A stretch of 64,000 nt of DNA, taken from positions 2,432,001 through 2,496,000 of the forward strand of contig OZ244999.1 of the NCBI GenBank assembly GCA_965223265.1, written 5' to 3'. Positions 1-64,000 of this stretch are shown piece by piece. A program made the position numbers and the translations under genes. Position 1 is the first letter of the stretch. Each line of letters begins with the position of its first letter. The stretch is from Planctomycetota bacterium (GTDB taxonomy: Bacteria; Planctomycetota; UBA8108; SXIK01). The notes beneath the pieces were generated by a model. The model saw only the letters and a list, made by a program, of their open reading frames with translations, was not told the DNA's origin and made no database searches.

Positions 1-10
1 TGGCTCACTC

Positions 11-487
11 TTGAACCACGCCGTTTTTAGCGGGGATGAAGCCCTCGTGAAGGTGCTCGTCAACGCAGGTGCTAGCGTGGTCGGTGGCGAAGAGGACCAA
101 AGCTCACTTCACCTCGCAGCCGAGGCTGGATCGATCGAGATCGTTCGGATTCTGTTGACCGGTTCCGACGTTTGCCTGAACAGTTTCGATGAGCTTGACT
201 ACACACCGCTTTGTTGGGCGGCGTACAACGGCGATGTCGAGATGGCGCGACTGTTCATCGAAGCAGGTGCCGACATCAACTGTCACAATGGACGTCGTGC
301 CGGGGAGACAGCTTTGAACGTTGCCGTGGAGAACAGTAAGGTCGATGTCGTCGCGCTACTTCTTCAGTTCGGTGCTAGCATCTCGGTTCCCGGGTGGATG
401 GGGAATACGGCAATGGACCGCGCCGAACGCTTGACTGGACCGAATGGCAAAAAGATTCGCGAAATGCTGGAGTCTCAATCTAGTTAG
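11..487 (+). CDS. Ankyrin-repeat protein, possibly 5'-truncated by the window edge; candidate immunity protein
   Basis: Repeated ankyrin motifs: SSLHLAAEAG, TPLCWAAYNG..GADIN, TALNVAVENS, GNTAMD. Confidence 0.85.
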   Translation: MNHAVFSGDEALVKVLVNAGASVVGGEEDQSSLHLAAEAGSIEIVRILLTGSDVCLNSFDELDYTPLCWAAYNGDVEMARLFIEAGADINCHNGRRAGETALNVAVENSKVDVVALLLQFGASISVPGWMGNTAMDRAERLTGPNGKKIREMLESQSS

Positions 488-623
488 ACTTCGAGCGACT
501 CCTCAGTGAAATCCAGTCCTCGCCGGAGCCCCAGGTTTGTTTTTGAACCGAAACTCCCAGACGAGGAAAAGCGGAGACCCAGGAGCGAAGATCGATTCCA
601 CTTGAACCCCGAGCCAAGACAAT

Positions 624-1219
624 ATGCACGAAGTCGAATACGTTGATGGATTGGAGGGCCCGGTTCTGGCCCATACTTGGGATCTTGGCGGATTGGCCTC
701 CGCGCTGCGTACTCGCTTGTGCGAGGCTGCTTCGTGGTGTCTTTTGGAATTGGGAGACGACCCGGACGATCCCGCGACTCTGTTTCGGTCGCCGGAATTG
801 AGGCCGCCACAGTCGGCAAATTGACGAGATCATGGGAGTGCGTTCCCTTGATTCGTGAATGCGTTGAGTATATCGCTCACATGCGATCGCGATGTCTTCG
901 TGACAGAAGAGTCGGGCAAGTGTCATTGGAGTTCGCATTACAGTCTGGTTGGATCCTAGGCCATGCCATTTCGCGTTGTACAGCTGACCACACAGCTCAC
1001 ACAGTTTCTCCTGTGTTCGACAGGTGGGACAACATTGGCTGGGATTGTTGGGTCATCTTTGGATCGACAACTGATCTCACGCCGCCACCGAGTGAATTCG
1101 ACTTCACACTGTCGTGGATGCCGAAAAAGATAGTCCCGCTGGTCGACGAGGCGATGTTTGGCCCTGATGATTGTCTCGTCTGGATTCCCCCGGAGCGCTT
1201 GTCGTTGACGTCGTCGTGA
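624..1219 (+). pseudogene. Frameshifted copy of the hypothetical (immunity-like) protein at 23977-24585
   Basis: Near-identical to 23977-24585. One G is missing between 810 and 811 (CCA CGA GTC in copy 2, CCA C-A GTC here), splitting it into ORFs 624-824 and 677-1219. Confidence 0.85.
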
Positions 1220-1285
1220 ATTCGCTTTTTTTTTACGAATCGTCTTTCAACGCGCGAGCTGCAGGGATGTCCGACTTGATTGAAG

Positions 1286-1894
1286 TCATCCGGGTATGAA
1301 CGGATCACCCTTCAGCCCGTGCTTGAGCGACTCATAGGTGCGTTGCAGCCGCCAATGGACGGTACTTCGGCTGATCTCCCGCTCCCGTGCAAACTTTGTG
1401 CGCTGCTGGTTGCGGTAGAACGTGGCGTCGAGAAGATCCCGGTCCATAGTGTCGAGACGCTCCTTGATCGCACGCTGTAGATCTCCGACGACTTCGAACA
1501 GCTGGCACAGATGATCAGGCTCGTGAAGGTTCGACGCGGGCAGCACTTCTCGAATCTTTTCCGACTGGCTGTAGGAGACTTCCGGCGGCCGCGGGGAGCG
1601 TCGGGAAGCGAACTCGACGCGGCGTCGATTGAACACGACGTGGCGGACGATCGACAGAATCAAACGTCTCATTGTTTTTTCGCACTGTGGCAGATTCAAA
1701 TCGCGGCGCCAAGCGACGATCAACGTCTCCTGAAAGAGATCGTCCACTTCGCAGCGTTTCAGTAGCGACCGCGACGCGCAGCGTGCAATGACGCGTCGGA
1801 TTTCATCTTCCACCGCGAGGATCATCTCAATCGATCCCACGCTGCCGTTGTGCTCCCTCCGCGCTCGGCGTCGACTCGACGTCGGAGTGCCCAT
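1286..1894 (-). CDS. ECF-type sigma-70 family RNA polymerase sigma factor
   Basis: Region 2 motif (VDDLFQETLIVAWR...IVRHVVFN) and region 4 HTH (FAREREISRSTVHWRLQR); GGGAG upstream of ATG at 1894. Confidence 0.8.
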   Translation of the reverse strand: MGTPTSSRRRARREHNGSVGSIEMILAVEDEIRRVIARCASRSLLKRCEVDDLFQETLIVAWRRDLNLPQCEKTMRRLILSIVRHVVFNRRRVEFASRRSPRPPEVSYSQSEKIREVLPASNLHEPDHLCQLFEVVGDLQRAIKERLDTMDRDLLDATFYRNQQRTKFAREREISRSTVHWRLQRTYESLKHGLKGDPFIPG

Positions 1895-2165
1895 GTCTTC
1901 TCCCCATCGTGGCTTGCTTGGTTTGCCCGTCATTCGATCCGTCGCTTGAGCACAATCTGCTCACTCGATCGACATCGAATCACCCAAAACGAAACGATAT
2001 GTTCGCTACCGCAGCGCGACTCCACCAGGAAACGAACGCTGCTGTTCAAGCGTGCCCACAGCTCGAGTTGATGGTTCCTCGTTCTCGATTTCACTAACCG
2101 TAGGGTGTGTCTGTGCGCTTCGCAAAAAAAAAATTGGAGGAGAATTTTTTCAAAAAACAGTGCGA

Positions 2166-2186
2166 CACATTTCGTATTTCGTACCT
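2166..2186 (+). promoter_or_regulatory. Putative bipartite regulatory motif CACATT-N8-CGTACCT upstream of gspD
   Basis: Same motif and spacing recur three times at 14792-14812, 15020-15040 and 15153-15173, upstream of the TPR-Rhs unit. Confidence 0.5.
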
Positions 2187-2401
2187 AGGAAAAGAGAGGG
2201 GAGAACAAAATTTCGGCTGCACAAGCATTAGCAGTTCAACGACCCACGGATTGTGAGTGGCATAGTCTATAATGCGTACGAGCGGCGGCTTCGTCGAGAT
2301 TGGTCTTTTTCGTAGCTGCTGATGGAGAAAGCGTTTCGATTGTATGAAATGACTCGGATTCAAGAGTTGCGGCACAGAGAATCAAGAACTGGAAACCCAT
2401 A

Positions 2402-4951
2402 GTGAGTCAACCATTCGTAGTTCATGATTTCAGGGCGCTCGCCATCTCTACCCGCGTCCTTCGCAAAGCTCCGGTGCAGAGCACGACCCCAAGTGAAGGC
2501 GGCATACGGGCGGCTCTACGATCCGCTAATGGGGCGAGGGTTGCGCCAATGGTGGCGTCGCATCCGGCAGCGCTGCGCTCGCAGCGACGCTGCTGCAGTC
2601 CGGTGCGCGGTCTCGTGATCGCCGCGGTCGCCGCCTTCGCCGTCGGGTATCCGAATACCTCTGTCCCTCAGGAGACGGACAGGGAACCAGAAGTTTCCGC
2701 CTCACCTGAGGATACGATCCAGCTCAATCTGCCCGGCGAAATTGAGCTCAAAGTCTTCGTCGACCTCGTGAGTCAGCAGCTCGGAGTGAGGATCCTCCAC
2801 GACGAACGTCTGAGCGGCAAGCGTCTGACGGTCAAAGCGCCGACCGACATCTCTAAGTCGTCGCTGCGCGGCATCTTGGAGAGTGCGCTGCGGATGAAGA
2901 ACCTCGCGTTAGTGGAGGCGGGGGAGCCCGGTTGGCTGAAGATCGTCGAGGCGCAGAACCTCGCAGCGGTTTCGAGTCCCGCGTCGAAGATGCCGGCAGA
3001 TCTCAGCACCGCCAACCCAGTGCGTGCTGTGACGCAGGTCTTTCAGCTCCGGCATGTTGCACCGTCCCGCGTGCAACAGGTGATCAAGCCATTCCTCTCA
3101 GACCGCGGCGACAACGCCATCAGCGTTGAGGAGCAGCGCATTCTCATCGTCACGGACTACGCCGGCAACATGAACCGCATCCAGGAGCTCGTCGATCTCG
3201 TCGATCGGAAGGCTCACACGGTCAGCGTCACCTTCATCGATGTCCAGCACCAAGCAGCGGCCGATGTTGCTGCAAATCTGACGGAAATCCTCGACGCCCA
3301 GCACAAAGCGGAAGGAGCGAGCGGCAAGCGGGAGGGCCTCGAGATTCTCAATCTGGAGCGCACGAATCAACTGATCGTGATTGCCGCACCGCCGATTCTG
3401 CAAGAGGTCGAGAGGCTTGCCAAGCAGGTCGACGTTCCGCTCGGACTTGAGACCAAGGTTTACCGATTCACGAGTGCCTCGGCAAAAGTCGTCGACCAGT
3501 TGCTGCGGAGCTTGGTGGCGCCACAGGCGCGCGATCGGTTGTATCAGGCCGCCGTCAACGAGCCCGCCAACAGTCTCGTCGTGACAACGACACCAGAGAT
3601 TCACGCACGTGTCGAGTCGATCAAGTCGAATCTGGATACGCAGCTGGCGAAGCGTGAGCGTTCGGTTCGTTTCTATAAACTCGCGAACGCGACAGCGGCA
3701 GAAGTTCTCTTTGCGATTCAAGCGATCGAAGGCGTCCAATCAAATGGAGTCGGGGGCGGACCCGGCTCAGGCCTCGGTCCCGGGAGTTCCTCGAGGCCAT
3801 CTCTGGATCCTATTGCTACGTCGCCAGTCGATCTGCCCGAAGGATTGACTCCCGAGCCACAAGTCCCCGCTGGACCGCCGTCCGATCAGGAAGCTGCGCC
3901 GCCGGACGCCGCGCCCCCGGGCGGCGCGCCGCTCGAGGAGACCTCTCTGCCGAATCGCACCGCGTCGTCGAGCCGTAGCGCGGTGGGCAGGTCAGGAAGT
4001 GCCCAAGGAGTCACCACCTCCCGCGGCCGGATCATCGCCGAGCCGAACACGAACAGCATTGTCGTCGTCGCTACGGACGAGGATCAAGAGATGTACGCAG
4101 AGCTGATCCGCAAGCTCGATCGTCGTCGTCCTCAGGTGCTCGTGGAGGTGACCCTCGTTACGCTCGACACGAGCGGCAGTTTCTCGCTCGGAGTGGAGCT
4201 CTCGCACGCCGACGAAGACGACGATGGGGACCCACGCGTTCTCAACTTCAGTTCGTTCGGACTGAGCGAAGTAGATCCAGCGACTGGACGACTGACGCTC
4301 GCGCCCGGCCTTGGATTCAATGGCGCGCTCATCAGCGAGGACATCGCCGACGGCGTCGTCCGCGCCTTGGCGACGAGCGGTCGGGCAAAAGTCACCTCGG
4401 CACCCAAGATCCTCGTCAACGACAACGCCTCAGGAACTCTCAATAGCGTCCAAGACGCGCCTTTTACCAGCGTCAACGCTTCGAATACGGTCGCGACGAC
4501 GAGCTTCGGCGGCTTTGAAAACGCCGGTACGACCATTTCGGTCACACCCCACATCTCCGAAGGAGAACACGTCAGGCTCGAGTACTCGATCACTCTGAGC
4601 ACCTTCACCGGAGATTCGGGTGACGGTATTCCGCCACCTCGGCAACGCAACGAAGTCGAGAGCGAAGTGACGATTCCCGATGGCCACACGATCGTCGTCG
4701 GTGGGCTGCACCGCTCTGATTTCAGTGAAACCATCACGAAGGTGCCAATCCTCGGCGACATCCCGATCCTTGGTTGGCTCTTCAGCAACCGATCGAAGAA
4801 CGACACCGCGTCGACGCTGTTTGTATTCATTCGGCCGGTGATCTTACGGCAAGACCAGTTCGAAGATCTGAAGTTCATTTCGTCCCTCGATCTCAGAGAA
4901 GCCGGAGTGGCGTCGAACTATCCTGCCAGTGAGCCAGTGCTGATCGATTGA
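2402..4951 (+). CDS. gspD: Type II secretion secretin (true start probably downstream of 2402)
   Basis: N0 and repeated N domains; secretin C-domain (RRPQVLVEV..., TKVPILGDIPILGWLF..LFVFIRPVI). Confidence 0.95.
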   Translation: MSQPFVVHDFRALAISTRVLRKAPVQSTTPSEGGIRAALRSANGARVAPMVASHPAALRSQRRCCSPVRGLVIAAVAAFAVGYPNTSVPQETDREPEVSASPEDTIQLNLPGEIELKVFVDLVSQQLGVRILHDERLSGKRLTVKAPTDISKSSLRGILESALRMKNLALVEAGEPGWLKIVEAQNLAAVSSPASKMPADLSTANPVRAVTQVFQLRHVAPSRVQQVIKPFLSDRGDNAISVEEQRILIVTDYAGNMNRIQELVDLVDRKAHTVSVTFIDVQHQAAADVAANLTEILDAQHKAEGASGKREGLEILNLERTNQLIVIAAPPILQEVERLAKQVDVPLGLETKVYRFTSASAKVVDQLLRSLVAPQARDRLYQAAVNEPANSLVVTTTPEIHARVESIKSNLDTQLAKRERSVRFYKLANATAAEVLFAIQAIEGVQSNGVGGGPGSGLGPGSSSRPSLDPIATSPVDLPEGLTPEPQVPAGPPSDQEAAPPDAAPPGGAPLEETSLPNRTASSSRSAVGRSGSAQGVTTSRGRIIAEPNTNSIVVVATDEDQEMYAELIRKLDRRRPQVLVEVTLVTLDTSGSFSLGVELSHADEDDDGDPRVLNFSSFGLSEVDPATGRLTLAPGLGFNGALISEDIADGVVRALATSGRAKVTSAPKILVNDNASGTLNSVQDAPFTSVNASNTVATTSFGGFENAGTTISVTPHISEGEHVRLEYSITLSTFTGDSGDGIPPPRQRNEVESEVTIPDGHTIVVGGLHRSDFSETITKVPILGDIPILGWLFSNRSKNDTASTLFVFIRPVILRQDQFEDLKFISSLDLREAGVASNYPASEPVLID

Positions 4952-4997
4952 ACGAAGGTCAACGGATGACACCAATGCACCTCAAGAGAGAGATCAC

Positions 4998-6869
4998 TTG
5001 CATGGGGCGATGGGTTCCATGAAGCACGAGCCAACGAAGCATGCCCGTTCGCCCCACGACGTGCGGTTGATCGCCCCGCCACGCTGCGACGTTGAGCGCC
5101 GCCGCGAACGTGCCGACATCATTGACCGCACGGCAGAGCTAGACTCGGTCGATCAAGCGGAGAATATAGGCTCCGCGTCGTCGACTCCATCGCCCGACTC
5201 GGACGCCGACTCCACGCCAGCGCGAGAGATCCCTGGTCTGCGCGCTGTCAATTCAAGCCTTGGCGAGCATGAGCTGACATCGATCGCTGATTCCGCGGTG
5301 TCCTTCTCGCGCTGGCAAGACGTCGCCGAGCGTCTTGGCGTCTCGAGTATTGATGACGTTTCGAATTGCGTCGCCGACCCACGATTTGTTAGCCGCATCT
5401 CCATCCAGTACGCGCGGCAGCACGGTGTTCTTGGAGTCGATCGCCAAGGCCAGGGCTTGACGCTTCTCACGGCGACGCTCGAAGACTTCGACGTCTTCGA
5501 CGTGCTGGCTCGTTACCTTGGCGTCACCGTGACGCCATGCCTCGCACCGCGGCGCGCCATCGAGCGAGCCATCAATCAAGCCTACGAGCAGAAGAGCGGA
5601 GAGACAGAGGAACTCATCGGCACCATCGACCGCGACTCCGTGCTCGGTGAGCTGAATCAAGTGACGACGCGCGAAGACTTGCTCGAAACTTCAAGTCGCG
5701 CTCCCGTGATCAAGCTCGTGAACCTTCTGCTCTTCGAGGCGGTCAAGACTTACGCTTCGGACGTTCATATTCAGCCCTACGAAGACACGCTCGCTGTCCG
5801 CATGCGGATCGATGGCGTTCTCTTCGACATGTTCACGGTGCCAAAGGCGATTCAAGAGGAGGTCGCTAGTCGCGTCAAGATCCTCGGCAACATGAACATT
5901 GCAGAGAAGAGACTGCCGCAAGACGGCCGGGCGACGGTCAAAGTCGGTGAACGCGTCATCGATTTGCGTCTGTCATCAGTGCCGACGAGTCATGGTGAAC
6001 GCATTGTCATTCGGCTACTCGATAAGAGCGCGCGGCTCTACACGCTCGAGGAGATCGGCATGGACGCCGACACGCTCACCGCGTTTCGCGAACTTATTCG
6101 CGTCGAGCACGGGCTCGTGCTCGTGACCGGACCGACTGGTAGCGGCAAATCGACGACGCTCTACGCCGCGCTCACTGAGATCAACAACCGTCAGGGCAAC
6201 ATTATCACGCTCGAAGATCCGATCGAGTACCAGCTCGAGGGCATCAGCCAGATTCAAATTGCATCCAAAAAGGGGATGACGTTTGCGAGTGGACTCCGGA
6301 GCGTTCTGCGGCAAGATCCCGACATCATCATGGTCGGGGAAATCCGCGACGAAGAGACCGCCGTCATGGCGATCCAGTCAGCGCTCACAGGGCATCTCGT
6401 CTTCTCCACGCTGCACACAAACGATGCGGCGAGTGCGGTGACCCGGCTCCTTGACCTTGGGATCGAGCCCTACCTCGTGGCCAGCTCCGTGATCGGAGTG
6501 CTCGCGCAGCGACTCGTACGGCGCATCTGTCCGAACTGCGCCGAAGCGTACGCGCCCTCGCGTCGCGAGAAGCAGCAGTTGGAGCTGACCGCCGAAGCGG
6601 TGAGCGGGGCCCGCGTGCAGGTGGGGCGTGGTTGTCGTCGGTGTCGCACGACCGGCTACCAAGGGCGCGTGGGGCTCTTTGAGCTTCTTCCCACCAGCGC
6701 TCGCATCCGTGAGCTCGTGAGCGCCCGCGCCACGGCAGCGGAGATCAAGGACGCCGCACTCGACGCCGGCATGCGCGCGCTCCGCGACGACGGTGTTGAG
6801 AAGGTTCTCCGCGGCGCCACGACGATTGAAGAGGTGAAGCGCGTCACCATCGCGAGAAGAGCATCGTAA
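4998..6869 (+). CDS. gspE: Type II secretion ATPase GspE/PulE
   Basis: ASDVHIQP, Walker A GPTGSGKSTT, TLEDPIEY, RQDPDIIMVGEIRD, CPNC/CRRC zinc motif. Confidence 0.97.
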   Translation: MHGAMGSMKHEPTKHARSPHDVRLIAPPRCDVERRRERADIIDRTAELDSVDQAENIGSASSTPSPDSDADSTPAREIPGLRAVNSSLGEHELTSIADSAVSFSRWQDVAERLGVSSIDDVSNCVADPRFVSRISIQYARQHGVLGVDRQGQGLTLLTATLEDFDVFDVLARYLGVTVTPCLAPRRAIERAINQAYEQKSGETEELIGTIDRDSVLGELNQVTTREDLLETSSRAPVIKLVNLLLFEAVKTYASDVHIQPYEDTLAVRMRIDGVLFDMFTVPKAIQEEVASRVKILGNMNIAEKRLPQDGRATVKVGERVIDLRLSSVPTSHGERIVIRLLDKSARLYTLEEIGMDADTLTAFRELIRVEHGLVLVTGPTGSGKSTTLYAALTEINNRQGNIITLEDPIEYQLEGISQIQIASKKGMTFASGLRSVLRQDPDIIMVGEIRDEETAVMAIQSALTGHLVFSTLHTNDAASAVTRLLDLGIEPYLVASSVIGVLAQRLVRRICPNCAEAYAPSRREKQQLELTAEAVSGARVQVGRGCRRCRTTGYQGRVGLFELLPTSARIRELVSARATAAEIKDAALDAGMRALRDDGVEKVLRGATTIEEVKRVTIARRAS

Positions 6870-6904
6870 ACGATTGGGATCGACAACCGACCGAGGCACG
6901 AGAC

Positions 6905-8107
6905 ATGGCCCTCTTTCATTACAGAGCTTTCGACGGCGGCATGGTCGAGGTCAGCGGCACGATCGTCGCCGACTCGCCACGCCATGCTCGGGACACCCTC
7001 CGCGGCAAGGGGTTTCTCGTCGAGCATGTCGAGCCACTCCGCGAGGTGCGGCGACGGGCCGCGAAGCTCGTCTCGCGAGCTCCAAACTCAGCCCGTCTGA
7101 CAGAGTTGATTCGGGAGCTTTCGACCCTCCTGGCGGTCGACATCCCGCTTCTCCAAGCTCTCGACACTGTGATTCAGCAGCAGCGCGGCCACTTTCGTGA
7201 CGTGCTCCTTCGCCTACGCGAGCGCGTTGCGGGCGGCGCCAGCTTAGCCGAGAGCATGCGAGCGGAACCGATCGTCTTTGACGACCTCACCGTCAATATC
7301 ACCGAGGTCGGCGAACGATCCGGGACGCTCGACGAGGTCCTCACGCGCCTCGCGGAATTCAAGGAGCGCGCGGGCATGCTCAAAGGCCGGATCGGGAACG
7401 CACTCATCTATCCAGCGATCGTTCTCTCTATGGCTTTTCTTATCGCTCTGCTCCTCATGACGTTCGTCGTCCCAAATATCCTCGAGCCGCTCGTCGAAGC
7501 CGGCGGCGAGTTACCGCTCGTCACGGAGGTGGTGAAGAGCATGAGCGATGTTTTGATCAACTACTGGTGGCTGTTGGTCGTGGCGGGCGGCTGGGCCGCG
7601 GCGACCGTCGTCTTCTTTCTTCGCAGCGAACGTGGCCGTCTTCTCTGGCACCGCCTGCAGCTTCGATTGCCAATGATCGGCGGCATGGTGCGGCGCCAGT
7701 CGATGGTTAGGATCGGCATGATCATCGCGACGCTCATGCGGAGCGGCATCGCATTTCTTGAGGCACTGCAGATCGCCAAGCGGTCGACCTCAAACCGGGT
7801 CATGCGAGCGGCTCTGGACGACTGTGAGACGGCGGTGACCGCGGGCCGTGACATCTCCGAAGCGCTCGACAAAACGGGGGCGTTTTCACCGACGGTCGTG
7901 CAGGTGTTCGCGGTGGGGCAGCAGTCCGGTCGACTGGAAGCGATGCTCGAGCGTCTCGCAGTCGACTATGACCAACAGCTTCAGAGTCAAGCGCAGAGAC
8001 TCACGGCGCTCCTCGAGCCGGTGATGATTCTGATCCTCGCGTTCGTGGTTGGGTTCATCGCGTTTGCCACCATCCTTCCAATTCTGGAGGCAGGAAATGT
8101 TTTATGA
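6905..8107 (+). CDS. gspF: Type II secretion inner-membrane platform protein GspF
   Basis: Two T2SSF domains (GERSGTLDEVL, GQQSGRLEAML, ALIYP, LEPVMIL). Confidence 0.95.
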   Translation: MALFHYRAFDGGMVEVSGTIVADSPRHARDTLRGKGFLVEHVEPLREVRRRAAKLVSRAPNSARLTELIRELSTLLAVDIPLLQALDTVIQQQRGHFRDVLLRLRERVAGGASLAESMRAEPIVFDDLTVNITEVGERSGTLDEVLTRLAEFKERAGMLKGRIGNALIYPAIVLSMAFLIALLLMTFVVPNILEPLVEAGGELPLVTEVVKSMSDVLINYWWLLVVAGGWAAATVVFFLRSERGRLLWHRLQLRLPMIGGMVRRQSMVRIGMIIATLMRSGIAFLEALQIAKRSTSNRVMRAALDDCETAVTAGRDISEALDKTGAFSPTVVQVFAVGQQSGRLEAMLERLAVDYDQQLQSQAQRLTALLEPVMILILAFVVGFIAFATILPILEAGNVL

Positions 8108-8555
8108 CAGCACCGTCCATCGTCGCCGGCGAGTGCTCGAGATTGGCGATGATTCGGGTCGTCGGCCGGCCGGCAGTGGCTTCTCTCTCATCGAGGTCAT
8201 GGTCGTCTTGGTGATCATCGCGCTTCTTGCCAGCATCGTTGGCATCAATGTCAAAAGTCACATCGACCGGGGCCGCCAGAAGAAGGCGCGCGCCGATATC
8301 TCGGTTTTGACCACGCAAGTCAAGCTCTTCTACGCCAACACTGGACGTTATCCCACGGCGAGCGAAGGGCTGCAGGTGCTTGTTCCGGAATACGTCGAGA
8401 CGCTGTCGAGAGATCCGTGGCGGAACGACTATCAGTACGAAATCCCTGGCCGCGGCGGCGCGTTCGACGTGATCTGCTTCGGCGCCGATGGACGTGAGGG
8501 CGGCGAGGAAAGCGCTCAGGACATCACCAACTGGGACCTCGACGAAGAGGGGTAG
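8097..8555 (+). CDS. gspG: Major pseudopilin GspG
   Basis: GFSLIEVMVV prepilin motif, GRYPT..GL..L, DPW.NDYQY, GADG.EGGE..DI.NW; GGAGG before ATG 8097. Confidence 0.95.
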   Translation: MFYDSTVHRRRRVLEIGDDSGRRPAGSGFSLIEVMVVLVIIALLASIVGINVKSHIDRGRQKKARADISVLTTQVKLFYANTGRYPTASEGLQVLVPEYVETLSRDPWRNDYQYEIPGRGGAFDVICFGADGREGGEESAQDITNWDLDEEG

Positions 8556-8563
8556 CTGCTGAC

Positions 8564-9082
8564 GTGAACGAACGAGGTTTTACTTTGATCGAAGTCGTCG
8601 CCGTGCTTGTTCTCACGGCGCTCCTCGCCGGCGGTGTCGCCGTCTCACTTCGCAGGGCGCTGTACAGCGTTCAGCTCCGAGACGTCATTGGTCGTCTTGT
8701 GGCGTTTGATGTCGAGCTGCGAGCGGCGGGCGTCGCGACGGGCGAACCGCAGGCGCTGCGGTACTCACTCGACGAGAACCGCGTGGCGCGTGTTCGTGAT
8801 CGTGACCGCGGCTCACGCGCGACTGTCGAGACGTACGCGTTGCCGCAGCGCTTCGACCTGCGGAAAGTGTGGCTCTCGGGTCACGGCGAGCGTCCGGTCA
8901 TCAGCGGCACCGAGACCATCGGAAGCTCGGCCGACGGACAGACGCCGTCCTATGCGGTCTCTGTCGCGGACGGCACCACAGGGCAGACGGCGACGCTCGT
9001 GTTCTCAGGGCTTTCAGGGCAAATCACAAGGCTGGACGATGAACAAAAGATCAGCGAGATCTTTCGACTCTTGGCGCGGTAG
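8564..9082 (+). CDS. Minor pseudopilin (GspH-like)
   Basis: RGFTLIEVVAVL prepilin motif; position after gspG. Confidence 0.8.
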   Translation: MNERGFTLIEVVAVLVLTALLAGGVAVSLRRALYSVQLRDVIGRLVAFDVELRAAGVATGEPQALRYSLDENRVARVRDRDRGSRATVETYALPQRFDLRKVWLSGHGERPVISGTETIGSSADGQTPSYAVSVADGTTGQTATLVFSGLSGQITRLDDEQKISEIFRLLAR

Positions 9083-9482
9083 TACCCTTGTCGAAGTGAT
9101 CGCCGGGCTCGGTTTGCTCGGGACGCTTCTCGTCGCTCTCGTTCTGGCGCGCTCCCGGCTGCTGGAGCAGAATGCGCTCGCGCAAAAAAAGATGGACGCC
9201 GCCGCCGTCGCCGAACGTCTGCTTGCGAGTTGGTGGACGAGCGGCGAGCCCATGCCACGAGAGGAGAGGGGTGAGGCGGATGGGCACCGCTGGCAGACGC
9301 GAGTTGTGTCGAACGATGCGCTGCGCGCCTGCGACGGAGAAATCCTTCGCCTCGAGCTGCTTGCGCAGACACCAGCACTCAGCGGTGACCCACTCGTGGC
9401 GGTGGAAATCGCCCTCCCGCGCCCCGAGGCGGACGCGAAAGACTCCAATGCAACTGGAGTGCGAACAGGAGTCGTTCGATGA
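9039..9482 (+). CDS. Minor pseudopilin (GspI-like)
   Basis: RGSTLVEVIAGL prepilin-like motif; ATG at 9039. Confidence 0.75.
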   Translation: MNKRSARSFDSWRGSTLVEVIAGLGLLGTLLVALVLARSRLLEQNALAQKKMDAAAVAERLLASWWTSGEPMPREERGEADGHRWQTRVVSNDALRACDGEILRLELLAQTPALSGDPLVAVEIALPRPEADAKDSNATGVRTGVVR

Positions 9483-10234
9483 GAAGAGCCGCACCGGGTT
9501 TCACACTCATCGAAGTCCTCCTAGCTGCAACCTTGAGCTTGCTCCTCCTCGCGGCGCTCATGCCGCTGGTCGGCTTGACGGCTCGCGATGCACGCGCTGC
9601 GCTCGAATCGAGTCAGAGGCGGGAGCCGCGCTGGGTGAGCGCCGCGGTGGAGGGGTTGCGGGCGGATCTTGAGAACGCGCGTCGGATGGCGGTGAGCCCC
9701 GGTGTGCTGCGTCTTCTGAGTTTTCGTAGCCTTGACGGTGAGTCGACGCGAAATGGTTCCCTGCGGGAGGAGCACGACCTGGTGTTCATCTCGTACGTCC
9801 GCCTGGCCGGCGGCTGGCTGGTGCGTTGGGAGCGTCGTGCGGGTGCGCAAGCGACTGGCGGTGATTTCATCGAGATTGTCGCTGGTGGTATTCGACACTT
9901 CCAGGTGAGCGATGCTGAACAGGAGGTCCTTCGTTCTGCAGACGGAGTCGCTAACGCGCGGCGCGCGAGCGGAACGCGCAGCGACGGCGGCCCTCTCTCA
10001 CGGCGGCGCGGTGGAACTCGAGGGGCGCTTGATCTACACGCCGACACATTCGCTGAACTGGACTCGTCGCCTGACGAGTGGCAGCCGATGCCAGACGCGC
10101 TTCTCGTGTGGCTTGAGTTCACACGCGACCGCGACGCAGCGAGCGGACGCGTGTCGGCGATGGCTCGTCGGCCTGGATCTCCTGAAGTCGAGTCCACACA
10201 TGTCGTCACCGAACACGTGATCGTTCTGAGGTGA
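9479..10234 (+). CDS. Minor pseudopilin (GspJ-like)
   Basis: PGFTLIEVLLA prepilin motif; ATGA overlap with the previous gene. Confidence 0.8.
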   Translation: MRRAAPGFTLIEVLLAATLSLLLLAALMPLVGLTARDARAALESSQRREPRWVSAAVEGLRADLENARRMAVSPGVLRLLSFRSLDGESTRNGSLREEHDLVFISYVRLAGGWLVRWERRAGAQATGGDFIEIVAGGIRHFQVSDAEQEVLRSADGVANARRASGTRSDGGPLSRRRGGTRGALDLHADTFAELDSSPDEWQPMPDALLVWLEFTRDRDAASGRVSAMARRPGSPEVESTHVVTEHVIVLR

Positions 10235-11310
10235 TAAGGATGCGAACAGTGCCGGGACGAAAAGATCTCGATCACCACCAGCGAGGATACGCGCTTCTCC
10301 TGGCGCTCTTCATGGTCGTGCTCATGGCGTTTTCGATCGCCGGCTTAGCACGAGCCAGCCTCGCAGCGGCGCTGGACGCCCAGCGAGTTGAGTCAGACCT
10401 CCGGCGTCGCTGGGCGACGCTCAGTTCGCGGCGCCTGCTCGCGGCGCAGCTGCCGGAGCTCCTGGACGAGGAGTTCTTGCGTTACCACGACGAGCAAGTG
10501 AAAGCGTCGAAGAGTCGATCGCAAGCGGCGGTGCGGCATCGGCGTCCGCCGCCGACCGCGCTCGTCGGTTCCTTCCAGCTCGGCGGCCAACACGTCGAGT
10601 TTCGTTTCGCGGACGAGGAGGCGAAGGTGAACTTGAACACCCTTTCATCTTCGGTGGACTCTGAACGCGAACTGGAGCGGCGTGCTGAGAACCTGCTGGC
10701 CGGACGCGATTTTGGACTCTCAGTTAACCTTCAGCCACACTCGGAATTCGAGCGTGAGCAGCTGAAGATTCCGCCTTACACCCACCTAGGCCAGGTGGTC
10801 GCGACCGTGACGCCCGCCGCTTTGGTGTTCGGAGACGGTGGTGATCACGACGTGCCCGCTCTCGCGACCGAGAGCTCGGGCCAAACGCCTTCGTCGCAGC
10901 GAACTGGCGTGGCCGCTGAGCGGACCAGCGCACAGTCTCCTTTCCTTGTTTCGCCGTCTCCGGCCGTACCGCCCGCGCCGCTTGATCGTGTGACGCTTTG
11001 GGGGACGGGAAGGCTCCGTCTGCAGCGAGCTGCAGATGTTTCCGTAGAAACGCTACTGAAAAAGAAGCTGCGCCCTGAAAAGCTCGCCGCCTTCTTGGCG
11101 GCACGGCGTTCGTCGCCCAGTGCGCTTTCCGCCGCACTCGCGCACCGCGTCGCGCTCAGCGTTGAGGAGCACCATGCCGTACGTCGTCTTCTCAGTGACC
11201 GCGACGATACGTACTCGCTTTGGCTGCGTGTGTCGGGCGCGCGCCGAGCGTCGTCTTCCTTGTCTTTGCATCGCCGCCGCGGTGGCGAGGTCGAAATCTT
11301 TTCATGGTGA
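10231..11310 (+). CDS. Minor pseudopilin GspK-like
   Basis: QRGYALLLAL N-terminus lacking Glu5, and DEEAKVNLN motif typical of GspK. Confidence 0.8.
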   Translation: MIRMRTVPGRKDLDHHQRGYALLLALFMVVLMAFSIAGLARASLAAALDAQRVESDLRRRWATLSSRRLLAAQLPELLDEEFLRYHDEQVKASKSRSQAAVRHRRPPPTALVGSFQLGGQHVEFRFADEEAKVNLNTLSSSVDSERELERRAENLLAGRDFGLSVNLQPHSEFEREQLKIPPYTHLGQVVATVTPAALVFGDGGDHDVPALATESSGQTPSSQRTGVAAERTSAQSPFLVSPSPAVPPAPLDRVTLWGTGRLRLQRAADVSVETLLKKKLRPEKLAAFLAARRSSPSALSAALAHRVALSVEEHHAVRRLLSDRDDTYSLWLRVSGARRASSSLSLHRRRGGEVEIFSW

Positions 11311-11313
11311 GAC

Positions 11314-11811
11314 ATGCGCGTTGAAACCTTGAGTCGACTCTGCTGGAGCGGTAGCTGCACACTGACGTTGCTCGGCGGCGCGGCGATCTGGTATGCCTTC
11401 GCTCGACCACTCGACCTGCCGCCGCAGGGTAAACAGACGACCGCCGAAGTCGTGCCCGTGGCAAGCGAAGTGAGCCGCGAAGAGCCTGAGCTTGAAGCAC
11501 TCCTGGCAGCGTGCAGGGTGCCGCTGCGCAGGCCGATTTTCGACCCACCGCCGCCGTTACCGCCCGCGCCGCCGCCGAAGATCGTGAGACCACCGCCGCC
11601 TGTGAAACTCCTTGGCACCGTCCTTGGCAGCGGCGAACCCATGGCGATGATCGCCGACGCCAGTGGTGCGGTTGAGTTCAAGAAGGTTGGCGACGGCATC
11701 GGCGCGAAAGACAGCCAGGCGGTAATTGCCGCGATCGAGGCCTCCAGGGTCGAAGTCGCGCACGAGGGACGCACGATCGAACTGCGGATCGAAGGAAAGG
11801 AAAAACGCTGA
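11314..11811 (+). CDS. GspC-like / PilP-like assembly protein
   Basis: N-terminal TM, Pro-rich linker, KLLGTV...AMI...VGD HR-like domain. Confidence 0.6.
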   Translation: MRVETLSRLCWSGSCTLTLLGGAAIWYAFARPLDLPPQGKQTTAEVVPVASEVSREEPELEALLAACRVPLRRPIFDPPPPLPPAPPPKIVRPPPPVKLLGTVLGSGEPMAMIADASGAVEFKKVGDGIGAKDSQAVIAAIEASRVEVAHEGRTIELRIEGKEKR

Positions 11812-13310
11812 TGCGAAGATCTCCGTTTGTCCTTTCTCTCGAGACCGCGACGAGCGGTGTGGGATGCGTTCGCGCGTCGTGTCTACGCGATGGCGAAGTT
11901 GAGGCAGCGGAGCGCGCTGGCAGCCAGGCGACAGATGAGCACGCTGCTGCAGCGGCTACGCTCTTGCGCGAGCTCGGTTGGAAGAGTGAGCCTTTGATTC
12001 TTGTGCTTTCGTCGCGGGAGTGTCTGAGTGCACGCGTCGAGATTCGCGACTTGCCGGAGCGGGGTCGTGAGCGCCTTCTGCTCTATCGGTTGGAGGAAAA
12101 GTTGCCACTGACGGCTGAGGAGGTCGCAGTTGACTTCGTCACGTGCGACGAATGTGCTGTCGGTGTGGCGGTCGAGGCCGAGCGATGGGCAGAGTTCCTC
12201 GCCCAGCTCGAAGCTCGGGGGATCTTTGTCGAGCAGATCGTCCCGGCGGCGTTCCTCACGCTCTGCGGAGAACAGTCCGTCAACGACAGAAGTGAGTTCA
12301 CGGGTGCCGTAGTTTCGTCAGGCGGTGACTCCGCCGACGTGTTCGCGTTCAACACCGGGAGACTCATCGCATGGAGGCACTTGGTCGGCGAACTGGAGGA
12401 GGCCCTCAAAGTGACTCTACGGCAGCTGGCACTGGAAGCAGAGGCGCCGCGAGGCAGCGACGGTGAAGTCAGGCGGTCACAATCGAACGGCGACCACACG
12501 GACAGTTCGTATCGCGTTCGGTTCTTCGATCCGCCGGAGGGAGTGACAGCTGCTCTCGGGGACCTGCCCGAGATAGCAGTCGAGACCGACGCGGCGGACT
12601 CGCGCCAAAAGACGCTCCTTTCGGGAGCGGCGCGCAGCCTGGCTCGCGGTGTCCCGTGGGCGTTGAACTTGCGGCGGGGGCCGCTCGCACCCGCGGATCC
12701 ATTCCGCCGCGCGCGGTTGCCGGCACGAGTTGCCGCGCTCGCCGCGCTCGTCTTCGTCGTCTGTCTGAATGTAGCACTCATCGTCCGCGCACGTGCCTAC
12801 GACACGGCCGCAACAAGCGCACGAGATCGCGTCGCCCAGGTCTACCGCACGGCGTTTCCCGACGAAGCATCTCGCTCCCTACCGACGAGTGTTGAGCGTC
12901 GCATGGAGAGCCGAGCACGTGAATTGGAAGGACTGCGAGGCGTTGCAGCTAGTCCCGAGAAGAGGCCACCCTCGATGGAGAGAGTCTCCGCGTTGAGCGC
13001 TCTGGTTGACGTGACGAATGGACTCCGCGGCGACGTGCGATTTGCGCTGTTCGCGCTGCGGATCGAAGGGGAGAACGTGTCCCTGCGCGGACGGACTCGG
13101 AGTCACGGCGACGCCGACCGCCTCGCAACAAGTCTCCGACAAGAGGGACGCTTGGCCGTCGACCCGCCGGTGACAGAGATTCTGCAGGCGCAGGGCGTAG
13201 GTTTTGCGCTCGCTGCGAAGCGCGTCCATGCGGCGTCTGAAGGGGAGAGCGCACACCTTTTCCCGACGCGAGAGACGAGAGAACAGCCCCGCGGCGGAGG
13301 TCATCCATGA
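11811..13310 (+). CDS. GspL-like protein (cytoplasmic actin-like domain, TM, periplasmic domain)
   Basis: YRLEEKLP..EE..VDF, NLRRG before a TM helix, PilN/GspL-like C-terminus. Confidence 0.75.
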   Translation: MRRSPFVLSLETATSGVGCVRASCLRDGEVEAAERAGSQATDEHAAAAATLLRELGWKSEPLILVLSSRECLSARVEIRDLPERGRERLLLYRLEEKLPLTAEEVAVDFVTCDECAVGVAVEAERWAEFLAQLEARGIFVEQIVPAAFLTLCGEQSVNDRSEFTGAVVSSGGDSADVFAFNTGRLIAWRHLVGELEEALKVTLRQLALEAEAPRGSDGEVRRSQSNGDHTDSSYRVRFFDPPEGVTAALGDLPEIAVETDAADSRQKTLLSGAARSLARGVPWALNLRRGPLAPADPFRRARLPARVAALAALVFVVCLNVALIVRARAYDTAATSARDRVAQVYRTAFPDEASRSLPTSVERRMESRARELEGLRGVAASPEKRPPSMERVSALSALVDVTNGLRGDVRFALFALRIEGENVSLRGRTRSHGDADRLATSLRQEGRLAVDPPVTEILQAQGVGFALAAKRVHAASEGESAHLFPTRETREQPRGGGHP

Positions 13311-13834
13311 GCGACACTCCGAGAAGGCGTTGGCGTTGGCTCTGGGCTCTTCTGGTTGGGCTCTTGGTCACGGGGTGGAGCTACGTTGAGCTCGCCGGCG
13401 CGGCGGCCCGCGCCACATCCAACCTTCGCGAGCTCAAAGGTTGCCAGCGATTGGCAGCAAGAATTTCTGGTTTGCGCGAACGACCCGAAGTGGCGGAGCG
13501 CCGCGAGCTCGAGGCGAGTGAGCTCACTGCGCGGATCGAAGAGGCGGCTGCGCGAGCGGGCATCGGCACGGAGCAGCTGCTGCGGATCGAGCCGGGGCCG
13601 GCGCGGCGGCTTGGTGAGAGTGCCTACCGGGAGAAGCCGACACGCGTCGAGCTCGGGCGGCTCAAGTTGGAGGCGCTTGTGAGATTCCTGCACGACCTGG
13701 TGGCGCAGGGGAGCTCGCTTATGGTGACGGATCTGAGAATCGAGGCACCGCATGGTGACGAGGAGGGCGAGGATTGGACGGCTGAGGCGACGTTGAGCTA
13801 TCTCGTCTATGACCCGAAGGTTGCGAAGGAATGA
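13307..13834 (+). CDS. GspM/PilO-like protein
   Basis: N-terminal TM and coiled coil, LEALVRFLHDL; follows the GspL-like gene. Confidence 0.65.
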   Translation: MSDTPRRRWRWLWALLVGLLVTGWSYVELAGAAARATSNLRELKGCQRLAARISGLRERPEVAERRELEASELTARIEEAAARAGIGTEQLLRIEPGPARRLGESAYREKPTRVELGRLKLEALVRFLHDLVAQGSSLMVTDLRIEAPHGDEEGEDWTAEATLSYLVYDPKVAKE

Positions 13835-14014
13835 GTGCAAGAGTGATGCGTGCGTCGGCTCGCACGCCGAGAGTGAGTTTTGAGATTGCACCGGCGGAGG
13901 CCAGGACGAAGCCGGGTCGCGTGTCGACGAGGCTCTTTTCTGCGGACTCTACCGAGACCCACACTCGCCGTTTTCTGTCGCGCCTTGGTCCGACGCTGTG
14001 AAGGAGGAAGTTTC

Positions 14015-14689
14015 GTGAGAGCGATCAAGAATTCGCCGGCAGGCCTACGTTCCGCGCGAGGGTTGTGGCGCGCAGTAGGAACCTCGATCACACACATCCT
14101 GTGGATCGTTGTGGTGGGTCTCTTCGGCGTGCAGGGCTGCGCAGGGCCTGAAGCGACTGGAGGAGAGACGTACGCCACCGTGGAAGTTGACGTGGAACGA
14201 AGGACGGAGACCGCGAGGCAGCAGAACGCGAGGGCGGCGGAGCTCGTACGGGGCGGCGAGTACGACGAGGCGGAGACGCTGCTGAAGGAGGCGCTGACGG
14301 CGGACGTGGCGTTTGGTCCGGCTCACAACAATCTCGGCAAGGTGTACTTTCAAACGGGCAGGCTCTATCTGGCGGCGTGGGAATTTCAATACGCGGCGAA
14401 GCTCATGCCGCACCATCCAGGCCCGAAGAACAACCTGGGGCTCGTGTTCGAGCGCGTCGGAAAGTACGACGACGCGGTCGCGCAGTACGAGGGCGCCCTC
14501 GGGATCGAGGCGGACAACCCGGAGTTCTTAGGCAACTTGGCGCGCGCGAGAGTGCGTCGAGGCGATCGCGGCGGTGAGGTGGCGGACCTCCTCGAGGACG
14601 TCGCGCTCAAGGACACGCGGCCCGAGTGGGTGGCGTGGGCGAGGGAGCGACTGCACACGCTTGAGCGCAAAGAGACGCAAAAAAAGTAG
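14015..14689 (+). CDS. TPR lipoprotein, PilF/pilotin-like
   Basis: AGGAGG before GTG 14015; hydrophobic stretch ending VQGC (lipobox); TPR motifs AHNNLG, NNLG, GNLA. Confidence 0.75.
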   Translation: MRAIKNSPAGLRSARGLWRAVGTSITHILWIVVVGLFGVQGCAGPEATGGETYATVEVDVERRTETARQQNARAAELVRGGEYDEAETLLKEALTADVAFGPAHNNLGKVYFQTGRLYLAAWEFQYAAKLMPHHPGPKNNLGLVFERVGKYDDAVAQYEGALGIEADNPEFLGNLARARVRRGDRGGEVADLLEDVALKDTRPEWVAWARERLHTLERKETQKK

Positions 14690-14711
14690 CAGGCACGCTC
14701 CGCGTGCCGTC
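14686..14711 (+). repeat. GTAG-type REP-like hairpin, copy 1
   Basis: GTAGCAGGCACGC-TCC-GCGTGCCGTC stem-loop; second copy at 14898-14923. Confidence 0.65.
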
Positions 14712-14768
14712 TGTTTGATTCTCCGACTACAGAAAGCCGGGTGTGCATGCCACCGGCTCACCAAACAG

Positions 14769-15184
14769 AGAAATCTGAGAATTGATTCTAGCACATTCGC
14801 AAAAACCTACCTTAGTAAGATAGGAGCGCAGAGTTTTTGTTAGTAGGCGGGCGGAGGGAGGTTGACCGAAACTCCGATATCTTCGGTCTTCGAAAAAGTA
14901 GCAGGCACACTCCGTGTGCCGTCTTCTCTTGTCTCTTCTCCTCTTCTCCGGCTGCAGCGCACTGAACGTGCCTGCCACCTTGGTTCGCCAAATGGAAGAA
15001 ATCTGAGAATTGATCCTAGCACATTCAAAAAAACGTACCTTAGTAAGATAGACATTCAAAGTTTTTGAGAGCGGATCGAGATATCAAGTCAGGAGTCGAG
15101 AAGGATTTCAATCATCCCAGGGATTCTGTGAAAAAGATCAAAAACCGTCTAGCACATCTGAAAAAACCTACCTTAGTAAGGTAG
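14769..15184 (+). promoter_or_regulatory. Three direct copies of CTAGCACAT..AAAAACSTACCTTAGTAAGRTAG containing a 17-bp palindrome
   Basis: Copies at about 14788-14824, 15016-15051 and 15149-15184; the third contains the perfect palindrome CTACCTTA-G-TAAGGTAG (15168-15184). Confidence 0.7.
14898..14923 (+). repeat. GTAG-type REP-like hairpin, copy 2
   Basis: GTAGCAGGCACAC-TCC-GTGTGCCGTC; compensatory stem change relative to copy 1. Confidence 0.65.
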
Positions 15185-15545
15185 CGCGTACAGTTGACAG
15201 GCTCACAGCGAGCCGGCGCCAGAGCGCGGCGGGAATGGCAGAAACTTCGCGTGCGAAAGAGAGAACGCATCGATCCTGAGGCTCACGCCTCGAGAGACAT
15301 CTCAAGGAACCCACGGAAAACTGAACCAATCGGCGGGAGAGGAAAAAGGCGATCAAATGCTCAGTTCGAAAGCAGCAGTTGACAACACGTCGTAGCTCGC
15401 CCGTCGAGCGGTAGCGCTTGCGGCGCCGCGGTGGAAGTAGCCGTGGCGCCGAAGCGAGGACAACACGGCAGTCGTTCAGGCCCGCGTGGGCAGTGCCCGC
15501 TCGGGGCTTCAAAAAAGAGCCTCTTCGGAGGTGCGGGAGGATTCT

Positions 15546-17027
15546 ATGCCTATTTCGCGGCTTTTACTTTGTGCGGTCGGACTTTTCGGCGTCGGTGCGG
15601 TGCTCTTTTTGACCTTACGCTCGCCAGCGGCGTCGCAGGAGTTCCAGCAGATCACGAAGGATCAGTACGAAGAGGAGCTCAGATCGGCTCCGTACGCCGG
15701 CCGTCTTGCCCGCGCCCGTGAGGTGCTGCTTGGAACGAGCGACGCGGAGGTCGCGGTCAAGGCGCTGCGGGAACTGCGCGACGTCTCCAAGGAGCTCGGG
15801 CGTGAAGACGAAGCACTCGAGGCCGTGGAAGCTTTTCTCGCCCAGGAGCCCGAAGGGAGCGTACTCTACCAAGACGCCCACTACGTCAAGGCGCGGCTGC
15901 TTTTTAGAAGCGGCGAGACCGACGCGGCCCGGGCGCTCTTCGCTCAAGGAAGCACCAGCGGCTGGACGCCGTACGACCGCGAAGATCCCTTCGAGGCGCT
16001 CAAAGACACGCTCTACCAAAGTGACGTTGCCAGCTACGCGGTGGAGAACTGTAACCGCGCCCTCACCGACGAAGCGTGGTATGAGCGTGAGGGCGATTAC
16101 CTGAAGATCCTCGGCATCAATCTTCTTTGGAGGGCACGCCGAAGCGGCGAGACCTTCGCCGAGCGCGACGTCCTGCCAAACTTAGGCGAGCGCACCGACG
16201 CGCCGCACCATCGCCAAGCAGCGAAGGTCGTCTGCATGATCGCCGACGGGCGCTACGCCGAGGCGCGCGATGAGATCGGCGTGCTCGAGCGCCAGCTCGC
16301 CGGTGTGCATTCGGCAGCTGCGGGGGACACGCAGGGGTACTTCCGCGCCAACGAGAAGCGTAACGTGCCGCTCTACATGGCGGCAGTTCTACTCCTCGAG
16401 GGACGCGACCTCTCCGGCGCGCGCGCCGCGATGGGCGACTTCTACGCGCTTAACACCGACCGCGCTGAGTACGTGCGCGAGCGACTCATGCGCCTTGTCT
16501 TCACGCTCGAAGGCGGCGGGGCGTCGCCGTATCGGCGCGCCTCGGCGGCGACGTCGTTTCTCATCGACAGCGGCTTCACTTCGGACCCGTCGATTCTCTC
16601 TCAGTTCGCGCCGAGCTCGCACCTCTGGATCCTCGACCACCAGCTGATCTCGCTCTTTCACCAGCGGCGCTGGGACGAGGCCGTAAGTGTCGCCGAGGAA
16701 ATGGCAGCGCAGTACGACCCAGACGACATGGCGGCCAACAACGGCCTCTACACGCTGGGGCTGATCCACCTGCGTGAAGGGCGCCCCAGCGAAGCGGAGG
16801 CGGCATTTCAGCGTCAGATCGCAGCCGAGACGCCGGCGCGCTGGGAGCGTGCGGCGAAGGCCAAGCTTGCCGAGACCTGGATTGCACTCGAGAAGCCTGC
16901 CTCCGAGGTCCTGGGCCTCACAGCCAATCTCTTGGAACAAGCGTCGCCTGAGGAGGCGAGCTTCTATGGATACGGTCGGAGCATTCACCGCGCTGGGCGT
17001 TATGCGGCTCAAAAGAGTGAGGGATGA
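15546..17027 (+). CDS. Exported or membrane-anchored TPR-like alpha-helical protein
   Basis: GGGAGG before ATG 15546; N-terminal hydrophobic segment; TPR-like helices (YTLGLIHLREGRPSEAEAAF). Confidence 0.75.
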   Translation: MPISRLLLCAVGLFGVGAVLFLTLRSPAASQEFQQITKDQYEEELRSAPYAGRLARAREVLLGTSDAEVAVKALRELRDVSKELGREDEALEAVEAFLAQEPEGSVLYQDAHYVKARLLFRSGETDAARALFAQGSTSGWTPYDREDPFEALKDTLYQSDVASYAVENCNRALTDEAWYEREGDYLKILGINLLWRARRSGETFAERDVLPNLGERTDAPHHRQAAKVVCMIADGRYAEARDEIGVLERQLAGVHSAAAGDTQGYFRANEKRNVPLYMAAVLLLEGRDLSGARAAMGDFYALNTDRAEYVRERLMRLVFTLEGGGASPYRRASAATSFLIDSGFTSDPSILSQFAPSSHLWILDHQLISLFHQRRWDEAVSVAEEMAAQYDPDDMAANNGLYTLGLIHLREGRPSEAEAAFQRQIAAETPARWERAAKAKLAETWIALEKPASEVLGLTANLLEQASPEEASFYGYGRSIHRAGRYAAQKSEG

Positions 17028-17099
17028 ACAGGCCGGAGGAGAGTTCGAGCGAGTGATGAGCGAATCGTTAAGGACAGAACACTGAAGAATTCGAGTCTC

Positions 17100-20000
17100 A
17101 TGAGGTCAATCGTGAACGGTCAAGAAGCTCAAACGCCAAGAAGTGTTGTCGAACAGTGGGTTGTGTCTCTGCTGTTTTGCGCTGTTGTCATGTGGGGGAA
17201 CTTTCTGCAGGCCAACACCCCGGTCTACCCTGAGTTCTTCGTGGTGGATACTCCGAACATTCATGATCAGCACTCGATCGATGACGGAAGGAGCCCGAGC
17301 GAGGTCACTCTCACCTGCAGCGGTACTGGTCCATGCGGGGTCGTCCAAGACGGAGTCGGGTCATGCAGCTCTGACTCCGCAGTCGTCGGAAAAACCTCCG
17401 CTCCGGTGTTTCTCTATCGAGGATCTGCTGTCGAAGCGGTGACCGATCTCAGTCTCCCCGGGATCGCCTTTCCCTGGAGCCACACGCGGACGTACGACAG
17501 CAGGTTGATCTCGTCGACCTCGGCCCCTTTGCCCTCGATCAGTGGCGAACGCTGGATCGGCGGTTTGGCAGAGCTCCACATTGAAGAGGATGCAGCTTCT
17601 GGAGACATAACACTGATCGTGAACGCGTCCACGAAGCGAGTCTTCGACGAGGACTCTGGAAGCTATACCGCGCCTCTTGACTACACGGCGACATTGGAAA
17701 TAGCGAATGCTGGAACTTCCACTGAAGAGTTCACTCTCACGCATGTTGACACTGGTGAAGTTTTTGTCTTCTACGGCTTCACCCCCGAGCCATCAGGCAT
17801 TGACGCCGATCTACACGGAAAGCTTAAGCGCCGTTCCAATCGACACTTTGAAGAGGAGTCAAAAAATGGGAACGAGTACGTCTATGATGAAGACAATGGT
17901 CAAGTTGAGACGATCAATATCAAAAATGGGGCGGCGGTTCTTTACACAGTAACGTACAGCTATAGCAGCGACAGAATCTCGAGTATTGTTCTCAAGGAGG
18001 GGGCGACCGAGCTGAAGAAGGTGGAGTACACCTATTTTAACGCTGCCTCACATCATGAAGATGTCGGTGCTGCTGGCGATCTCGTGCAGGTTAGCCAGTC
18101 TGAGAAAGCCTCGGACGGCAGTACGTGGATCACGCACATTACCCAGTATCGCTACTATTCAGACGGCGACGACGATGGCGGAGCACATCAATTGAAGGCA
18201 GTCTACGAGCCTGGAGCTATTGAAAGGCTCGTTGGACATATCCCGGAGATCACCTCGGCAAGTGGCATTCTCGGCGAAGCCGATAACTATTCGGGCACCG
18301 GCTCAAGCGCGGTGGAGGCGTTCTCCTCGCGCAACTTCACATACTACACGAGTGCATTCGACACTGGTACCGCGCAGACGCCAACTCCTTGGGGTGTTCA
18401 GAATCTGGAATCAGACTATGGTGGCAGCAACCTCTTTGAGTCTGGTTGGGTGCGAACCGAGACCGTAAATGGTTCATGCTCGAGCTGTGGCGGTGGGTCC
18501 GGTGGTGGTCAGAAACGGACCTACTTCTATATGTCTCTTTCTCAAACGCAGCCTTCGGTTTCCGAGGTGACGCGTATTGTGGTCGAAGACACGGAAGACG
18601 CAAGTGGAGGCGAAGCGTACCGTCGCATCTATGGACTGAACAAGCAGGGTAAAGTACTTCGCAGGGCGTTTGTTGAAGACCCGACGGCGACCACGCTCAC
18701 GGTTTGGTGTGATTCGGTCAAGATCAACTCCTCGAGCCGTGTGACAGAGCTTCGAAAACCCTCAGCACACGAAGTGACGAGCAACTCTCTGTTGACGAAA
18801 TTCCTCGATCCTGAGGGGGGATCGCCGACCGCCGGCCAGAACGACACTGACACGCTGAAACCGAGCGATGGGGCGATCTACGTCTACGACCATAACGCCG
18901 ACGGACGGCGCAGGTGGACGCAGATAAAGAAGGGGCGAACCGGAACAGCGTACTATGTCAGCGGGACAAAGTGGGGCGACGGCATCGTCGCCGACGAACC
19001 CAAACACCTTCCCGTAGCAACTTACAGATTCCCGAAGAAGACAACGAACTCGGGCGACACGTCCCGCGTCGACACGAGCTTTGCCTACGATTTCTGGGAT
19101 ACAGATGACACCCAGATCAAGGTGAAGACAACGACGCTGCCGGTCATCTCTACGAGTCAAAACGGCTCCGGCACTGCGACCGAGCTCAAGGAATACCATG
19201 ACGAACTCGGGCGTCTTCGCTGGGTGAAGGATGGAGAGGGGAACATCACCTACCACTCGTATCACCCCGAGCTCGGCAGACGGGCTTACACTATGGTCGA
19301 TGTCGAGACGGACTCTCTACGGAGCGACATCACCGCCGGGGTGAGCGGTAAGTACGTCGAGTGGGACGATGGAGCGGGAGGTGACACGATCCCGAGTGGA
19401 TTCACGAACACCGACAACGACAACCTCGAGATTGTCACCAAGACCGAATACGACGAGCTCGGCCGCACCGAGCTCCAGATCGACGCCAAGAGTTTCGAGC
19501 ACTACACCGTCTACCAGGATGGTCGTACGCTCGAGTTTCCGTATTGGGATAGATCGGGCGGGGAACCGAAGCGTGCCATTCGGGTAGTGGAAACAGATGA
19601 TGCCGGCAACCCCGTCGACTTCTTCACCATGTCGCCCTCCCAAGCGACGTCCACAGGGGGCGGTTCGAACAAAGTTCCAACTGGAGTCTCGGACGCTGAT
19701 AACCAGGTCTACTATCTGAGCTGGACGCATTTTGGCTATGACCCGGACAGCGGTGAGTTGGTCGAAGAGGATCGCTATTTCGATATTCCCCGGGAGGTCG
19801 ATCGTGAGCTTGGCACGCTGTCGACAGACTTTCACCGGAAGGCCTTCAAGTACGACGGACTGGGCCGGCGGGAGTTCGTCATCGAGGTCTCGAGTGGCAC
19901 GCTCACAAGCAGTGGTGTCGAGCAGATTACGGAGAACGTCTATGATGTACGTGGTCGCATCACGAGGATTAAACGCGGGATCAGCGACGACTCACACAAT

Positions 20001-23000
20001 ATGGGCGCAAGCTACTCGATTCCCACGAGCGGCATCGATACGGTCGAAGAAATCGTGTACGACGACGGCGGTGTCGGCGACGGGTACGTCACAACTCGTA
20101 GGAGATACCATACGACAACTGGTTTCACCGGCGAAAGATCGCACATCAGTTACAGAGGAGACCTGCGCGGGATTGAACCCTTCTACGGTAGCGGGGCCAC
20201 CGAAACGGCGATCGGCCCCTTCACGGTCTATGACATGAACTGGGCGGGCGACTGGACCGCGATCGGTGTCTACGACGTGGAGCCCAGTTGGGAGGGTGTC
20301 GGTTCCACCGTTCTCGCTGGCGACGGGTACAACGACTTTGCCAACACGCAAGAGAGCAATCGAAAGGCACTCACGAAGCGCGCCTACGACGATCTCGGAC
20401 GCGTTTACGAGACGGAAGTCTGGACAATCAACGCATCGACCGGGCAGAAAGGGGTCAAATCTGCTATCGAGCAGTTCTACGATCGTAACGACAACATCGT
20501 CGCGCAGACGACGAAGAATGAGGCGTTCGTCGAGCAGGCCTACGATGGAGCGGGAAGGCGCTATCAGTCGAGAGTCGTCGTCGACGACATCGCCGCGAAT
20601 CCCTATTCTTCAGGAGCGTTCGTCTACCGCGACCCGAAGCCAGATCCGGAAGTGCGAGACATGGACGCCTTGACGTCGAGCGGTGGTGACGATGATGTTC
20701 TACAGATAAGTCACCAGGAGCTCGACGCTTCCGGGCAGACGGTCGAGATTCATGTCTTTGAAGCCAACCATGACGACACTGACGGGATTGACCTCACAGA
20801 CGACGACGACTACGTACGTCTCTCAGACTTCTTTTGGTATGACGCGAACACGGATTTCTTAACGACGCGGGCCAACTACGGCAGTGGGGACACCGCTGCG
20901 GGTGCGGGTACATGGGATCGCTTCGCGATACCCTCGCCAGCCACAGCGCCTACTTCCAGCAGTGATCAGACGCTCGTGACGAAGTTCTTATTTACCGATT
21001 CTAGCGACTTAGAGACGGTCACCAGGCCGAGTGGCGCTTCCGGCGAGAGCGTCGAGAAAATCTTCTACGACGATCTCGGCCGCAAAACGTACGTAGCAGA
21101 AAACTTCGTCGATTTCGTAGTCTCGAGCGAGTCTGGAACGGGAGGAACGGACAAGTCAGAGGATCGCGTTACGTATATCTCCTACAACGGTCTCGATCAG
21201 ATCACCGAGCAGGCCGCGCTCGACGCTAACGGCGACGGCTCGACGAGCGACGAGCAGATCACGACCTACCTCTACGAAGACTCGCACTCGGCTGCGCTCG
21301 TCACCAGCATCATCTATCCCGACTCCGCCGATACAGATTCCACGGGCTCGGACCAAGTGAAGTTCGAGTGGAACCTTGACGGCTCGCTCGAGCGTAAGAC
21401 CGATCAGCTCGAAACAGTGATCGAGCGCACGTACAACAATCGCCGTCAGCTGGACTTCGAGAAAGTCACGACGCTCGCTGAGGACGTCGACGGACACGTG
21501 CGTTCGATAAAGATAGAGTACGACTCTGTGGCGCGCCTCGAAAAAGTCACTTCATACGCCAACAGCGATGGCACGGGCACAATCCGCAACCAGATCCTCT
21601 TTGAGTACAACGACCTTGGCCAAGTCGAAAAATCCTGGCAGTCGCACGAAGGGGCGAAGATTTCGACAACGCCGAAGGTTGAGTACGACTACGATCTCTC
21701 CTCGCTCAACGGCGTCTACAACGACGGCGCCCGCTTGAATTACGTTCAGTACCCCGATGGCCGTAAGATCCACTACGGCTACTCGACGAGCGGTTCGGCC
21801 TCTGACCGAATGAACCGCGTGGCGTCGATCTCCGAGGACAACGGCTCGGGCTCGCCGGCAGCGACGCCGCTGGTGAGTTACGACTTCAGCGGGCTAAACC
21901 GGCTCGCTGAGACGCACCTCGAAGCCCCCGGGGTGAGGTTGACACACCATCACGGTGACACCGACGGCGACTACGAGGGGCTTGACCGCTTTGCGCGGCC
22001 GAAGGATCACTTCTGGGACGGCTCGCCGGACGTCGATCGATTCAAGTACACCTACGACCGCGCGCACAACGTCACTCAGCGAATCGTCGACTCATCGATC
22101 TACTCGACGCAGGACAAGGACCAGGTCTTCGAGTACGACGGCCTGGAGCGTTTGACCTCCTACGAGCGGCGAGTGCTCGTCATCGGCCCGGTCAATCACG
22201 AGCAGGACTACACGCTCGATCAGCTCGGCAACTGGACGGACTTTGTCGAAAAGACCAGCGGCACGACGGATCTCGATCAGGACCGCGGCCACAACGACGC
22301 CAATGAGATCACCTCCGTCAGTGCCCCGCCGATGCAGCCGCAGTGGATCACACCGCTCTTCGACGCTGCCGGGAACATGACTGAAGGGCCGAAGCCGGGC
22401 GACGAGACAACGAAGCACCTCTATGTTTACGATGCCTGGAATCGGCTCGTCAAAGTGAAGAACGCAGCGGGCACGACAACGCTAGCGACGTACGAGTACG
22501 ATGGCTTGGACAGGAGGATCCGCGTCGAGGACAGCTCCCAGGATAACTGGGACTACTACTACAACGAAGACTGGCAGGTCATCGAGATCCGCGAGGACGC
22601 CGACCCCGATCCGCTCAAGCAGTACGTCTGGCATCCGTATTACATCGACGCTCTGGCGGTGCGCTTTTGGGACCAGCACACAACGGGGTCCCAGACGACG
22701 CACTTCTACACTCACGATGCCAACATGAACGTTACGGCGCTTCTCGACGACAATGGAAGCGTCAAGGAGCGATACGAGTACACTCCGTACGGCCAGGTGA
22801 ACGTACTTAACTCGACTTTCGGTGCTGGGGGCGGAAGTCTTTACGACCAGGAAGTGCTGTACACCGGTCAGCGTCGAGAGCCAATTTCAAAGCTCCATCA
22901 CTACCGCAACCGAGAGTATGATTCGTCTCTAGGACGATTCCTAACGCGAGATCCACTTGACTATGTCGACGGCTTGAACCTCTACGAGTACGTCAAGAGT

Positions 23001-23585
23001 GGCCCAATCATCGGAAGAGACCCGTCAGGACTTCTGGTCCCTCAGGCGTTTTGCGTTGGGTGTTTTGCTGCCCTAGCCGACCTTGCGAAGGTATGGATTG
23101 ACGCATGTATAGGCAATGCTGCTCACCCAGATTTCATGAAGTGCTTTCTTTACGGTGATGGCACGCCGGGTTCTGGCTATCTGGCGTCCATTGACACATG
23201 GGGGATTTTTGCCGTTTGTCTCTGTTGTGGCGGATCTGCGGTTTTCAGGAAATTCGGTGAGAACGCTGCAAAAAAAGCCTGGGAAAAGTGGCTTAAGAAA
23301 AAAGCCAAGAAAAAGCTCCTAGCACGGCAAAAAGCCAGACAACTCGCTAAGAAGAAATTCCAAGACGAGGTGTCGGAAAAATCCAAAAAGAGGATTATCG
23401 AGTGGATGAAAGATATCGATAGAGGTTCAGTGGACGTGAATGAACTGCCTGACGGTGTGACCATAGACGATGCGAAGCGGTGGCTCGATTTGCTTGAGAA
23501 ATCGCTCGGTGAGCGGAGTGGATTCCAGACGATCGACAAACGCCTTCCGGCTATTCGAGAAGCGATTCGGCGTGCAAAACCTTGA
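17100..23585 (+). CDS. Rhs/YD-repeat polymorphic toxin 1 (2161 aa) with signal-peptide-like N-terminus
   Basis: Many YD repeats; Rhs core (YTGQRRE...YRNREYD..LGRFLTRDP....GLNLYEYV...P...DPSG); hydrophobic N-terminal stretch WVVSLLFCAVVMWG..LQA. Confidence 0.95.
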   Translation: MRSIVNGQEAQTPRSVVEQWVVSLLFCAVVMWGNFLQANTPVYPEFFVVDTPNIHDQHSIDDGRSPSEVTLTCSGTGPCGVVQDGVGSCSSDSAVVGKTSAPVFLYRGSAVEAVTDLSLPGIAFPWSHTRTYDSRLISSTSAPLPSISGERWIGGLAELHIEEDAASGDITLIVNASTKRVFDEDSGSYTAPLDYTATLEIANAGTSTEEFTLTHVDTGEVFVFYGFTPEPSGIDADLHGKLKRRSNRHFEEESKNGNEYVYDEDNGQVETINIKNGAAVLYTVTYSYSSDRISSIVLKEGATELKKVEYTYFNAASHHEDVGAAGDLVQVSQSEKASDGSTWITHITQYRYYSDGDDDGGAHQLKAVYEPGAIERLVGHIPEITSASGILGEADNYSGTGSSAVEAFSSRNFTYYTSAFDTGTAQTPTPWGVQNLESDYGGSNLFESGWVRTETVNGSCSSCGGGSGGGQKRTYFYMSLSQTQPSVSEVTRIVVEDTEDASGGEAYRRIYGLNKQGKVLRRAFVEDPTATTLTVWCDSVKINSSSRVTELRKPSAHEVTSNSLLTKFLDPEGGSPTAGQNDTDTLKPSDGAIYVYDHNADGRRRWTQIKKGRTGTAYYVSGTKWGDGIVADEPKHLPVATYRFPKKTTNSGDTSRVDTSFAYDFWDTDDTQIKVKTTTLPVISTSQNGSGTATELKEYHDELGRLRWVKDGEGNITYHSYHPELGRRAYTMVDVETDSLRSDITAGVSGKYVEWDDGAGGDTIPSGFTNTDNDNLEIVTKTEYDELGRTELQIDAKSFEHYTVYQDGRTLEFPYWDRSGGEPKRAIRVVETDDAGNPVDFFTMSPSQATSTGGGSNKVPTGVSDADNQVYYLSWTHFGYDPDSGELVEEDRYFDIPREVDRELGTLSTDFHRKAFKYDGLGRREFVIEVSSGTLTSSGVEQITENVYDVRGRITRIKRGISDDSHNMGASYSIPTSGIDTVEEIVYDDGGVGDGYVTTRRRYHTTTGFTGERSHISYRGDLRGIEPFYGSGATETAIGPFTVYDMNWAGDWTAIGVYDVEPSWEGVGSTVLAGDGYNDFANTQESNRKALTKRAYDDLGRVYETEVWTINASTGQKGVKSAIEQFYDRNDNIVAQTTKNEAFVEQAYDGAGRRYQSRVVVDDIAANPYSSGAFVYRDPKPDPEVRDMDALTSSGGDDDVLQISHQELDASGQTVEIHVFEANHDDTDGIDLTDDDDYVRLSDFFWYDANTDFLTTRANYGSGDTAAGAGTWDRFAIPSPATAPTSSSDQTLVTKFLFTDSSDLETVTRPSGASGESVEKIFYDDLGRKTYVAENFVDFVVSSESGTGGTDKSEDRVTYISYNGLDQITEQAALDANGDGSTSDEQITTYLYEDSHSAALVTSIIYPDSADTDSTGSDQVKFEWNLDGSLERKTDQLETVIERTYNNRRQLDFEKVTTLAEDVDGHVRSIKIEYDSVARLEKVTSYANSDGTGTIRNQILFEYNDLGQVEKSWQSHEGAKISTTPKVEYDYDLSSLNGVYNDGARLNYVQYPDGRKIHYGYSTSGSASDRMNRVASISEDNGSGSPAATPLVSYDFSGLNRLAETHLEAPGVRLTHHHGDTDGDYEGLDRFARPKDHFWDGSPDVDRFKYTYDRAHNVTQRIVDSSIYSTQDKDQVFEYDGLERLTSYERRVLVIGPVNHEQDYTLDQLGNWTDFVEKTSGTTDLDQDRGHNDANEITSVSAPPMQPQWITPLFDAAGNMTEGPKPGDETTKHLYVYDAWNRLVKVKNAAGTTTLATYEYDGLDRRIRVEDSSQDNWDYYYNEDWQVIEIREDADPDPLKQYVWHPYYIDALAVRFWDQHTTGSQTTHFYTHDANMNVTALLDDNGSVKERYEYTPYGQVNVLNSTFGAGGGSLYDQEVLYTGQRREPISKLHHYRNREYDSSLGRFLTRDPLDYVDGLNLYEYVKSGPIIGRDPSGLLVPQAFCVGCFAALADLAKVWIDACIGNAAHPDFMKCFLYGDGTPGSGYLASIDTWGIFAVCLCCGGSAVFRKFGENAAKKAWEKWLKKKAKKKLLARQKARQLAKKKFQDEVSEKSKKRIIEWMKDIDRGSVDVNELPDGVTIDDAKRWLDLLEKSLGERSGFQTIDKRLPAIREAIRRAKP

Positions 23586-23976
23586 GAGTTTCCTATACAG
23601 CGGCGAAACTAGACGGTGCGCAACTAATATGTAGATTGCAGGACCGGACTGATTCACTATTGATTCTGTGTGTGGGTAGGTGGGGGGGATTGTACCGTGC
23701 TGGACGATGAGAGTTCGTCAGAGTGAAGACACATCGGTTGCCCGAGTGGACGAGAGCACGATAGGCAGACGATGTGAATTATCGATCGCGAGGTGATTCT
23801 CGCGTTGATTCGAAGAGGAGGTTTCGGTAGCGCAAGATTGCACGTCATGTGGCGTGCCGGAGCAGAGTCTCGCCCGCCGCGGGATGGGTTTCTGAGCGCT
23901 GACGAGCGCGTCTCACGAGGAGAGCGGAAACTCAAGATCGAAGAATCATTCCACTTGAATCCCGAGCCAAAACAAT

Positions 23977-24585
23977 ATGCACGAAGTAGAGTACGTTGAT
24001 GGATTGGAGGGCCCGGTTCTGGCCCATAATTGGGACGTTGGCGGATTGGCCTCCGCGCTGCGAACTGGCTTGTGCGATGCAGCTTCGTGGTGTCTTTCGG
24101 AATTGAGAAACGACCCGGAAGATCCCGCGACTCTGTTTCGGTCGCCGGAACTGAGGCCGCCACGAGTCGGCGAATTGACCAGATCATGGGAGTGCGTTCC
24201 GTTGATTCGTGAATGCGTTGAGTATGTCGCTCACATGCGATCGCGATTTCTTCGAGACAGAAGAGTCGAGCAAGTGTCATTGGAGTTCGCGTTGCAGTCT
24301 GGTTGGATCCTTGGCCACGCCATTTCGCGTTGTACGGCTGACCACACAGCTCACACAGTTTCTCCAGTGTTCGACAGGTGGGACAACATTGGCTGGGATT
24401 GTTGGGTAATGTTTGGATCGACGACTGATTTCACGTCGCCACCGAGTGAATTCGACTACACTCTGTCGTGGATACCGAAAAAGATAATCCCTCTTGTCGA
24501 CGAGGCGATGTTGGGCCCTGATGATTGTCTTGTCTGGATTCCTCCGAAACGGCTTGATCTAGATTCCGAGTGGGTCAAGTTGTAG
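23977..24585 (+). CDS. Hypothetical protein downstream of Rhs1; candidate immunity protein
   Basis: Intact 202-aa ORF, duplicated (frameshifted) at 624-1219. Confidence 0.7.
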   Translation: MHEVEYVDGLEGPVLAHNWDVGGLASALRTGLCDAASWCLSELRNDPEDPATLFRSPELRPPRVGELTRSWECVPLIRECVEYVAHMRSRFLRDRRVEQVSLEFALQSGWILGHAISRCTADHTAHTVSPVFDRWDNIGWDCWVMFGSTTDFTSPPSEFDYTLSWIPKKIIPLVDEAMLGPDDCLVWIPPKRLDLDSEWVKL

Positions 24586-24615
24586 GTTGCCGCAGTTGGG
24601 GGTTGTGTGGGGAGC

Positions 24616-26153
24616 CATGCGGCATCGGATAACACGCGAAGCGCTGTAGTAGTGAAACTTGCGGCGCCGCACATGCGTGATCGGTTAGCCGTAAGCTCCA
24701 TCGTAGTCATCGCTTACGACTCGAGCGATTCGTGCGTATAGAAAAAGAGGCCAAAATCTCGGACACTTCGTGACTCACCAAAGAAACGGAGTGAAGAGAT
24801 CATGGCCACAAGGAAGTGTATCGAACTACGATCCTGTCTCAAGAGCCTCTTTCCCGACAAGTTGATCCGCGATGAGTCTCGAGCGAGTGGTTTTGTGCTC
24901 CGGGAGCGAAAGATCAGGGCGGTTCCGTTCTTTTGGACATTGGTCCTGGGCTTTGGGGTTGGATCGGAGCGGACGATCTCTGCGCTGCGTCGAGCCTACG
25001 AACGCTCGACGTCGTCGACCGTTGTTCCGTCCTCGTTCTACGATCGTTTCGACGCCAGTCTTGTGCGCTTTCTGAAAGCTGCGGTGAAGCGATCGTTGGC
25101 AACCTTTCAGGCATCGTGGACTGAAATCGAGGAGCGCGTCGGAAAGTTTACGGACTTGATCATCGTTGACTCCACAGTGATGAAGCTTCACGAAAAGCTC
25201 AGAGGATCGTTCCCAGGGTGCCGAACGAACTCAGCGCCGGCTGCGGCGAAACTTCATGCAGTCCTCAGTGTGCGCGGCAAAGGAGGCTCGACGGTCGCTC
25301 TCACTTCGGAGCGAAGTGCGGACCTGCGAAAACTTCGCACAGGTCCGTGGGTTCGAGACCGCCTTCTCCTCTTCGATCTCGGCTACTTCAAGTGGCAGCT
25401 CTTCCATCGCATCAGGAAAAACGGTGGCTTCTTCCTGACTCGATTGAAGCAAAACGCCAACCCGACAATTACTAAAATCCATCGCAGTGTTCGCGGCAAC
25501 TCGATCCCCCTCGTGGGGGAGAGACTTCAAGACGTCCTACCTCGATTGAAAAGAGAAACTCTCGACGTTGAGATCGAAGCCTCGTTTGCAACCCGCAAGC
25601 ACCGAGGCCGAGCGCGTCGCGCTCACGAGCGTTTTCGACTTGTCGCCATCCGCAACGAAGACGACGGCCAGTATCACCTCTACGTCACCAACGTCGAACA
25701 CGACGATCTCATCGCCGAGGAGATCGCCAACGTCTACCGCTATCGCTGGGAAATCGAACTCATCTTCAAGGAGCTAAAGTCCGGCTACCGAATGGACCAG
25801 CTGACGAGCCGGCGCCCCCACGTGGTGGAAGCGATGATCTACTGTGCAATTCTGACACTTGTCGTCAGCCGAGAGCTTCTACGCCACCTTGCCTCACGAG
25901 TCCGCAGCGGTGCCGAGCGAGTCGCTGCGGGGCGTTGGTGGAAGCTTCTGGCGAACTACGCTCAGGAGCTTCAACTCCTCGTCGTTCGACCACGCCGAGA
26001 CGCTCACCTCGCCGCTGGACTCGTCGACACCTTCCTGCACGAAATTGTCGACCCTCATACTGACAGACGCCCACTCTTGAGTCAGGTGTTTCGTTGATGT
26101 GGCGCCGTAAGTTTCATCTCTACAGAGCTTTGCGCGTTATCCGATGCCGCATG
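24616..26153 (+). mobile_element. IS4-family insertion sequence (ISH8-like group)
   Basis: Long imperfect terminal IRs CATGCGGCATCGGATAAC...GTTATCCGATGCCGCATG; no target duplication visible. Confidence 0.9.
24802..26097 (+). CDS. IS4 family transposase
   Basis: VDST, FDLGY, YRYRWEIELIFKELK (YREK motif). Confidence 0.95.
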   Translation: MATRKCIELRSCLKSLFPDKLIRDESRASGFVLRERKIRAVPFFWTLVLGFGVGSERTISALRRAYERSTSSTVVPSSFYDRFDASLVRFLKAAVKRSLATFQASWTEIEERVGKFTDLIIVDSTVMKLHEKLRGSFPGCRTNSAPAAAKLHAVLSVRGKGGSTVALTSERSADLRKLRTGPWVRDRLLLFDLGYFKWQLFHRIRKNGGFFLTRLKQNANPTITKIHRSVRGNSIPLVGERLQDVLPRLKRETLDVEIEASFATRKHRGRARRAHERFRLVAIRNEDDGQYHLYVTNVEHDDLIAEEIANVYRYRWEIELIFKELKSGYRMDQLTSRRPHVVEAMIYCAILTLVVSRELLRHLASRVRSGAERVAAGRWWKLLANYAQELQLLVVRPRRDAHLAAGLVDTFLHEIVDPHTDRRPLLSQVFR

Positions 26154-29100
26154 AGGACACGGAAGACTCCGCAGGGAACGAGGCGTGCCGTCGCATCTAT
26201 GGGTTGAACAAACAGGGTAAAGTGCTTCGCAGGGCGTTTATTGAAGACCCGATGGCGACGACGCTGACAGCTTGGTGCGATTCGGTCAAGATCAACTCCT
26301 CCAGCCGCGTCACGGAGGTTCGAAGGCCGTCAGCGCACGAGGTGACGAGCAACTCCCTGATGACGAAGTTCCTAGATCCTGAAGGGGGATCGCCCACCGC
26401 CGGTCAGAACGACATCGACACGCTGAAACCGAGCGACGGCGCGATCTACGTCTACGACCACAACCCCGATGGGCGACGTACGTGGACTCGGATCAAGAAG
26501 GGGCGAACCGGAACCGCATACTATGTCAACGGAACAAAGTGGGGTGACGGCCTCGTGGCTGATCAACCCAAGCACCTCCCCGTAGCAACCTACAGGTTTC
26601 CGACGAAGACAGATGATTCGGACGACTTGTCGCGGGTCGACACGAGCTTCGCCTACGATTTCTGGGATGCGGATGAGACCCAGATCAAGGTGAAGACAAC
26701 GACGCTACCGGAAATTCCTACTAGTCAGAACGGCGCCGGCACCGGCAACGCCACGGTACTCAAGGAGTATCATGATGAGCTCGGGCGACTTCGTTGGGTG
26801 AAGGATGGAGAGGGATACATCACCTATCACTCGTATCACCCAGAGCTTGGCAGGCGCGCCTACACCATGATCGACGTCGACACCGACGCTCTACGGAGCG
26901 ACATCACCTCTGGGGTGAGTGGCAAGTATGTGAAATGGGAGGACGACTCGGGCGGCAGCGACGCGCCGAGCGGATTTCTGAACGGCGGCAACGACAACCT
27001 CGAGATTGTCACCAAGGCCGAATATGACGAGCTTGGCCGCACCGAGCTTGAGATCGACGCCAAAGGCTTCAAGCACTACACCGTCTACCAGGACGGTCGC
27101 ACCCTGGAGTTTCCGTATTGGGATGGATCGGACGGGAAACCGAAACGTGCCATTCAAGTCGTGGAAACAAATGATGCAGGCAAGCCCGTCGATGTCTTCA
27201 CGGTGTCGCCCTCTCAGGCGACGTCGACCGGGAGCAATCCGGACAAGGTTCCGAGCGGGGTCTCGGATGCAGACGACCAGACCAACTACCTGAGCTGGAC
27301 AAACTTTGGCTACGATTCCCAGACTGGCGAGCTCGTCGAGGAAGATCGTTACTTTGACATTCCCGGCGCCGGGTCCGGGACGCTTTCGACACACTTCCAT
27401 CGCATAGCCTACAAGTACGATGAACTCGGCCGTCGCGAGTTCGTCATCGAGGTCTCCAGCGGCACGCTCACGAGCAACGGTGTCGAGCAAATCACGCAGA
27501 ACGTCTACGATGTGCGTGACCGCATCACGTGCATCAAACGTGGTGTCAGCGGCGATTCACACAATCTGGGTTCGAGCTATGCAATCCCCACGAGCGGCAT
27601 CGATACGGTCGAAGAGGTCGATTACGACGACGGTGGTGTCGGCGACGGGTACGTCACAACTCGTAGGAGATACCATACGACAACCGATTTCACGGGTACG
27701 AAGGTCCACATCACCTACAAAGGCGAACGGCGCGGGGTCGAGCGTTTTTTCGGTAACGGAACCACCGAGACCGCGGTCGGACCGTTTATTGTCTACGACA
27801 TCAACTGGGAAGGAAACAGAACCGCGGCAGGTATCTACGATGTCGAGCCCAGTTGGGAAGGCAGCGGTTCCAGCGTCCTCGCTGATGAGGGATACACCGA
27901 TTTCGCGAATACGCAAGAAAGCAATCGAAGGGCGCTAAAGAAGAACGCTTACGACGATCTCGGACGCATCTACCAGACAGAGATTTGGACGATCAACGCA
28001 TCGACCGGGCAAAAAGGGGTTAAGTTTCTTATCGAGCGATTCTACGATCGTAACGACAGCATTGTCGCCCAAACAACAAAGAACGGGACGTTCGTCGAGC
28101 ATGCCTATGACGGAGCGGGAAGGCGTTATCAGTCCCGGGTCGTCGCCGACAACATTGCTACGAACCCCTATTCTTCAGGAGGGTTCGTTTACCGCGATCC
28201 AAAGCCGGATCCGGAAGTGCGAGACATGGACGCTTTGACGTCAGGCGGTGGTGACGATGATGTTGTCGAGGTAAAGCATCAAGAACTCGACGCTTCCGGG
28301 CGAATCATCGAGAGTCATGTCTTTGAAGCGAACCACGACGACACTGACGGGATCGACCTTACAGACGACGACGACTACGTACGTCTCTCAAAGTTCTTCT
28401 GGTATGACGGGAAAACGGATTTCTTAACGACGAGCGCCAACTACGGCAGTGGGGACACCGCTACGGGTGCGGGTACATGGGATCGCTTCGATATACCTGC
28501 ACCAGCCTCAGCGCCTACTTCCAGCAGTGATCAGACGCTCGTGACGGAGTTTTTTTTTAACGATTCGAGCTACCTAGAGACGGTCACCAGGCCCATTGGC
28601 GCTTCCGGCGAGAGCGTCGAAAAGATCTTCTACGACGATCTCGGCCGCAAAAAATACGTAGCGGAAAATTTCGTCAATTTCATAGCCTCAACCGAGTCTG
28701 GAACAGGAGGAACCGACAAATCAGAGGATCGCGTTACGTACATCTCGTACAACGGTCTGAATCAGATCACCGAGCGGGCCGCGCTCGACGCTAATGGGGA
28801 CGGCTCGACGAGCGACGAACAGATCACGACCCGCCTCTACGAAGATTCGCACGATGCGGCTCTCGTCACCAGCATCATATATCCCGACTCTACCGATACG
28901 GATTCTTCGGGTTCGGACCAAGTGAAATTCGAGTGGAACCTTGACGGCTCGCTCGAGCGCAGGACCGATCAACTCGAAACAGTGATCGAGCGCACGTACA
29001 ACAATCGTCGCCAGGTGGAGTTTCAGAAGGTCTCGACGCTCGCGAGCGGCGTTGACGGGCATGTGCGTTCGGTGAAACGAGAGTACGACTCGCTGGCGCG

Positions 29101-31273
29101 CCTCGAGAAGGTCACTTCATACGCCAACAGCGACGGCACGGGCACGGTCCGCAACCAGATCCTCTTCGAGTACAACGACCTTGGTCAGGTCAAGAAGTCT
29201 TGGCAGTCGCACGAGGGGAACAAGATTTCCACGACGCCGAAGGTTGAGTACGACTATGACCTCTCGGCTCTCAACAGTATCTACGATGATGGTGCACGTC
29301 TGAACTATGTTCAGTACCCCGATGGCCGCAAGATCCATTACGGCTATTCGACGGGCGGTTCGGCCTCTGACCGTATGAGCCGCGTTGTGTCGATCGCCGA
29401 GGATAACGGCTCGGGCTCTCCGGCCACGACACCGCTGGTCAACTACGCCTTCAATGGTCTAAGCCGGTTGGCTGAGACGAATTTCGACGAGCCTGACGTC
29501 CGTCTGACGTACCACCAGGGAGACGGCGACGGGGACTACGAGGGCTTTGACCGTTTCGGTCGCCCAAAAGACCATTTCTGGGACGGCTACAGTACAACCT
29601 CGGATGTTGACCGCTTCAAGTACGTCTACAACCAGGCCGGTACTGTTACGCACCGGATTATCGATTCGTCAATCCACTCGACGCAGGACAAGGACCAGGT
29701 TTTCGAGTACGACGGACTCGAGCGTCTGACTTCTTATGACCGGCGGGTGCTCGTTGGATCGATCAACTACGAGCAGGACTATACGCTTGATCAACTCGGC
29801 AACTGGACGGACTTTGTCGAAAAGACAAACGGCACGACGGATCTCGATCAGGACCGCGGCCATAACGACGTCAATGAGATCACCTCCGTCAGTGCCCCGC
29901 CGATGCAGCCGCAGTGGATCACACCGCTCTTCGACGCCGCCGGGAACATGACCGAAGGGCCGAAGCCGGGCGACGAGACAACGAAGCACCTCTATGTCTA
30001 CGACGCCTGGAATCGGCTCGTCAAAGTGAAAAACGCAGCAGGCACGACAACGCTGGCGACGTACGAGTACGACGGCTTGAATCGCCGGATCCGCGTCGAG
30101 GATAGCTCTCAGGAGAGCTGGGACTACTACTATAACGAAGACTGGCAGGTCATCGAGATCCGTGAGGACGCCGACCCCGATCCGCTCAAGCAGTACGTCT
30201 GGCACCCGTACTACATCGACGCGCTGGCGGTGCGCTTTTGGGACCAGCACACAACGGGAACGCCGACGACGCACTTCTACACCCACGATGCCAACATGAA
30301 CGTTACGGCGCTTTGCGGCGACGACGGAGGCGTGAAGGAACGATACGAGTACACTCCGTACGGCGAGGTAAGTATTCTGACCGCGGCTTTCGCAGAGAGG
30401 GGCTCGAGTCTCTATGATCAAGAAGTGCTTCACACAGGGCGCCGACGGGAGCCCATCTCTCGTCTTTACCACTGCAGAAACCGTGAGTATCATCCAAATC
30501 TCGGGAGATGGACTCGGCGCGACCCACGGGGGTTCGGAGACGGCATGAATTTGTACGAGTTCGTACGGGCCCAACCGGTTGGTAGAGTAGATCCGTACGG
30601 TCTCGAGAGTAAGATCTACTTCGAAGCGGAAGTTAAGATTCTTGAGTTGGATCTCATTTATGATGATGTCATGTATCATGCACGTATAGCCGATACATTC
30701 CGCTGTGAAAAAGACGTCCCGGTGGTTGGTCACGCGGCCCCCGAGACAATAGTCGATGAAGGGGATTCTCAAACAAACAATCCCCCTCATGTTGAACCGA
30801 ACGCAGATTGTGGAAAGAACCAGAGTCCTGGAGTTGTGTATTCATGGAACGGGTCTTCGATTGAGGACGACGCGTTAGGGATGGAAATCGCTGCGGGGCT
30901 CGGTGCTGCTGGTGCGGCAGGCGCTGGCGCTGTTTTCGGCTTCGGAGGTGGGGCCATAGCACTCGGAGCCCCTGCCGGTTGGCCCGGGGCTCTCGCGGGT
31001 GCTTCCGCTGGTGGTACCATTGGGGGCGCCGCAGGGGCTGGTGTTGGAGGGGCGGCTGAGGAATTACTTGATGACGAGTGGAGTTTGCACTGGCGAGTGA
31101 GGTTTAGGCTCTGCTGCATCTGCGAAGAAGCGAGAGAGGGGTTCATTGGGCCCGCAAGCCCGGATCCAGTTTACGAACCTAGGTTGAAGTTCCTCGAGGC
31201 AAACCTTAGCTTTGATTCGTTTGGGGAGGATGAGTTCGTGGCGGAGTCTTTCTGGGCTGCACGAGAACGCTAA
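26154..31273 (+). pseudogene. Rhs protein 2, lacking about 495 N-terminal residues, with a different C-terminal tip
   Basis: Sequence right after the IS4 end aligns to Rhs1 from EDTED (nt about 18585); core very similar; ends ...DPYG plus a divergent tip. The ORF's ATG (26144) lies inside the IS IR. Confidence 0.9.
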
Positions 31274-31296
31274 TGGCGTACGAATGTACGGCGACC

Positions 31297-31336
31297 CATG
31301 TGGCATTAGATAACGCTCGTTATCCGATGCCACGTG
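31297..31336. repeat. 40-bp palindrome made of two IS4-like ends (mini-IS remnant)
   Basis: CATGTGGCATTAGATAACG-CT-CGTTATCCGATGCCACGTG resembles both termini of the IS at 24616-26153. Confidence 0.7.
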
Positions 31337-31455
31337 GGTGATGACCCTGACCGCGGATCTGTGTCGAGAGTGGCAATGTATAGCTCGGGGTTGTTGGGAA
31401 TCTTCCAGAGTGAGGGCTCCTTCGGGTAAGGTACTTACCCGAATGGAGGTGACCA

Positions 31456-31764
31456 ATGGGAAAGCGATCGGAGTTGAGCGCCGCGAAACGGCGTGAGGTG
31501 GTGCTGGCGTTGATCAAGAGAGGAGAGCCCGCAGCGCAGTTGGCTCGAAGGTATGGAATCTCGGAACAGACGCTGTATCGCTGGCGGGACGAATTCCTCT
31601 CGGCCGGGGAGGCGGCGCTGTCGCCGAAGAAGACCGAGAAGGGAGACCCTCAACGACGAAAGATCGAGCAGCTGGAACGTGAGCTCGCTCAGCGTGACCA
31701 GGTCATCGGCGAGCTCACCATCGCCAATCGGCTTTTTAAAAAACTTTCGGACGGTTCCCTGTGA
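31456..31764 (+). CDS. IS3-family transposase OrfA
   Basis: HTH (LARRYGISEQTLYRWR) plus leucine zipper; slippery TTTTTAAAAAAC at 31733-31744. Confidence 0.85.
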   Translation: MGKRSELSAAKRREVVLALIKRGEPAAQLARRYGISEQTLYRWRDEFLSAGEAALSPKKTEKGDPQRRKIEQLERELAQRDQVIGELTIANRLFKKLSDGSL

Positions 31765-32276
31765 AGCAGCGAGACCGTGACCGAGTACGTAGCGAGATCG
31801 AGAGCAACGCTCCGGCCCGGCTTACCGAGGTGTTGCGGTTGCTGGGGATCGCCTCCAGTAGCTGGTACCGCGAGGCTGTGCCGAGCGAAGAGCGTAAGCA
31901 TCCCGGGCCGACTGCGAAGGCTATCCCCAAGGAGATTTCCGAAGCCGTCGTGAAGATGGCTACGGACAACCCGTGGTACGGCTACAAGAGGATCGCAGTG
32001 ATGTGTCGCCGTGCCGGCATCGCCGTGAAGGACCGGCAAGCGTACGTCGTGATGAAACTCCACGACCTGCTTCAAAAGCGTCGTTCAGCGGCAGTCGAGG
32101 CACATCAGGCCACGAAGCTCTTCGACCTTTTGCCACAGGGGCCAAACGAACTTTGGCAGATGGACGTCACCTACGTCCACATCCCGGGTCACGGCTGGCA
32201 TTACGTGGTGACGGTCATCGACTACTACTCGCGGTACTTGCTGGCGTGCTACTTGACGACAAGTTACTGCGCCAGC
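31761..32276 (+). pseudogene. IS3-family OrfB, truncated by the transposon end at 32277
   Basis: YGYKRI, PNELWQMDVTY, VIDYYSR; remainder of the DDE domain absent. Confidence 0.85.
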
Positions 32277-32509
32277 TGTTACGCAGCAGATTAAACCCGT
32301 CACCCAGCCAACCTAGCAGTCTTCCCCCTCCAGGGAAAAGTCTTCCCACCTCGCGGGCATTCCCTGCGTGATCGCGCCGCTTTCATCCTGAGAGAGCGAG
32401 CAGGTATGATGCCGGGCTCGTCGTGTAGAGCCCCCTTCAACCTCGGCATCAAAAAAAGCGGTGACGCGTCAGATTTTGGCGGATCTCGCTTCACCGCTGA
32501 AAACAAGCG

Positions 32510-33169
32510 ATGATCATCGTACGCTCGCTCTTCGATCGCATCGAGGAGCTTTTCGACGTCGCGCGGCTTCCGTCCGTTGAACAGTTGCGACCGTCGAGTT
32601 GCCCGCTGTGCGGCAATCTCGCATTTTCCCCAGGCGAACGACTTGGGATCGTGGGTCACGGCACCTACCGCCGGCAGGTGCTCGGCGTCGTCGAGGTCGA
32701 AGGAGAGTCGGTGACGCTGGTTCGGCGTTACTTCTGCCGCGGCTGCAGACACACGATCAGCGTCCTCTCGGGCGATCTTCATCCTCGCCGCTGGTATGCA
32801 GCCGGCGCGATCCTCGAGGCCCTCAGGCTCCACCTCCTCGAAGGAGAGAGCGAGCGCCAGATCCGCGAGCGTTTTAGCGTCGCGGTGGACTCCGAAAGCT
32901 GGCGGAGCCTTCGCCGTTGGCGCTCGGAGCTTCTTGTGACTCTCTGGTACTGGCTCGGGCGTCGTCTCGGCGTTCAGAAGAAGGTCGCAGCTCGCGGTGA
33001 TGGTGGCCGACGTCTGCGGCGGCTGTTTTCCGAAGCAGAAGTGGAGTTCAGTGCCGACGGCTCCACGGCGGCGCGCTTACTCCTTGGCTCGACCGTTCAC
33101 CTCCGGGGACACAGCTGGGCGCTGGGGCGCGACCCTCCAGAAAAACTCAAGGCGGAACTTCCCCTCTGA
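32510..33169 (+). CDS. Zn-ribbon protein (DUF6431-like), transposon accessory
   Basis: CPLCG...HGTYRR...RYFCRGC..TISVL...PRRWY. Confidence 0.75.
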   Translation: MIIVRSLFDRIEELFDVARLPSVEQLRPSSCPLCGNLAFSPGERLGIVGHGTYRRQVLGVVEVEGESVTLVRRYFCRGCRHTISVLSGDLHPRRWYAAGAILEALRLHLLEGESERQIRERFSVAVDSESWRSLRRWRSELLVTLWYWLGRRLGVQKKVAARGDGGRRLRRLFSEAEVEFSADGSTAARLLLGSTVHLRGHSWALGRDPPEKLKAELPL

Positions 33170-33270
33170 TCGAGCCTTCGGACATCCACAGAGGAGGTCC
33201 ATCTTCAGCGTTCACGACCCTCGCTACCCTCACCGCCGTTTCGATTCCCCAACAACGAACGGAGGTGCTT

Positions 33271-34443
33271 ATGAACGAAGAGCGCAGAAAAGAGGAAGCG
33301 CTCTTTCGCTACGCAGTCCTCGGCGATCTCCTGCACCGAGGTCTGCGCCGTGGTGAGCTCGGTCGCGTCCTCACCGAGCGCGCCCGCAAGCAGTGGAAAG
33401 GTCCCGACGGCCGCCCGCGCCGCATCGCCAAGAAGACTCTGGAGGAGTGGTTCTACAGATATCGCAATGGCGGCTTCGAGTCGCTGATGCCGTCGCCGCG
33501 CCGCGATCGCGGCAAGGTGCGGGCTCTGAAGGCAGAGATCGAAGAGCTCATCATCGCTATGAAGCGTGAAGATCCCGGTCGCTCGGCGCAGCTGATTCTT
33601 GAGGAGCTTGAGCTTGTCGGTCGTTTGCGCCGCAGGGAGGTGAGTGTCTCGACGATCCGAAGACTCCTGAGGCGTGAGGGACTCACCGGGGCGCGCATGG
33701 AGCTGGAGCGACCGACGCGTCTTCGCTGGCAAGCCTCTCGCTGTGGTGAGCTCTGGCTGTCAACGCCGGTTAATAAGCGCGTCTATTCGCCGGGTAACGT
33801 GAGCTCTCCGTACCCCGCGCCCCTGCCGAGCGGACGCCAGTCCGCACCCCGCGACCTCGCTCTCCCGGCGAGTCGCTCGTACCCCGCCTCCGAGTTCTGG
33901 GGTTGATCATCGCTCCACGGTGACGTAGCGTCGGCTGCGCGTGTGCTCGATCGTCTCGACTCAGAGAAAGTGACGACGCTCGATGATCTCAACCTGCGGC
34001 TCTCTTCTTGGGTGGAAGCACATTACAACACCCAGCCGCACTCCTCCCTCAGCGCCAAGACACCACTTGAGCTCTGGGAGGAAGACGCCGAGGAGATCCG
34101 CTGGGCTGATGATCGCGGCGCCATTGAGGAGGCATTTACCGACAAGCTCACGCGCAAGGTGCGCGAGGACTCCACATGCCAGTTGCGTGGTCGCACCTTC
34201 GAAGTGCCGCCGGAGCTCAGAGGGCGCTCGGTGGAGGTTCGTTACAGCCTTCTGCAGCCGGACCGTTTCTGGGTCGAAGACGGCCCCACGCGGATCCCAC
34301 TGAAAGAAGTCGATCCCGAAGCCAACGCGCGCCGCGCGCGGCAGAGGAACTCCCTAGAGAAGTCGAAAGAACTCCCTCAAACGGGACTCAATCCTGTTGA
34401 AGAAATACTGCGACGTGTAACCCAAAAGAGAAAGGATCTCTAG
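33271..34443 (+). pseudogene. DDE transposase with HTH N-terminus and Mu-transposase-like C-terminus; catalytic core missing
   Basis: ALFRYAVLG...TLEEWFYRY..ELW (to 33757), then unrelated sequence; resumes at about 33943 with YNTQPHSSL..TP, RKVREDST. Confidence 0.8.
33758..33942 (+). mobile_element. IS21-like left-end remnant
   Basis: Starts TGTCAACGCCGGTTAA with an internal CGCCGGKTAA repeat and TACCCCGC motifs like those near the IS21 end at 34752; right boundary approximate. Confidence 0.55.
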
Positions 34444-34996
34444 CGATGATGAATAAGGTCTTGAGTCGATTCGGTCTGGCGAAGAACCCCTTTACCAAAG
34501 ACGTCCCGGTGGACGAGCTCTTTGAGCACGACGGCACCGAGGGAGCTGTCAAACGCCTGAAGGCAGCGGTCGAAGGTCGCTCTTCGGCGGTGCTCACCGG
34601 TGAGCCCGGTACCGGCAAGACGTTCGTTCTGCGTGCCCTGGAGGAAAAACTGCCGAGCAATCGCTACCGCATCACCTACATCCACAACTCGCACGTTAAC
34701 ACGCGCGACTTCTACCGCCAGCTCTCGGTGGTGCTAGGGCTGGAGCCCAAGTGTCGACGGTGATCCGAAAGAGACACTATTCGGTGATTAAGCCGCTCCC
34801 CCGCTCCGGTTCTTCAGCGACCGATACCCCGCCGCACGCACTGCTCATACCCCGCCTTCCGATAACCGCGCACGGTCATCGCCGAGTTGATCACGGGCCA
34901 GCAACGCCGTAGTCTCGCCTCGCGCGTGATGAAAGCCGGGCTCCCCGTCAAAATGATTTGGCGATCATCGGGAAGCCCGTCCAAAAGACAGGCTGA

Positions 34997-35578
34997 GTGT
35001 CGCGCTCTGAGCTCTGCCTGTCCAGTCAAAGTTCGTGGCGGATGGGCGCTCGATCAACTCGCAGGTTCAGCTGCGATCGCTGCGGGAAGCTGGTCGACAT
35101 TTGCTCTGACTGCGATCGAGGCAATCGCTACTGCGGCTCGGACTGCAGCGCGGCTCGTCGAGCCGAGAGCTGCCGCAGCGCAAGCGCACGGTATCAAGGC
35201 ACTGAGTTAGGACGTCGCAGCCACCGCGCTCGCCAGAAGAGATATCGCAGCCGCCTCGTGCTCGCCTGCGGAACGCTGACACAGAGTTCTGCAGCGGAGA
35301 ACTCGAGCAGCGCGCAAGCGCCCGACTCCGAAGCCTTCGTCGGAACGACCGTGACTCATCACGGTTCCGCTTCGTCTGAACGTAACGTATTTCTCCCGTC
35401 GGACCGATCCGACAACTCTGCCGTCGCGACGCTGCGACAACTGGCAGATCCCGGACTGACATGTTGCATGTGTGTCGCTCGGTCCCGGCGCACGTGCGGT
35501 ACACGCTTTTGTCGGGAGAAGATCCTGGATGACGACCCCAGAAATCGAAGCGCAGATTCTCCGTCTTCATCACGGTGA
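34997..35578 (+). CDS. Cys-rich hypothetical protein upstream of istA
   Basis: CDRC....ICSDCDRGNRYC...C motif; start uncertain. Confidence 0.65.
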   Translation: MSRSELCLSSQSSWRMGARSTRRFSCDRCGKLVDICSDCDRGNRYCGSDCSAARRAESCRSASARYQGTELGRRSHRARQKRYRSRLVLACGTLTQSSAAENSSSAQAPDSEAFVGTTVTHHGSASSERNVFLPSDRSDNSAVATLRQLADPGLTCCMCVARSRRTCGTRFCREKILDDDPRNRSADSPSSSR

Positions 35579-36232
35579 GAAATGGCCACCTGGGACCATT
35601 GCTAACCAACTGAACGTCTCTCGTTCACTCGTTCGCAGAGTGCTCGAACGCAATGGCGCACCGCGAGCAACTCGAGCACGTTTGTCGAAAGCCGACGAGT
35701 ACGTCCCGTTTATCATCGCGACGCTCAGGAAGTATCCCCGCCTGACTGCCGTTCGTCTCTTCGAGATGGCTCGAGAGCGCGGCTACGAAGGTGGACCTGA
35801 TCACTTTCGCGCGATCGTTCGGCGTTATCGTCCGCCGAGATCGAGCGAGGCGTATCTACGCCTGCGAACACTTGCCGGCGATCAGGCTCAGGTTGATTGG
35901 GGACTCTTCGGCAAGATTCAGATCGGCGAGACGAGGCGTCCTCTCGTGGGCTTTGTCATGGTGCTCTCCTACTCGCGTGCAATTTTCCTGCGATTCTTCC
36001 CGACGCAGCAACTCGAACACTTCCTTGCCGGCCACCAAGAGGCATTTCAGCGATGGGGTGGAGCCCCACGCTCCATCTTGTACGACAACCTTCGGAGCGT
36101 CGTTGTAGAGCGAGTCGGCGATGCGATCCAGTTCAACGATCAGATCCATGCGTTCGCCGGACATTTTCGTTACGAGCCGCGTCCGGTTGCGCCGTACCGC
36201 GGCAACGAAAAGGAGTACGCTTCATACTGCAC

Positions 36233-38308
36233 CTATTCCCTTCTTTGCGTGGCAGGTTTTCTCGCCGCCGCTCGGTTCGGGCGGCATTTCCACTTGTACT
36301 TCTGCGGACGATCATCTCCGAGAGGTTCGTAGAGGTAGTCGTTTCGGTCGTTGTAGGCGTGAGCTTGCAGGAGTCCACGGCGACGCCAAGTCTTGACGGT
36401 GCAACGTGAGACATCGAGCTCTTGGGCGACCTCCTCCTGAGTGAGCATGCCGGCTTCTCGCAGGCGATCATAGCGGGGCTTGAGCTCGTAGTCCATCCGG
36501 AGCCGCCGTACCATGAGGCGGTCGAAGGAAAGCCCTTCGCCAGAACGATGTCCAGCGGCGTTCAGTTTGGCGGCGATCTGTACGTCGGTGTAGTTGTCGA
36601 GAAGCCGATCGATTTCCGCGATGACCTGCGGATGGGTCTGGCGTCGCTGCCAAGCCGGAATGGGGCGAGGCAGTGTGAAGGTGCGTAGCGCGCCGCCGCG
36701 GAACCGCACCTTCACTGCGATCGCCTCTTCCTTGCGGAGCGTCACGTCCTCGAGCAATAGACGCACCATGCGTTTTCGTTCCCTCGCCGGTGTTTTCGGA
36801 TCATTCCATAGCCGGGGGATATCGGTAGCGAGCTCGAGGATGCGAGCGTGTTCTTCCTTGTTGAGGATGACTCGATCTGCTTCTCTCTCGCGTTCGTACT
36901 CTGCCTCCGCCTCGCGCTGAGTCCGGAGCTTCCGATTCCAATCCGCTTCGAGTTCGTCAGCGACCAGACGGTTGTCGGGGTCTACCTGCAAGTAGCGACG
37001 ACGAGCGAGTTCCGTTTCGTAGCGAGCCCGCTCCACCTGCTGAGATCGCAGCCGATCGGCCTCGTCGAGGCGCGCCTGGATCTCTTCCTGGACAGCGAGC
37101 GTTACCTCGAGTGCCATGGGACTCACGGCCTCGATCAGAAGAGTGCCGATCGCCTCGTCGATGCTTGCTCCGGGAACGCATTGACACGACGGCGTAGCCT
37201 TCCGGATTCCCTCGCGTTGACACATATAGACGGGCTGGAGCTGACCGCGGTTTCTCTCATAGCGTACCGTCATACGTTTACCACAGACCCCGCAGACTAC
37301 GAGCCCTTGCAGGAGTGCCGGGCCTTCGCGCGGAGGGCTGCGTTTGCGGTCGTCGCCGTGAGCGCGCGCATTCTCCGTGAGGCGCCTCTGGTTCTCTTCG
37401 AATTCCTCTATTGGGATATATCCAGGATGCGCACCGGGTACGAAGGCCGTCCATTCTTCGCGCGGCAATAGACGATAGCGCTGACCGGTGACATCCGGAA
37501 GTTTCCGTTGACGCATGCGACCGTAGAAGAAGACTCCGGCGTAGCGAGGATTGTGCAAGACATGCAGTACCAGAGAGTGATCGAGTTCGGCCCAGAGGAT
37601 CTCTCCTTTGCTTGGTCCTGTCCGTGCCTTTCGTGGGAAGCGAAGTCCCTTCTCGCGGAACGCTTTCACCGTCGCTGTTGCTGAGCCGACTCGACGAAAG
37701 GTACGGAATAGCATCTGTATTGCGTCCCGCACCTGTCGGTCGGGGTGGAGCACGACTCGTCCTTCGGTATCGTAAATAAATCCTATGGGCAGCTTCGAAC
37801 GGAGCTCTCCCCGACGAGCCTTGTTGATGATCCCTCCCTGCAACCTGGCCTTCAGAACATGCAGCTCAGCCTCACTCATCGTCCCCTTCAGTCCCAAGAG
37901 AAGACGGTCGTTGAAGTGGGCCGGATCATAGATCCCGTCCTCATCGAGGATCAGAGTGTCCGTTAGGGCACAGATCTCAAGCAGTCGGTGCCAGTCGCTG
38001 GAGTTGCGAGCTAGACGCGAAACTTCCAGCCCCATGACGATCCCTGCGCGACCAAGACCGACCTCCGTCACCAACATCTGAAAGCCCTCTCGTTCGGTCG
38101 ACGAGGCACCTGACTGCCCAAGATCGCTGTCGATGACGACGACCCGCTCGGCAGGCCAGCCGAGGGCTAGCGCGCGCTGCTTCAAGTCGTACTGTCTTTT
38201 TGTGCTCTCGGTGTTCTCGAACACCTGCCGTAGCGTTGACTGACGAATGTAGAGGTATGCATTGCGAGCAAGATGCCGTGAGTCAACCTTCTGGTGGGCT
38301 TCGTTCAT
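36233..38308 (-). CDS. Large serine recombinase (resolvase, recombinase, Zn-ribbon domains)
   Basis: YIRQST catalytic Ser, DLGQSG, EVSRLARN, LHNPRYAG, LLQGLVVCGVCG. Confidence 0.95.
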   Translation of the reverse strand: MNEAHQKVDSRHLARNAYLYIRQSTLRQVFENTESTKRQYDLKQRALALGWPAERVVVIDSDLGQSGASSTEREGFQMLVTEVGLGRAGIVMGLEVSRLARNSSDWHRLLEICALTDTLILDEDGIYDPAHFNDRLLLGLKGTMSEAELHVLKARLQGGIINKARRGELRSKLPIGFIYDTEGRVVLHPDRQVRDAIQMLFRTFRRVGSATATVKAFREKGLRFPRKARTGPSKGEILWAELDHSLVLHVLHNPRYAGVFFYGRMRQRKLPDVTGQRYRLLPREEWTAFVPGAHPGYIPIEEFEENQRRLTENARAHGDDRKRSPPREGPALLQGLVVCGVCGKRMTVRYERNRGQLQPVYMCQREGIRKATPSCQCVPGASIDEAIGTLLIEAVSPMALEVTLAVQEEIQARLDEADRLRSQQVERARYETELARRRYLQVDPDNRLVADELEADWNRKLRTQREAEAEYEREREADRVILNKEEHARILELATDIPRLWNDPKTPARERKRMVRLLLEDVTLRKEEAIAVKVRFRGGALRTFTLPRPIPAWQRRQTHPQVIAEIDRLLDNYTDVQIAAKLNAAGHRSGEGLSFDRLMVRRLRMDYELKPRYDRLREAGMLTQEEVAQELDVSRCTVKTWRRRGLLQAHAYNDRNDYLYEPLGDDRPQKYKWKCRPNRAAARKPATQRRE

Positions 38309-38616
38309 GTGATGTCTCCAGCTTTTTCCCGCTCCAGCGCCATCCCCGCCAACACCACAACCACGTCCGAGCCGAGCGCACGGGGGATCACCGCCGCGGA
38401 GGAACGACCTGGCTGGGGTTCAATCGAGGAGGCACCGAGAAACTCAGTCCAAGCCTGCATCCAGGCCGCCATCCCACGGTGGACGAAGAGTGCGTACGCG
38501 TGTCTTCGAGAAGAACTGCCGCCTGCTGCCAGTGCGCCGCGCCGTAGCTCTTCGTATCGTGCCATAGACTCCCCCGGCTCTGAGTTCGAAGTGGCCGAGG
38601 AAGTCGCAGTAGTCAC
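38305..38616 (-). CDS. Small hypothetical protein of the recombinase element
   Basis: YEELR..AL....LFVHRGMAAW; overlaps both neighbours by 4 nt (alternative ATG at 38565). Confidence 0.7.
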   Translation of the reverse strand: MTTATSSATSNSEPGESMARYEELRRGALAAGGSSSRRHAYALFVHRGMAAWMQAWTEFLGASSIEPQPGRSSAAVIPRALGSDVVVVLAGMALEREKAGDIT

Positions 38617-39080
38617 TGCCGTTTTTTTTTCCGGCGCCTGAGCGCCCGTTGAACGCTGCGAGGGTGAACTTTGATATCGAACCGCTCTTCGATACGTGTT
38701 GCTAGCTGGGACGGTGAAAGAGAGCTGTCCTCTGTGAGAGCACTCTCGGCGAAGTCGAGCACGTCGTCTTTGAGTTTGTGCCGGCTGCGTGGTCCTCGTT
38801 TTCGCGGCACGAGACCAGGTATCCCGTCGCGTGCAAGCGCGGCCTGAGCGGCATAGAACGCTGGCCGGGAGAACCCGAACGACTTGGCACAGTCGCTGAC
38901 TGACGCCCCCTCGATCTGAGCCCGTCGAAGCATCTCGTACTTGACCTGAACCAGGTCCCGAGGGTCGAAGAACTCGTCGTCGGTGAAGAGGGGGTCGGTG
39001 ACTTTCTCCGGCTGGCGATTGAGCGCCTGGTGCTCGAGGAGATGGGTCTCCTTTGGATCCTTCGGTTTTCGCGGGCTCAT
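38613..39080 (-). CDS. Helix-turn-helix protein of the recombinase element
   Basis: FFDPRDLVQVKYEMLR, FGFSRPAFY, KRGPR..HKL, VHPRSVQRAL; GGAGG upstream. Confidence 0.85.
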   Translation of the reverse strand: MSPRKPKDPKETHLLEHQALNRQPEKVTDPLFTDDEFFDPRDLVQVKYEMLRRAQIEGASVSDCAKSFGFSRPAFYAAQAALARDGIPGLVPRKRGPRSRHKLKDDVLDFAESALTEDSSLSPSQLATRIEERFDIKVHPRSVQRALRRRKKKRQ

Positions 39081-39197
39081 GCAGACCTCCAGGTGACACC
39101 GAGAAGTATGTAATATAAATTACATCCCTAATCGCCTCGGTGTCAAGGTTCATTCTCGGAACGCCAAGGCCTATAAATAATTGGGTATTAGGCAAGC

Positions 39198-39586
39198 TTA
39201 CCCCTGCTCACCCTGCCCATCTTTCGGGACGTATTTTACTTTACCTTCATGGACGTCTTTTCCTTTACACTCTCCATCCTTCTCGGAACGATCGCTTCCC
39301 TCCACGTTCGTCACCAGCTCTACAAGGCGCAGGAGGTCGGCGACCCTGAAGAAGGCGCGGCCGGCAGAGACGACCACGAATGGATCCTCGGCACAAATGC
39401 TCGTCCAGCTCGCCGGCAGGCGCCGAAGACTCCCGTGATCGTCGTGGAAGTAGACTCGCTCCTCGCCCCAAACCTTGCCCAGCTCGACCAGCACGAACTC
39501 CCGTCCACAAAGCGGGTGAAAGGGGTGAGTGACTCGGAAAAGCTGCTTCGCATCTTTTCCGTCGACGGCATTCGACAACTTCTTCC
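39198..39586 (-). CDS. DUF5372 (Y4bD/Y4pK)-like protein running to the element end
   Basis: VTHPFHPL.GREF..., LPASWT....DPF; no ATG inside the element in integrated form (TTG at 39578 only). Confidence 0.75.
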
Positions 39587-40404
39587 AAAGGGCGCGTCGA
39601 AAGAGCCATTCGCTACGTACGCGACAACTTCATCCCTGCCCGTTCGTTCACGAGCTTCGAGGACATCAACGTGCAGGCTGATCAATGGTGCATGGGAAGC
39701 ACACTGCGACGCCCTTGGCAAGAGGATCGCAAGCAGACCGTTGCCGACGCACTCGAGCGGGATCGAGCCGCTCTGCGACCTCTTCCCGACAATCCGTTTC
39801 CCTGTGAAGAGCGCGTCGTTGTCAGCGCCGGAAAGACGCCCTACGTTCGTTTCGATCTCAACGATTACTCGATCCCTCACACGCATGTCGGCAAGCGCCT
39901 CGTCGTACTGGCGGATCTCCACACTGTCCGCGTTCTCGAGGGCGTCGAGGAGATCGCTCGGCACAAGCGATCGTTCGAACGCGATCGACAGATCGAGGAC
40001 GCTAATCACATCGAGACTCTCGCCGCTAAGAAACGGCATGCCGGCAAGACGCGCCGGACCGACGTGCTGGCGAAGGTCGCACCTTCAAGTGTGGAGCTTC
40101 TTCAGAAGCTGGCTGAACGCCACCAGGCGCTTGGACGTCACGTGCGGGAGCTGCACGACCTCCTTCGGACCTACGGTGCACAGAAGCTTGAAGCGGCGAT
40201 CAAGGAAGCACTGGAAAGCGAAGCACCACATCCGCAGGCAGTTCGACACGTCCTCGAGCGAGATCGAGAAGCTCAAGGACAGGCCGCCGCGCTGCCGCTG
40301 CCGCTTCCTGACGACCCGAGGTTCGTGGGGCTCGAGTTCACACCGCACTCGCTCGAAGACTACGACGATTTTCTGAGCGACGGCCCTGAGAAGGAGGAAG
40401 ATCG

Positions 40405-41202
40405 ATGACCACGACAAGGAAAGAGGCGAGTGAATCGCCGGATGACTACCGGCGACGACTGGAGCTGCTGGGCTTCCGGGGAATCGCTGAGAACTGGGAA
40501 GAGTTCGCCGGGGCAGATTGGATGCCGCGGCTCCTCAAGGTCGAGGAGAGAGACCGTGCCAAGCGGGGTCTTGAGCGAAGGCTTCGAAACGCTAAGCTCG
40601 GACGCTTCAAACCGTTCGCGGACTTCGACGGCTCCTGGCCGACGAAATACGATAGCGAACAGGTCCAGGAGACGTTCTCGCTCAGCTTCGTCGAGGAGGC
40701 GGCAAACGTCGTCCTGGTCGGACCGAACGGCATCGGCAAGACGATGATCGCCAAGAACCTCGCCTACGAGGCCGTCCTACGCGGGCACACTGCGCGCTTC
40801 ATCACAGCCAGCGAGCTCCTCAACGACCTCGCGGCACAAGACACCGGCACCGCGCTGGCGCGAAAACTCAGGCAGTACTCGCACTGGAAAGTTCTCGTCA
40901 TCGACGAAGTGGGCTACCTCGCCACCACGAATCGTCACGCCGATCTGCTGTTCGAGCTCGTCAATCGTCGCTACGAAGAGAAGCCGATCATCATGACGAC
41001 CAACAAAGTGTTCTCCGAATGGGGCGAAGTCTTTCCCAGCTCCACATGCGTTGTCACCATGATCGACCGACTCGTGCACAAGTCCGAGATCATCAAGCTC
41101 GAAGGTGAGTCCTATCGCGTCAAGGAGGCGAAGGAGCGCGAGGCCGAGCGTCAAGCCAAACGGACGGCCAAGAAGAAGACCTCGAAGAAACAGAGGGCCT
41201 GA
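40405..41202 (+). CDS. istB: IS21 helper ATPase IstB
   Basis: GPNGIGKT, LVIDEVGY, TTNK.FSEW, IDRLVH, GESYR. Confidence 0.95.
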   Translation: MTTTRKEASESPDDYRRRLELLGFRGIAENWEEFAGADWMPRLLKVEERDRAKRGLERRLRNAKLGRFKPFADFDGSWPTKYDSEQVQETFSLSFVEEAANVVLVGPNGIGKTMIAKNLAYEAVLRGHTARFITASELLNDLAAQDTGTALARKLRQYSHWKVLVIDEVGYLATTNRHADLLFELVNRRYEEKPIIMTTNKVFSEWGEVFPSSTCVVTMIDRLVHKSEIIKLEGESYRVKEAKEREAERQAKRTAKKKTSKKQRA

Positions 41203-41203
41203 G

Positions 41204-41479
41204 ATGATCTCCCGGCAGAGGCTCAGACAGCTTCGTAATCGCGTTCCGATCGACGACCTGTTCGCGGAGCTCGACATCCCAGCGAAGCGGAGCGAAGGCT
41301 ACACACGCTTCCTCTGTCCCCTCTGCCAGGAGTTCAACACCGCGACGAATCCAGCGACCAACCTTGCTCGCTGTTTTCGGTGTCAGAGGAACTTCAACCC
41401 CATCGACCTCGTCATGGTCGTCACCGGGTGCAAATTCCTCGAGGCGGTCTGTCGCGTCGAGACGCTACTGAACGAGTAG
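41204..41479 (+). CDS. CHC2-like zinc-finger protein
   Basis: FLCPLC...NLARCFRC..NFNPIDL....F.EAV. Confidence 0.75.
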   Translation: MISRQRLRQLRNRVPIDDLFAELDIPAKRSEGYTRFLCPLCQEFNTATNPATNLARCFRCQRNFNPIDLVMVVTGCKFLEAVCRVETLLNE

Positions 41480-41802
41480 CTCGGAGGCTCGAACGTGTTA
41501 ATCACCGAATAGTGTCCTTTTTCGGCCACCGTCAACACCCAAGGCGACCTCCGAAGCGCTCTTCCGCATGATCAGCCGTCACCTGGAGGAGACGGCGCTC
41601 TCGAAGGTGCACCCGGTGATCGTCTTCGATGAGTGATGTGGAGCTCCACATCACCGCACACATGGGGAGTTCGGAGTTATGTGGAGTAGCGGAGTGAAGT
41701 CGTTGCTTTACAACACGTTCCAGTTCTCGCTCTCCCCATAAACCGGTAGCGTCGGTCTCCTCAGCACCCGCGGTGGGTGCCCCTCAAATCGGGAGATCGA
41801 CC

Positions 41803-43062
41803 ATGATCGAAAAAGCTGAATCGTTCCCAGGCAGATCGTCACTCAGCGGCCTCGTCGCCGCTGCTCTTCGCCACCTCGAAGGTCTCGGCTACAGCCGACG
41901 AACTGTCGGGTACTATCGGAATTCGTGGAACAAGCTTCTCGAGTTCGCTCGAGAGTCGAAGCGGCGCGCGTTCTCGTCCGAACTCGTCTGTCGGTTCTTG
42001 GCTCACCACGGGATCAGCTCCGACGCTGATCAGGGGAAGCTACGCTGGCGTGAGGTCGAGCTGCTCAAGGCGCTGCGGATCCTCACGGAGTTCGCCGAAG
42101 GCGGCAGCTTTCGGCCGTACCGCAAGCGGCTTCCCGAGCCGGTCTTCGCCAAGACGATCGCGGCCGAGCTACTGGCCTACGAGGCCTTCTGCCGTGAGCA
42201 CCTCGGACATCGCCCCTGCACCGTCGCGCAGCGCCGAAGAGTGGTCGTCCAGTTCTTTCAGTTCCTCAACCCTCGAGGCATCTCCGCCTTGCGAGGACTG
42301 AGGACGCGCGACTTCTGCGATTTTCTCGACTCTCTCACGCAGTTGAGTCCTCCGTCGCTCGCCGCCGTATCAGGAGCGCTCAAGTCCTTTGTCCGCTACC
42401 TGTGCATGCGTGGGATCGTCGAACCGAAGGTGGCGGATGAATGGGTTCCCATCCGCTTCGCGAAGGAGAGTCGGCTTCCGTCCGTCTGGCCGGCAAGCGC
42501 GGTAAAGGAACTCCTCGCCGCTGTGGATCGTAGCACCACACAGGGCAAACGAGATTACGCCATCCTTCTCCTCGCTTGCCGCTTCGGCCTTCGAGCCAGC
42601 GACATTCGGACGTTGCGTCTCGACGACATCCGTTGGTCGAACGGTCGCATTGACCTTCGTCAGTCGAAGACAGGTCAGCCGTTGACGCTCCCCCTCGAGG
42701 ACGACGTCGCCGACGCACTCATCGATTACCTCCAACACGGCCGGCCGGCGACGAGCTATCGCCAGGTGTTTCTGAAGACCCGTGCTCCGGTGGCACCTCT
42801 CGGGGAGCGAAACAATCTCGTCACCATCGTGTCTTCTCACCTCAGCGGCCTGAAGACGCCTCTGCCTGCGGAGACCCGACGCGGCCTCCATGCTCTTCGT
42901 CACACTCTAGCCACACGTCTCCTCCGGGCTGGCGAACCGCTCGAGACGATTGCGGCGATCCTCGGACACACCTCGGTCGAGTCGACCAGGCTCTATACGA
43001 GTCTCGACCTGGAAGCTCTGCATTGCGTCGCTCTCGACCCCGAGGAGGTGCTCCATGGGTAG
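41803..43062 (+). CDS. Tyrosine recombinase, RitA-like
   Basis: RDYAILLL...GLRASD, QSKTG, HALRHTLAT, LGH...ST..Y. Confidence 0.93.
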   Translation: MIEKAESFPGRSSLSGLVAAALRHLEGLGYSRRTVGYYRNSWNKLLEFARESKRRAFSSELVCRFLAHHGISSDADQGKLRWREVELLKALRILTEFAEGGSFRPYRKRLPEPVFAKTIAAELLAYEAFCREHLGHRPCTVAQRRRVVVQFFQFLNPRGISALRGLRTRDFCDFLDSLTQLSPPSLAAVSGALKSFVRYLCMRGIVEPKVADEWVPIRFAKESRLPSVWPASAVKELLAAVDRSTTQGKRDYAILLLACRFGLRASDIRTLRLDDIRWSNGRIDLRQSKTGQPLTLPLEDDVADALIDYLQHGRPATSYRQVFLKTRAPVAPLGERNNLVTIVSSHLSGLKTPLPAETRRGLHALRHTLATRLLRAGEPLETIAAILGHTSVESTRLYTSLDLEALHCVALDPEEVLHG

Positions 43063-44035
43063 CGAACAGTCAGCGTTTCGCAGTCCCGTGCGAGATCTGA
43101 TGGTGAAGTTCCTCGAGGAGAAGCGCGGCTGTGGATACCGCTATGAGAGGGAGGAGTACCTTCTGCGAGCGTTGGACAGCTTCCTCGTTGCTCGAGGGCT
43201 TCAACGCCGGGAGCTGCCGAGAGTCCTCGTACAGGACTGGACCGCCGCGCGCGCCGATGAACGTCCCAGGACGCAGCGCATGCGGCTGACGATCGTTCGT
43301 CAACTGGCGATCTTCCTCTGTCGGCAAGGCTGCTCGGCCTACGTTACGCCCCTGAATCCAAGGCGCGGTACACGTCGTGAATTCACGGCGCGCATCTTCA
43401 GCCGGGAGGAAATCGCAAAGATCCTTCAGGCAGCTGACGACCTCGCCCCCTGTCGATGGTCGCCTCTCTATCATCTCGTGATCCCGGAACTCTTCCGCGT
43501 GCTCTACGGCTGCGGTCTTCGCCGAGGAGAGGCTCTTCGCTTGACAGTCGGAGACGTCGATCTCGTGGACGGAGTCCTTCGAATTCGCGAAGGCAAGTTT
43601 CGCAAGGACCGCCTTGTTCCCATCGCTCCCGGCTTGACTGAGCGGCTTCGTAGGTACGCCGAAGCACTCGACCCCCGCGAGCCTGGACAGCCGTTCTTCC
43701 CGTCCCCGCGCGGCGGCGCGTATTCCTCCGGGCGCGTGTACACGATTTTCCGCAAGCTCTTGGGAGCCGCTGGCATTCCACACCACGGTCGCGGACGCGG
43801 CCCTCGTCTCCACGAGATTCGCCATTCCTTTGCCGTACATCGGCTCGAGAACTGGTATGCGGAGGGTGTGGATTTGAACGCGAAGCTGCCGCTGCTCTCG
43901 TCGTACATGGGCCACCGCTGCATGCACGGTACCCAGGTCTACCTCCAGATGACCGAGAGCCTGTTCACCAACGTCACGGAACGGCTCGAAGCCGTCTGCG
44001 GTCATGCCATTCCGAGCGGGAGCAGAACCTCATGA
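43055..44035 (+). CDS. Tyrosine recombinase, RitB-like
   Basis: GCGLRRGEA, KFRKDR, PRLHEIRHSFAV, LSSYMGH....TQVYL. Confidence 0.93.
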   Translation: MGSEQSAFRSPVRDLMVKFLEEKRGCGYRYEREEYLLRALDSFLVARGLQRRELPRVLVQDWTAARADERPRTQRMRLTIVRQLAIFLCRQGCSAYVTPLNPRRGTRREFTARIFSREEIAKILQAADDLAPCRWSPLYHLVIPELFRVLYGCGLRRGEALRLTVGDVDLVDGVLRIREGKFRKDRLVPIAPGLTERLRRYAEALDPREPGQPFFPSPRGGAYSSGRVYTIFRKLLGAAGIPHHGRGRGPRLHEIRHSFAVHRLENWYAEGVDLNAKLPLLSSYMGHRCMHGTQVYLQMTESLFTNVTERLEAVCGHAIPSGSRTS

Positions 44036-45051
44036 CGATCGCGAAACCCACCGACTTCGCCTGTCGACTCACTTCTTTCCTGACCGAGTACCTCCCATCC
44101 CAGCGAGGTCTCAGTCCGAACACGATCAAGAGCTACCGCGATGCGTTCGTGTTGCTGCTGCGCTACTGCCGTGAGGTCTGCGAGATGCGCATCGAGCGCC
44201 TGTCGCTGGAAGCGATCGACGCGTCTCTCATCGTGAAGTTTCTCGGGCATCTCGAGAAGGAGCGCGGCTCTTCAACCCGAACTCGAAACCATCGCCTCGC
44301 CGCATTCCACTCTTTCTTCAAGTACGTCCAAGTCGAGGAGCCGGATCGGATTCAACACTGCCAACGCATTCTCGCGATCCCGCTTCGGCGCATAGCGCAG
44401 ACTGAACCCACCTACCTGTCAGTCGAAGAACTGGCCGCGATCCTGAGACAACCAGACTCAACGACGCCTCAGGGACGCCGGGACGCTCTCATGTTGAGTC
44501 TGCTTTACGACACAGGAGCTCGCGTGCAGGAGTTGATCGATCTCTCGATCGCGGACCTTCGTCTCGCCTCCCCTCCGCAGGTGCGCTTGACTGGAAAGGG
44601 GCGAAAGATCCGCGTCGTCCCGCTCATGAAAGGAACGGCTGCCAACCTCGGCGAGTACGTCAAGGAGCACGCTCTCGATCGTCCCGAACAGGCGAACGAA
44701 CCGCTCTTCGTGAACCGGGCGGGTAACCGTCTCTCCCGATGGGGAATACGACATCTTCTGTCCAAGTACAGCGAGGCCGCTCGAGTCGAGTGCCCGACGC
44801 TACCGCAGAAGATCACTCCTCATACCTTACGCCACACGAAGGCGATGCACCTCTTGCAGAGCGGCAACCCCGCCGTCGTAATCCGCGACTTCCTCGGTCA
44901 TTCGGACATCCAGAGCACCCAGATCTACGCGAAGGCCGACCTGGACATGAAGCGGCGCGCCCTCGAGAAGGCCAATCAGCTTCCGGAGAGCAAGAAGGAC
45001 CGATCGTGGCAACGCGATCCGGACCTTCTCACGTGGCTCGGATCGCTGTAG
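44032..45051 (+). CDS. Tyrosine recombinase, RitC-like
   Basis: TGARVQE, GKGRKIR, PHTLRHTKAMHLL, LGH..IQST.IY. Confidence 0.93.
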   Translation: MTIAKPTDFACRLTSFLTEYLPSQRGLSPNTIKSYRDAFVLLLRYCREVCEMRIERLSLEAIDASLIVKFLGHLEKERGSSTRTRNHRLAAFHSFFKYVQVEEPDRIQHCQRILAIPLRRIAQTEPTYLSVEELAAILRQPDSTTPQGRRDALMLSLLYDTGARVQELIDLSIADLRLASPPQVRLTGKGRKIRVVPLMKGTAANLGEYVKEHALDRPEQANEPLFVNRAGNRLSRWGIRHLLSKYSEAARVECPTLPQKITPHTLRHTKAMHLLQSGNPAVVIRDFLGHSDIQSTQIYAKADLDMKRRALEKANQLPESKKDRSWQRDPDLLTWLGSL

Positions 45052-45549
45052 ACGCGCGGCCGATTTATGGAGAGTCCCAACGCGCCGAAGCGCCTCCGGT
45101 CGAGACAGGCGTCCGCTACTCCACATAACTCCGAACTCCCCATGTGATGAGGCGCAGCTCATTCCGGTTCGTGTTCTTGAACAGTTGCCGGTGCTGCTCA
45201 ACTTCCAGAAGGACTCCAAGCCCTTTCTCTCCCTCGTGCTCATCGGCCTGCCGGAGCTTCGTGATCGACTGAGAAGAAACGTGCTCTCTTCTTTAGCGGC
45301 ACGGCTTCCGGTGCGCATCCAGCTCGATCCACTCGGCGCACTGGAGGTCACCTCCTACCTCAAGCATCGCCTTCGCACCGCCGGCTGCACCAAGGAAGTC
45401 TTCGGCGAAGACGCGGTGCTGCTCATAGCCGAAGCCACTAGCGGCGCGCTGCGCAAGATCGATGTCGTCGCGGCGCACTCACTAGAAGAGGCCACCGAAG
45501 GCAAGAGCTCTATCGTCGACACAGCGGTGGTGGAAAGAGCGATCAAACG

Positions 45550-46527
45550 ATGCGCCGAAGCTCTGAGCTAACAGAACCGCTCTCGGTCGTGCAGGTGGCA
45601 GCGGTACAGGCCGGTGGTGAGGGGACGAGCTGGCTGGTGGAGAGCCTCTGGGAAGAAGAAGGCGTCGGCATTCTCGGAGGCGCACCGAAATCGTGCAAAA
45701 GCTGGCTCGCCCTCGACCTAGCCTTCAGCGTCGCCACCGGCACGCCGGCCCTTGGGAAGTACGAGGTGAAGAAGCCTGGACCGGTTCTCATCTTTGCCGC
45801 TGAAGATCAGCCCGCGCGTGTGCGTTCGCGCCTCGAAGGTTTTGCCGCTCACCGCCGGCAGAGCCTTGAGCGCGCCCCAGTGCATCTCATCGTGGAGAAC
45901 GCTCTGCGGCTGGACACCGAGCGCGACCAACATCGATTAGCACAAGCCGTGGGCCGGTACCGACCGCGGCTGTTGGTGCTCGATCCCTTCGTGCGCTTAC
46001 ACCGAATCGATGAGAACTCCGCTCAGGAAGTCTCGCGGGTGCTGGCGTATCTGCGCGAGCTTCAGCGCCAGCATCACGTGGCGATCTTCCTCGTTCATCA
46101 CTCCCGCAAGGCGGGCGCCGGTGGGGAGCAGGCGGGCCTGAGTCTTCGTGGCTCAGGGGACTTCCACGCCTGGGGGGAGAGCAATCTCTATCTGCGCCGT
46201 CGTCGCGGTGCGCTAGAGCTTGCCGTGGAGCAGCGTAACGCGGCGGCGAGCGAGCCGATCCAGCTTGCGCTGCGTGCGGAGAATGACTCGCCGCCGCATC
46301 TGGAAGTGGTGTGTACTGCGGCGCAATCTGGAGAACTCCAAGAGCTCAAGTCGCAGGTGCTTGAAGTGCTCGCGGCCAGTGATGCGCCTCGTACGCAAGA
46401 CGCGCTGCGTTTGGAGCTTCGGGTACGGGTGCAACGCCTTCAGGCCGCTCTCAGAGGGTTAGAGAAAGAAGGGGTCCTCGAGAGGACGTCGACGGGCTGG
46501 CGCTTCCGGCCGGCGCCCGACTCTTGA
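45550..46527 (+). CDS. RecA-superfamily (AAA_25-like) ATPase
   Basis: WLVESL, GAPKSCKS, AED, LLVLDP, VHHSRK, LRGS. Confidence 0.85.
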   Translation: MRRSSELTEPLSVVQVAAVQAGGEGTSWLVESLWEEEGVGILGGAPKSCKSWLALDLAFSVATGTPALGKYEVKKPGPVLIFAAEDQPARVRSRLEGFAAHRRQSLERAPVHLIVENALRLDTERDQHRLAQAVGRYRPRLLVLDPFVRLHRIDENSAQEVSRVLAYLRELQRQHHVAIFLVHHSRKAGAGGEQAGLSLRGSGDFHAWGESNLYLRRRRGALELAVEQRNAAASEPIQLALRAENDSPPHLEVVCTAAQSGELQELKSQVLEVLAASDAPRTQDALRLELRVRVQRLQAALRGLEKEGVLERTSTGWRFRPAPDS

Positions 46528-46808
46528 GACGAGTCGCACCCGTTAAACTCCGACGGCTCCGAAATGACGTCGACATCACAATCGTCGTCGATCGCTTGGG
46601 CCTCTCGGTCTATCGCCCTGGCCGTCGGTGGCGCTTTCGCTGTCCGTCCTGCGGGAAAACCCAAACGCGGCGAACTCCCCGAAGCAATCTTGCGCATTGC
46701 TTTCTCTGCGCACAAAGCTTCAATCCCATCGACCTCGTTATCGCAGTGCGTCGCTGTAACTTCCTTCGAGCAGTCGAGTTCCTCGAAAAACTGTTGCTCG
46801 ACCGTTGA
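46524..46808 (+). CDS. CHC2-like zinc-finger protein, paralog of 41204-41479
   Basis: FRCPSC...NLAHCFLC..SFNPIDL....F..AV. Confidence 0.75.
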   Translation: MRRVAPVKLRRLRNDVDITIVVDRLGLSVYRPGRRWRFRCPSCGKTQTRRTPRSNLAHCFLCAQSFNPIDLVIAVRRCNFLRAVEFLEKLLLDR

Positions 46809-46957
46809 ATCGGAACGCTGGCAGTTGTGGGACCCCGCCCGTTTTATCTTTCCCAACACTACAGATGGGACGGGAAAGATAAAACCGTCACACCGCAGAC
46901 TCCAATCTCCCTGGGGTAATCTGATTGGGACGCCCTGGAATAACGTGCTCGGTAACA

Positions 46958-47860
46958 CCATGGAGCGGCGCACTTCGTCGACGGCGTCTGAGGCGAGCCG
47001 TTGGACATGGAAGCGATCAAAGATGATGTCCGCTTGGGGAAGCCAGTTCTCGACGGCCTTGATGTAGCCTCCCGCCATGTCGATCGTCACCTCTTTGATG
47101 TTGAAGCAACGCAGCACCCCGCCGAAGAACCCCTCGGGGACCTCGGCGCTTCGACCCTCACCTCACCAGCCCAGATCACTCGTCCACGATCGTGGTCAAC
47201 GACTATCGTCAAGTACCGATGCCTCTTTCGGTAGCTGAACTCATCGACCCCGATGCGACGGAGATCCTCGAGCCGCTCGGGATCGAGTCGCGAAGCGACG
47301 ATCGCCCCTACCGTAACCCACGAAATTCTCATCAGCTTGGCGACTTTCGTCTTGTCGGTGCCTTGCGCCAGGTAGGCGACCATTTCCTCGAAGTCATGGG
47401 TGAAGTGACTCTTGGGCGCCGCCCACGGCACTTCCTCGACTCGCACGCCACAGCGAGGGCAGTCAACGCGCCGTGGCGCGTAAGAGAGCCAGATCGAGCA
47501 GCGCCCCAGTGCGAGGTGCCGCCACCTGCGCGCTGGCTTCCTGTAATAGCCTGGCGCCTGCTTGCTGCAGCGGCTGCAGCGCGGCAAGCGCCAGCGGGGC
47601 TGAACATGGACCACAAGGCCATCGAATGCGAAGTCGACATTCTTGACGAGGAGTTTGGTGAAACCGAGAAGGTTTCGGAATACCGTGGTAACGTGCACGG
47701 GTTCTTGCCTCCTGTAGTCGTGGAAAACCACAGAAAAGCAGGAACTTCGTGCGCGTTTCCACCTCCAAGGGGTAGGAGTGGGCGACCAAGCGGCCGCGAA
47801 GCGTCAACTCCTGTCGCTCGATGGTTCCGTCAGGTCACCCACTCAGACTTTAGGAGAGCC
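46958..47860 (-). mobile_element. Truncated, frameshifted ISL3-family element
   Basis: End GGCTCTCCTAAAG at 47860; ISL3 motifs (RVEEVPWA, IGVDE, DRFHV); cut at 46957. Confidence 0.9.
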
Positions 47861-47954
47861 TGATTTCTCCGCTCCGGTGTATTCTGCGGAAGACAGCTGG
47901 CCGTTATGATCTGTTCGACAGGTTCCATTGATTGTCATCATTGAGGTGTTTACG

Positions 47955-48464
47955 ATGCAAAATCGATACAAAAGATTTTTTAAATTGTTGACATTTGTTT
48001 CTCTTTTCGTTGCGTTGACGGTTTTTGGTTGTTCTGGGTGCGCTCGAGATTTTGGCCCCCAGGGTGTGTTGACTTGCCGGTTTCGGGGAAACGAGGTCTT
48101 CGAAATCCGAACATTGGACCGAACTGAGGTCGTCATTGTTTTCGACGGTCCCATCGAGATCTCGTCTGCCGGACGAAGTGGTGGCGCTCGCCGAAACCGT
48201 AATAAGTACTGGTTCGAGGACCGCTTTACGACGACTGAAGGATTTCGTTTTGAAATGGCCTACACTAAACACAAGGGACAGATAACCATTAATAAACAAG
48301 AATATAGTATCCGCAATGGGAGGTTATTCTTAGTTCCATTTGGAGGGGGGAGGCCACAGCAACTCTTCGTGTCCGTGCCGAAGAGGTTGGAAGATATGCC
48401 GTCTTTTTTGGAGGCACTGGTGGCCGAGGATTCTGATGTGCGAAGATTTTTAAGCGAACCGTAA
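47955..48464 (+). CDS. AT-rich hypothetical lipoprotein; candidate orphan immunity protein
   Basis: GAGGTG before ATG 47955; basic N-terminus, hydrophobic core, VFGC lipobox. Confidence 0.7.
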   Translation: MQNRYKRFFKLLTFVSLFVALTVFGCSGCARDFGPQGVLTCRFRGNEVFEIRTLDRTEVVIVFDGPIEISSAGRSGGARRNRNKYWFEDRFTTTEGFRFEMAYTKHKGQITINKQEYSIRNGRLFLVPFGGGRPQQLFVSVPKRLEDMPSFLEALVAEDSDVRRFLSEP

Positions 48465-48602
48465 GGGTATTCTGCGAGTCTCTTTGGAGAATAGAAACCT
48501 TGGAATCGTGGGATCGATTATGAGCGAGGACAATTGGTATAGGGATCACATTCTCTGGAAGGCTGGCCAACATGGCATTCCGAATGAGGGTTGCTTTCTT
48601 TT

Positions 48603-50011
48603 AGATCTCCTACAGTCCGAGTGGGTAGGTTCCTGGTAGTGGAGGGGCAAGCTGGACACCTCCGCTGTTGAGAAAGAACATCGCGATCAAGGCGGAGGCG
48701 CAGTGAAAACCGAAGGCGCGCCGGGCGACCATGCGAAGCTTGTTGTTGAGTCCCTCGACCGGCCCATTGGTCAGGCGCGTTCTGACGTATGCGACGACGC
48801 CGTCGAAGTGCTGGCGTATTGTCCGTGAGGCCTTGACGAAGGGTTTCAGCTTCGAACGTGAAGCCCACGCCAGCCACCGTCTCAAGGCACACTCTGCCCT
48901 CTTCGGTTGCAAGTAGTTGAGTGTGTCCGCGAGCGTCTCTTTGAGAAGATAGGCGCGGTAGAGGCGTTTGTTTTTGCTCTGCACCTCGCTCAATTTCATC
49001 TGCTGAGACGTCGTGAGGTCCCAAGGGTTCTTCAGAGAGCGAAGCGACTTCGCTTGATCGCTTGATCGCCTTCGCCTCCTCCGGGTCCTCGACTTCGCGG
49101 ACCATGGAGCGGCGCACTTCGTCGACGGCGTCTGAGGCGAGCCGTTGGACATGGAAGCGATCAAAGATGATGTCCGCTTGGGGAAGCCAGTTCTCGACGG
49201 CCTTGATGTAGCCTCCCGCCATGTCGATCGTCACCTCTTTGATGTTGAAGCAACGCAGCACCCCGCCGAAGAACCCCTCGAGGACCTCGGCGCTTCGACC
49301 CTCACCAGCCCAGATCACTCGTCCACGATCGTCGTCAACGACTATCGTCAAGTACCGATGCCTCTTTCGGTAGCTGAACTCATCGACCCCGATGCGACGG
49401 AGATCCTCGAGCCGCTCGGGATCGAGTCGCGCAGCGACAATACGCTCGACGATCGCTCCTACCGTAACCCACGAAATCCCCATCAGCTTGGCGACCTTCG
49501 TCTTGTCGGTGCCTTGCGCCAGGTAGGCGACCATCTCCTCGAAGTCGCGGGTGAAGCGGCTTTGGGGCGTCGCCCACGGCACTTCCTCGACGCGCACGCC
49601 ACAGCCAGGGCAGTCAACGCGCCGTGGCGCGTAGGAAAGCCAAATTGAGTAGCGCCCGAGTGCGAGGTGCCGCCACTTGCGCGCCGGCTTTCTGTCATAT
49701 CCGGGCGCCTGTTTGCTGCAGAGGCTGCAGCGCGGTAAGCGCCAGCGGGGCCGAACATGAACCACGAGGCCATCGAATGCAAAGTCGACGTTCTTGACGA
49801 GGAGCTTGGTGACACCGAGAAGATTTCGGAATACGGTGGCAACGCGCACGGGTTCTTGCCTCCTGTAGTCGTGGAAAACCACAGAAAAGCAGGAACTTCG
49901 TGCGCGTTTCCACCTCCAAGGGGCAGGAGTGGGCGACCAAGCGGCCGCGAAGCGTCAGCTCTTGACGCTCGATGGCTCCGTCAGGTCAGCCACTCAGACT
50001 TTAGGAGAGCC
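48603..50011 (-). mobile_element. ISL3-family element, transposase frameshifted (about 49849 to 48610)
   Basis: IRs GGCTCTCCTAAAGTCTGAGTG and AGATCTCCTACAGTCCGAGTG; TCTTTT on both flanks; 8-bp duplication near 49050 disrupts the frame; TNGPVEGLNNK motif. Confidence 0.9.
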
Positions 50012-50285
50012 TCTTTTTTTTGGTCTGGTGTCGTCGTGAAAATAGAATCCCACCCAAAGACCGACATCCTGCGATGAGGCACAAGCACTGCGCCGTCGTC
50101 GTGTGGGCGCTGAAGCAACGGCTTCGTTGGGCGAACTGATAGACTGTGTCGGAAACTCATGGTCGAAGGGGGCTGACGGGGAAATCCCGTCCCAGGTTCG
50201 ATCCAGTTTCTAACTGGCCGGCGCCGTTGCCATCGGAAGATCGGACAACTGGCTTTGGATCACCGAACAACGGAGTCGTTCGATC

Positions 50286-50732
50286 TTGACTGCAGAAGAG
50301 CTCATTGTGTTTCGGGCGTTCGTGATCCGTCTCGTGCTATTGGGCGTTTTGACGGTCACGTTCGGCGCCGGGTCACAGATCCTTGTCGGCGTCACACTGA
50401 GCCGTAGTCCGTCGTTGTATGAGGCTCTTACCCTTGGCTGCGCTATCGGGGCTTTCAACTGCGTGATCCTGGGGCTTCTCTCGCGACCAATAGAGATCAC
50501 CGTACGGAATCGTCAGCGGGCTGAAATTCGCGTTCGCGTTGACGATCTCCTCGAGGCGTTCGGGTACGAGCTGAGTTTCCGCAGAAGCGACACGTTCGTG
50601 TATCGATGCCGTCTACGGACCAAGCCCGGTCACTACCCCCTTGCGCTGAGGTACTGGAGGGATCGAACTGCGACTCTGTACGGCCCGCCTCTCATTGTCC
50701 GACGCGTCCGCAAGACTCTCGAGTGCGTGTGA
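50286..50732 (+). CDS. Small membrane protein with 2 TM helices
   Basis: Two hydrophobic segments followed by a basic domain. Confidence 0.55.
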   Translation: MTAEELIVFRAFVIRLVLLGVLTVTFGAGSQILVGVTLSRSPSLYEALTLGCAIGAFNCVILGLLSRPIEITVRNRQRAEIRVRVDDLLEAFGYELSFRRSDTFVYRCRLRTKPGHYPLALRYWRDRTATLYGPPLIVRRVRKTLECV

Positions 50733-51133
50733 GCCACACATCGCAGAGCCCGGTCTGGCGCGCGGGCGCGTTCACCGGTCGAGGCCATATGCGCTACAGA
50801 CATCGGCGCGCATTGAGCATTCGTTCGTTCGCCGAAAGACGAGCTTGCGGTGCTCGACCGGGCGGGATCTCGCATCCGGTGGCTGTGACGGCGCTGGCGT
50901 CTCAGGCAAATGAATGAAGGCCGCGCCCTCACGTCAGCGACGTTTCATGCGGGACATCATTCCCTTCTTGCCACGTCCTCCAGGAGTGAATCATTGCTTG
51001 ACGTTGCGCGCGTTCCCAGCTCGAAGTAAGATATCGACCATCGATGCTAACCTGATATGCCCGATCGGATTTCGGTACCGCACGCAGTGTCTTCGCGCCT
51101 CTAGAGCTCTCACAGCACGAGATTTACAAGGCA

Positions 51134-51316
51134 ATGCGCCCGTGCGAACGTATCGATGTAGCCTGCTCGCTCCATGACTTCGCCTATGAGCGGGTGCTTC
51201 TCGGTCTCCGCAGTCGGTACCCAGAAATGCCGCTCGAGAGGCTTCGGCTCGAAACAGCGATTCGCTTCCTGAATGAATCAGAAGGAATTCTTCGAGAGAG
51301 TTTTGGCGGTTCTTGA
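51134..51316 (+). CDS. Small hypothetical protein overlapping the nucleotidyltransferase gene
   Basis: GLRSRYPE-like short ORF; start uncertain. Confidence 0.45.
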   Translation: MRPCERIDVACSLHDFAYERVLLGLRSRYPEMPLERLRLETAIRFLNESEGILRESFGGS

Positions 51317-51847
51317 AGAATCGAGGATTCCGTACATGGTGACGGGGTCGGTTGGCGCGATTCTGTTCGGAGAGCCAAGACTGACCAACGACATGGACGT
51401 CGTCGTGGAGCTCTCGGCCGACGCCGCGGATCAACTGTGCCGCGCGTTTCCTCGCCAAGAGTTTTATCTCCCGCCTCGGGAAGCGATCTATGCGGAAATC
51501 GAAGCTCGCCAGCAATTCAACCTCATTCACGCCAAGAGCGGATCGAAGGTAGACTTCATCATCGAAAAGAACGGGCGTTTTCATTGGCTGAGTTCGCACG
51601 TCGCATCCGGGTGCCGTTTTCGGAGAAACTCGAAGCGAGCTCAGCGACACCGGAAGACATCATCCTTTCGAAACTGCAATCCTACGAGATCGGCAAGTCC
51701 GAAAAACACTTCGAGGACATTCGCGGCATTCTGCGTGTGTCGGGGGGCGAGCTGGACATGCGCTACCTGAGAGAGTGGTCCGAAGCGCTCGGGGTCTCGG
51801 AGGGTTTCCGACAACTCACGACTGACGAGTCGGAGGGGATTCGCTGA
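51273..51847 (+). pseudogene. Nucleotidyltransferase (DUF6036-like), frameshifted near 51570
   Basis: PYMVTGS...GEPRLTNDMDVV in one frame; TPEDIILSKL...SEKHFEDI in another. Confidence 0.75.
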
Positions 51848-52170
51848 CTTCTCCGGCCACTCAGATCTCACGTAGCAACAAGCGCCTCGCGGCGCGCCGC
51901 GAAGTGGAAACGCATGACGCTCGAATTTGACATCGCCGGTCTTTTTTTGATCTGTGACGATATTTTGCTGTCTAAGAGATCCTGAAATCTGGAGACGGCG
52001 GACGAAACCGAACCTCGGACGGAGTTGTGACAAGGCAGTGCGCCCGACCGTCTTCGCGAACAGACCACCTTCTGAGATGCACTTTGGACAGAATCGCGCG
52101 ACTGTCAGGTGCAGCTTTCGCTCCCACGGTCGATTCGAGAATCACAATACAACCGTGAAGGACTGTGGAC

Positions 52171-52590
52171 ATGCAAGAGAAGAGCGATGACCTCCGGAAG
52201 ATCCAGGAGGTGCTGGAATGGGTGCAGGAAAGTCTGAACGCGGTAGGGGCAGAGTACATAGATGTCAGCGGAGTGTGTTGTCAGGTGGGGTCGCCGACCT
52301 GGTGCGAGTCTGCTTCGGAGCGACAGCTTCGAGCTCAGCAAGAAATGCGGCTGTTCTGGGCCCTTGACGACGCCGGCGCAGTGCGTTCGTCACACCGCAG
52401 TCTGTCGGTCTTCCACGCCTGGGAAAGTCGCCTTGCTAAAGCGGGGTACGAGTGCACGAATGAACGCGTCGGCGATCGAGGCGTGCTGCATGTTTTCGTT
52501 CGCCAGACAACGGATGGCGAGGCCGGCAACCTGGACATCGTCCTTGACAAGGCAGCCGCGAGGATCGAGGCGCTCCTAACAGCGGGTTGA
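52171..52590 (+). CDS. Hypothetical protein
   Basis: ORF with plausible codon usage; no motif recognised. Confidence 0.45.
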   Translation: MQEKSDDLRKIQEVLEWVQESLNAVGAEYIDVSGVCCQVGSPTWCESASERQLRAQQEMRLFWALDDAGAVRSSHRSLSVFHAWESRLAKAGYECTNERVGDRGVLHVFVRQTTDGEAGNLDIVLDKAAARIEALLTAG

Positions 52591-52936
52591 GAAAGCGCTT
52601 CGAGCCGAAAGCTGGTCTCTTCGCGTCCAGATCGGCCGCGGCGAACGTAGGTAATCTCTCCGAGCCCTTCTCTAGGATATACACGGCGAGCCTCGCCGCG
52701 GTCGAGCTGGGCGTGAAGAGGCCAGTTTCCTCGGCCGAATGACTTTTTCAGGCGGGCTGCTCACCGGACCGGATCGGTAGGTTCGGCAGCAGGGCATCCA
52801 ACACTTCCCCGGTGACCGCTACGCCGCGATGGACCAGGCAAGAAGGGCTGGCGACGGAGAGAGCGCGGGGCGAAGCGGAGAGCCGGAGGCCGACTTGACA
52901 AGACGAAATTGCGCACTGCCGTGCTAACATGCGCGC

Positions 52937-54178
52937 ATGATCCCACGAGCTCTGATCAAATCGACAACTGCTGTAGTCATTCTGGCAGCGGTTTCGGCTC
53001 TCCTCCTTTCCTGCCGCACGGATTTGAGCGAACAGGACCTTCCGAAATGGGAATCGGCTCTACTGATCGGTGATACCGACGAGCTGAGACGACTCGTCAA
53101 GAAGTCTCCTGCCCTTGCGCGCATTCCGCAAAGCATGAGCGGCAGTCGCGCGCTCCACGTCTTCGCGGCCCATGACGATGCGGACGGCATCAAGCTCTGC
53201 CTCGACGCGGGCGCAGACGTCAACAGTGCCGATGAGTGGGGGCGAACCCCGCTTTTCTTTGCGGTTGGGAACGGGATGCCAGAGACGATGGAGCTGTTGA
53301 TCTCGCGTGGCGCCGATTTGCGGATCCGTGACGTGGCTGGCGTGACGCCGCTGATGTGGGCTCCCGCGTGCGAGAAGGACGATGCCGTCGACGTCCTCCT
53401 CAAGCACATCTCGGCGCCCGACATCTTCGAAGAGATCGCGCTCGGGAGGAGGGAAAGAGTCGCCGCGCACCTGAAGAGCGACCCTCAGGCGGCCGAGTCT
53501 ACCCCTGGACCGAAGGACCCGAGGACCCCTCTTCATTTCGCGGTCCTCTTCAAGCGCTACGATGTCATCGAGCTCCTTCTAGCGCGCGGAGCCAGAGTCG
53601 CAGTCTGCGATCCAGCCGGAATGTCCCCTCTGCACACCGCAGTGTTCATCGATGCTCTGCCGGCGATCGAGATCCTTGTCCGAAGTGGAGCCGATCTGGA
53701 TCAGATATGCCTGGACGGCCGTGGTGGGTTGACCCCACTCGCAGTCGCCATTTCGAGCTCGCAGCAAGAGTGCGCCAAGTTGCTCTTGGAGCTCGGCGCC
53801 AATCCGGAAGTCGGCGGCCGATCGGGCATGTCGCCTCTACACTTCGCCGCGATGAAGGAAGATCCGGTGTGGGTGGAGTTGCTTCTCGCTCAAGGCGTGG
53901 ACCCGAACCTCCAGGACAGTGTCGGTAATACACCGCTTCATAGTGCGGTTGACGCGACAACACCGTCAGCAGCGACGATGAAAGCGCTGATCGCCTCCGG
54001 CGCTAACGTGACCGCTCGGAACAAGGCTGGAAAAACGCCGGCGGAGACCTTGCATGAGGTGCTGCAAGCTGACCTTGATCGCGCTGACGACGAAGACCTG
54101 GACGCGTACGACGAGAAGTGGAACAAGGCCCGGCAGGAGATCCTCAAGTTTCTTCAGGAGCACACGGACGAGCCATGA
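52937..54178 (+). CDS. Ankyrin-repeat lipoprotein
   Basis: LLLSC lipobox; many TPLH/SPLH ankyrin repeats. Confidence 0.9.
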   Translation: MIPRALIKSTTAVVILAAVSALLLSCRTDLSEQDLPKWESALLIGDTDELRRLVKKSPALARIPQSMSGSRALHVFAAHDDADGIKLCLDAGADVNSADEWGRTPLFFAVGNGMPETMELLISRGADLRIRDVAGVTPLMWAPACEKDDAVDVLLKHISAPDIFEEIALGRRERVAAHLKSDPQAAESTPGPKDPRTPLHFAVLFKRYDVIELLLARGARVAVCDPAGMSPLHTAVFIDALPAIEILVRSGADLDQICLDGRGGLTPLAVAISSSQQECAKLLLELGANPEVGGRSGMSPLHFAAMKEDPVWVELLLAQGVDPNLQDSVGNTPLHSAVDATTPSAATMKALIASGANVTARNKAGKTPAETLHEVLQADLDRADDEDLDAYDEKWNKARQEILKFLQEHTDEP

Positions 54179-54233
54179 CGCTCACGTTTAGCCTGCGTGA
54201 AAAGTACACGATGGCAAGCTCCTCGTCGTCTTC

Positions 54234-54499
54234 GGAAACCCGTCCCAGGTTCGTTTTCAGTGTTGGGACGCCTGTCCCAGGGTAGTTTTTCGCGGGAAGA
54301 CCCGCCCCAGGTTCATTTGGGAAACCGGAAACCCGTCCCAGGTTCGTTTTCCGGGACGCCTGTCCCAGGGTCGTTTTTTCGCGGCGGAAAACCCGTCCCA
54401 GGTTCATTTTTCGGGGGCCGGTGTGTCGTCGGGAAGACCCGCCCCAGGTTCATTTCACGACGCGGAAAACCCGTCCCGGAAGACCCGTCCCAGGTCCAT
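54234..54499 (+). repeat. Array of about 9 degenerate direct repeats GGAAACCCGTCCCAGGTTCRTTTT
   Basis: Three variants (AAACCCGTCCC, ACGCCTGTCCC, AGACCCGCCCC) with short spacers; isolated copy at 50180-50200. Confidence 0.8.
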
Positions 54500-54701
54500 C
54501 TTCCGGGGCGGGTGTGTCGTCGGCGAAGACGTCCGATTCTCATGGCGCTCGCGTTTGGCGCGCCGAGTCGACGCACTCAGGTCGTAGGGGTGGCGCCGGG
54601 CTTCGACGAGTTCCTTTTGGTAGGATTGACCTGGGGACCGGGCTCGGGCTCCGTGCGTTTTCAGACCGGGGGCCGGGCTCGGGTGTGGCCCGTTCGAAAA
54701 C

Positions 54702-55829
54702 TCAGAACGTCAGGACGCGCTTTGGGTTGTCGACGAGCATGTTGCGGACCTGTGCCCGCGAGACGCCGACTTTTCCGAGGGATTCGACGAGTTGAGTTGT
54801 GATCGTCGTGTAGTGGGAATCGGAGCTCTTCCAGTTCTCCGGCTTCTTCTCACCTTCGCTGAAGTCCGCGTAGAAGTACGGCACGTTGTCGTGGCTGACG
54901 AGGATCTGTTCAACGAAGCCGTGGTCGATGAGGTCCTTAATCTGACGCGCTTGGCTGTCACACGTGTACCTCCCGTGACCAACACGGTCATACTGCACGC
55001 TGACACCGAGATCGGCCAGCCGGCGGTGATACTCCAGCGCCTCGTCGTTCTCGCGGTCGTCCTTGTATCCCTGGTGCCCGATGATGATCTTCTCGGGCTG
55101 CGCGCCGTTCTTCAGCAGAAACTTCGCTTGCTCGAGACCGCCTCCGTCCGTCGTATGCGTGGTAATAGGGCAGCCCGTCTCTTTGCTGGCGATGGCAGCC
55201 GCCGCGTGGATCACACGCTCGCTGGGTCGCAGATAGGTGCTCGTTCCAATCTTGATGATGCCCGCTTTGATGCCGGTGAAGCGCTCTCCCCACTTGCCAG
55301 ATGGATCCTCCATGCCCGAGTCGATCTCGCGTAGGAACAGCTCCGCCATCTTTCGAGTCCCGCCCTTCTCAACGCTAAGGCGAACCGCCCAGGGGTGCTG
55401 CGGTGCCAGCGCCTCGCACCAGAAGCCGGTCGACGCGATGATGTGGACCTTGGTTCGCTTGGCGAGAGCGACCAGCAATCGTGGATAGCGGCCGACTCGG
55501 ATAGGAGTGGTCTCGACGATGGCGCCCGGGCCGTCGTCGTTCGCGAGGGTCTCATGGAACGCGTCCAGGAGCTTCGTCGTCCTCTCGAGCATTCTTTCTC
55601 GCACGGGCGCGATGGGCGCTGGCGGGGTCTCGTACAGCTCGGACCAATCCACGACTGGCGCGTGTTCGTGCATCAGGCAGGCGCCGAGCTGGGCGGGATC
55701 GATGGGGCCGAGCACAGTGTGGATCAAGCCCCGTCGGCCAGCAGCAGTCGAGTCTCCGAGCACGGCGGTTCCCAAGGCGGCCGAGAGAGTGCCCGAGGCG
55801 GAGTACTTCAGGAAGGTGCGACGGTTCAT
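54702..55829 (-). CDS. Phosphotriesterase-family amidohydrolase with Tat signal
   Basis: NRRTFLK Tat motif; HEH, IIKIG, THT, GH, SHD metal-ligand motifs. Confidence 0.9.
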   Translation of the reverse strand: MNRRTFLKYSASGTLSAALGTAVLGDSTAAGRRGLIHTVLGPIDPAQLGACLMHEHAPVVDWSELYETPPAPIAPVRERMLERTTKLLDAFHETLANDDGPGAIVETTPIRVGRYPRLLVALAKRTKVHIIASTGFWCEALAPQHPWAVRLSVEKGGTRKMAELFLREIDSGMEDPSGKWGERFTGIKAGIIKIGTSTYLRPSERVIHAAAAIASKETGCPITTHTTDGGGLEQAKFLLKNGAQPEKIIIGHQGYKDDRENDEALEYHRRLADLGVSVQYDRVGHGRYTCDSQARQIKDLIDHGFVEQILVSHDNVPYFYADFSEGEKKPENWKSSDSHYTTITTQLVESLGKVGVSRAQVRNMLVDNPKRVLTF

Positions 55830-56164
55830 CAACGCGAATTGTCCTCGATCATCACCCTCGATGCAATTCTCCGTCGTCTCAGGAAGTCGAAGGACTTGTT
55901 TGAGTTCGCGAAGCGGATTCTCGACAAGGTATCCTGGTCCACCGCCCAGCCGAATTGAGAAGTGCTAGCTAATGGACAAAGACCTTATCTAGGCACTGGA
56001 AACAGCCTATGAGGAGTGTTTCCTAAACGACGCCTTTCCACGGATGAAAAACGTTCGCCTCGCGGCGAATTGCCGTCACAGGCAATTGCGTCTCGCGCGG
56101 AGGCGGAAGTTCACGCGCCTTCGGCTCGGCGATAGCAAGCTGCCTCACCCAGCTTCACTTCCCC

Positions 56165-58375
56165 TCACCGCATCGAATGCGTCCACTGCACCTCGACCTC
56201 CGGGCGATGGCGGCGGCGCCAGAGCTCGAGCAGCGACTTCATGAGCGTGTCCGCGCCGCTGATGCTCTCGTAGTGGCGGTACCTCGGCGTTGCTGCCGGC
56301 AGTGGGCCGTCGCGCAGGAACAGGTGGATCGACCTGCGGGCGAAGTGGTCGGCGCGGTCGAGGTAGCGCTCGTCTCCAGTCAAGTCCGCCGCGACCATGA
56401 GAAGCGCCATCACCTCGCCCATCGTGACTGGGTGGAGCCCCTCGGGTCGATCCGGCTCGCCGATGAGGTAGCGCGCCGCCGCGTCGAGCACCAACTTCCT
56501 GAGCCCCGCGTGCGGCACCTGGCGGTAGCGCGTGTAACACAACAGAGCGATCGGTGCGTCGCTCGGGCTTCCATAGCTCGTCGCCCACATGTCGCTCATG
56601 GTTGGCCTGTCTGTGGCGTGCTCGTCTAACGTCGAGGTGTCGCCGCGGCAGAGAAACCCGCGGCCCGACGGCGAGAGGTCATGCTTGGCGTCGAGGAAGA
56701 TCGCATCCGATGCCAACGCTCGCTCCCGCATCCGGTCGCGCAGCCGCGGCGGCAGATTCTCCGATCCGTCCCACAGATCGACTGCCAGCGACAGATTGCT
56801 GTTCGGCCATAGGATCGACCGACTCGTTGCGGACCAGCAGCACGGGATCGCGCCCGTCACCGGATGCGCCGTGCGCTCGAAGTGTCCCAGCACCGTCTCA
56901 ATCGCCCGTAGAAAGACCTCATCCCCGGTCCTTTCGTAGGCCTCCGCCCACGTCGCAATGTAAAACCCACCGTGGCGCGGAAAGCCGCTGCCGACGCCCG
57001 TCTCGTGCCAGCTGTACCCGGCGTGTCTCGAGAAGTCGCCCGTCTCATGATCGCCGACCTGATGCTCCCACAGTCCGCGCGCAAAGCGTGTACACGCCTC
57101 CGCCGCCAAGTCGAACGAGCGTTCCCACAGCACCCACGGCTCCGCGAACTCATGGATCGGATTCTTCTCGCTGCGACTCGACTTCGCGCCCTCGGTGAAG
57201 AAATCCCACCCGATGTGTTCACCCCATGCCAGGAGCCCGGTCTCGGGACTCTGACAGTTATTGAAGAACCACTCGAGCGTCCGGTCGGCCTCCGCAGCGT
57301 ATCGTTTCTCTCCGGTCAGCTTCGTCAGCGCGTAGAGCACCTGGAAGAGATCCTGGTCGTGCATGACGTTTGAGCCGCTGAAGCAGCGATCGCCGTTGCG
57401 AATGCCCCAGTTCTCCCAATCGGCCAACCGGACCTGAAAGAGCATACGCTGACCGGCTTCGTCGAACGGTTTGAGTGTTCTGCGATCCAGCGTCACCCCG
57501 AAAAGCGGCGAGTGTTCGGTCCCGTACGTGTCGCGGCAATGCTCGATGAGCGTGTCCGCATAGCGTTTGACCAATTCCAGGTAGTCGTAGCCGACGACGT
57601 CGTCACCGAGAAGCGCGGCGAGCGTCGGCTCGATCGATTCCGCCCAGATTTCATAGCCCTTCCCAGAGAGGTGCAAAAAGTCCGGCATGATCTCCTTCGC
57701 GAGTGAACCGTCGGCCGAGACGAAGTTGTGCCCGATCGGGAGGAAGTGCACGAACGCTCCATCGACGAGTCTCCTGAGCGCCTGATTCACTTGGAGGATT
57801 TGTCCGCGCACTTCGTTGAACTGCTCGCCGCGCGGGAAGATGTCGAGGAGGAGTATTTTCGTGCGTGGCAACTTCTCGCGCAGCTTTTTGACCACCGCAG
57901 TGATGCCATCCACGATCTCCGCCGCCGTGTTGCGTTTGCCCGAGTTGTTGGTGCCAATCATGATGACCGCCACCTTGGGTCGGATGCCGTCGACGTTGCC
58001 GTTGTCCAAACGCCACAAAACGTGCTGCGTGCGATCGCCACCGATACCGAGATTGACGGCACTCCGATGTCCGTAGTAGCGCGCCCAAACGTCCTTGCCT
58101 TCACCCTCCCAGCCGTGGGTGATCGAGTCGCCGATGAAAATCAGATCGACGTTCCCTTCCTTGACGCGCGCGTTGAATGTCTTGTGGCGCTCGAGCCAGC
58201 TGCCTTCCCGTGGTACGGGCGTGACAGCTGAGTGGGTGGGCGCGGCGTCGCCTCTGGCAGCGTCGGCGTGCAGCAGCGACTTCGGGAGCAGAATCCAGGC
58301 AGTCGCGCAGGTAGCGGCAACAGCGAAGCAGGCGAAAGGCGAGCGGGGCGAGCGGAGTGTCAGAGTCATCTTCAT
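56165..58375 (-). CDS. Secreted SGNH/GDSL hydrolase fused to an alpha/alpha-barrel polysaccharide-lyase-like domain
   Basis: GDSIT, GIGGDRT, GTNN, DFLH; C-terminal half YADTLIEH..., LTGEKRY, TGLLAWGEH. Confidence 0.8.
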   Translation of the reverse strand: MKMTLTLRSPRSPFACFAVAATCATAWILLPKSLLHADAARGDAAPTHSAVTPVPREGSWLERHKTFNARVKEGNVDLIFIGDSITHGWEGEGKDVWARYYGHRSAVNLGIGGDRTQHVLWRLDNGNVDGIRPKVAVIMIGTNNSGKRNTAAEIVDGITAVVKKLREKLPRTKILLLDIFPRGEQFNEVRGQILQVNQALRRLVDGAFVHFLPIGHNFVSADGSLAKEIMPDFLHLSGKGYEIWAESIEPTLAALLGDDVVGYDYLELVKRYADTLIEHCRDTYGTEHSPLFGVTLDRRTLKPFDEAGQRMLFQVRLADWENWGIRNGDRCFSGSNVMHDQDLFQVLYALTKLTGEKRYAAEADRTLEWFFNNCQSPETGLLAWGEHIGWDFFTEGAKSSRSEKNPIHEFAEPWVLWERSFDLAAEACTRFARGLWEHQVGDHETGDFSRHAGYSWHETGVGSGFPRHGGFYIATWAEAYERTGDEVFLRAIETVLGHFERTAHPVTGAIPCCWSATSRSILWPNSNLSLAVDLWDGSENLPPRLRDRMRERALASDAIFLDAKHDLSPSGRGFLCRGDTSTLDEHATDRPTMSDMWATSYGSPSDAPIALLCYTRYRQVPHAGLRKLVLDAAARYLIGEPDRPEGLHPVTMGEVMALLMVAADLTGDERYLDRADHFARRSIHLFLRDGPLPAATPRYRHYESISGADTLMKSLLELWRRRHRPEVEVQWTHSMR

Positions 58376-58986
58376 CCTCGGGATGGATTGACGGGCTGGC
58401 GCTGCGCGGCCGCCGACACGGCAGCGCCGCGCAGCGAGAGAATTGAAGTTGTCCAAAATGAAGAAGCTGGAGCGTCCTCGTTCGGCGGCGAACTTGAGCG
58501 CGCGGAGGGGCTCTGGGCGGAAGAACGAAACTAACCGACGCGGCCTGCATTGACCACCTCTTCCGAACGGCGTCTTCGATCGCCAGCGTCGCACTCCGCC
58601 GCAGTGCGGTCACGCGCAGGCCGCTCAACCCGTCCACGCACCTTCCGAGCCGAACTTCGCGTTTGACCCTTGGTCCCAGAGTGCTTCTACGGTTATATGA
58701 GGCGTTTGGCAGCGCGCCGATCCCGTAGGCGCAACGGACTTTGCCACGAGAGGTGATCAGGTTGGTGGCGCAAGCGATCTCAAGGTGCGGCCCTCTCGCC
58801 GCACGTGACGCGGCGGCGAACGTCTACCGGGTACGGAATGTTTGAGGAGGCGATGGAGTCCGCTGCAAGCTTGACGCGCCGCGGGTCGTTGATTCGAGCG
58901 GCGCGCCGATGTCGCAGCGTAGCGCTGCCACGCGGCCGCGATCATATTTGTCGCGCCTCCCGAGGACCGTGCGGACAGGGGAAGCG

Positions 58987-60555
58987 ATGAACGATAGCCA
59001 TCCCACCAGCAAGCGCTGGCGCGGCCTTCGCGATCTCCGCGTCATCGTCGCACTGACGAGCGTCGCGTTTTCGCTCTGGTCGATCGTTCAGGATCCGGTC
59101 ATCAACGTCGACGGGACGCTGTACATTCAGGCAGCCGCTCGCTTCGCAGCTGGCGATTGGGGGGCGGGGTTCGCGCTCTATAACTGGCCGTTTTATTCGC
59201 TCGTGATCGCTGCCATCAGCACGATGACCGGCTTCGGCCTCGAGGCCAGCGCGCACGTGCTGAACACACTCTCCTTTGTCGCCATCTGCGTTACTTTTGT
59301 GACGATCATCCAGCGACTCGGCGGCGACAGAAAAGTCATGATCGCTGCGGCGCTGCTCATACTCTTCTATTCCCACCTCAACGAACAGCGCTCGTCCGTC
59401 ATTCGTGATCCGAGCTATCTCGCCTTCTATCTCCTGGCCGTGCTCCTGTTTCTTCAGTATCAACGCACACCCACCTGGCCTCGCGCTGTCGGTTGGGGTT
59501 TGGCAATGGGGGTCGCGACGCTCTTTCGTATGGAGGGGGTCGTCCTTCTCGTCCTCCTGCCGCTTGTCCTCTTCATCGACGGGTCTCGCACCTTCGGCGT
59601 GCGCTGCAGGGTTTTTCTCAAAGCGCACGTGGTGTTGGTCGCGCTCTGCTGCGGACTTCTTGTGCTTCGGTTGGTCGCCTCGGATTCCGACGCGTGGAAA
59701 TCAATCGCCGGAAGTCGGCTTGGGGAGCTCGACGTGCTCCTCGGCGCGTTTCGCCGCATTGTGACGCAGACGCTTCCGCATCGCGCGGACGTTTTGGCAA
59801 CCACGCTACTCGACGGCTTTTCAGCTCCCTACGCTCCTGCGGTGATCGTCATCACCATGGGGGTGATCGTTTTCTGGGAGAGCCTTTCCGTCCTCACCGA
59901 GCTGAATGCTCTGCTCGTGGTTTTGGCGATCGTGCTCTGCCGTGGGCTGTTCGGTGATCGACGGGCGCGATGGATGTGGATCACCTGCATCTTCCTGAAC
60001 GTTCTCATCCTGATCTTTATCGTTGTGATCAACTTTCACCTGACGGGGCGCAGTGGGTTCGCCCTGGCGCTGACACTTCTTGTGGCTGCGCCGTTCGGTC
60101 TTGCAAAGCTGTACGAGGATTGGATCGCTCACCGTCGCGACAGGAGGCTGCGCGCGCTGTGGTTTCCTGTCATCTGCATCTGGCTCGCCATCGCTGCGTG
60201 TGACGGTCTCGTGTCGTTCGGGCCCGGCAAGAATCACATCCGGCAGGCGGGACTCTGGGTGCGCCAGAACGTTCCCGAGGCGGCGCGATTCTTCACGAAC
60301 AACTCCTTGGTCGCGCACTACGCCGAGCGAGAATTCCACCGACTTCCTGTCAAGGATGCACGAGAGTCGGCGCTCTCGATCATCCGCAGCGGTGAGTGGA
60401 AACGCTACGAAACCTTTGCGATTCGCATCCGCAGGAGAGACGAGCGTCTCGAGTCGATCTATCGCGACGCACTGCGGCGCGAGCCAGTGCAGGTTTTCCG
60501 CAACGGAGCCGGCGATCGCGTCGCCATCTTTCAGGCGCGCGGTGCGTCTCGCTGA
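58987..60555 (+). CDS. Multi-TM glycosyltransferase-like (ArnT/GT-C) membrane protein
   Basis: INVDGTLY..A, WPFYSL, many TM helices. Confidence 0.7.
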   Translation: MNDSHPTSKRWRGLRDLRVIVALTSVAFSLWSIVQDPVINVDGTLYIQAAARFAAGDWGAGFALYNWPFYSLVIAAISTMTGFGLEASAHVLNTLSFVAICVTFVTIIQRLGGDRKVMIAAALLILFYSHLNEQRSSVIRDPSYLAFYLLAVLLFLQYQRTPTWPRAVGWGLAMGVATLFRMEGVVLLVLLPLVLFIDGSRTFGVRCRVFLKAHVVLVALCCGLLVLRLVASDSDAWKSIAGSRLGELDVLLGAFRRIVTQTLPHRADVLATTLLDGFSAPYAPAVIVITMGVIVFWESLSVLTELNALLVVLAIVLCRGLFGDRRARWMWITCIFLNVLILIFIVVINFHLTGRSGFALALTLLVAAPFGLAKLYEDWIAHRRDRRLRALWFPVICIWLAIAACDGLVSFGPGKNHIRQAGLWVRQNVPEAARFFTNNSLVAHYAEREFHRLPVKDARESALSIIRSGEWKRYETFAIRIRRRDERLESIYRDALRREPVQVFRNGAGDRVAIFQARGASR

Positions 60556-60686
60556 TCACTGCGCTGCGGTCTGCGATTCTTGATTTCATCCTGCAGCTTG
60601 ATATAAAGAGAGCCTCTGTCTTGGTTTGACGTCTGCGGGAGCCTTGGCCGCGTGTTGCGGCCGAATTCTGCAGCCGCGTCACGGGT

Positions 60687-61565
60687 GTGAGAGCTCGGGA
60701 GGATCCACTGGAGTTCATAGATTTTCTGCGCGTCGTCTGGCGCCAGCGACTCCTCATCATCGTCGGCCTGTTGGTCTGCGGCGGACTGGGTGCCGTGGTG
60801 GGGCTGTGCCTACCGAAGGTCTATGCAACCAGCTTCAACCTTCTCAACGGCAAGGTCTGGGAGAAGCCGATCGGCAACGTCTACCGAGTTGCCGAAATCA
60901 TCAACGGCGAACCCTTCCTCGACGCTGTCCGGGCGCGAGCTTCGCTTCCTAAGAGCGCTCGCCGTCTGAAGGCTGACGGCGACATCGTCGCCAGAGCCAT
61001 CGAGGGGAGAAAGACACCCGGGGGCGATCCTGCCGTTCTTGTGCGTGTTGTCTCGCGTGGGAGTTCTCCGGAGGAGGCGCTGAAGGCTGCCAACGCCGTC
61101 GCCGACCTGATCATCGAAGATCACAAGGGGCGCTACGATCAGATTCTTGCCGAGTATTCTCGTTACCAAACGGAGATTGAGGCGCAGGTGGCGGCGATCG
61201 AGCGAGAGATCGAGCAGCTGTCGAGCGATGTCAAGCAGCAGCGCACGGGACCTGACGTCAAAGCGCCGGCGGTGATTCTTCTGCAGGCGCAGCTCGAGCA
61301 GAAGCATACGCAACTGCTCGCGTTTCTTCGTGAGCTTCGCAACGTCAAGCTCAACAACACGTGTCGAGAGTTCACCGAGAACACCTCCGTGCTCTATCCG
61401 CCAGTTCGTCCTGTGGAGCCAGTCAACCTCAAGGTGGCGCAGACGACGGTGATCGGCGTTGTCGCCGGGTTCGTTCCGGTGTTGCTGCTGGCCTTTCTCG
61501 TCAACTACATCAAGACTGCGCCGCGAGACGATCAGCCTGAACCGCGACACGCCGCAAGTTCTTGA
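60687..61565 (+). CDS. Wzz-like polysaccharide chain-length determinant
   Basis: N-terminal TM with PKVY, coiled coil, PVRPVEP before a C-terminal TM. Confidence 0.75.
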   Translation: MRAREDPLEFIDFLRVVWRQRLLIIVGLLVCGGLGAVVGLCLPKVYATSFNLLNGKVWEKPIGNVYRVAEIINGEPFLDAVRARASLPKSARRLKADGDIVARAIEGRKTPGGDPAVLVRVVSRGSSPEEALKAANAVADLIIEDHKGRYDQILAEYSRYQTEIEAQVAAIEREIEQLSSDVKQQRTGPDVKAPAVILLQAQLEQKHTQLLAFLRELRNVKLNNTCREFTENTSVLYPPVRPVEPVNLKVAQTTVIGVVAGFVPVLLLAFLVNYIKTAPRDDQPEPRHAASS

Positions 61566-61589
61566 CGAACCGCGCCGGAGCCGGGCCGC

Positions 61590-63740
61590 ATGAAGCAAAT
61601 CCTCCAGAACCTCCGCACCGGCGAACTGCTGCTCGAGGAGGTTCCCTGTCCGAAGGCGCGGCCCGGGACTCTATTAATCCGAACTAGCTGCTCGCTCATC
61701 TCGCCGGGGACCGAGCGCATGCTCGTTGACTTCGGCCGCTCGGGATATCTCGCCAAGGCGAAACAGCAGCCAGAGAAGGTTCGCCAGCTCATCGATAAGG
61801 CGCGTACAGACGGTCTCTTGGCGACGTACCACGCTGTCACCTCGCGACTGGATCAGCCCCTTCCCTTGGGTTACTGCAACGTCGGTGAAGTTTTGGAGGT
61901 CGGAGAGGGGGCTGAAGGATTCGATGTCGGCGATCGCGTGGCGTCGAACGGGCCGCACGCCGAAGTCGTCTGCGTGCCGGCGAATTTGTGCGCCTCGGTG
62001 CCGCCGGGCCTTGCCGATGAAGATGCCGTCTTTACTGCGATCGCCGCGATCGCGCTGCAGGGAGTTCGGCTCGTGAATCCGACGCTGTGCGAGACGATCG
62101 CCGTTTTCGGTTTGGGGCTGGTGGGGCTCGTCGCCGTGCAGCTGCTTGAAGCGAATGGTGCCCGTGTTCTCGGGTTTGACTACGACGAGGAGCGCGTGCA
62201 GCTGGCAAAGTCGCTCGGCGTCGAGGCGATCGACCTTTCGAGCGGTGTCGACCCTGTGGTCGCCGGCACCGAGTTCAGCGGCGGGCACGGCACGGACGGT
62301 GTGCTCGTGACGGCGTCGACGCAGAGTCACGATCTTATGCATCAGGCCGCGCAGGTGTCGCGGCGGCGTGGGCGTATCGTATTGACCGGGGTTGCGGGGC
62401 TGCACCTCAATCGCAGCGACTTTTACGAGAAGGAACTCACGTTTCAAGTCTCCTGTTCCTACGGTCCGGGGCGCTACGACCCGGCGTATGAGGAACGCGG
62501 TGAGGACTATCCCCTCGCGTTCGTTCGCTGGACGGAGAACCGTAACTTCCAATCGGTCCTTGAACTCATGGCTGCTGGCCGGATCAACGTCGCGCCTCTC
62601 GTCTCGAAGCGAGTGCAGTTCAGTGCTGCGAAGGAGGCGTACGACGCGCTAGTGACGGGGAAGGACATCGGCATCCTGCTCGAGTACGAGCGTGCCGACG
62701 CAGCCGCTGCCCAGACGCAGTTGCGTGAGTCCGTCGTGAGAACATCGGCGGCACGCAGCTTGCACGACCAGCTGGTTGTGGGGGTGATCGGTGCGGGGAA
62801 CTTCACGCGTCAGATGCTCCTTCCCGTTTTGGGGCGATCTGACGCGCGTCTGAAGTGGGTCGCCAGCTCCGGCGGCGTCAGCGGCGCGCACGCCGCCCGT
62901 AAGTTTTCCTTCGAGAACGCGACAACGGAGAGCCAGCGCATCGTCGACGACCCTGAGGTCAACGCGGTCTTCATCACCACGCGTCACGATACGCACGCGA
63001 CGCTGGTGATCGATTGCCTACGTGCAGGAAAGAACGTTTTCGTGGAGAAGCCACTTTGCATCACGCGCGAGGAGCTTGATGCCGTCGCCGCGGCCTACGA
63101 CGAAGCGTCCAGTGCCAGCAGCGACTCGCGCCCCGTACTCATGGTCGGGTTCAATCGCCGCTTCGCGCCGCTGACGGCTGTAGTCAAGGAACGGCTCGAG
63201 GGACGCCAAGCGCCGATCTCGCTCACGTTCACGTGCAATGCTGGTGCGATCCCGCCGGACCATTGGCTGCAGCGCGCCGACGTCGGCGGCGGGAGAATCA
63301 TCGGCGAGGCGTGCCATTTTTTTGATCTGTTGAGTTTCCTCTCTGACGCTCGTGTCACCCGAGTGGGTGCCATCGCTCACCCGCAGGCGGACGACAACGC
63401 TGCGATGACTCTGGCATTCGAGGACGGCTCTGTTGGTCACGTCAACTACTTCGCCAACGGCTCGAAGCGTTATCCAAAGGAACGTCTCGATGTCTTTTTC
63501 GATGGCAAAGTGCTGTCGTTGATCAACTTTCGACAGCTGACTGGGTATGGCGTGGCTGGGTTTTCCAACAAGAAGCTGTGGAAGCAGGACAAGGGCCACG
63601 AGGGCGGATTCCTCGCTTTTCTCAACGCCGTGAAAGAGGGCGGAGAGTCTCCGATCCCGTTCGACAGCTTGGTGGCGACGACGCGGGCGACGCTCTGCGC
63701 CGTCGAATCCATGCGCATGGGAGAGATCGTGGTGGTGTGA
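61590..63740 (+). CDS. Bi-domain oxidoreductase (Zn-ADH-like plus Gfo/Idh/MocA) of polysaccharide clusters
   Basis: ISPGTE, SCSYGPGRYD, RWTENRN, GAGNF, VFVEKP, GEACHF. Confidence 0.9.
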   Translation: MKQILQNLRTGELLLEEVPCPKARPGTLLIRTSCSLISPGTERMLVDFGRSGYLAKAKQQPEKVRQLIDKARTDGLLATYHAVTSRLDQPLPLGYCNVGEVLEVGEGAEGFDVGDRVASNGPHAEVVCVPANLCASVPPGLADEDAVFTAIAAIALQGVRLVNPTLCETIAVFGLGLVGLVAVQLLEANGARVLGFDYDEERVQLAKSLGVEAIDLSSGVDPVVAGTEFSGGHGTDGVLVTASTQSHDLMHQAAQVSRRRGRIVLTGVAGLHLNRSDFYEKELTFQVSCSYGPGRYDPAYEERGEDYPLAFVRWTENRNFQSVLELMAAGRINVAPLVSKRVQFSAAKEAYDALVTGKDIGILLEYERADAAAAQTQLRESVVRTSAARSLHDQLVVGVIGAGNFTRQMLLPVLGRSDARLKWVASSGGVSGAHAARKFSFENATTESQRIVDDPEVNAVFITTRHDTHATLVIDCLRAGKNVFVEKPLCITREELDAVAAAYDEASSASSDSRPVLMVGFNRRFAPLTAVVKERLEGRQAPISLTFTCNAGAIPPDHWLQRADVGGGRIIGEACHFFDLLSFLSDARVTRVGAIAHPQADDNAAMTLAFEDGSVGHVNYFANGSKRYPKERLDVFFDGKVLSLINFRQLTGYGVAGFSNKKLWKQDKGHEGGFLAFLNAVKEGGESPIPFDSLVATTRATLCAVESMRMGEIVVV

Positions 63741-64000
63741 AGCAAGACAGCGTCGCTCCTATGCTTGCGTTCGTTCACATCGAAAAGTGCGGTGGCACGA
63801 CGCTCCTGCACCAGTTGAGACGCGGGTTTGGCATCGACCACTTTGACGTCATCCCGAAGGATAAGGAAGCGGTGCTTTTCGGCGCTGACGACATGCGCGC
63901 GCTCCTCAAACTGCGTCCCAGCGTCAAGAGCATCGCCGGTCATTCCGTGCGGATTCACTCCGGTCTGGAGTCCGTGGTCGAACGGGTCAGCTACTACACG
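63737..64000 (+). CDS. Sulfotransferase-family protein (partial, runs off the window)
   Basis: FVHIEKCGGTT PAPS-binding loop; GTGA overlap with the previous gene. Confidence 0.75.
   Translation, partial: MKQDSVAPMLAFVHIEKCGGTTLLHQLRRGFGIDHFDVIPKDKEAVLFGADDMRALLKLRPSVKSIAGHSVRIHSGLESVVERVSYYT

What the first reader, a model, noticed from the sequence alone, without database searches (positions are those of the whole stretch)
1286..31273. Candidate T2SS-delivered Rhs polymorphic toxin system
Seen: a T2SS-like operon (secretin, ATPase, GspF, five pseudopilins, C/L/M-like genes, TPR lipoprotein) is followed on the same strand by a TPR protein and two Rhs paralogs with one core and different tips; an ECF sigma is divergent. 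Rhs1 starts with a signal-peptide-like segment, and I see no PAAR, VgrG or other T6SS gene in the window. Known: characterised Gram-negative Rhs toxins mostly use T6SS (PAAR/VgrG) or Tc complexes, and T2SS exports folded periplasmic proteins. Inference: Rhs is exported by Sec, folds in the periplasm and exits or is displayed through this dedicated T2SS. No prepilin peptidase is in the locus, so one would be needed from elsewhere.
Basis: partly seen in the sequence, partly recalled or inferred. Interest (0 to 1): 0.88.

Follow-up and report, generated by a model that had tools for sequence, protein, structure and literature searches.

The report
Secreted Rhs toxin beside general T2SS
A planctomycete's ordinary type II secretion operon sits next to a mobile-element-rich island encoding a signal-peptide-bearing Rhs toxin and a broken copy of it; export through that secretion system is plausible and has precedents, but it is not shown and the system is not dedicated to the toxin.

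Summary
The described genes are all present. The locus is a complete T2SS operon (gspD-E-F-G-H-I-J-K-C-L-M plus a TPR lipoprotein). A periplasmic TPR protein, a 2161-aa Rhs protein with a signal-peptide-like start, and a second Rhs follow it.

Three refinements matter:
- The T2SS ends at a terminator-like hairpin. About 860 bp of repeats separate it from the lower-GC Rhs unit.
- Rhs2 is not a full paralog. An IS4 element cut off its first 495 codons, and its ATG lies inside the IS end.
- The same T2SS operon recurs in 44 of 44 fetched Planctomycetota loci, 35 of them with no Rhs in range. It is therefore a general system, not a dedicated one.

In favour of T2SS export, 9 of 44 loci carry Rhs-related toxin genes. 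Five of these have small toxins (signal peptide, then Rhs-core tail) inside or abutting gsp genes. Rhs1's relatives also keep signal peptides. There was no genome-wide background control.

T2SS-linked Rhs is already in print (PMC7259588; bioRxiv 2025.05.08.652813).

Verdict: partly supported, a new member of a known kind, of moderate interest.

The parts
1286..1933 (-). Divergent ECF-sigma-like gene (weak match); not conserved next to related T2SS operons
   Evidence: NCBIfam TIGR02937 gives 2e-8 at 33.9 bits, below its 42.9 cutoff. No Pfam sigma domain at E<=0.01. No tblastn hit in the 44 loci.
2402..4951 (+). gspD secretin
   Evidence: Pfam Secretin 3e-39, Secretin_N x4 and GspD N0. TIGR02517 1e-101 at 339 bits, below its 351 cutoff. 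39-66% identity to the loci.
4998..6869 (+). gspE ATPase with an MshEN-type N-terminal domain
   Evidence: TIGR02533 at 636 bits, above its 630 cutoff. T2SSE 8e-131 and MshEN 7e-12.
6905..8107 (+). gspF inner-membrane platform
   Evidence: T2SSF 5e-55. TIGR02120 2e-102, below its cutoff.
8049..8555 (+). gspG major pseudopilin (the mature part starts about residue 43 of the ORF)
   Evidence: TIGR01710 at 106 bits, above its 89 cutoff. T2SSG 2e-24 and N_methyl.
8564..11310 (+). Four minor pseudopilins: gspH-like 8564-9082, gspI-like about 9063-9482, gspJ-like 9479-10234, gspK-like 10231-11310
   Evidence: N_methyl motifs and weak GspH and GspK matches. GspI-like N-terminus read in frame. tblastn hits at the same operon positions in the loci.
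11314..13834 (+). gspC-like 11314-11811, gspL-like 11811-13310, gspM-like 13307-13834
   Evidence: T2SSC 3e-5, TIGR01709 5e-15 and GspM_XpsM 9e-8, all below cutoffs. GspL has 1247 relatives at E<=1e-3.
13880..14689 (+). TPR lipoprotein, the last gene of the T2SS operon (PilW/Tgl-like, a possible secretin pilotin)
   Evidence: TPR families. TIGR02521 4e-13, below its cutoff. Present as the last operon gene at 41-57% identity in 39 of 44 loci. 940 clusters at E<=1e-15.
14690..15545 (.). Spacer with two terminator-like hairpins (14692-14708, 14904-14920) and a 37-71 nt direct repeat in three copies; GC 0.53
   Evidence: No Rfam family matched.
15546..17027 (+). TPR protein (493 aa) with an N-terminal signal or anchor segment, immediately upstream of Rhs1; function unknown
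   Evidence: TPR families. Start read. Only generic TPR look-alikes. No homolog in the 44 loci.
17100..23585 (+). Rhs1 (2161 aa): signal-peptide-like 1-38, disordered linker to about 95, Rhs cocoon about 100-1978 ending in DPSGL, then a 183-aa basic helical C-terminal tip
23977..24585 (+). Candidate immunity gene (202 aa, acidic, no signal peptide, no family match)
   Evidence: Position only.
24616..26153 (+). IS4-family insertion sequence (transposase 24802-26097) with terminal inverted repeats of about 55 nt
   Evidence: NF033592 8e-71. Inverted repeats aligned.
26153..31273 (+). Rhs2: a 5'-truncated Rhs copy matching Rhs1 residues 496-1978 at 82% identity, with its own 222-aa glycine-rich tip; its ATG at 26144 lies inside the IS end; no signal peptide; no immunity gene follows
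31456..32294 (+). IS3-type orfA/orfB directly after Rhs2; the start of a mobile-element-rich stretch
   Evidence: HTH_Tnp_1 and rve domains. Further elements.

Best explanation
The window holds two units that lie side by side.

Unit 1 (2402-14689) is the general type II secretion operon of a Phycisphaerae-like planctomycete. It comprises gspDEFGHIJKCLM plus a TPR lipoprotein and ends at a terminator-like hairpin.

Unit 2 (15546-31273 and beyond) is a lower-GC polymorphic-toxin island punctuated by insertion sequences. It contains:
- a periplasmic TPR protein;
- a full-length Rhs toxin (Rhs1) with a candidate immunity gene;
- a second Rhs copy that an IS4 element has decapitated.

Proposed mechanism, step by step:
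- Rhs1 is made with a cleavable Sec signal peptide. The sequence shows this only by a crude rule; it is conserved in the family.
- Rhs1 folds in the periplasm into a cocoon of about 215 kDa that encloses its self-cleaved 20-kDa basic, partly hydrophobic tip. The cocoon fold is predicted. Self-cleavage is inferred from the conserved DPxGL core.
- Rhs1 is then passed across the outer membrane, most plausibly by the cell's general T2SS. This step is inferred, and I put it at about 0.4 on its own. It rests on precedents in Xanthomonas and on the recurrence of signal-peptide Rhs-type toxins in and around related gsp operons.

The T2SS is not dedicated to Rhs. Rhs2 is most likely a non-exported remnant or a recombination reservoir.
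For: Anatomy:
- Pfam and NCBIfam assignments.
- Terminator-like hairpin 3 nt after the TPR-lipoprotein stop, with a second copy 212 nt on.
- GC is 0.627 for the T2SS, 0.564 for Rhs1 and 0.498 for its tip.
- The IS4 inverted repeats bracket 24616-26153, and Rhs2 homology starts exactly at the IS end. The missing first 495 codons are nowhere in the window.

General T2SS:
- 44 of 44 loci found with a GspL profile are Planctomycetota-type operons with the same gene order.
- 35 of 44 have no Rhs-related sequence.
- Downstream neighbours vary from rpoBC and yidC to transposases.

Sec export:
- Rhs1 and 13 of its 21 relatives pass a crude signal-peptide rule.
- 3 more relatives are borderline or start inside the hydrophobic core.
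- The other 5 gene models start downstream of that region.
- The family has DUF6531 and Rhs repeats and no PAAR.
- Residues 100-600 fold as Rhs cocoon wall (pTM 0.76; best Foldseek hit 8qjc, 1.5e-11). No separate delivery domain exists.

Toxin nature:
- The tips vary after DPxGL: Rhs1 versus Rhs2, Tox-REase-7 in P0024, Ntox16 in L038.

T2SS link:
- 9 of 44 loci carry Rhs-related genes.
- In L013 and L035 a module of signal peptide, Rhs tail and toxin plus a lipoprotein gene is the insert in the only 2 of 29 measurable gspE-gspF gaps above 1 kb.
- L004 has three such pairs directly before gspF. L042 has one directly before gspG. L003 has one before gspE.
- All 7 small toxins have an AxA-type signal peptide that runs straight into the Rhs tail.

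Precedents:
- Bcn-A, a 1398-aa RHS bacteriocin, loses activity in an xpsD (gspD) mutant (PMC7259588, passages).
- Xanthomonas and Ralstonia Rhs families are linked to gspG (bioRxiv 2025.05.08.652813, passages).
Against: - There is no genome-wide background. I could not count how many Rhs-tail genes these genomes hold, so 9 of 44 may partly reflect sheer abundance. In simple per-base terms, the density inside the operons is not higher than in the flanks (3 flank cases in about 274 kb of downstream flank).
- 6 of the 9 positive loci fall in one GspL clade of 11 rows. The window is in the other part of the tree, weakly paired with two rows that have no Rhs (quick tree).
- The three downstream Rhs genes in relatives (L020, L029, L038) are convergent and 2-4 kb away. 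L020 has a transposase in between.
- One operon-internal insert is a methyltransferase, not a toxin (L031).
- None of the 120 listed TPR-lipoprotein relatives (of 940) shares a contig length with any of the 21 Rhs1 relatives, so the Rhs side shows no linkage in what was visible.
- Rhs1's n-region is poorly charged (+1/-2 in the 15 residues before the hydrophobic core).
- A folded cocoon of about 215 kDa may be at or beyond what a secretin passes. This last point is recalled knowledge, not tested.
Confidence: 0.5

Rival explanations
1. Chance neighbours. The Rhs island inserted into a variable region next to a housekeeping T2SS operon. Rhs1 is Sec-exported but then stays periplasmic or membrane-anchored, or leaves by a T2SS-independent route such as vesicles, lysis or another outer-membrane pathway.
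For: - Terminators and a spacer separate the two units.
- GC drops across the boundary.
- IS4, IS3, IS21, ISL3 and four recombinase genes lie in and after the island.
- The 3' flank of this operon is variable in relatives and holds transposase or integrase genes in at least L003, L009, L020, L033 and L039.
- 35 of 44 loci have no Rhs.
- There is no same-strand downstream Rhs elsewhere (0 of 31).
- The background density of such genes was not measured.
Against: - Signal-peptide Rhs-tail toxin modules sit inside or directly against gsp genes in five separate loci. Their positions and orientations differ, so they are hard to attribute to one inherited accident.
- Published T2SS dependence or linkage of Rhs toxins exists in other phyla.
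Confidence: 0.35
2. One reading: this T2SS is a dedicated export machine for the Rhs proteins, under the divergent ECF sigma factor.
For: Same strand and close proximity in the window. No T6SS or Tc genes in what was scanned.
Against: - The operon is the conserved T2SS of a large clade and mostly occurs without Rhs.
- The sigma-like gene, the TPR protein and the immunity candidate have no counterpart at any related locus.
- The two units are probably separate transcription units.
- Rhs2 has lost its export signal.
Confidence: 0.07
3. Rhs1 is not an antibacterial toxin but a surface or periplasmic YD-repeat protein with another role, such as adhesion or a eukaryote-directed effector.
For: - Neither C-terminal tip matches any toxin family.
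- The tip model is of low confidence (pLDDT 58.8).
- The immunity candidate is assigned by position only.
- Ankyrin-repeat genes occur in the window.
Against: - The layout is that of a classic polymorphic toxin: conserved core, DPxGL, variable tips.
- Relatives carry the known toxin domains Tox-REase-7 and Ntox16.
Confidence: 0.08

Closest known systems
Xanthomonas perforans Bcn-A (RHS-family bacteriocin; PMC7259588, passages read)
   Same: A large YD-repeat toxin with a downstream immunity gene. Its activity is found in supernatant and is lost in an xpsD (gspD) mutant, so it is an Rhs toxin that depends on the general T2SS.
   Different: It is from Proteobacteria and has 1398 aa rather than 2161. 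The passages read do not report it next to the xps operon. No detectable sequence relationship was tested here.
gspG-linked Rhs families XRhs F VIII (Xanthomonas) and RRhs F II (Ralstonia) (bioRxiv 2025.05.08.652813, passages read; its supplements could not be seen)
   Same: Rhs toxins without T6SS linkage that are genomically associated with a T2SS gene and predicted to be T2SS substrates. The authors state that this is not functionally confirmed.
   Different: There the neighbour is a single gspG gene. Here it is a whole gsp operon in another phylum, and the linkage is seen in only 9 of 44 related loci.
'T2SS/Sec-dependent' class of polymorphic toxins (Zhang et al. 2012, PMC3482391, passages read)
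   Same: The layout is signal peptide, then RHS repeats, then a variable C-terminal toxin. Planctomycetes are listed among carriers of many such toxin domains.
   Different: That class is defined by the signal peptide alone, and its table lists no signature neighbour genes. Here the gsp genes are physical neighbours.
T6SS Rhs effectors (for example RhsA 7q97 and the Salmonella bongori Rhs core 8qjc)
   Same: Cocoon fold (Foldseek 1.5e-11 for residues 100-600). Rhs-associated core with DPxGL.
   Different: No PAAR, VgrG or chaperone genes. A signal peptide takes their place. The core is about 1880 aa, against about 1000-1400 aa for the solved chains listed.
Tc toxin TcB-TcC cocoons (TcdB2-TccC3, YenB/YenC2)
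   Same: A YD-repeat cocoon with the same C-terminal core.
   Different: No TcA gene and no TcB-type N-terminal domains were found in the window or the family.

Membership tests
Type II secretion system (Gsp) | Outer-membrane secretin GspD with N0 and N1-N3 domains | tested here: met
   Secretin, four Secretin_N stretches and GspD N0. TIGR02517 1e-101, slightly under its cutoff.
Type II secretion system (Gsp) | GspE ATPase and GspF platform | tested here: met
   TIGR02533 above its cutoff. T2SSF 5e-55.
Type II secretion system (Gsp) | Major pseudopilin GspG plus minor pseudopilins H, I, J and K | tested here: met
   GspG above its cutoff. H and K give weak matches. I and J are assigned by prepilin-type N-termini and by operon position.
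Type II secretion system (Gsp) | Assembly-platform proteins GspC, GspL and GspM (these distinguish T2SS from type IV pili) | tested here: inconclusive
   Matches exist but all are below curated cutoffs: T2SSC 3e-5, GspL 5e-15, GspM 9e-8. No PilM, PilN, PilO, PilP or PilT was found among the scanned ORFs.
Type II secretion system (Gsp) | Prepilin peptidase GspO/PilD | tested here: not met
   No Peptidase_A24 among the ORFs scanned in the window. It may be encoded elsewhere in the genome, as is common (recalled).
Rhs / YD-repeat polymorphic toxin | YD/RHS repeats forming a cocoon | tested here: met
   RHS_repeat. Residues 100-600 are modelled as Rhs wall (pTM 0.76) with Foldseek hits to Rhs cores.
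Rhs / YD-repeat polymorphic toxin | Rhs-associated core ending in DPxGL, followed by a variable tip | tested here: met
   TIGR03696 above its cutoff in both copies. Identity ends at DPSGL in Rhs1 and DPYGL in Rhs2.
Rhs / YD-repeat polymorphic toxin | Recognisable toxin domain and cognate immunity gene | tested here: inconclusive
   No family matches either tip or ORF 23977-24585. Relatives carry Tox-REase-7 and Ntox16.
T6SS-delivered Rhs | N-terminal PAAR or prePAAR, or a neighbouring vgrG or Eag chaperone | tested here: not met
   None in Rhs1, in its 21 relatives, or in the ORFs scanned around it.
Tc (ABC) toxin complex | TcA pore component and TcB N-terminal half | tested here: not met
   No such domains in the scanned ORFs of the window.
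Sec-dependent ('T2SS class') polymorphic toxin (PMC3482391) | Cleavable N-terminal signal peptide | tested here: inconclusive
   Only a crude hydrophobicity, charge and AxA rule was applied, not SignalP. Rhs1 passes with a weakly charged n-region. 14 of 22 family members pass, 3 are borderline and 5 models are truncated.
T2SS substrate | Secretion lost in gsp mutants (no sequence signature is known; recalled) | not testable with these tools
   Only gene neighbourhood could be examined.

The most novel reading that the evidence does not exclude
In a lineage of Phycisphaerae-type planctomycetes, the general T2SS doubles as an interbacterial toxin exporter. Its operons repeatedly take up small toxins whose mature N-terminus, directly after the signal-peptide cut, is the last 40 or so residues of an Rhs core (..GRF..RDP.GY.DG.NLY...DP.GL). 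Each toxin is paired with a periplasmic lipoprotein as candidate immunity protein. That Rhs tail could be more than a recombination handle. It could be the element that marks both these mini-toxins and full-length signal-peptide Rhs proteins such as Rhs1 for the T2SS. That would be a first sequence-level T2SS cargo tag and an answer to how signal-peptide Rhs toxins cross the outer membrane.
Probability: 0.15. Interest if true: 0.8.

Novelty: new member of a known kind. Interest (0 to 1): 0.42.

Why it matters
How Rhs toxins that carry a signal peptide, and no T6SS or Tc features, leave a diderm cell is still poorly documented. The one genetic result I found is Bcn-A in Xanthomonas. A 2025 preprint adds gspG linkage in two proteobacterial genera.

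This window adds a case from a distant phylum. The follow-up adds a sharper clue: signal-peptide toxins with an Rhs-core tail are embedded between gspE and gspF, or directly before gspF or gspG, in several planctomycete genomes. If a proper background test confirms the enrichment, it would point to T2SS as a widespread export route for polymorphic toxins. It would also give a compact module of about 200-300 aa for testing T2SS cargo recognition.

If the enrichment fails, the window is simply a toxin island that landed beside a housekeeping operon.

Tried and rejected
- **Profile too diverse.** The GspL profile of 46 sequences was too diverse for the search for related loci (error). A 10-sequence profile worked.
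- In some searches the TPR-protein query was translated one base out of frame (15547 instead of 15546). Its 'no hit' there is void. It was repeated correctly, still with no hit better than E=0.5.
- **Copy-number estimate failed.** I searched with the first 70 residues of the L042 toxin to estimate how common proteins of the signal-peptide-plus-Rhs-tail type are. It gave only itself and one weak hit among 61 candidates. A 40-residue motif cannot reach significance in that database, so this says nothing about copy number.
- **Contig-length matching.** I compared contig lengths between 120 listed TPR-lipoprotein relatives (of 940) and the 21 Rhs1 relatives and found no match. This is inconclusive because 820 were not shown.
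- **Atlas look-alikes.** The TPR protein gave generic TPR clusters only. The Rhs1 tip gave no usable hit. One search failed on length.
- **Tip fold.** The single-sequence fold of the Rhs1 tip had pLDDT 58.8 and was all-helical, too poor for a fold search.
- **Complex prediction.** The Rhs1 tip with ORF 23977-24585 gave no verdict (after queue refusals).
- **Other negatives.** No Rfam family in 1-33000. The L035 transglutaminase/TPR protein is unrelated to the window's TPR protein.
- **Clustering test.** The parsimony test on the quick GspL tree does not show clustering of Rhs-positive loci (9 changes against a shuffled mean of 9.1). The post hoc clade contrast of 6 of 11 against 4 of 33 (Fisher p=0.008) should be read with that in mind.
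- **Not available.** The neighbourhoods of the 21 Rhs1 relatives therefore stayed unchecked.


Full report
**Observation.**
- Pfam and NCBIfam identify a secretin (2402-4951), GspE (4998-6869, TIGR02533 at 636 bits against a cutoff of 630) and GspF (6905-8107).
- They also identify the major pseudopilin GspG (in ORF 8049-8555, above its cutoff) and GspH-, J- and K-like pseudopilins.
- A fifth, GspI-like pseudopilin is readable in frame at about 9063-9482.
- Weak GspC, GspL and GspM matches cover 11314-13834. A TPR lipoprotein lies at 13880-14689.
- Downstream come a TPR protein (true start 15546, 493 aa, hydrophobic N-terminus), Rhs1 (17100-23585, 2161 aa) and Rhs2 (26144-31273). Both Rhs proteins have an Rhs-associated core above the NCBIfam cutoff.
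- The divergent gene 1286-1933 is only weakly sigma-like and falls below its cutoff.
- No PAAR, VgrG, Tc or prepilin-peptidase domain turned up in the 22, 29 and 65 ORFs scanned. Small ORFs in 36-64 kb were not scanned.

**Refinements that change the picture.**
- *Separate units.* The T2SS operon ends 3 nt before a GC-rich hairpin with a T-rich tail (14692-14708). A second copy lies 212 nt on, and a 37-71 nt direct repeat occurs three times in the 856-bp spacer. Eight terminator-like sites were found in 14500-17300, against 3.0 +/- 1.8 in shuffles. The T2SS and the TPR-Rhs1 pair are therefore probably separate transcription units.
- *Composition.* GC is 0.627 for the T2SS, 0.533 for the spacer, 0.645 for the TPR gene, 0.564 for Rhs1 and 0.498 for its tip.
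- *Rhs2 is not a whole paralog.* It aligns to Rhs1 residues 496-1978 at 82% identity (1221 of 1488). An IS4 element (NF033592 8e-71) with terminal inverted repeats of about 55 nt occupies 24616-26153. Rhs homology starts exactly at its right end. The annotated ATG at 26144 lies inside the inverted repeat. The missing 5' part is nowhere in the window.
- *Consequences for Rhs2.* It has no signal peptide. No immunity-sized ORF fits between its stop and the IS3 element at 31456.
- *Mobile context.* Beyond Rhs2 lie IS3, IS21 and ISL3 genes, a serine recombinase and three tandem tyrosine recombinases.

**Rhs1 itself.**
- The first 600 residues, modelled with 19 relatives, gave pTM 0.76. Residues 1-95 are disordered: the signal-like segment plus a Cys/Gly/Ser-rich linker. 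Residues 100-600 form confident beta structure.
- Foldseek matches this region to Rhs cocoon cores (8qjc 1.5e-11; also 7q97, teneurins and TcB-TcC). There is no separate delivery domain.
- By sequence, only the C-terminal core resembles solved Rhs and Tc proteins.
- The mature protein would be about 235 kDa. The tip after DPSGL is 20 kDa with pI 9.5. It has two hydrophobic, Cys-rich segments and a Lys-rich helix. Its model is poor (pLDDT 58.8) and no family or atlas hit exists.
- The Rhs2 tip has a glycine-rich hydrophobic stretch with nine GxxxG spacings. A membrane-active role for both tips is my guess only.
- ORF 23977-24585 is an immunity candidate by position alone.

**Family and signal peptide.**
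- Residues 1-500 of Rhs1 find 21 non-self relatives of 1515-2302 aa, at 28-44% identity. The few that are named are called Planctomycetaceae or Planctomycetales MAG proteins.
- Pfam shows DUF6531 near the N-terminus in 14 of the 21, Rhs repeats and variable tips (Tox-REase-7 in P0024, DUF4347 in P0008). None has PAAR.
- I applied a crude rule of my own: a hydrophobic window, a basic residue upstream and a small -1/-3 site. It passes 14 of 22 proteins, including Rhs1.
- Three more (P0009, P0010, P0012) are borderline or begin inside the hydrophobic core. The other five gene models start further downstream.
- Rhs1's own n-region is weakly charged (+1/-2). This rule is not SignalP.

**Is the T2SS dedicated?**
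- GspL has 1247 relatives at E<=1e-3, but none above 39% identity.
- A 10-sequence GspL profile retrieved 44 loci from species-representative genomes. All are Planctomycetota by record title, mostly Phycisphaerae and Tepidisphaerales, except one labelled Anaerolineales.
- tblastn with the window's proteins shows the same order, D-E-F-G-H-I-(J-K-C)-L-M-TPR lipoprotein. GspE is 50-66% identical and the lipoprotein 41-57%.
- The lipoprotein alone has 940 clusters at E<=1e-15.
- Downstream neighbours differ from locus to locus. They include rpoBC, yidC, acetate kinase, glycosidases and, in several loci, transposases or integrases.
- The sigma-like gene, the TPR protein and the immunity candidate have no counterpart in any locus.

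**An unexpected recurrence.** Nine of the 44 loci contain Rhs-related sequence.
- Full-length Rhs genes lie convergent to the operon. In L020 the gene is 4.2 kb past the lipoprotein gene, with a transposase between. In L029 it is 2.3 kb past.
- L038 has an Rhs C-terminus with Ntox16, also convergent.
- L027 has an Rhs N-terminal fragment abutting a truncated gspE. This may be an assembly artefact.
- The other five loci hold small proteins of 218-313 aa. They consist of a classical signal peptide ending in AxA, then immediately the last 40 or so residues of an Rhs core, then a variable domain. The L042 tail is 68% identical to Rhs1 residues 1940-1977.
- These small toxins sit between gspE and gspF (L035 on the same strand, L013 on the opposite strand). 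They also occur as three tandem pairs directly before gspF (L004), directly before gspG (L042), and before gspE (L003).
- Of 29 loci where the gspE-gspF gap could be measured, 2 exceed 1 kb, and both hold such a module.
- The gene next to each toxin starts with a lipoprotein-type signal in 7 of 10 cases, judged by eye. One of these genes is a WG-repeat protein.

**Limits of that evidence.**
Enrichment is therefore not established.
- The three flank cases in about 274 kb of downstream flank already imply a high local density.
- One operon-internal insert is a methyltransferase (L031).
- On a quick GspL tree of 43 loci plus the window (L034 was dropped for a short ORF), six of the nine positives fall in one well-supported clade of 11 rows. 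None falls in the 11-row Tepidisphaerales clade.
- The window sits on a long branch next to L008 and L010, which have no Rhs. The parsimony test shows no clustering (9 changes against a shuffled mean of 9.1).
- A post hoc Fisher test of 6 of 11 against 4 of 33 gives p=0.008.
- From the Rhs side, none of the 120 visible lipoprotein relatives shares a contig length with an Rhs1 relative. This is inconclusive.

**Literature.** I read passages only, through text searches.
- Zhang et al. 2012 (PMC3482391) define a 'T2SS/Sec-dependent' class of polymorphic toxins by the signal peptide. RHS repeats are among its architectures, no signature neighbour genes are listed, and planctomycetes appear among the carriers.
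- Marutani-Hert et al. 2020 (PMC7259588) show that the 1398-aa RHS bacteriocin Bcn-A loses activity in an xpsD (gspD) mutant.
- A 2025 preprint (10.1101/2025.05.08.652813) links 180 Xanthomonas and 56 Ralstonia Rhs toxins to gspG and predicts T2SS translocation, noting that this is not functionally confirmed.
- A 2023 preprint (10.1101/2023.11.21.568195) reports T2SS-like loci upstream of giant genes in Omnitrophota.
- My searches listed no paper whose title or abstract start, as far as I read them, concerns Rhs-type toxins beside or inside gsp operons in Planctomycetota. I did not open the hits beyond the four papers above.

**Mechanism and verdict.**
- The best reading is a general T2SS operon lying next to a Sec-type Rhs polymorphic-toxin island.
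- Sec export of Rhs1 is likely (about 0.8 in my estimate).
- Passage through the T2SS is plausible but only inferred (about 0.4).
- A dedicated system is unlikely (below 0.1).
- A caveat from recalled knowledge: a folded cocoon of about 215 kDa may be near the size limit of a secretin channel. The 200-300 aa Rhs-tail toxins would be easy cargo.
- The finding is a new member of a known kind. The embedded mini-toxins are the part worth following up.

Noticed in passing
L035 3288-4070(+); L013 4595-5533(-); L004 293-1102, 1837-2715 and 3631-4521(+); L042 445-1098(+); L003 323-1171(+): A class of small secreted proteins (218-313 aa). A signal peptide ends in AxA and runs straight into the last 40 or so residues of an Rhs core, followed by a variable domain. 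They sit inside or directly against gsp operons, each next to a gene with a lipoprotein-type or membrane-anchor start. L004 has three tandem copies with near-identical starts and different ends.
   Followed up: partly
window 14681-15184: The spacer after the T2SS operon holds a 32-nt hairpin element in two copies (14681-14712, 14893-14924) and a 37-71 nt direct repeat in three copies (14787-14823, 15015-15051, 15148-15184), each ending in a small palindrome. No Rfam match. Function unknown.
   Followed up: partly
window 24616-26153: An IS4-family element whose right inverted repeat supplies an in-frame ATG for the truncated Rhs2 ORF. No target-site duplication is visible at its two ends, which suggests a deletion or rearrangement rather than a simple insertion.
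   Followed up: yes
window 41773-45051: Three tandem tyrosine-recombinase genes (41773-43062, 42950-44035, 44032-45051). The layout recalls 'recombinase in trio' elements (recalled name). An AAA_25 gene follows at 45550-46527. A serine recombinase (36233-38308, minus strand), IS21 IstB (40405-41202) and an ISL3 transposase (48518-49882, minus strand) lie nearby.
   Followed up: no
window 2-487 and 52937-54178: Two ankyrin-repeat proteins flank the region (Ank_2 7e-27 and 8e-49).
   Followed up: no
window 4998-6869 (GspE residues 122-199): GspE carries an MshEN-type N-terminal domain (7e-12) after an extension of about 110 residues. In some relatives this domain binds c-di-GMP (recalled), so the T2SS might be under second-messenger control.
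   Followed up: no
L008 and L010 (contig OY763327.1, 718643-739731 and 1161446-1182534): One Phycisphaeraceae genome carries two nearly identical copies of the whole T2SS operon about 440 kb apart (GspL end branches 0.05).
   Followed up: no
L037 (contig CAYNLG010000068.1): A contig labelled 'uncultured Anaerolineales' carries the planctomycete-type gspL-gspM-TPR lipoprotein genes. This is possibly a binning error or a gene transfer.
   Followed up: no
L035 2021-3220(+): Directly upstream of the embedded toxin lies a 400-aa membrane-anchored protein with a weak transglutaminase-like match (7e-4, below cutoff) and a TPR match. Zhang et al. 2012 describe inactive transglutaminase domains at the start of some signal-peptide RHS toxins. 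It is unrelated in sequence to the window's TPR protein.
   Followed up: partly
L027 30-863(-) and 797-1213(+): An Rhs N-terminal region runs divergently from a gspE that retains only residues 479-617. This is either a real rearrangement at the operon or a chimeric contig.
   Followed up: partly

Follow-up and report, generated by a model that had tools for sequence, protein, structure and literature searches.

A DUF5372 gene split between the two ends of a large serine recombinase element inserted in a planctomycetotal istA gene

An interrupted transposase gene in the DNA analysed here (the window, 64,000 nucleotides of contig OZ244999.1 from a Planctomycetota bacterium) raises the question of what interrupts it and of how the inserted DNA could express a DUF5372 gene whose body lies at one end of the insertion and whose apparent start lies at the other. 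The target is an IS21-family istA on the plus strand, of which the 5′ part (positions 35472..36211; HTH plus rve; ending ..PYRGNE and K) lies upstream of the insertion and the 3′ part (39587..40408; K-G-R-V-E-R.., with Mu-transpos_C_2) downstream of it, and istB follows 3′ of istA at 40405-41202, a position taken only from the ORF list. The left junction (36204-36219) reads AACGAA[AA]GGAGTACG and the right junction (39582-39595) reads CTTCC[AA]AGGGCGC. Joining the two flanks through AA deletes 3377 bp and gives GAA AAA GGG CGC GTC GAA, and the IstA frame is restored exactly, as a sequence-only reading of this locus had claimed.

The whole element was placed at 36210..39588 on the minus strand (3379 bp including the AA crossover, TT on the minus strand, at each end), with the crossover dinucleotides at 36210..36211, at the end of the large serine recombinase (LSR) gene, and at 39587..39588, at the DUF5372 end. 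These boundaries were confirmed by a further copy in this genome, which is 100% identical over exactly 36210-39588, has AA at both ends and occupies the same codon of another IS21-like istA (between ..PRKPRDK and AKVESG). The AA at the LSR end is common to both copies while their flanks differ, and at the DUF5372 end the identity stops right after the AA. Because they are fixed by copies in one genome, the boundaries are independent of reading frame, and seven such pairs (the window pair and six more) fixed them in this manner; the copies L020 and L023 share more than the element, and no boundary was drawn from that pair. In contigs of public sequencing runs, the element was also present as a separate 3379-bp piece (36210-39588), and a third junction, likewise starting at 36210..36211, was found at low depth at a site unoccupied in the assembly, which points to recent mobility of the element. 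No intact paralogue of the window's IS21, from which the empty attB could be read, was present in the genome. The 2-bp crossover at both junctions without target duplication, the inverted arms around the core (an attP of about 50 bp) and an LSR with PF00239, PF07508 and PF13408 each above cut-off are the features of an LSR element. Positions 36210-39588 are thus a transposon-like element that an LSR moves via a 2-bp AA crossover.

On the minus strand the gene order is DUF5372, promoter, HTH, small ORF and LSR. The HTH protein (38613..39080, 155 aa, the first gene of the operon) matches HTH_32/HTH_28 and, weakly, the N-terminal parts of IS630/IS481 transposases; GGAGG stands 5 nt upstream of its ATG, and an HTH gene follows DUF5372 in 77 of the 80 fetched loci. 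The small ORF (38305..38571, about 88 aa, no known family) overlaps the LSR start with its stop (ATGA) and matched no Pfam or NCBIfam profile, and relatives at 29-53% identity were detected in many loci by tblastn. The LSR (36233..38308, 691 aa; Resolvase, Recombinase and Zn_ribbon_recom) has R22-Q23-S24 invariant in 34 sequences and an HTH-like stretch (616-661) in its C-terminal extension, and its relatives, 53-65% identical, occur in the same gene order. Two features were read directly from the sequence, namely a coiled coil in the LSR (398-500, with the tip DPDNR) and a promoter-like element on the minus strand, downstream of the DUF5372 stop and ahead of the HTH gene (39117..39146; TTGACA, a 16-18 nt spacer and TGTAAT(T)). 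Of 68 distinct intergenic regions from homologous loci, 39 contain the strict pattern TTGAC-N16-19-NRTART. A perfect 10-nt inverted repeat, TGACACCGAG / CTCGGTGTCA, with 32 nt between its halves, spans the window promoter (39094..39145) and is a candidate operator; it was dropped as a family feature, its sequence not being conserved in other loci.

The body of the DUF5372 gene runs on the minus strand from a TGG codon that starts in the core to the stop (39198..39587). The ORF within it (39578-39198) matched PF17342, which NCBI names the Y4bD/Y4pK family, at 78.3 bits (cut-off 25; E 4.5e-22; profile positions 1-76 of 78). The first ~25 nt of the body form one attP arm (TCGAATGC, mirror of ACTGCAC). 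Before the domain, the sole in-frame ATG, GTG or TTG of the integrated state is the TTG at 39578-76 that the earlier reading had named, with GGAAG merely 3 nt upstream, and the frame continues into the flank to a stop at 39630-32 without meeting a start. Some leaky translation while integrated is possible from this TTG, four codons into the body and behind a weak, close GGAAG. The missing 5′ piece lies at the opposite end of the element (36211..36234, minus strand), where an SD-like AGGTG (36234-30), an ATG (36225-23) and the codons AAG CGT ACT CCT double as the other attP arm (half-site motif GTGCAGT). Joined through the TT core (GG AAG AAG TTG...), this piece continues the frame of the PF17342 ORF, as in the circle junction drawn earlier, with SD and ATG fused in frame to DUF5372. 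The attP site is inside the DUF5372 gene, with the SD-like box, ATG and first five codons placed after the LSR stop (TAG, 36235-36233; the LSR ORF ends 21 nt before the core). The joint brings SD and ATG on one side to coding sequence on the other, and the promoter-like sequence is wholly internal to the element rather than composed of a −35 and a −10 from opposite ends. These data lend good support to the conclusion that the DUF5372 gene becomes complete only when the element is excised and its ends are joined.

The sequence-only reading had proposed that ends of homologous elements be joined in silico to see if the ATG after GGTGCAGT stays in frame with DUF5372. This was done for the main set of 51 homologous loci with both ends found, which share ancestry and are not independent trials, and the joined frame was open and in frame into DUF5372 in 50 of the 51. 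The far end is kept as (G)GAGGTGCAGT(A/G)TG + 11 nt + TT, the start codon being ATG in 39 loci, GTG in 11 and CTG in 1, and the core is TT (gene sense) in 47. Two loci outside the search settings (L022 and L040) conformed by eye, as did the copy in Sinorhizobium fredii NGR234. At the near (left) arm, the geometry is kept in 78 loci; the THPF motif lies 58 nt from the core in 71 loci, 55 nt from it in 5 and 64 nt from it in 2, differences that are all multiples of 3. When the 71 distinct near arms were surveyed, 57 had no in-frame ATG, GTG or TTG before the domain, 14 carried an in-frame GTG or TTG and none an ATG; in 18, the flank provides an in-frame start.

Since the motif that holds the start is also an attP arm, we considered that the far-end ATG might be incidental, kept only as an LSR half-site and as the LSR C-terminus, with DUF5372 translated in place. 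Its GTGCAGT is the mirror of ACTGCAC in the other arm, automated gene calling does assign DUF5372 proteins to integrated copies, and in 18 of the 51 loci the LSR runs across the motif, ending ..[E/G]VQ[Y/C]EA-stop three bases before the core, so that the earlier remark that TAG replaces the GAG of homologous recombinases in the window proved right. However, the two arms share only part of their sequence: GG (2-3), GC (9-10), A16 and TGCAC (18-22) are common to both (45 distinct elements), while ATG (positions 13-14 100%) and GAG (89-98%), with 6 nt from GAGG to the start, are conserved in the far arm only. The start codon begins with A or G in 50 of the 51 loci, and where ATG is swapped for GTG the LSR residue changes from Y to C and the start codon is retained. 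The position of the LSR stop varies (18 loci have it 3 nt before the core, 12 have it 22 nt and 5 have it 10 nt before, with others), the ORF stopping before the core in most loci, and the SD and ATG DNA is kept although the LSRs stop in different frames and places, the window's own earlier stop included. Moreover, the annotated starts are scattered, often within the domain (at the V of VTHPFHP), and this V codon is GTG in only 19 of the 71 arms; such erratic gene-caller starts are explained by the gene being split in integrated copies. The SD and ATG overlap the attP arm (and in 18 loci the LSR C-terminus too), and constraint on the site and on the start codon are thus not fully separable, but together with a natural joined gene these observations make an incidental start very improbable.

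The joined gene is found in a metagenome contig (L083), in which an LSR C-terminus (248 aa), GAGGTGCAGT, ATG and a full DUF5372 gene of 102 aa are contiguous. A second metagenome-derived protein (P0121) is 83% identical to the L083 DUF5372 protein and has the same N-terminus. L083, the single joined form verified as DNA, could represent a tandem or a free replicon instead of a transient circle, and both cases would suit the idea that the element normally persists with its ends joined, as a small free replicon or in tandem arrays, and that integration is a dead end that disables DUF5372, with no regular switch; fragmentation of an element's gene on integration is also known from SSV-type elements. 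We consider this improbable, given that no replication gene exists among the element's four ORFs, that all 80 genome loci fetched are integrated forms, and that one genome has several copies and a polymorphic site, which speaks for repeated rounds of excision and re-insertion. Searches for further joined forms gave no match for the joined-form pattern in viral_contigs, none for the L083 junction against plasmids (blastn), and no terminal overlaps marking circular assemblies in 21 short contigs. No circle joint was seen in the contigs of public runs X1-X4, a result that is uninformative because contigs drop rare variants.

The structure model of DUF5372 is an SH3-like barrel with two helices (mean pLDDT 76.7). 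Foldseek gave no match at E ≤ 0.001 and the best VIA-align hit had a Z of 5.8 (44-47 residues, rmsd 1.4-1.7); because the matches were generic SH3/KOW/Tudor-like barrels only, no function followed from the fold searches. The modelled LSR-DUF5372 complex scored 0.73, while the best of three controls scored 0.00. The mark applied to this score was attained with 58 of 80 solved complexes and with 2 of 110 mismatched pairs, a calibration that is roughly valid here, as our own alignments were used. At least 74% of contacts agreed between runs, with a partner pLDDT of at least 64. The predicted interface on the LSR (338-343, 394-413 and 480-541) places DUF5372 at the zinc-ribbon/coiled-coil junction; the modelled interface residues include LSR 517-518 and 533-541 and DUF5372 75-85. 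According to the accessible parts of three reports, recombination directionality factors (RDFs) of serine integrases bind at this junction of DBD2 and coiled coil and set the direction of the reaction (PMC11795197, PMC11722253, PMC5814800). The earlier suggestion that DUF5372 is a directionality or integration factor thus gains support from the model and from the RDF site described in the available portion of PMC11795197.

Our best overall explanation, to which we assign a probability of roughly 0.7, is that an element-wide transcription unit is split at attP and that DUF5372 is rebuilt on joining and acts on the LSR. One unit (promoter, HTH, small ORF, LSR, attP, DUF5372) would wrap across its own attachment site, and integration would cut it within DUF5372, leaving the SD box, start and five codons beside the LSR stop and, at the other end, the coding body, which is antisense to the target gene and has the sole recognisable promoter downstream of it. 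A complete DUF5372 gene, translationally coupled to the LSR, would be created by excision or by any end joining in the attP form, and expression would thereby be specific to the circle. The protein would then bind the LSR at the predicted site. In the version that we prefer, and here the direction of the effect is a guess, DUF5372 would, as long as the element is free, bias the LSR towards re-integration or block the reverse reaction, and its synthesis would stop once integration splits the gene again. A direction towards integration is without precedent: the characterised cofactors at this hotspot all favour excision, as far as the available text of PMC11795197 and PMC11722253 goes, and such an activity would fit poorly with synthesis only after excision.

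The same precedent, together with the predicted interface, speaks for a classical RDF that is needed for excision and is made at a low level in the integrated state through read-in transcription and internal or near-cognate starts, such as the TTG of the window or the in-frame GTG or TTG of 14 of the 71 arms; the far-end ATG would then only boost synthesis after excision, for example so that the element stays free for transfer or so that sister copies are excised. We regard this as unlikely, since most near arms (57 of 71) lack any in-frame start and the only promoter stands downstream of the body, which is antisense to the target gene. Furthermore, an RDF whose synthesis is strongest while the element is free would prevent re-integration, yet the element occupies two or three sites in one population. 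Tentatively, the preferred reading can be carried further to a cofactor of reversed polarity, in which the LSR alone excises, the circle builds the gene of the cofactor, the cofactor takes up the RDF hotspot and turns the enzyme to integration, and integration destroys the gene, in a family parasitic on DDE transposons. If true, this would be a self-resetting two-state switch without a regulator, its state written in DNA topology.

In Tn4451, the joint of the circle reportedly creates the promoter of tnpX, so that expression depends on end joining, a finding ascribed to Lyras and Rood in 2000. The element described here resembles Tn4451 and Tn4453 as a small LSR element with a 2-bp crossover, but their targets differ, and in place of a joint that builds a recombinase promoter it has an internal promoter and a joint that unites SD and start with the body of an accessory gene. 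These clostridial elements are moved by the LSR TnpX and have a circular form, and TnpX needs no other element protein (Lyras et al. 2004), both as given in the accessible part of PMC3158075. The 'suicidal' SSV-type integrases of archaeal viruses and plasmids have the recombination site in an element gene that integration fragments, and self-disrupting recombinases are apparently found only in archaea, according to the portion of PMC8371274 available. The SSV-type enzymes are tyrosine recombinases whose own gene is split, whereas this bacterial serine element, similar in fragmenting one of its own genes, interrupts DUF5372 behind codon 5 and keeps its recombinase gene intact. Known RDFs (phiC31 gp3, the TG1 and Bxb1 RDFs, SPbeta SprB) are small and structurally unrelated, and DUF5372 is modelled at the same integrase site; unlike these ordinary, phage-regulated genes whose products favour excision, synthesis of this PF17342 protein would be tied to element topology. 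Expression of recombination genes is also state-dependent through junction promoters of the IS911/IS21 type and sib retroregulation in lambda. For ICEKp1, the accessible text of PMC13023037 describes int promoter switching, by which the joined and integrated states express a recombination gene differently, regulatory DNA being parted from the gene by the att site or the ends. All of these act via promoters or RNA stability, whereas here translation-initiation signals and first codons are parted from the frame. In the literature searched, which covered few subscription journals, we found no mention of DUF5372, no biological paper on y4bA/y4bD/y4pH/y4pK, and no description of the element family or of an excision-assembled start codon.

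If correct, this arrangement offers a mobile element a simple, regulator-free way to sense its integrated or free state, and a new control of direction for serine integrases, which are widely used in genome engineering. It also gives a first testable role to PF17342, a widespread uncharacterised family (279 matches in one search) that spans many phyla and is also carried by symbiosis plasmids of rhizobia. The element family targets DNA coding for the catalytic-glutamate motif (..K/N-G-K/R-V-E-R..) of DDE transposases, a choice that describes a mobile element specialised in disabling insertion sequences; on the tentative reading of reversed polarity, the family would depend on DDE transposons as an obligate parasite, recognising catalytic-glutamate-motif DNA across several IS families. 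Copies of the family are present in S. fredii NGR234 and S. meliloti, which makes bench tests straightforward.

The element (window 36210–39588, 3379 bp) was found to carry four genes on its minus strand: the DUF5372 ORF (39578–39198; PF17342, E = 4.5e-22), an HTH protein (39080–38613) separated from it by an intergenic region of ~120 nt, a small ORF (38571–38305) whose stop overlaps the start of the next gene, and that next gene, which encodes a 691-aa large serine recombinase (LSR; 38308–36233) with Resolvase, Recombinase and zinc-ribbon domains and a C-terminal HTH-like extension. It interrupts an IS21-family istA, with the rve domain before the insertion and Mu-transpos_C_2 after it. The sequence-only reading had proposed that one crossover at a 2-bp AA core (TT in the gene sense) restores IstA and also joins the LSR-side end to DUF5372, which thereby gains its start; direct reading of the sequence bore out the junctions and the core, the recovery of E-K-G-R-V-E in IstA, and the join on the minus strand. 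A second copy in the same genome is 100% identical across exactly window 36210–39588; it interrupts another IS21-like istA, again within this motif (..PRKPRDK/AKVESG..), with AA at each end. Since the identity covers exactly the same span, the element boundaries are independent of reading frame.

In contigs from four public sequencing runs, the element formed a separate 3379-bp piece whose depth nearly equaled that of its flanks added together. A third left junction occurred at low depth, and its site is empty in the assembled genome, which points to recent mobility or to a population of mixed genotypes. The third flank was joined to the LSR-side end (window 36209/36210) in runs X1 and X4, at depths of 4 and 2.6, respectively, versus 8.6 and 4.95 for the window flank. 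Its site, near 1213141 in the coordinates of the source genome's contig (G000:C1) and outside the window, is not a transposase motif; the opposite strand there resembles the beginning of a gene for a membrane or secreted protein.

DUF5372 relatives at E ≤ 0.001 numbered 279 among 284 candidates, some of them named Y4bD/Y4pK family, and their annotated N-termini are erratic, many being placed at the V of VTHPFHP, which is internal to the domain. When one genome per species was scanned, 500 relatives emerged, and among the best 80 loci, which were kept, an HTH gene follows DUF5372 in 77 and an LSR match in 70, the remainder being cut contigs or remnants; element length in relatives is ~3.3–3.5 kb. 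The LSR gene is interrupted in L014, L032, L047/L058 and L082 by ~2.5–3.7 kb of other DNA or an inverted second LSR, and the elements are therefore themselves targets of insertions.

Seven same-genome pairs of homologous loci (window/L002, L003/L005, L008/L009, L031/L034, L035/L038, L044/L046 and L030/L052, L002 being the second copy), representing seven lineages, fix the ends without recourse to frame. In all seven, the LSR-side end consists of (G)GAGGTGCA.T(A/G)TG followed by 11 nt and TT, the opposite end begins with TT, and joining the two continues the frame into DUF5372. Across 82 loci (80 fetched plus the two own copies), the THPF motif and a recognizable near arm (the DUF5372-side arm of attP, the element's own attachment site) were present in 78, with a core-to-THPF distance of 58 nt in 71 loci, 55 nt in 5 and 64 nt in 2, all differences being multiples of three. 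The far-end (LSR-side) motif was found 3.0–3.7 kb away in 51 loci; 12 contigs stop short of that distance, and 15 loci lacked the motif at the settings used. Two of these 15 fit the pattern when inspected by eye, namely L022, whose motif has three mismatches, and L040, whose element is longer; L079 is a truncated contig, and several more that were inspected resemble remnants. The far-end start codon is ATG in 39 of the 51 loci, GTG in 11 and CTG in 1, and the core is TT in 47. When the ends of these homologues were joined in silico, as the sequence-only reading had proposed, the frame into DUF5372 was open in 50 of 51, the sole exception being L053, whose end is decayed. The pattern also holds for a copy in Sinorhizobium fredii NGR234, where the start is GTG-ATG and the distance 61 nt.

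Three constraints overlap on the far-end stretch: the attP arm, the LSR C terminus (in some elements) and the proposed start. In logos from 45 distinct elements, GG, GC and A.TGCAC are common to both arms, while the ATG bases (positions 13–14 at 100%, position 15 A or G) and a GAG just past the shared motif (89–98%) are kept in the far arm only, resulting in the layout GAGG, six bases, start. The LSR end varies in frame and place, lying 3 nt before the core as ..VQ[Y/C]EA* in 18 loci, 22 nt in 12 and 10 nt in 5 (21 nt in the window), yet the far-end DNA motif is constant, and the ATG/GTG alternation switches an LSR residue from Y to C with the start codon retained. The L008/L009 LSR has no stop before the core, so that its C terminus is set by the flank when integrated or by the DUF5372 arm when joined. 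Among 71 distinct near arms, 57 have no in-frame ATG, GTG or TTG between core and domain, and an in-frame ATG is absent from all 71. In only 18 does the flank provide an in-frame start ahead of any stop, and only 19 use GTG for the V of VTHP. The homologues share ancestry and these arm and frame counts are not independent trials, but the pattern is still what a real start and translated linker would be expected to leave.

A promoter-like TTGACA-N16-18-TGTAAT(T) sits between the DUF5372 stop and the HTH gene, straddled in the window by a perfect 10-nt inverted repeat. Of 68 distinct intergenic regions from homologues, 39 contain the strict pattern TTGAC-N16-19-NRTART, and a GCATAAT...TTACA box can be made out by eye in many of the remainder. 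DUF5372 thus lies upstream of the only recognizable promoter, ~10 nt from the element boundary. Its orientation is invariably antisense to the target gene, given that transposase is encoded on the other strand of the flanks. When integrated, DUF5372 lacks a promoter and an SD, and usually a start as well; when joined, it is the last gene of an operon running across attP, its start lying 7 nt past the LSR stop in the window and overlapping the LSR end in most relatives.

Metagenome contigs were scanned for both arm motifs in joined order, and this revealed one contig, L083, in which a single strand encodes, unbroken, the last 248 LSR residues, then GAGGTGCAGT, ATG and a complete 102-residue DUF5372. 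The joined form thus exists as natural DNA, and L083 may represent a circle, a tandem or a free form. A search with the L083 protein matched P0121 (83% identical, full-length coverage, three member sequences) with the same N terminus, and another protein match, P0136, has an N terminus of equal length. Taken together, the initial observation was confirmed and its interpretation supported.

Structure modeling of DUF5372 (mean pLDDT, 76.7) gave an SH3/KOW-like barrel of five strands with two helices, and its fold matches were generic. Complex prediction of LSR with DUF5372 scored 0.73 versus 0.00 for the best of three controls, with at least 74% of contacts agreeing between runs and partner pLDDT of at least 64; in benchmarking, 58 of 80 solved complexes and 2 of 110 mismatched pairs attained this mark, counts that apply only approximately because the LSR–DUF5372 prediction used alignments of our own. 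The modeled binding resembles that of recombination directionality factors (RDFs), and DUF5372 may be a classical RDF. However, a classical RDF produced only after excision would impede reintegration, and the element nonetheless has several sites in one population. For this reason we prefer an integration-favoring role, and our guess is that DUF5372 is a cofactor acting in the free state of the element, where it would promote integration or lock the product.

The individual parts, including joint-dependent expression and RDF-like binding, are of known kinds: the element resembles Tn4451 as an LSR transposon and SSV-type integrases in having a gene split by its own att site. In the literature covered, with subscription journals largely outside its scope, we did not find in print the combination of an attP that parts translation signals and five codons from a putative cofactor gene within a transposase-gene-targeting family.

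The family inserts at DNA coding for the catalytic-glutamate motif of several kinds of DDE transposase (IS21-like, other rve types and ISL3). In 51 loci, the core coincides with the K/N codon of ..K/N-G-K/R-V-E-R.. (window target sites, 36204–36211 and 39587–39604; homologue flanks, L003–L082). Among 35 translated N-terminal flanks, 20 matched rve at E ≤ 0.001, only about half of them at Pfam's own cutoff; most of the 20 matches extend to the final position of the profile, which lies two residues short of the core. Transposase HTH domains only were matched by 4, DDE_Tnp_ISL3 by 1 and citrate synthase by 1 (L029, an off-target), and 9 gave no match at this threshold. Some plasmid copies lie beneath genes annotated IS66 tnpB.

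The LSR extension runs ~150 residues past the usual zinc-ribbon/coiled-coil part (residues about 550–691, window 36233–36650), is kept in relatives, and contains an HTH-like stretch at 616–661 (HTH_17/MerR_1, below or near cutoffs); it may help to read the target. By reading of the ORF list, the neighborhood (window 33943–34763 and 41773–43062) appears to be an accumulation of mobile DNA, containing the C-terminal portion of a further transposase-like ORF, an ORF resembling a P-loop ATPase and a 429-aa ORF resembling a tyrosine recombinase. In L033 and L034, the two flanks derive from differing transposase types (e.g., ..APRSPWQ / KGKVERQIQYLRHAFF..), the expected trace of recombination between copies in different targets, and the element may therefore drive rearrangements.
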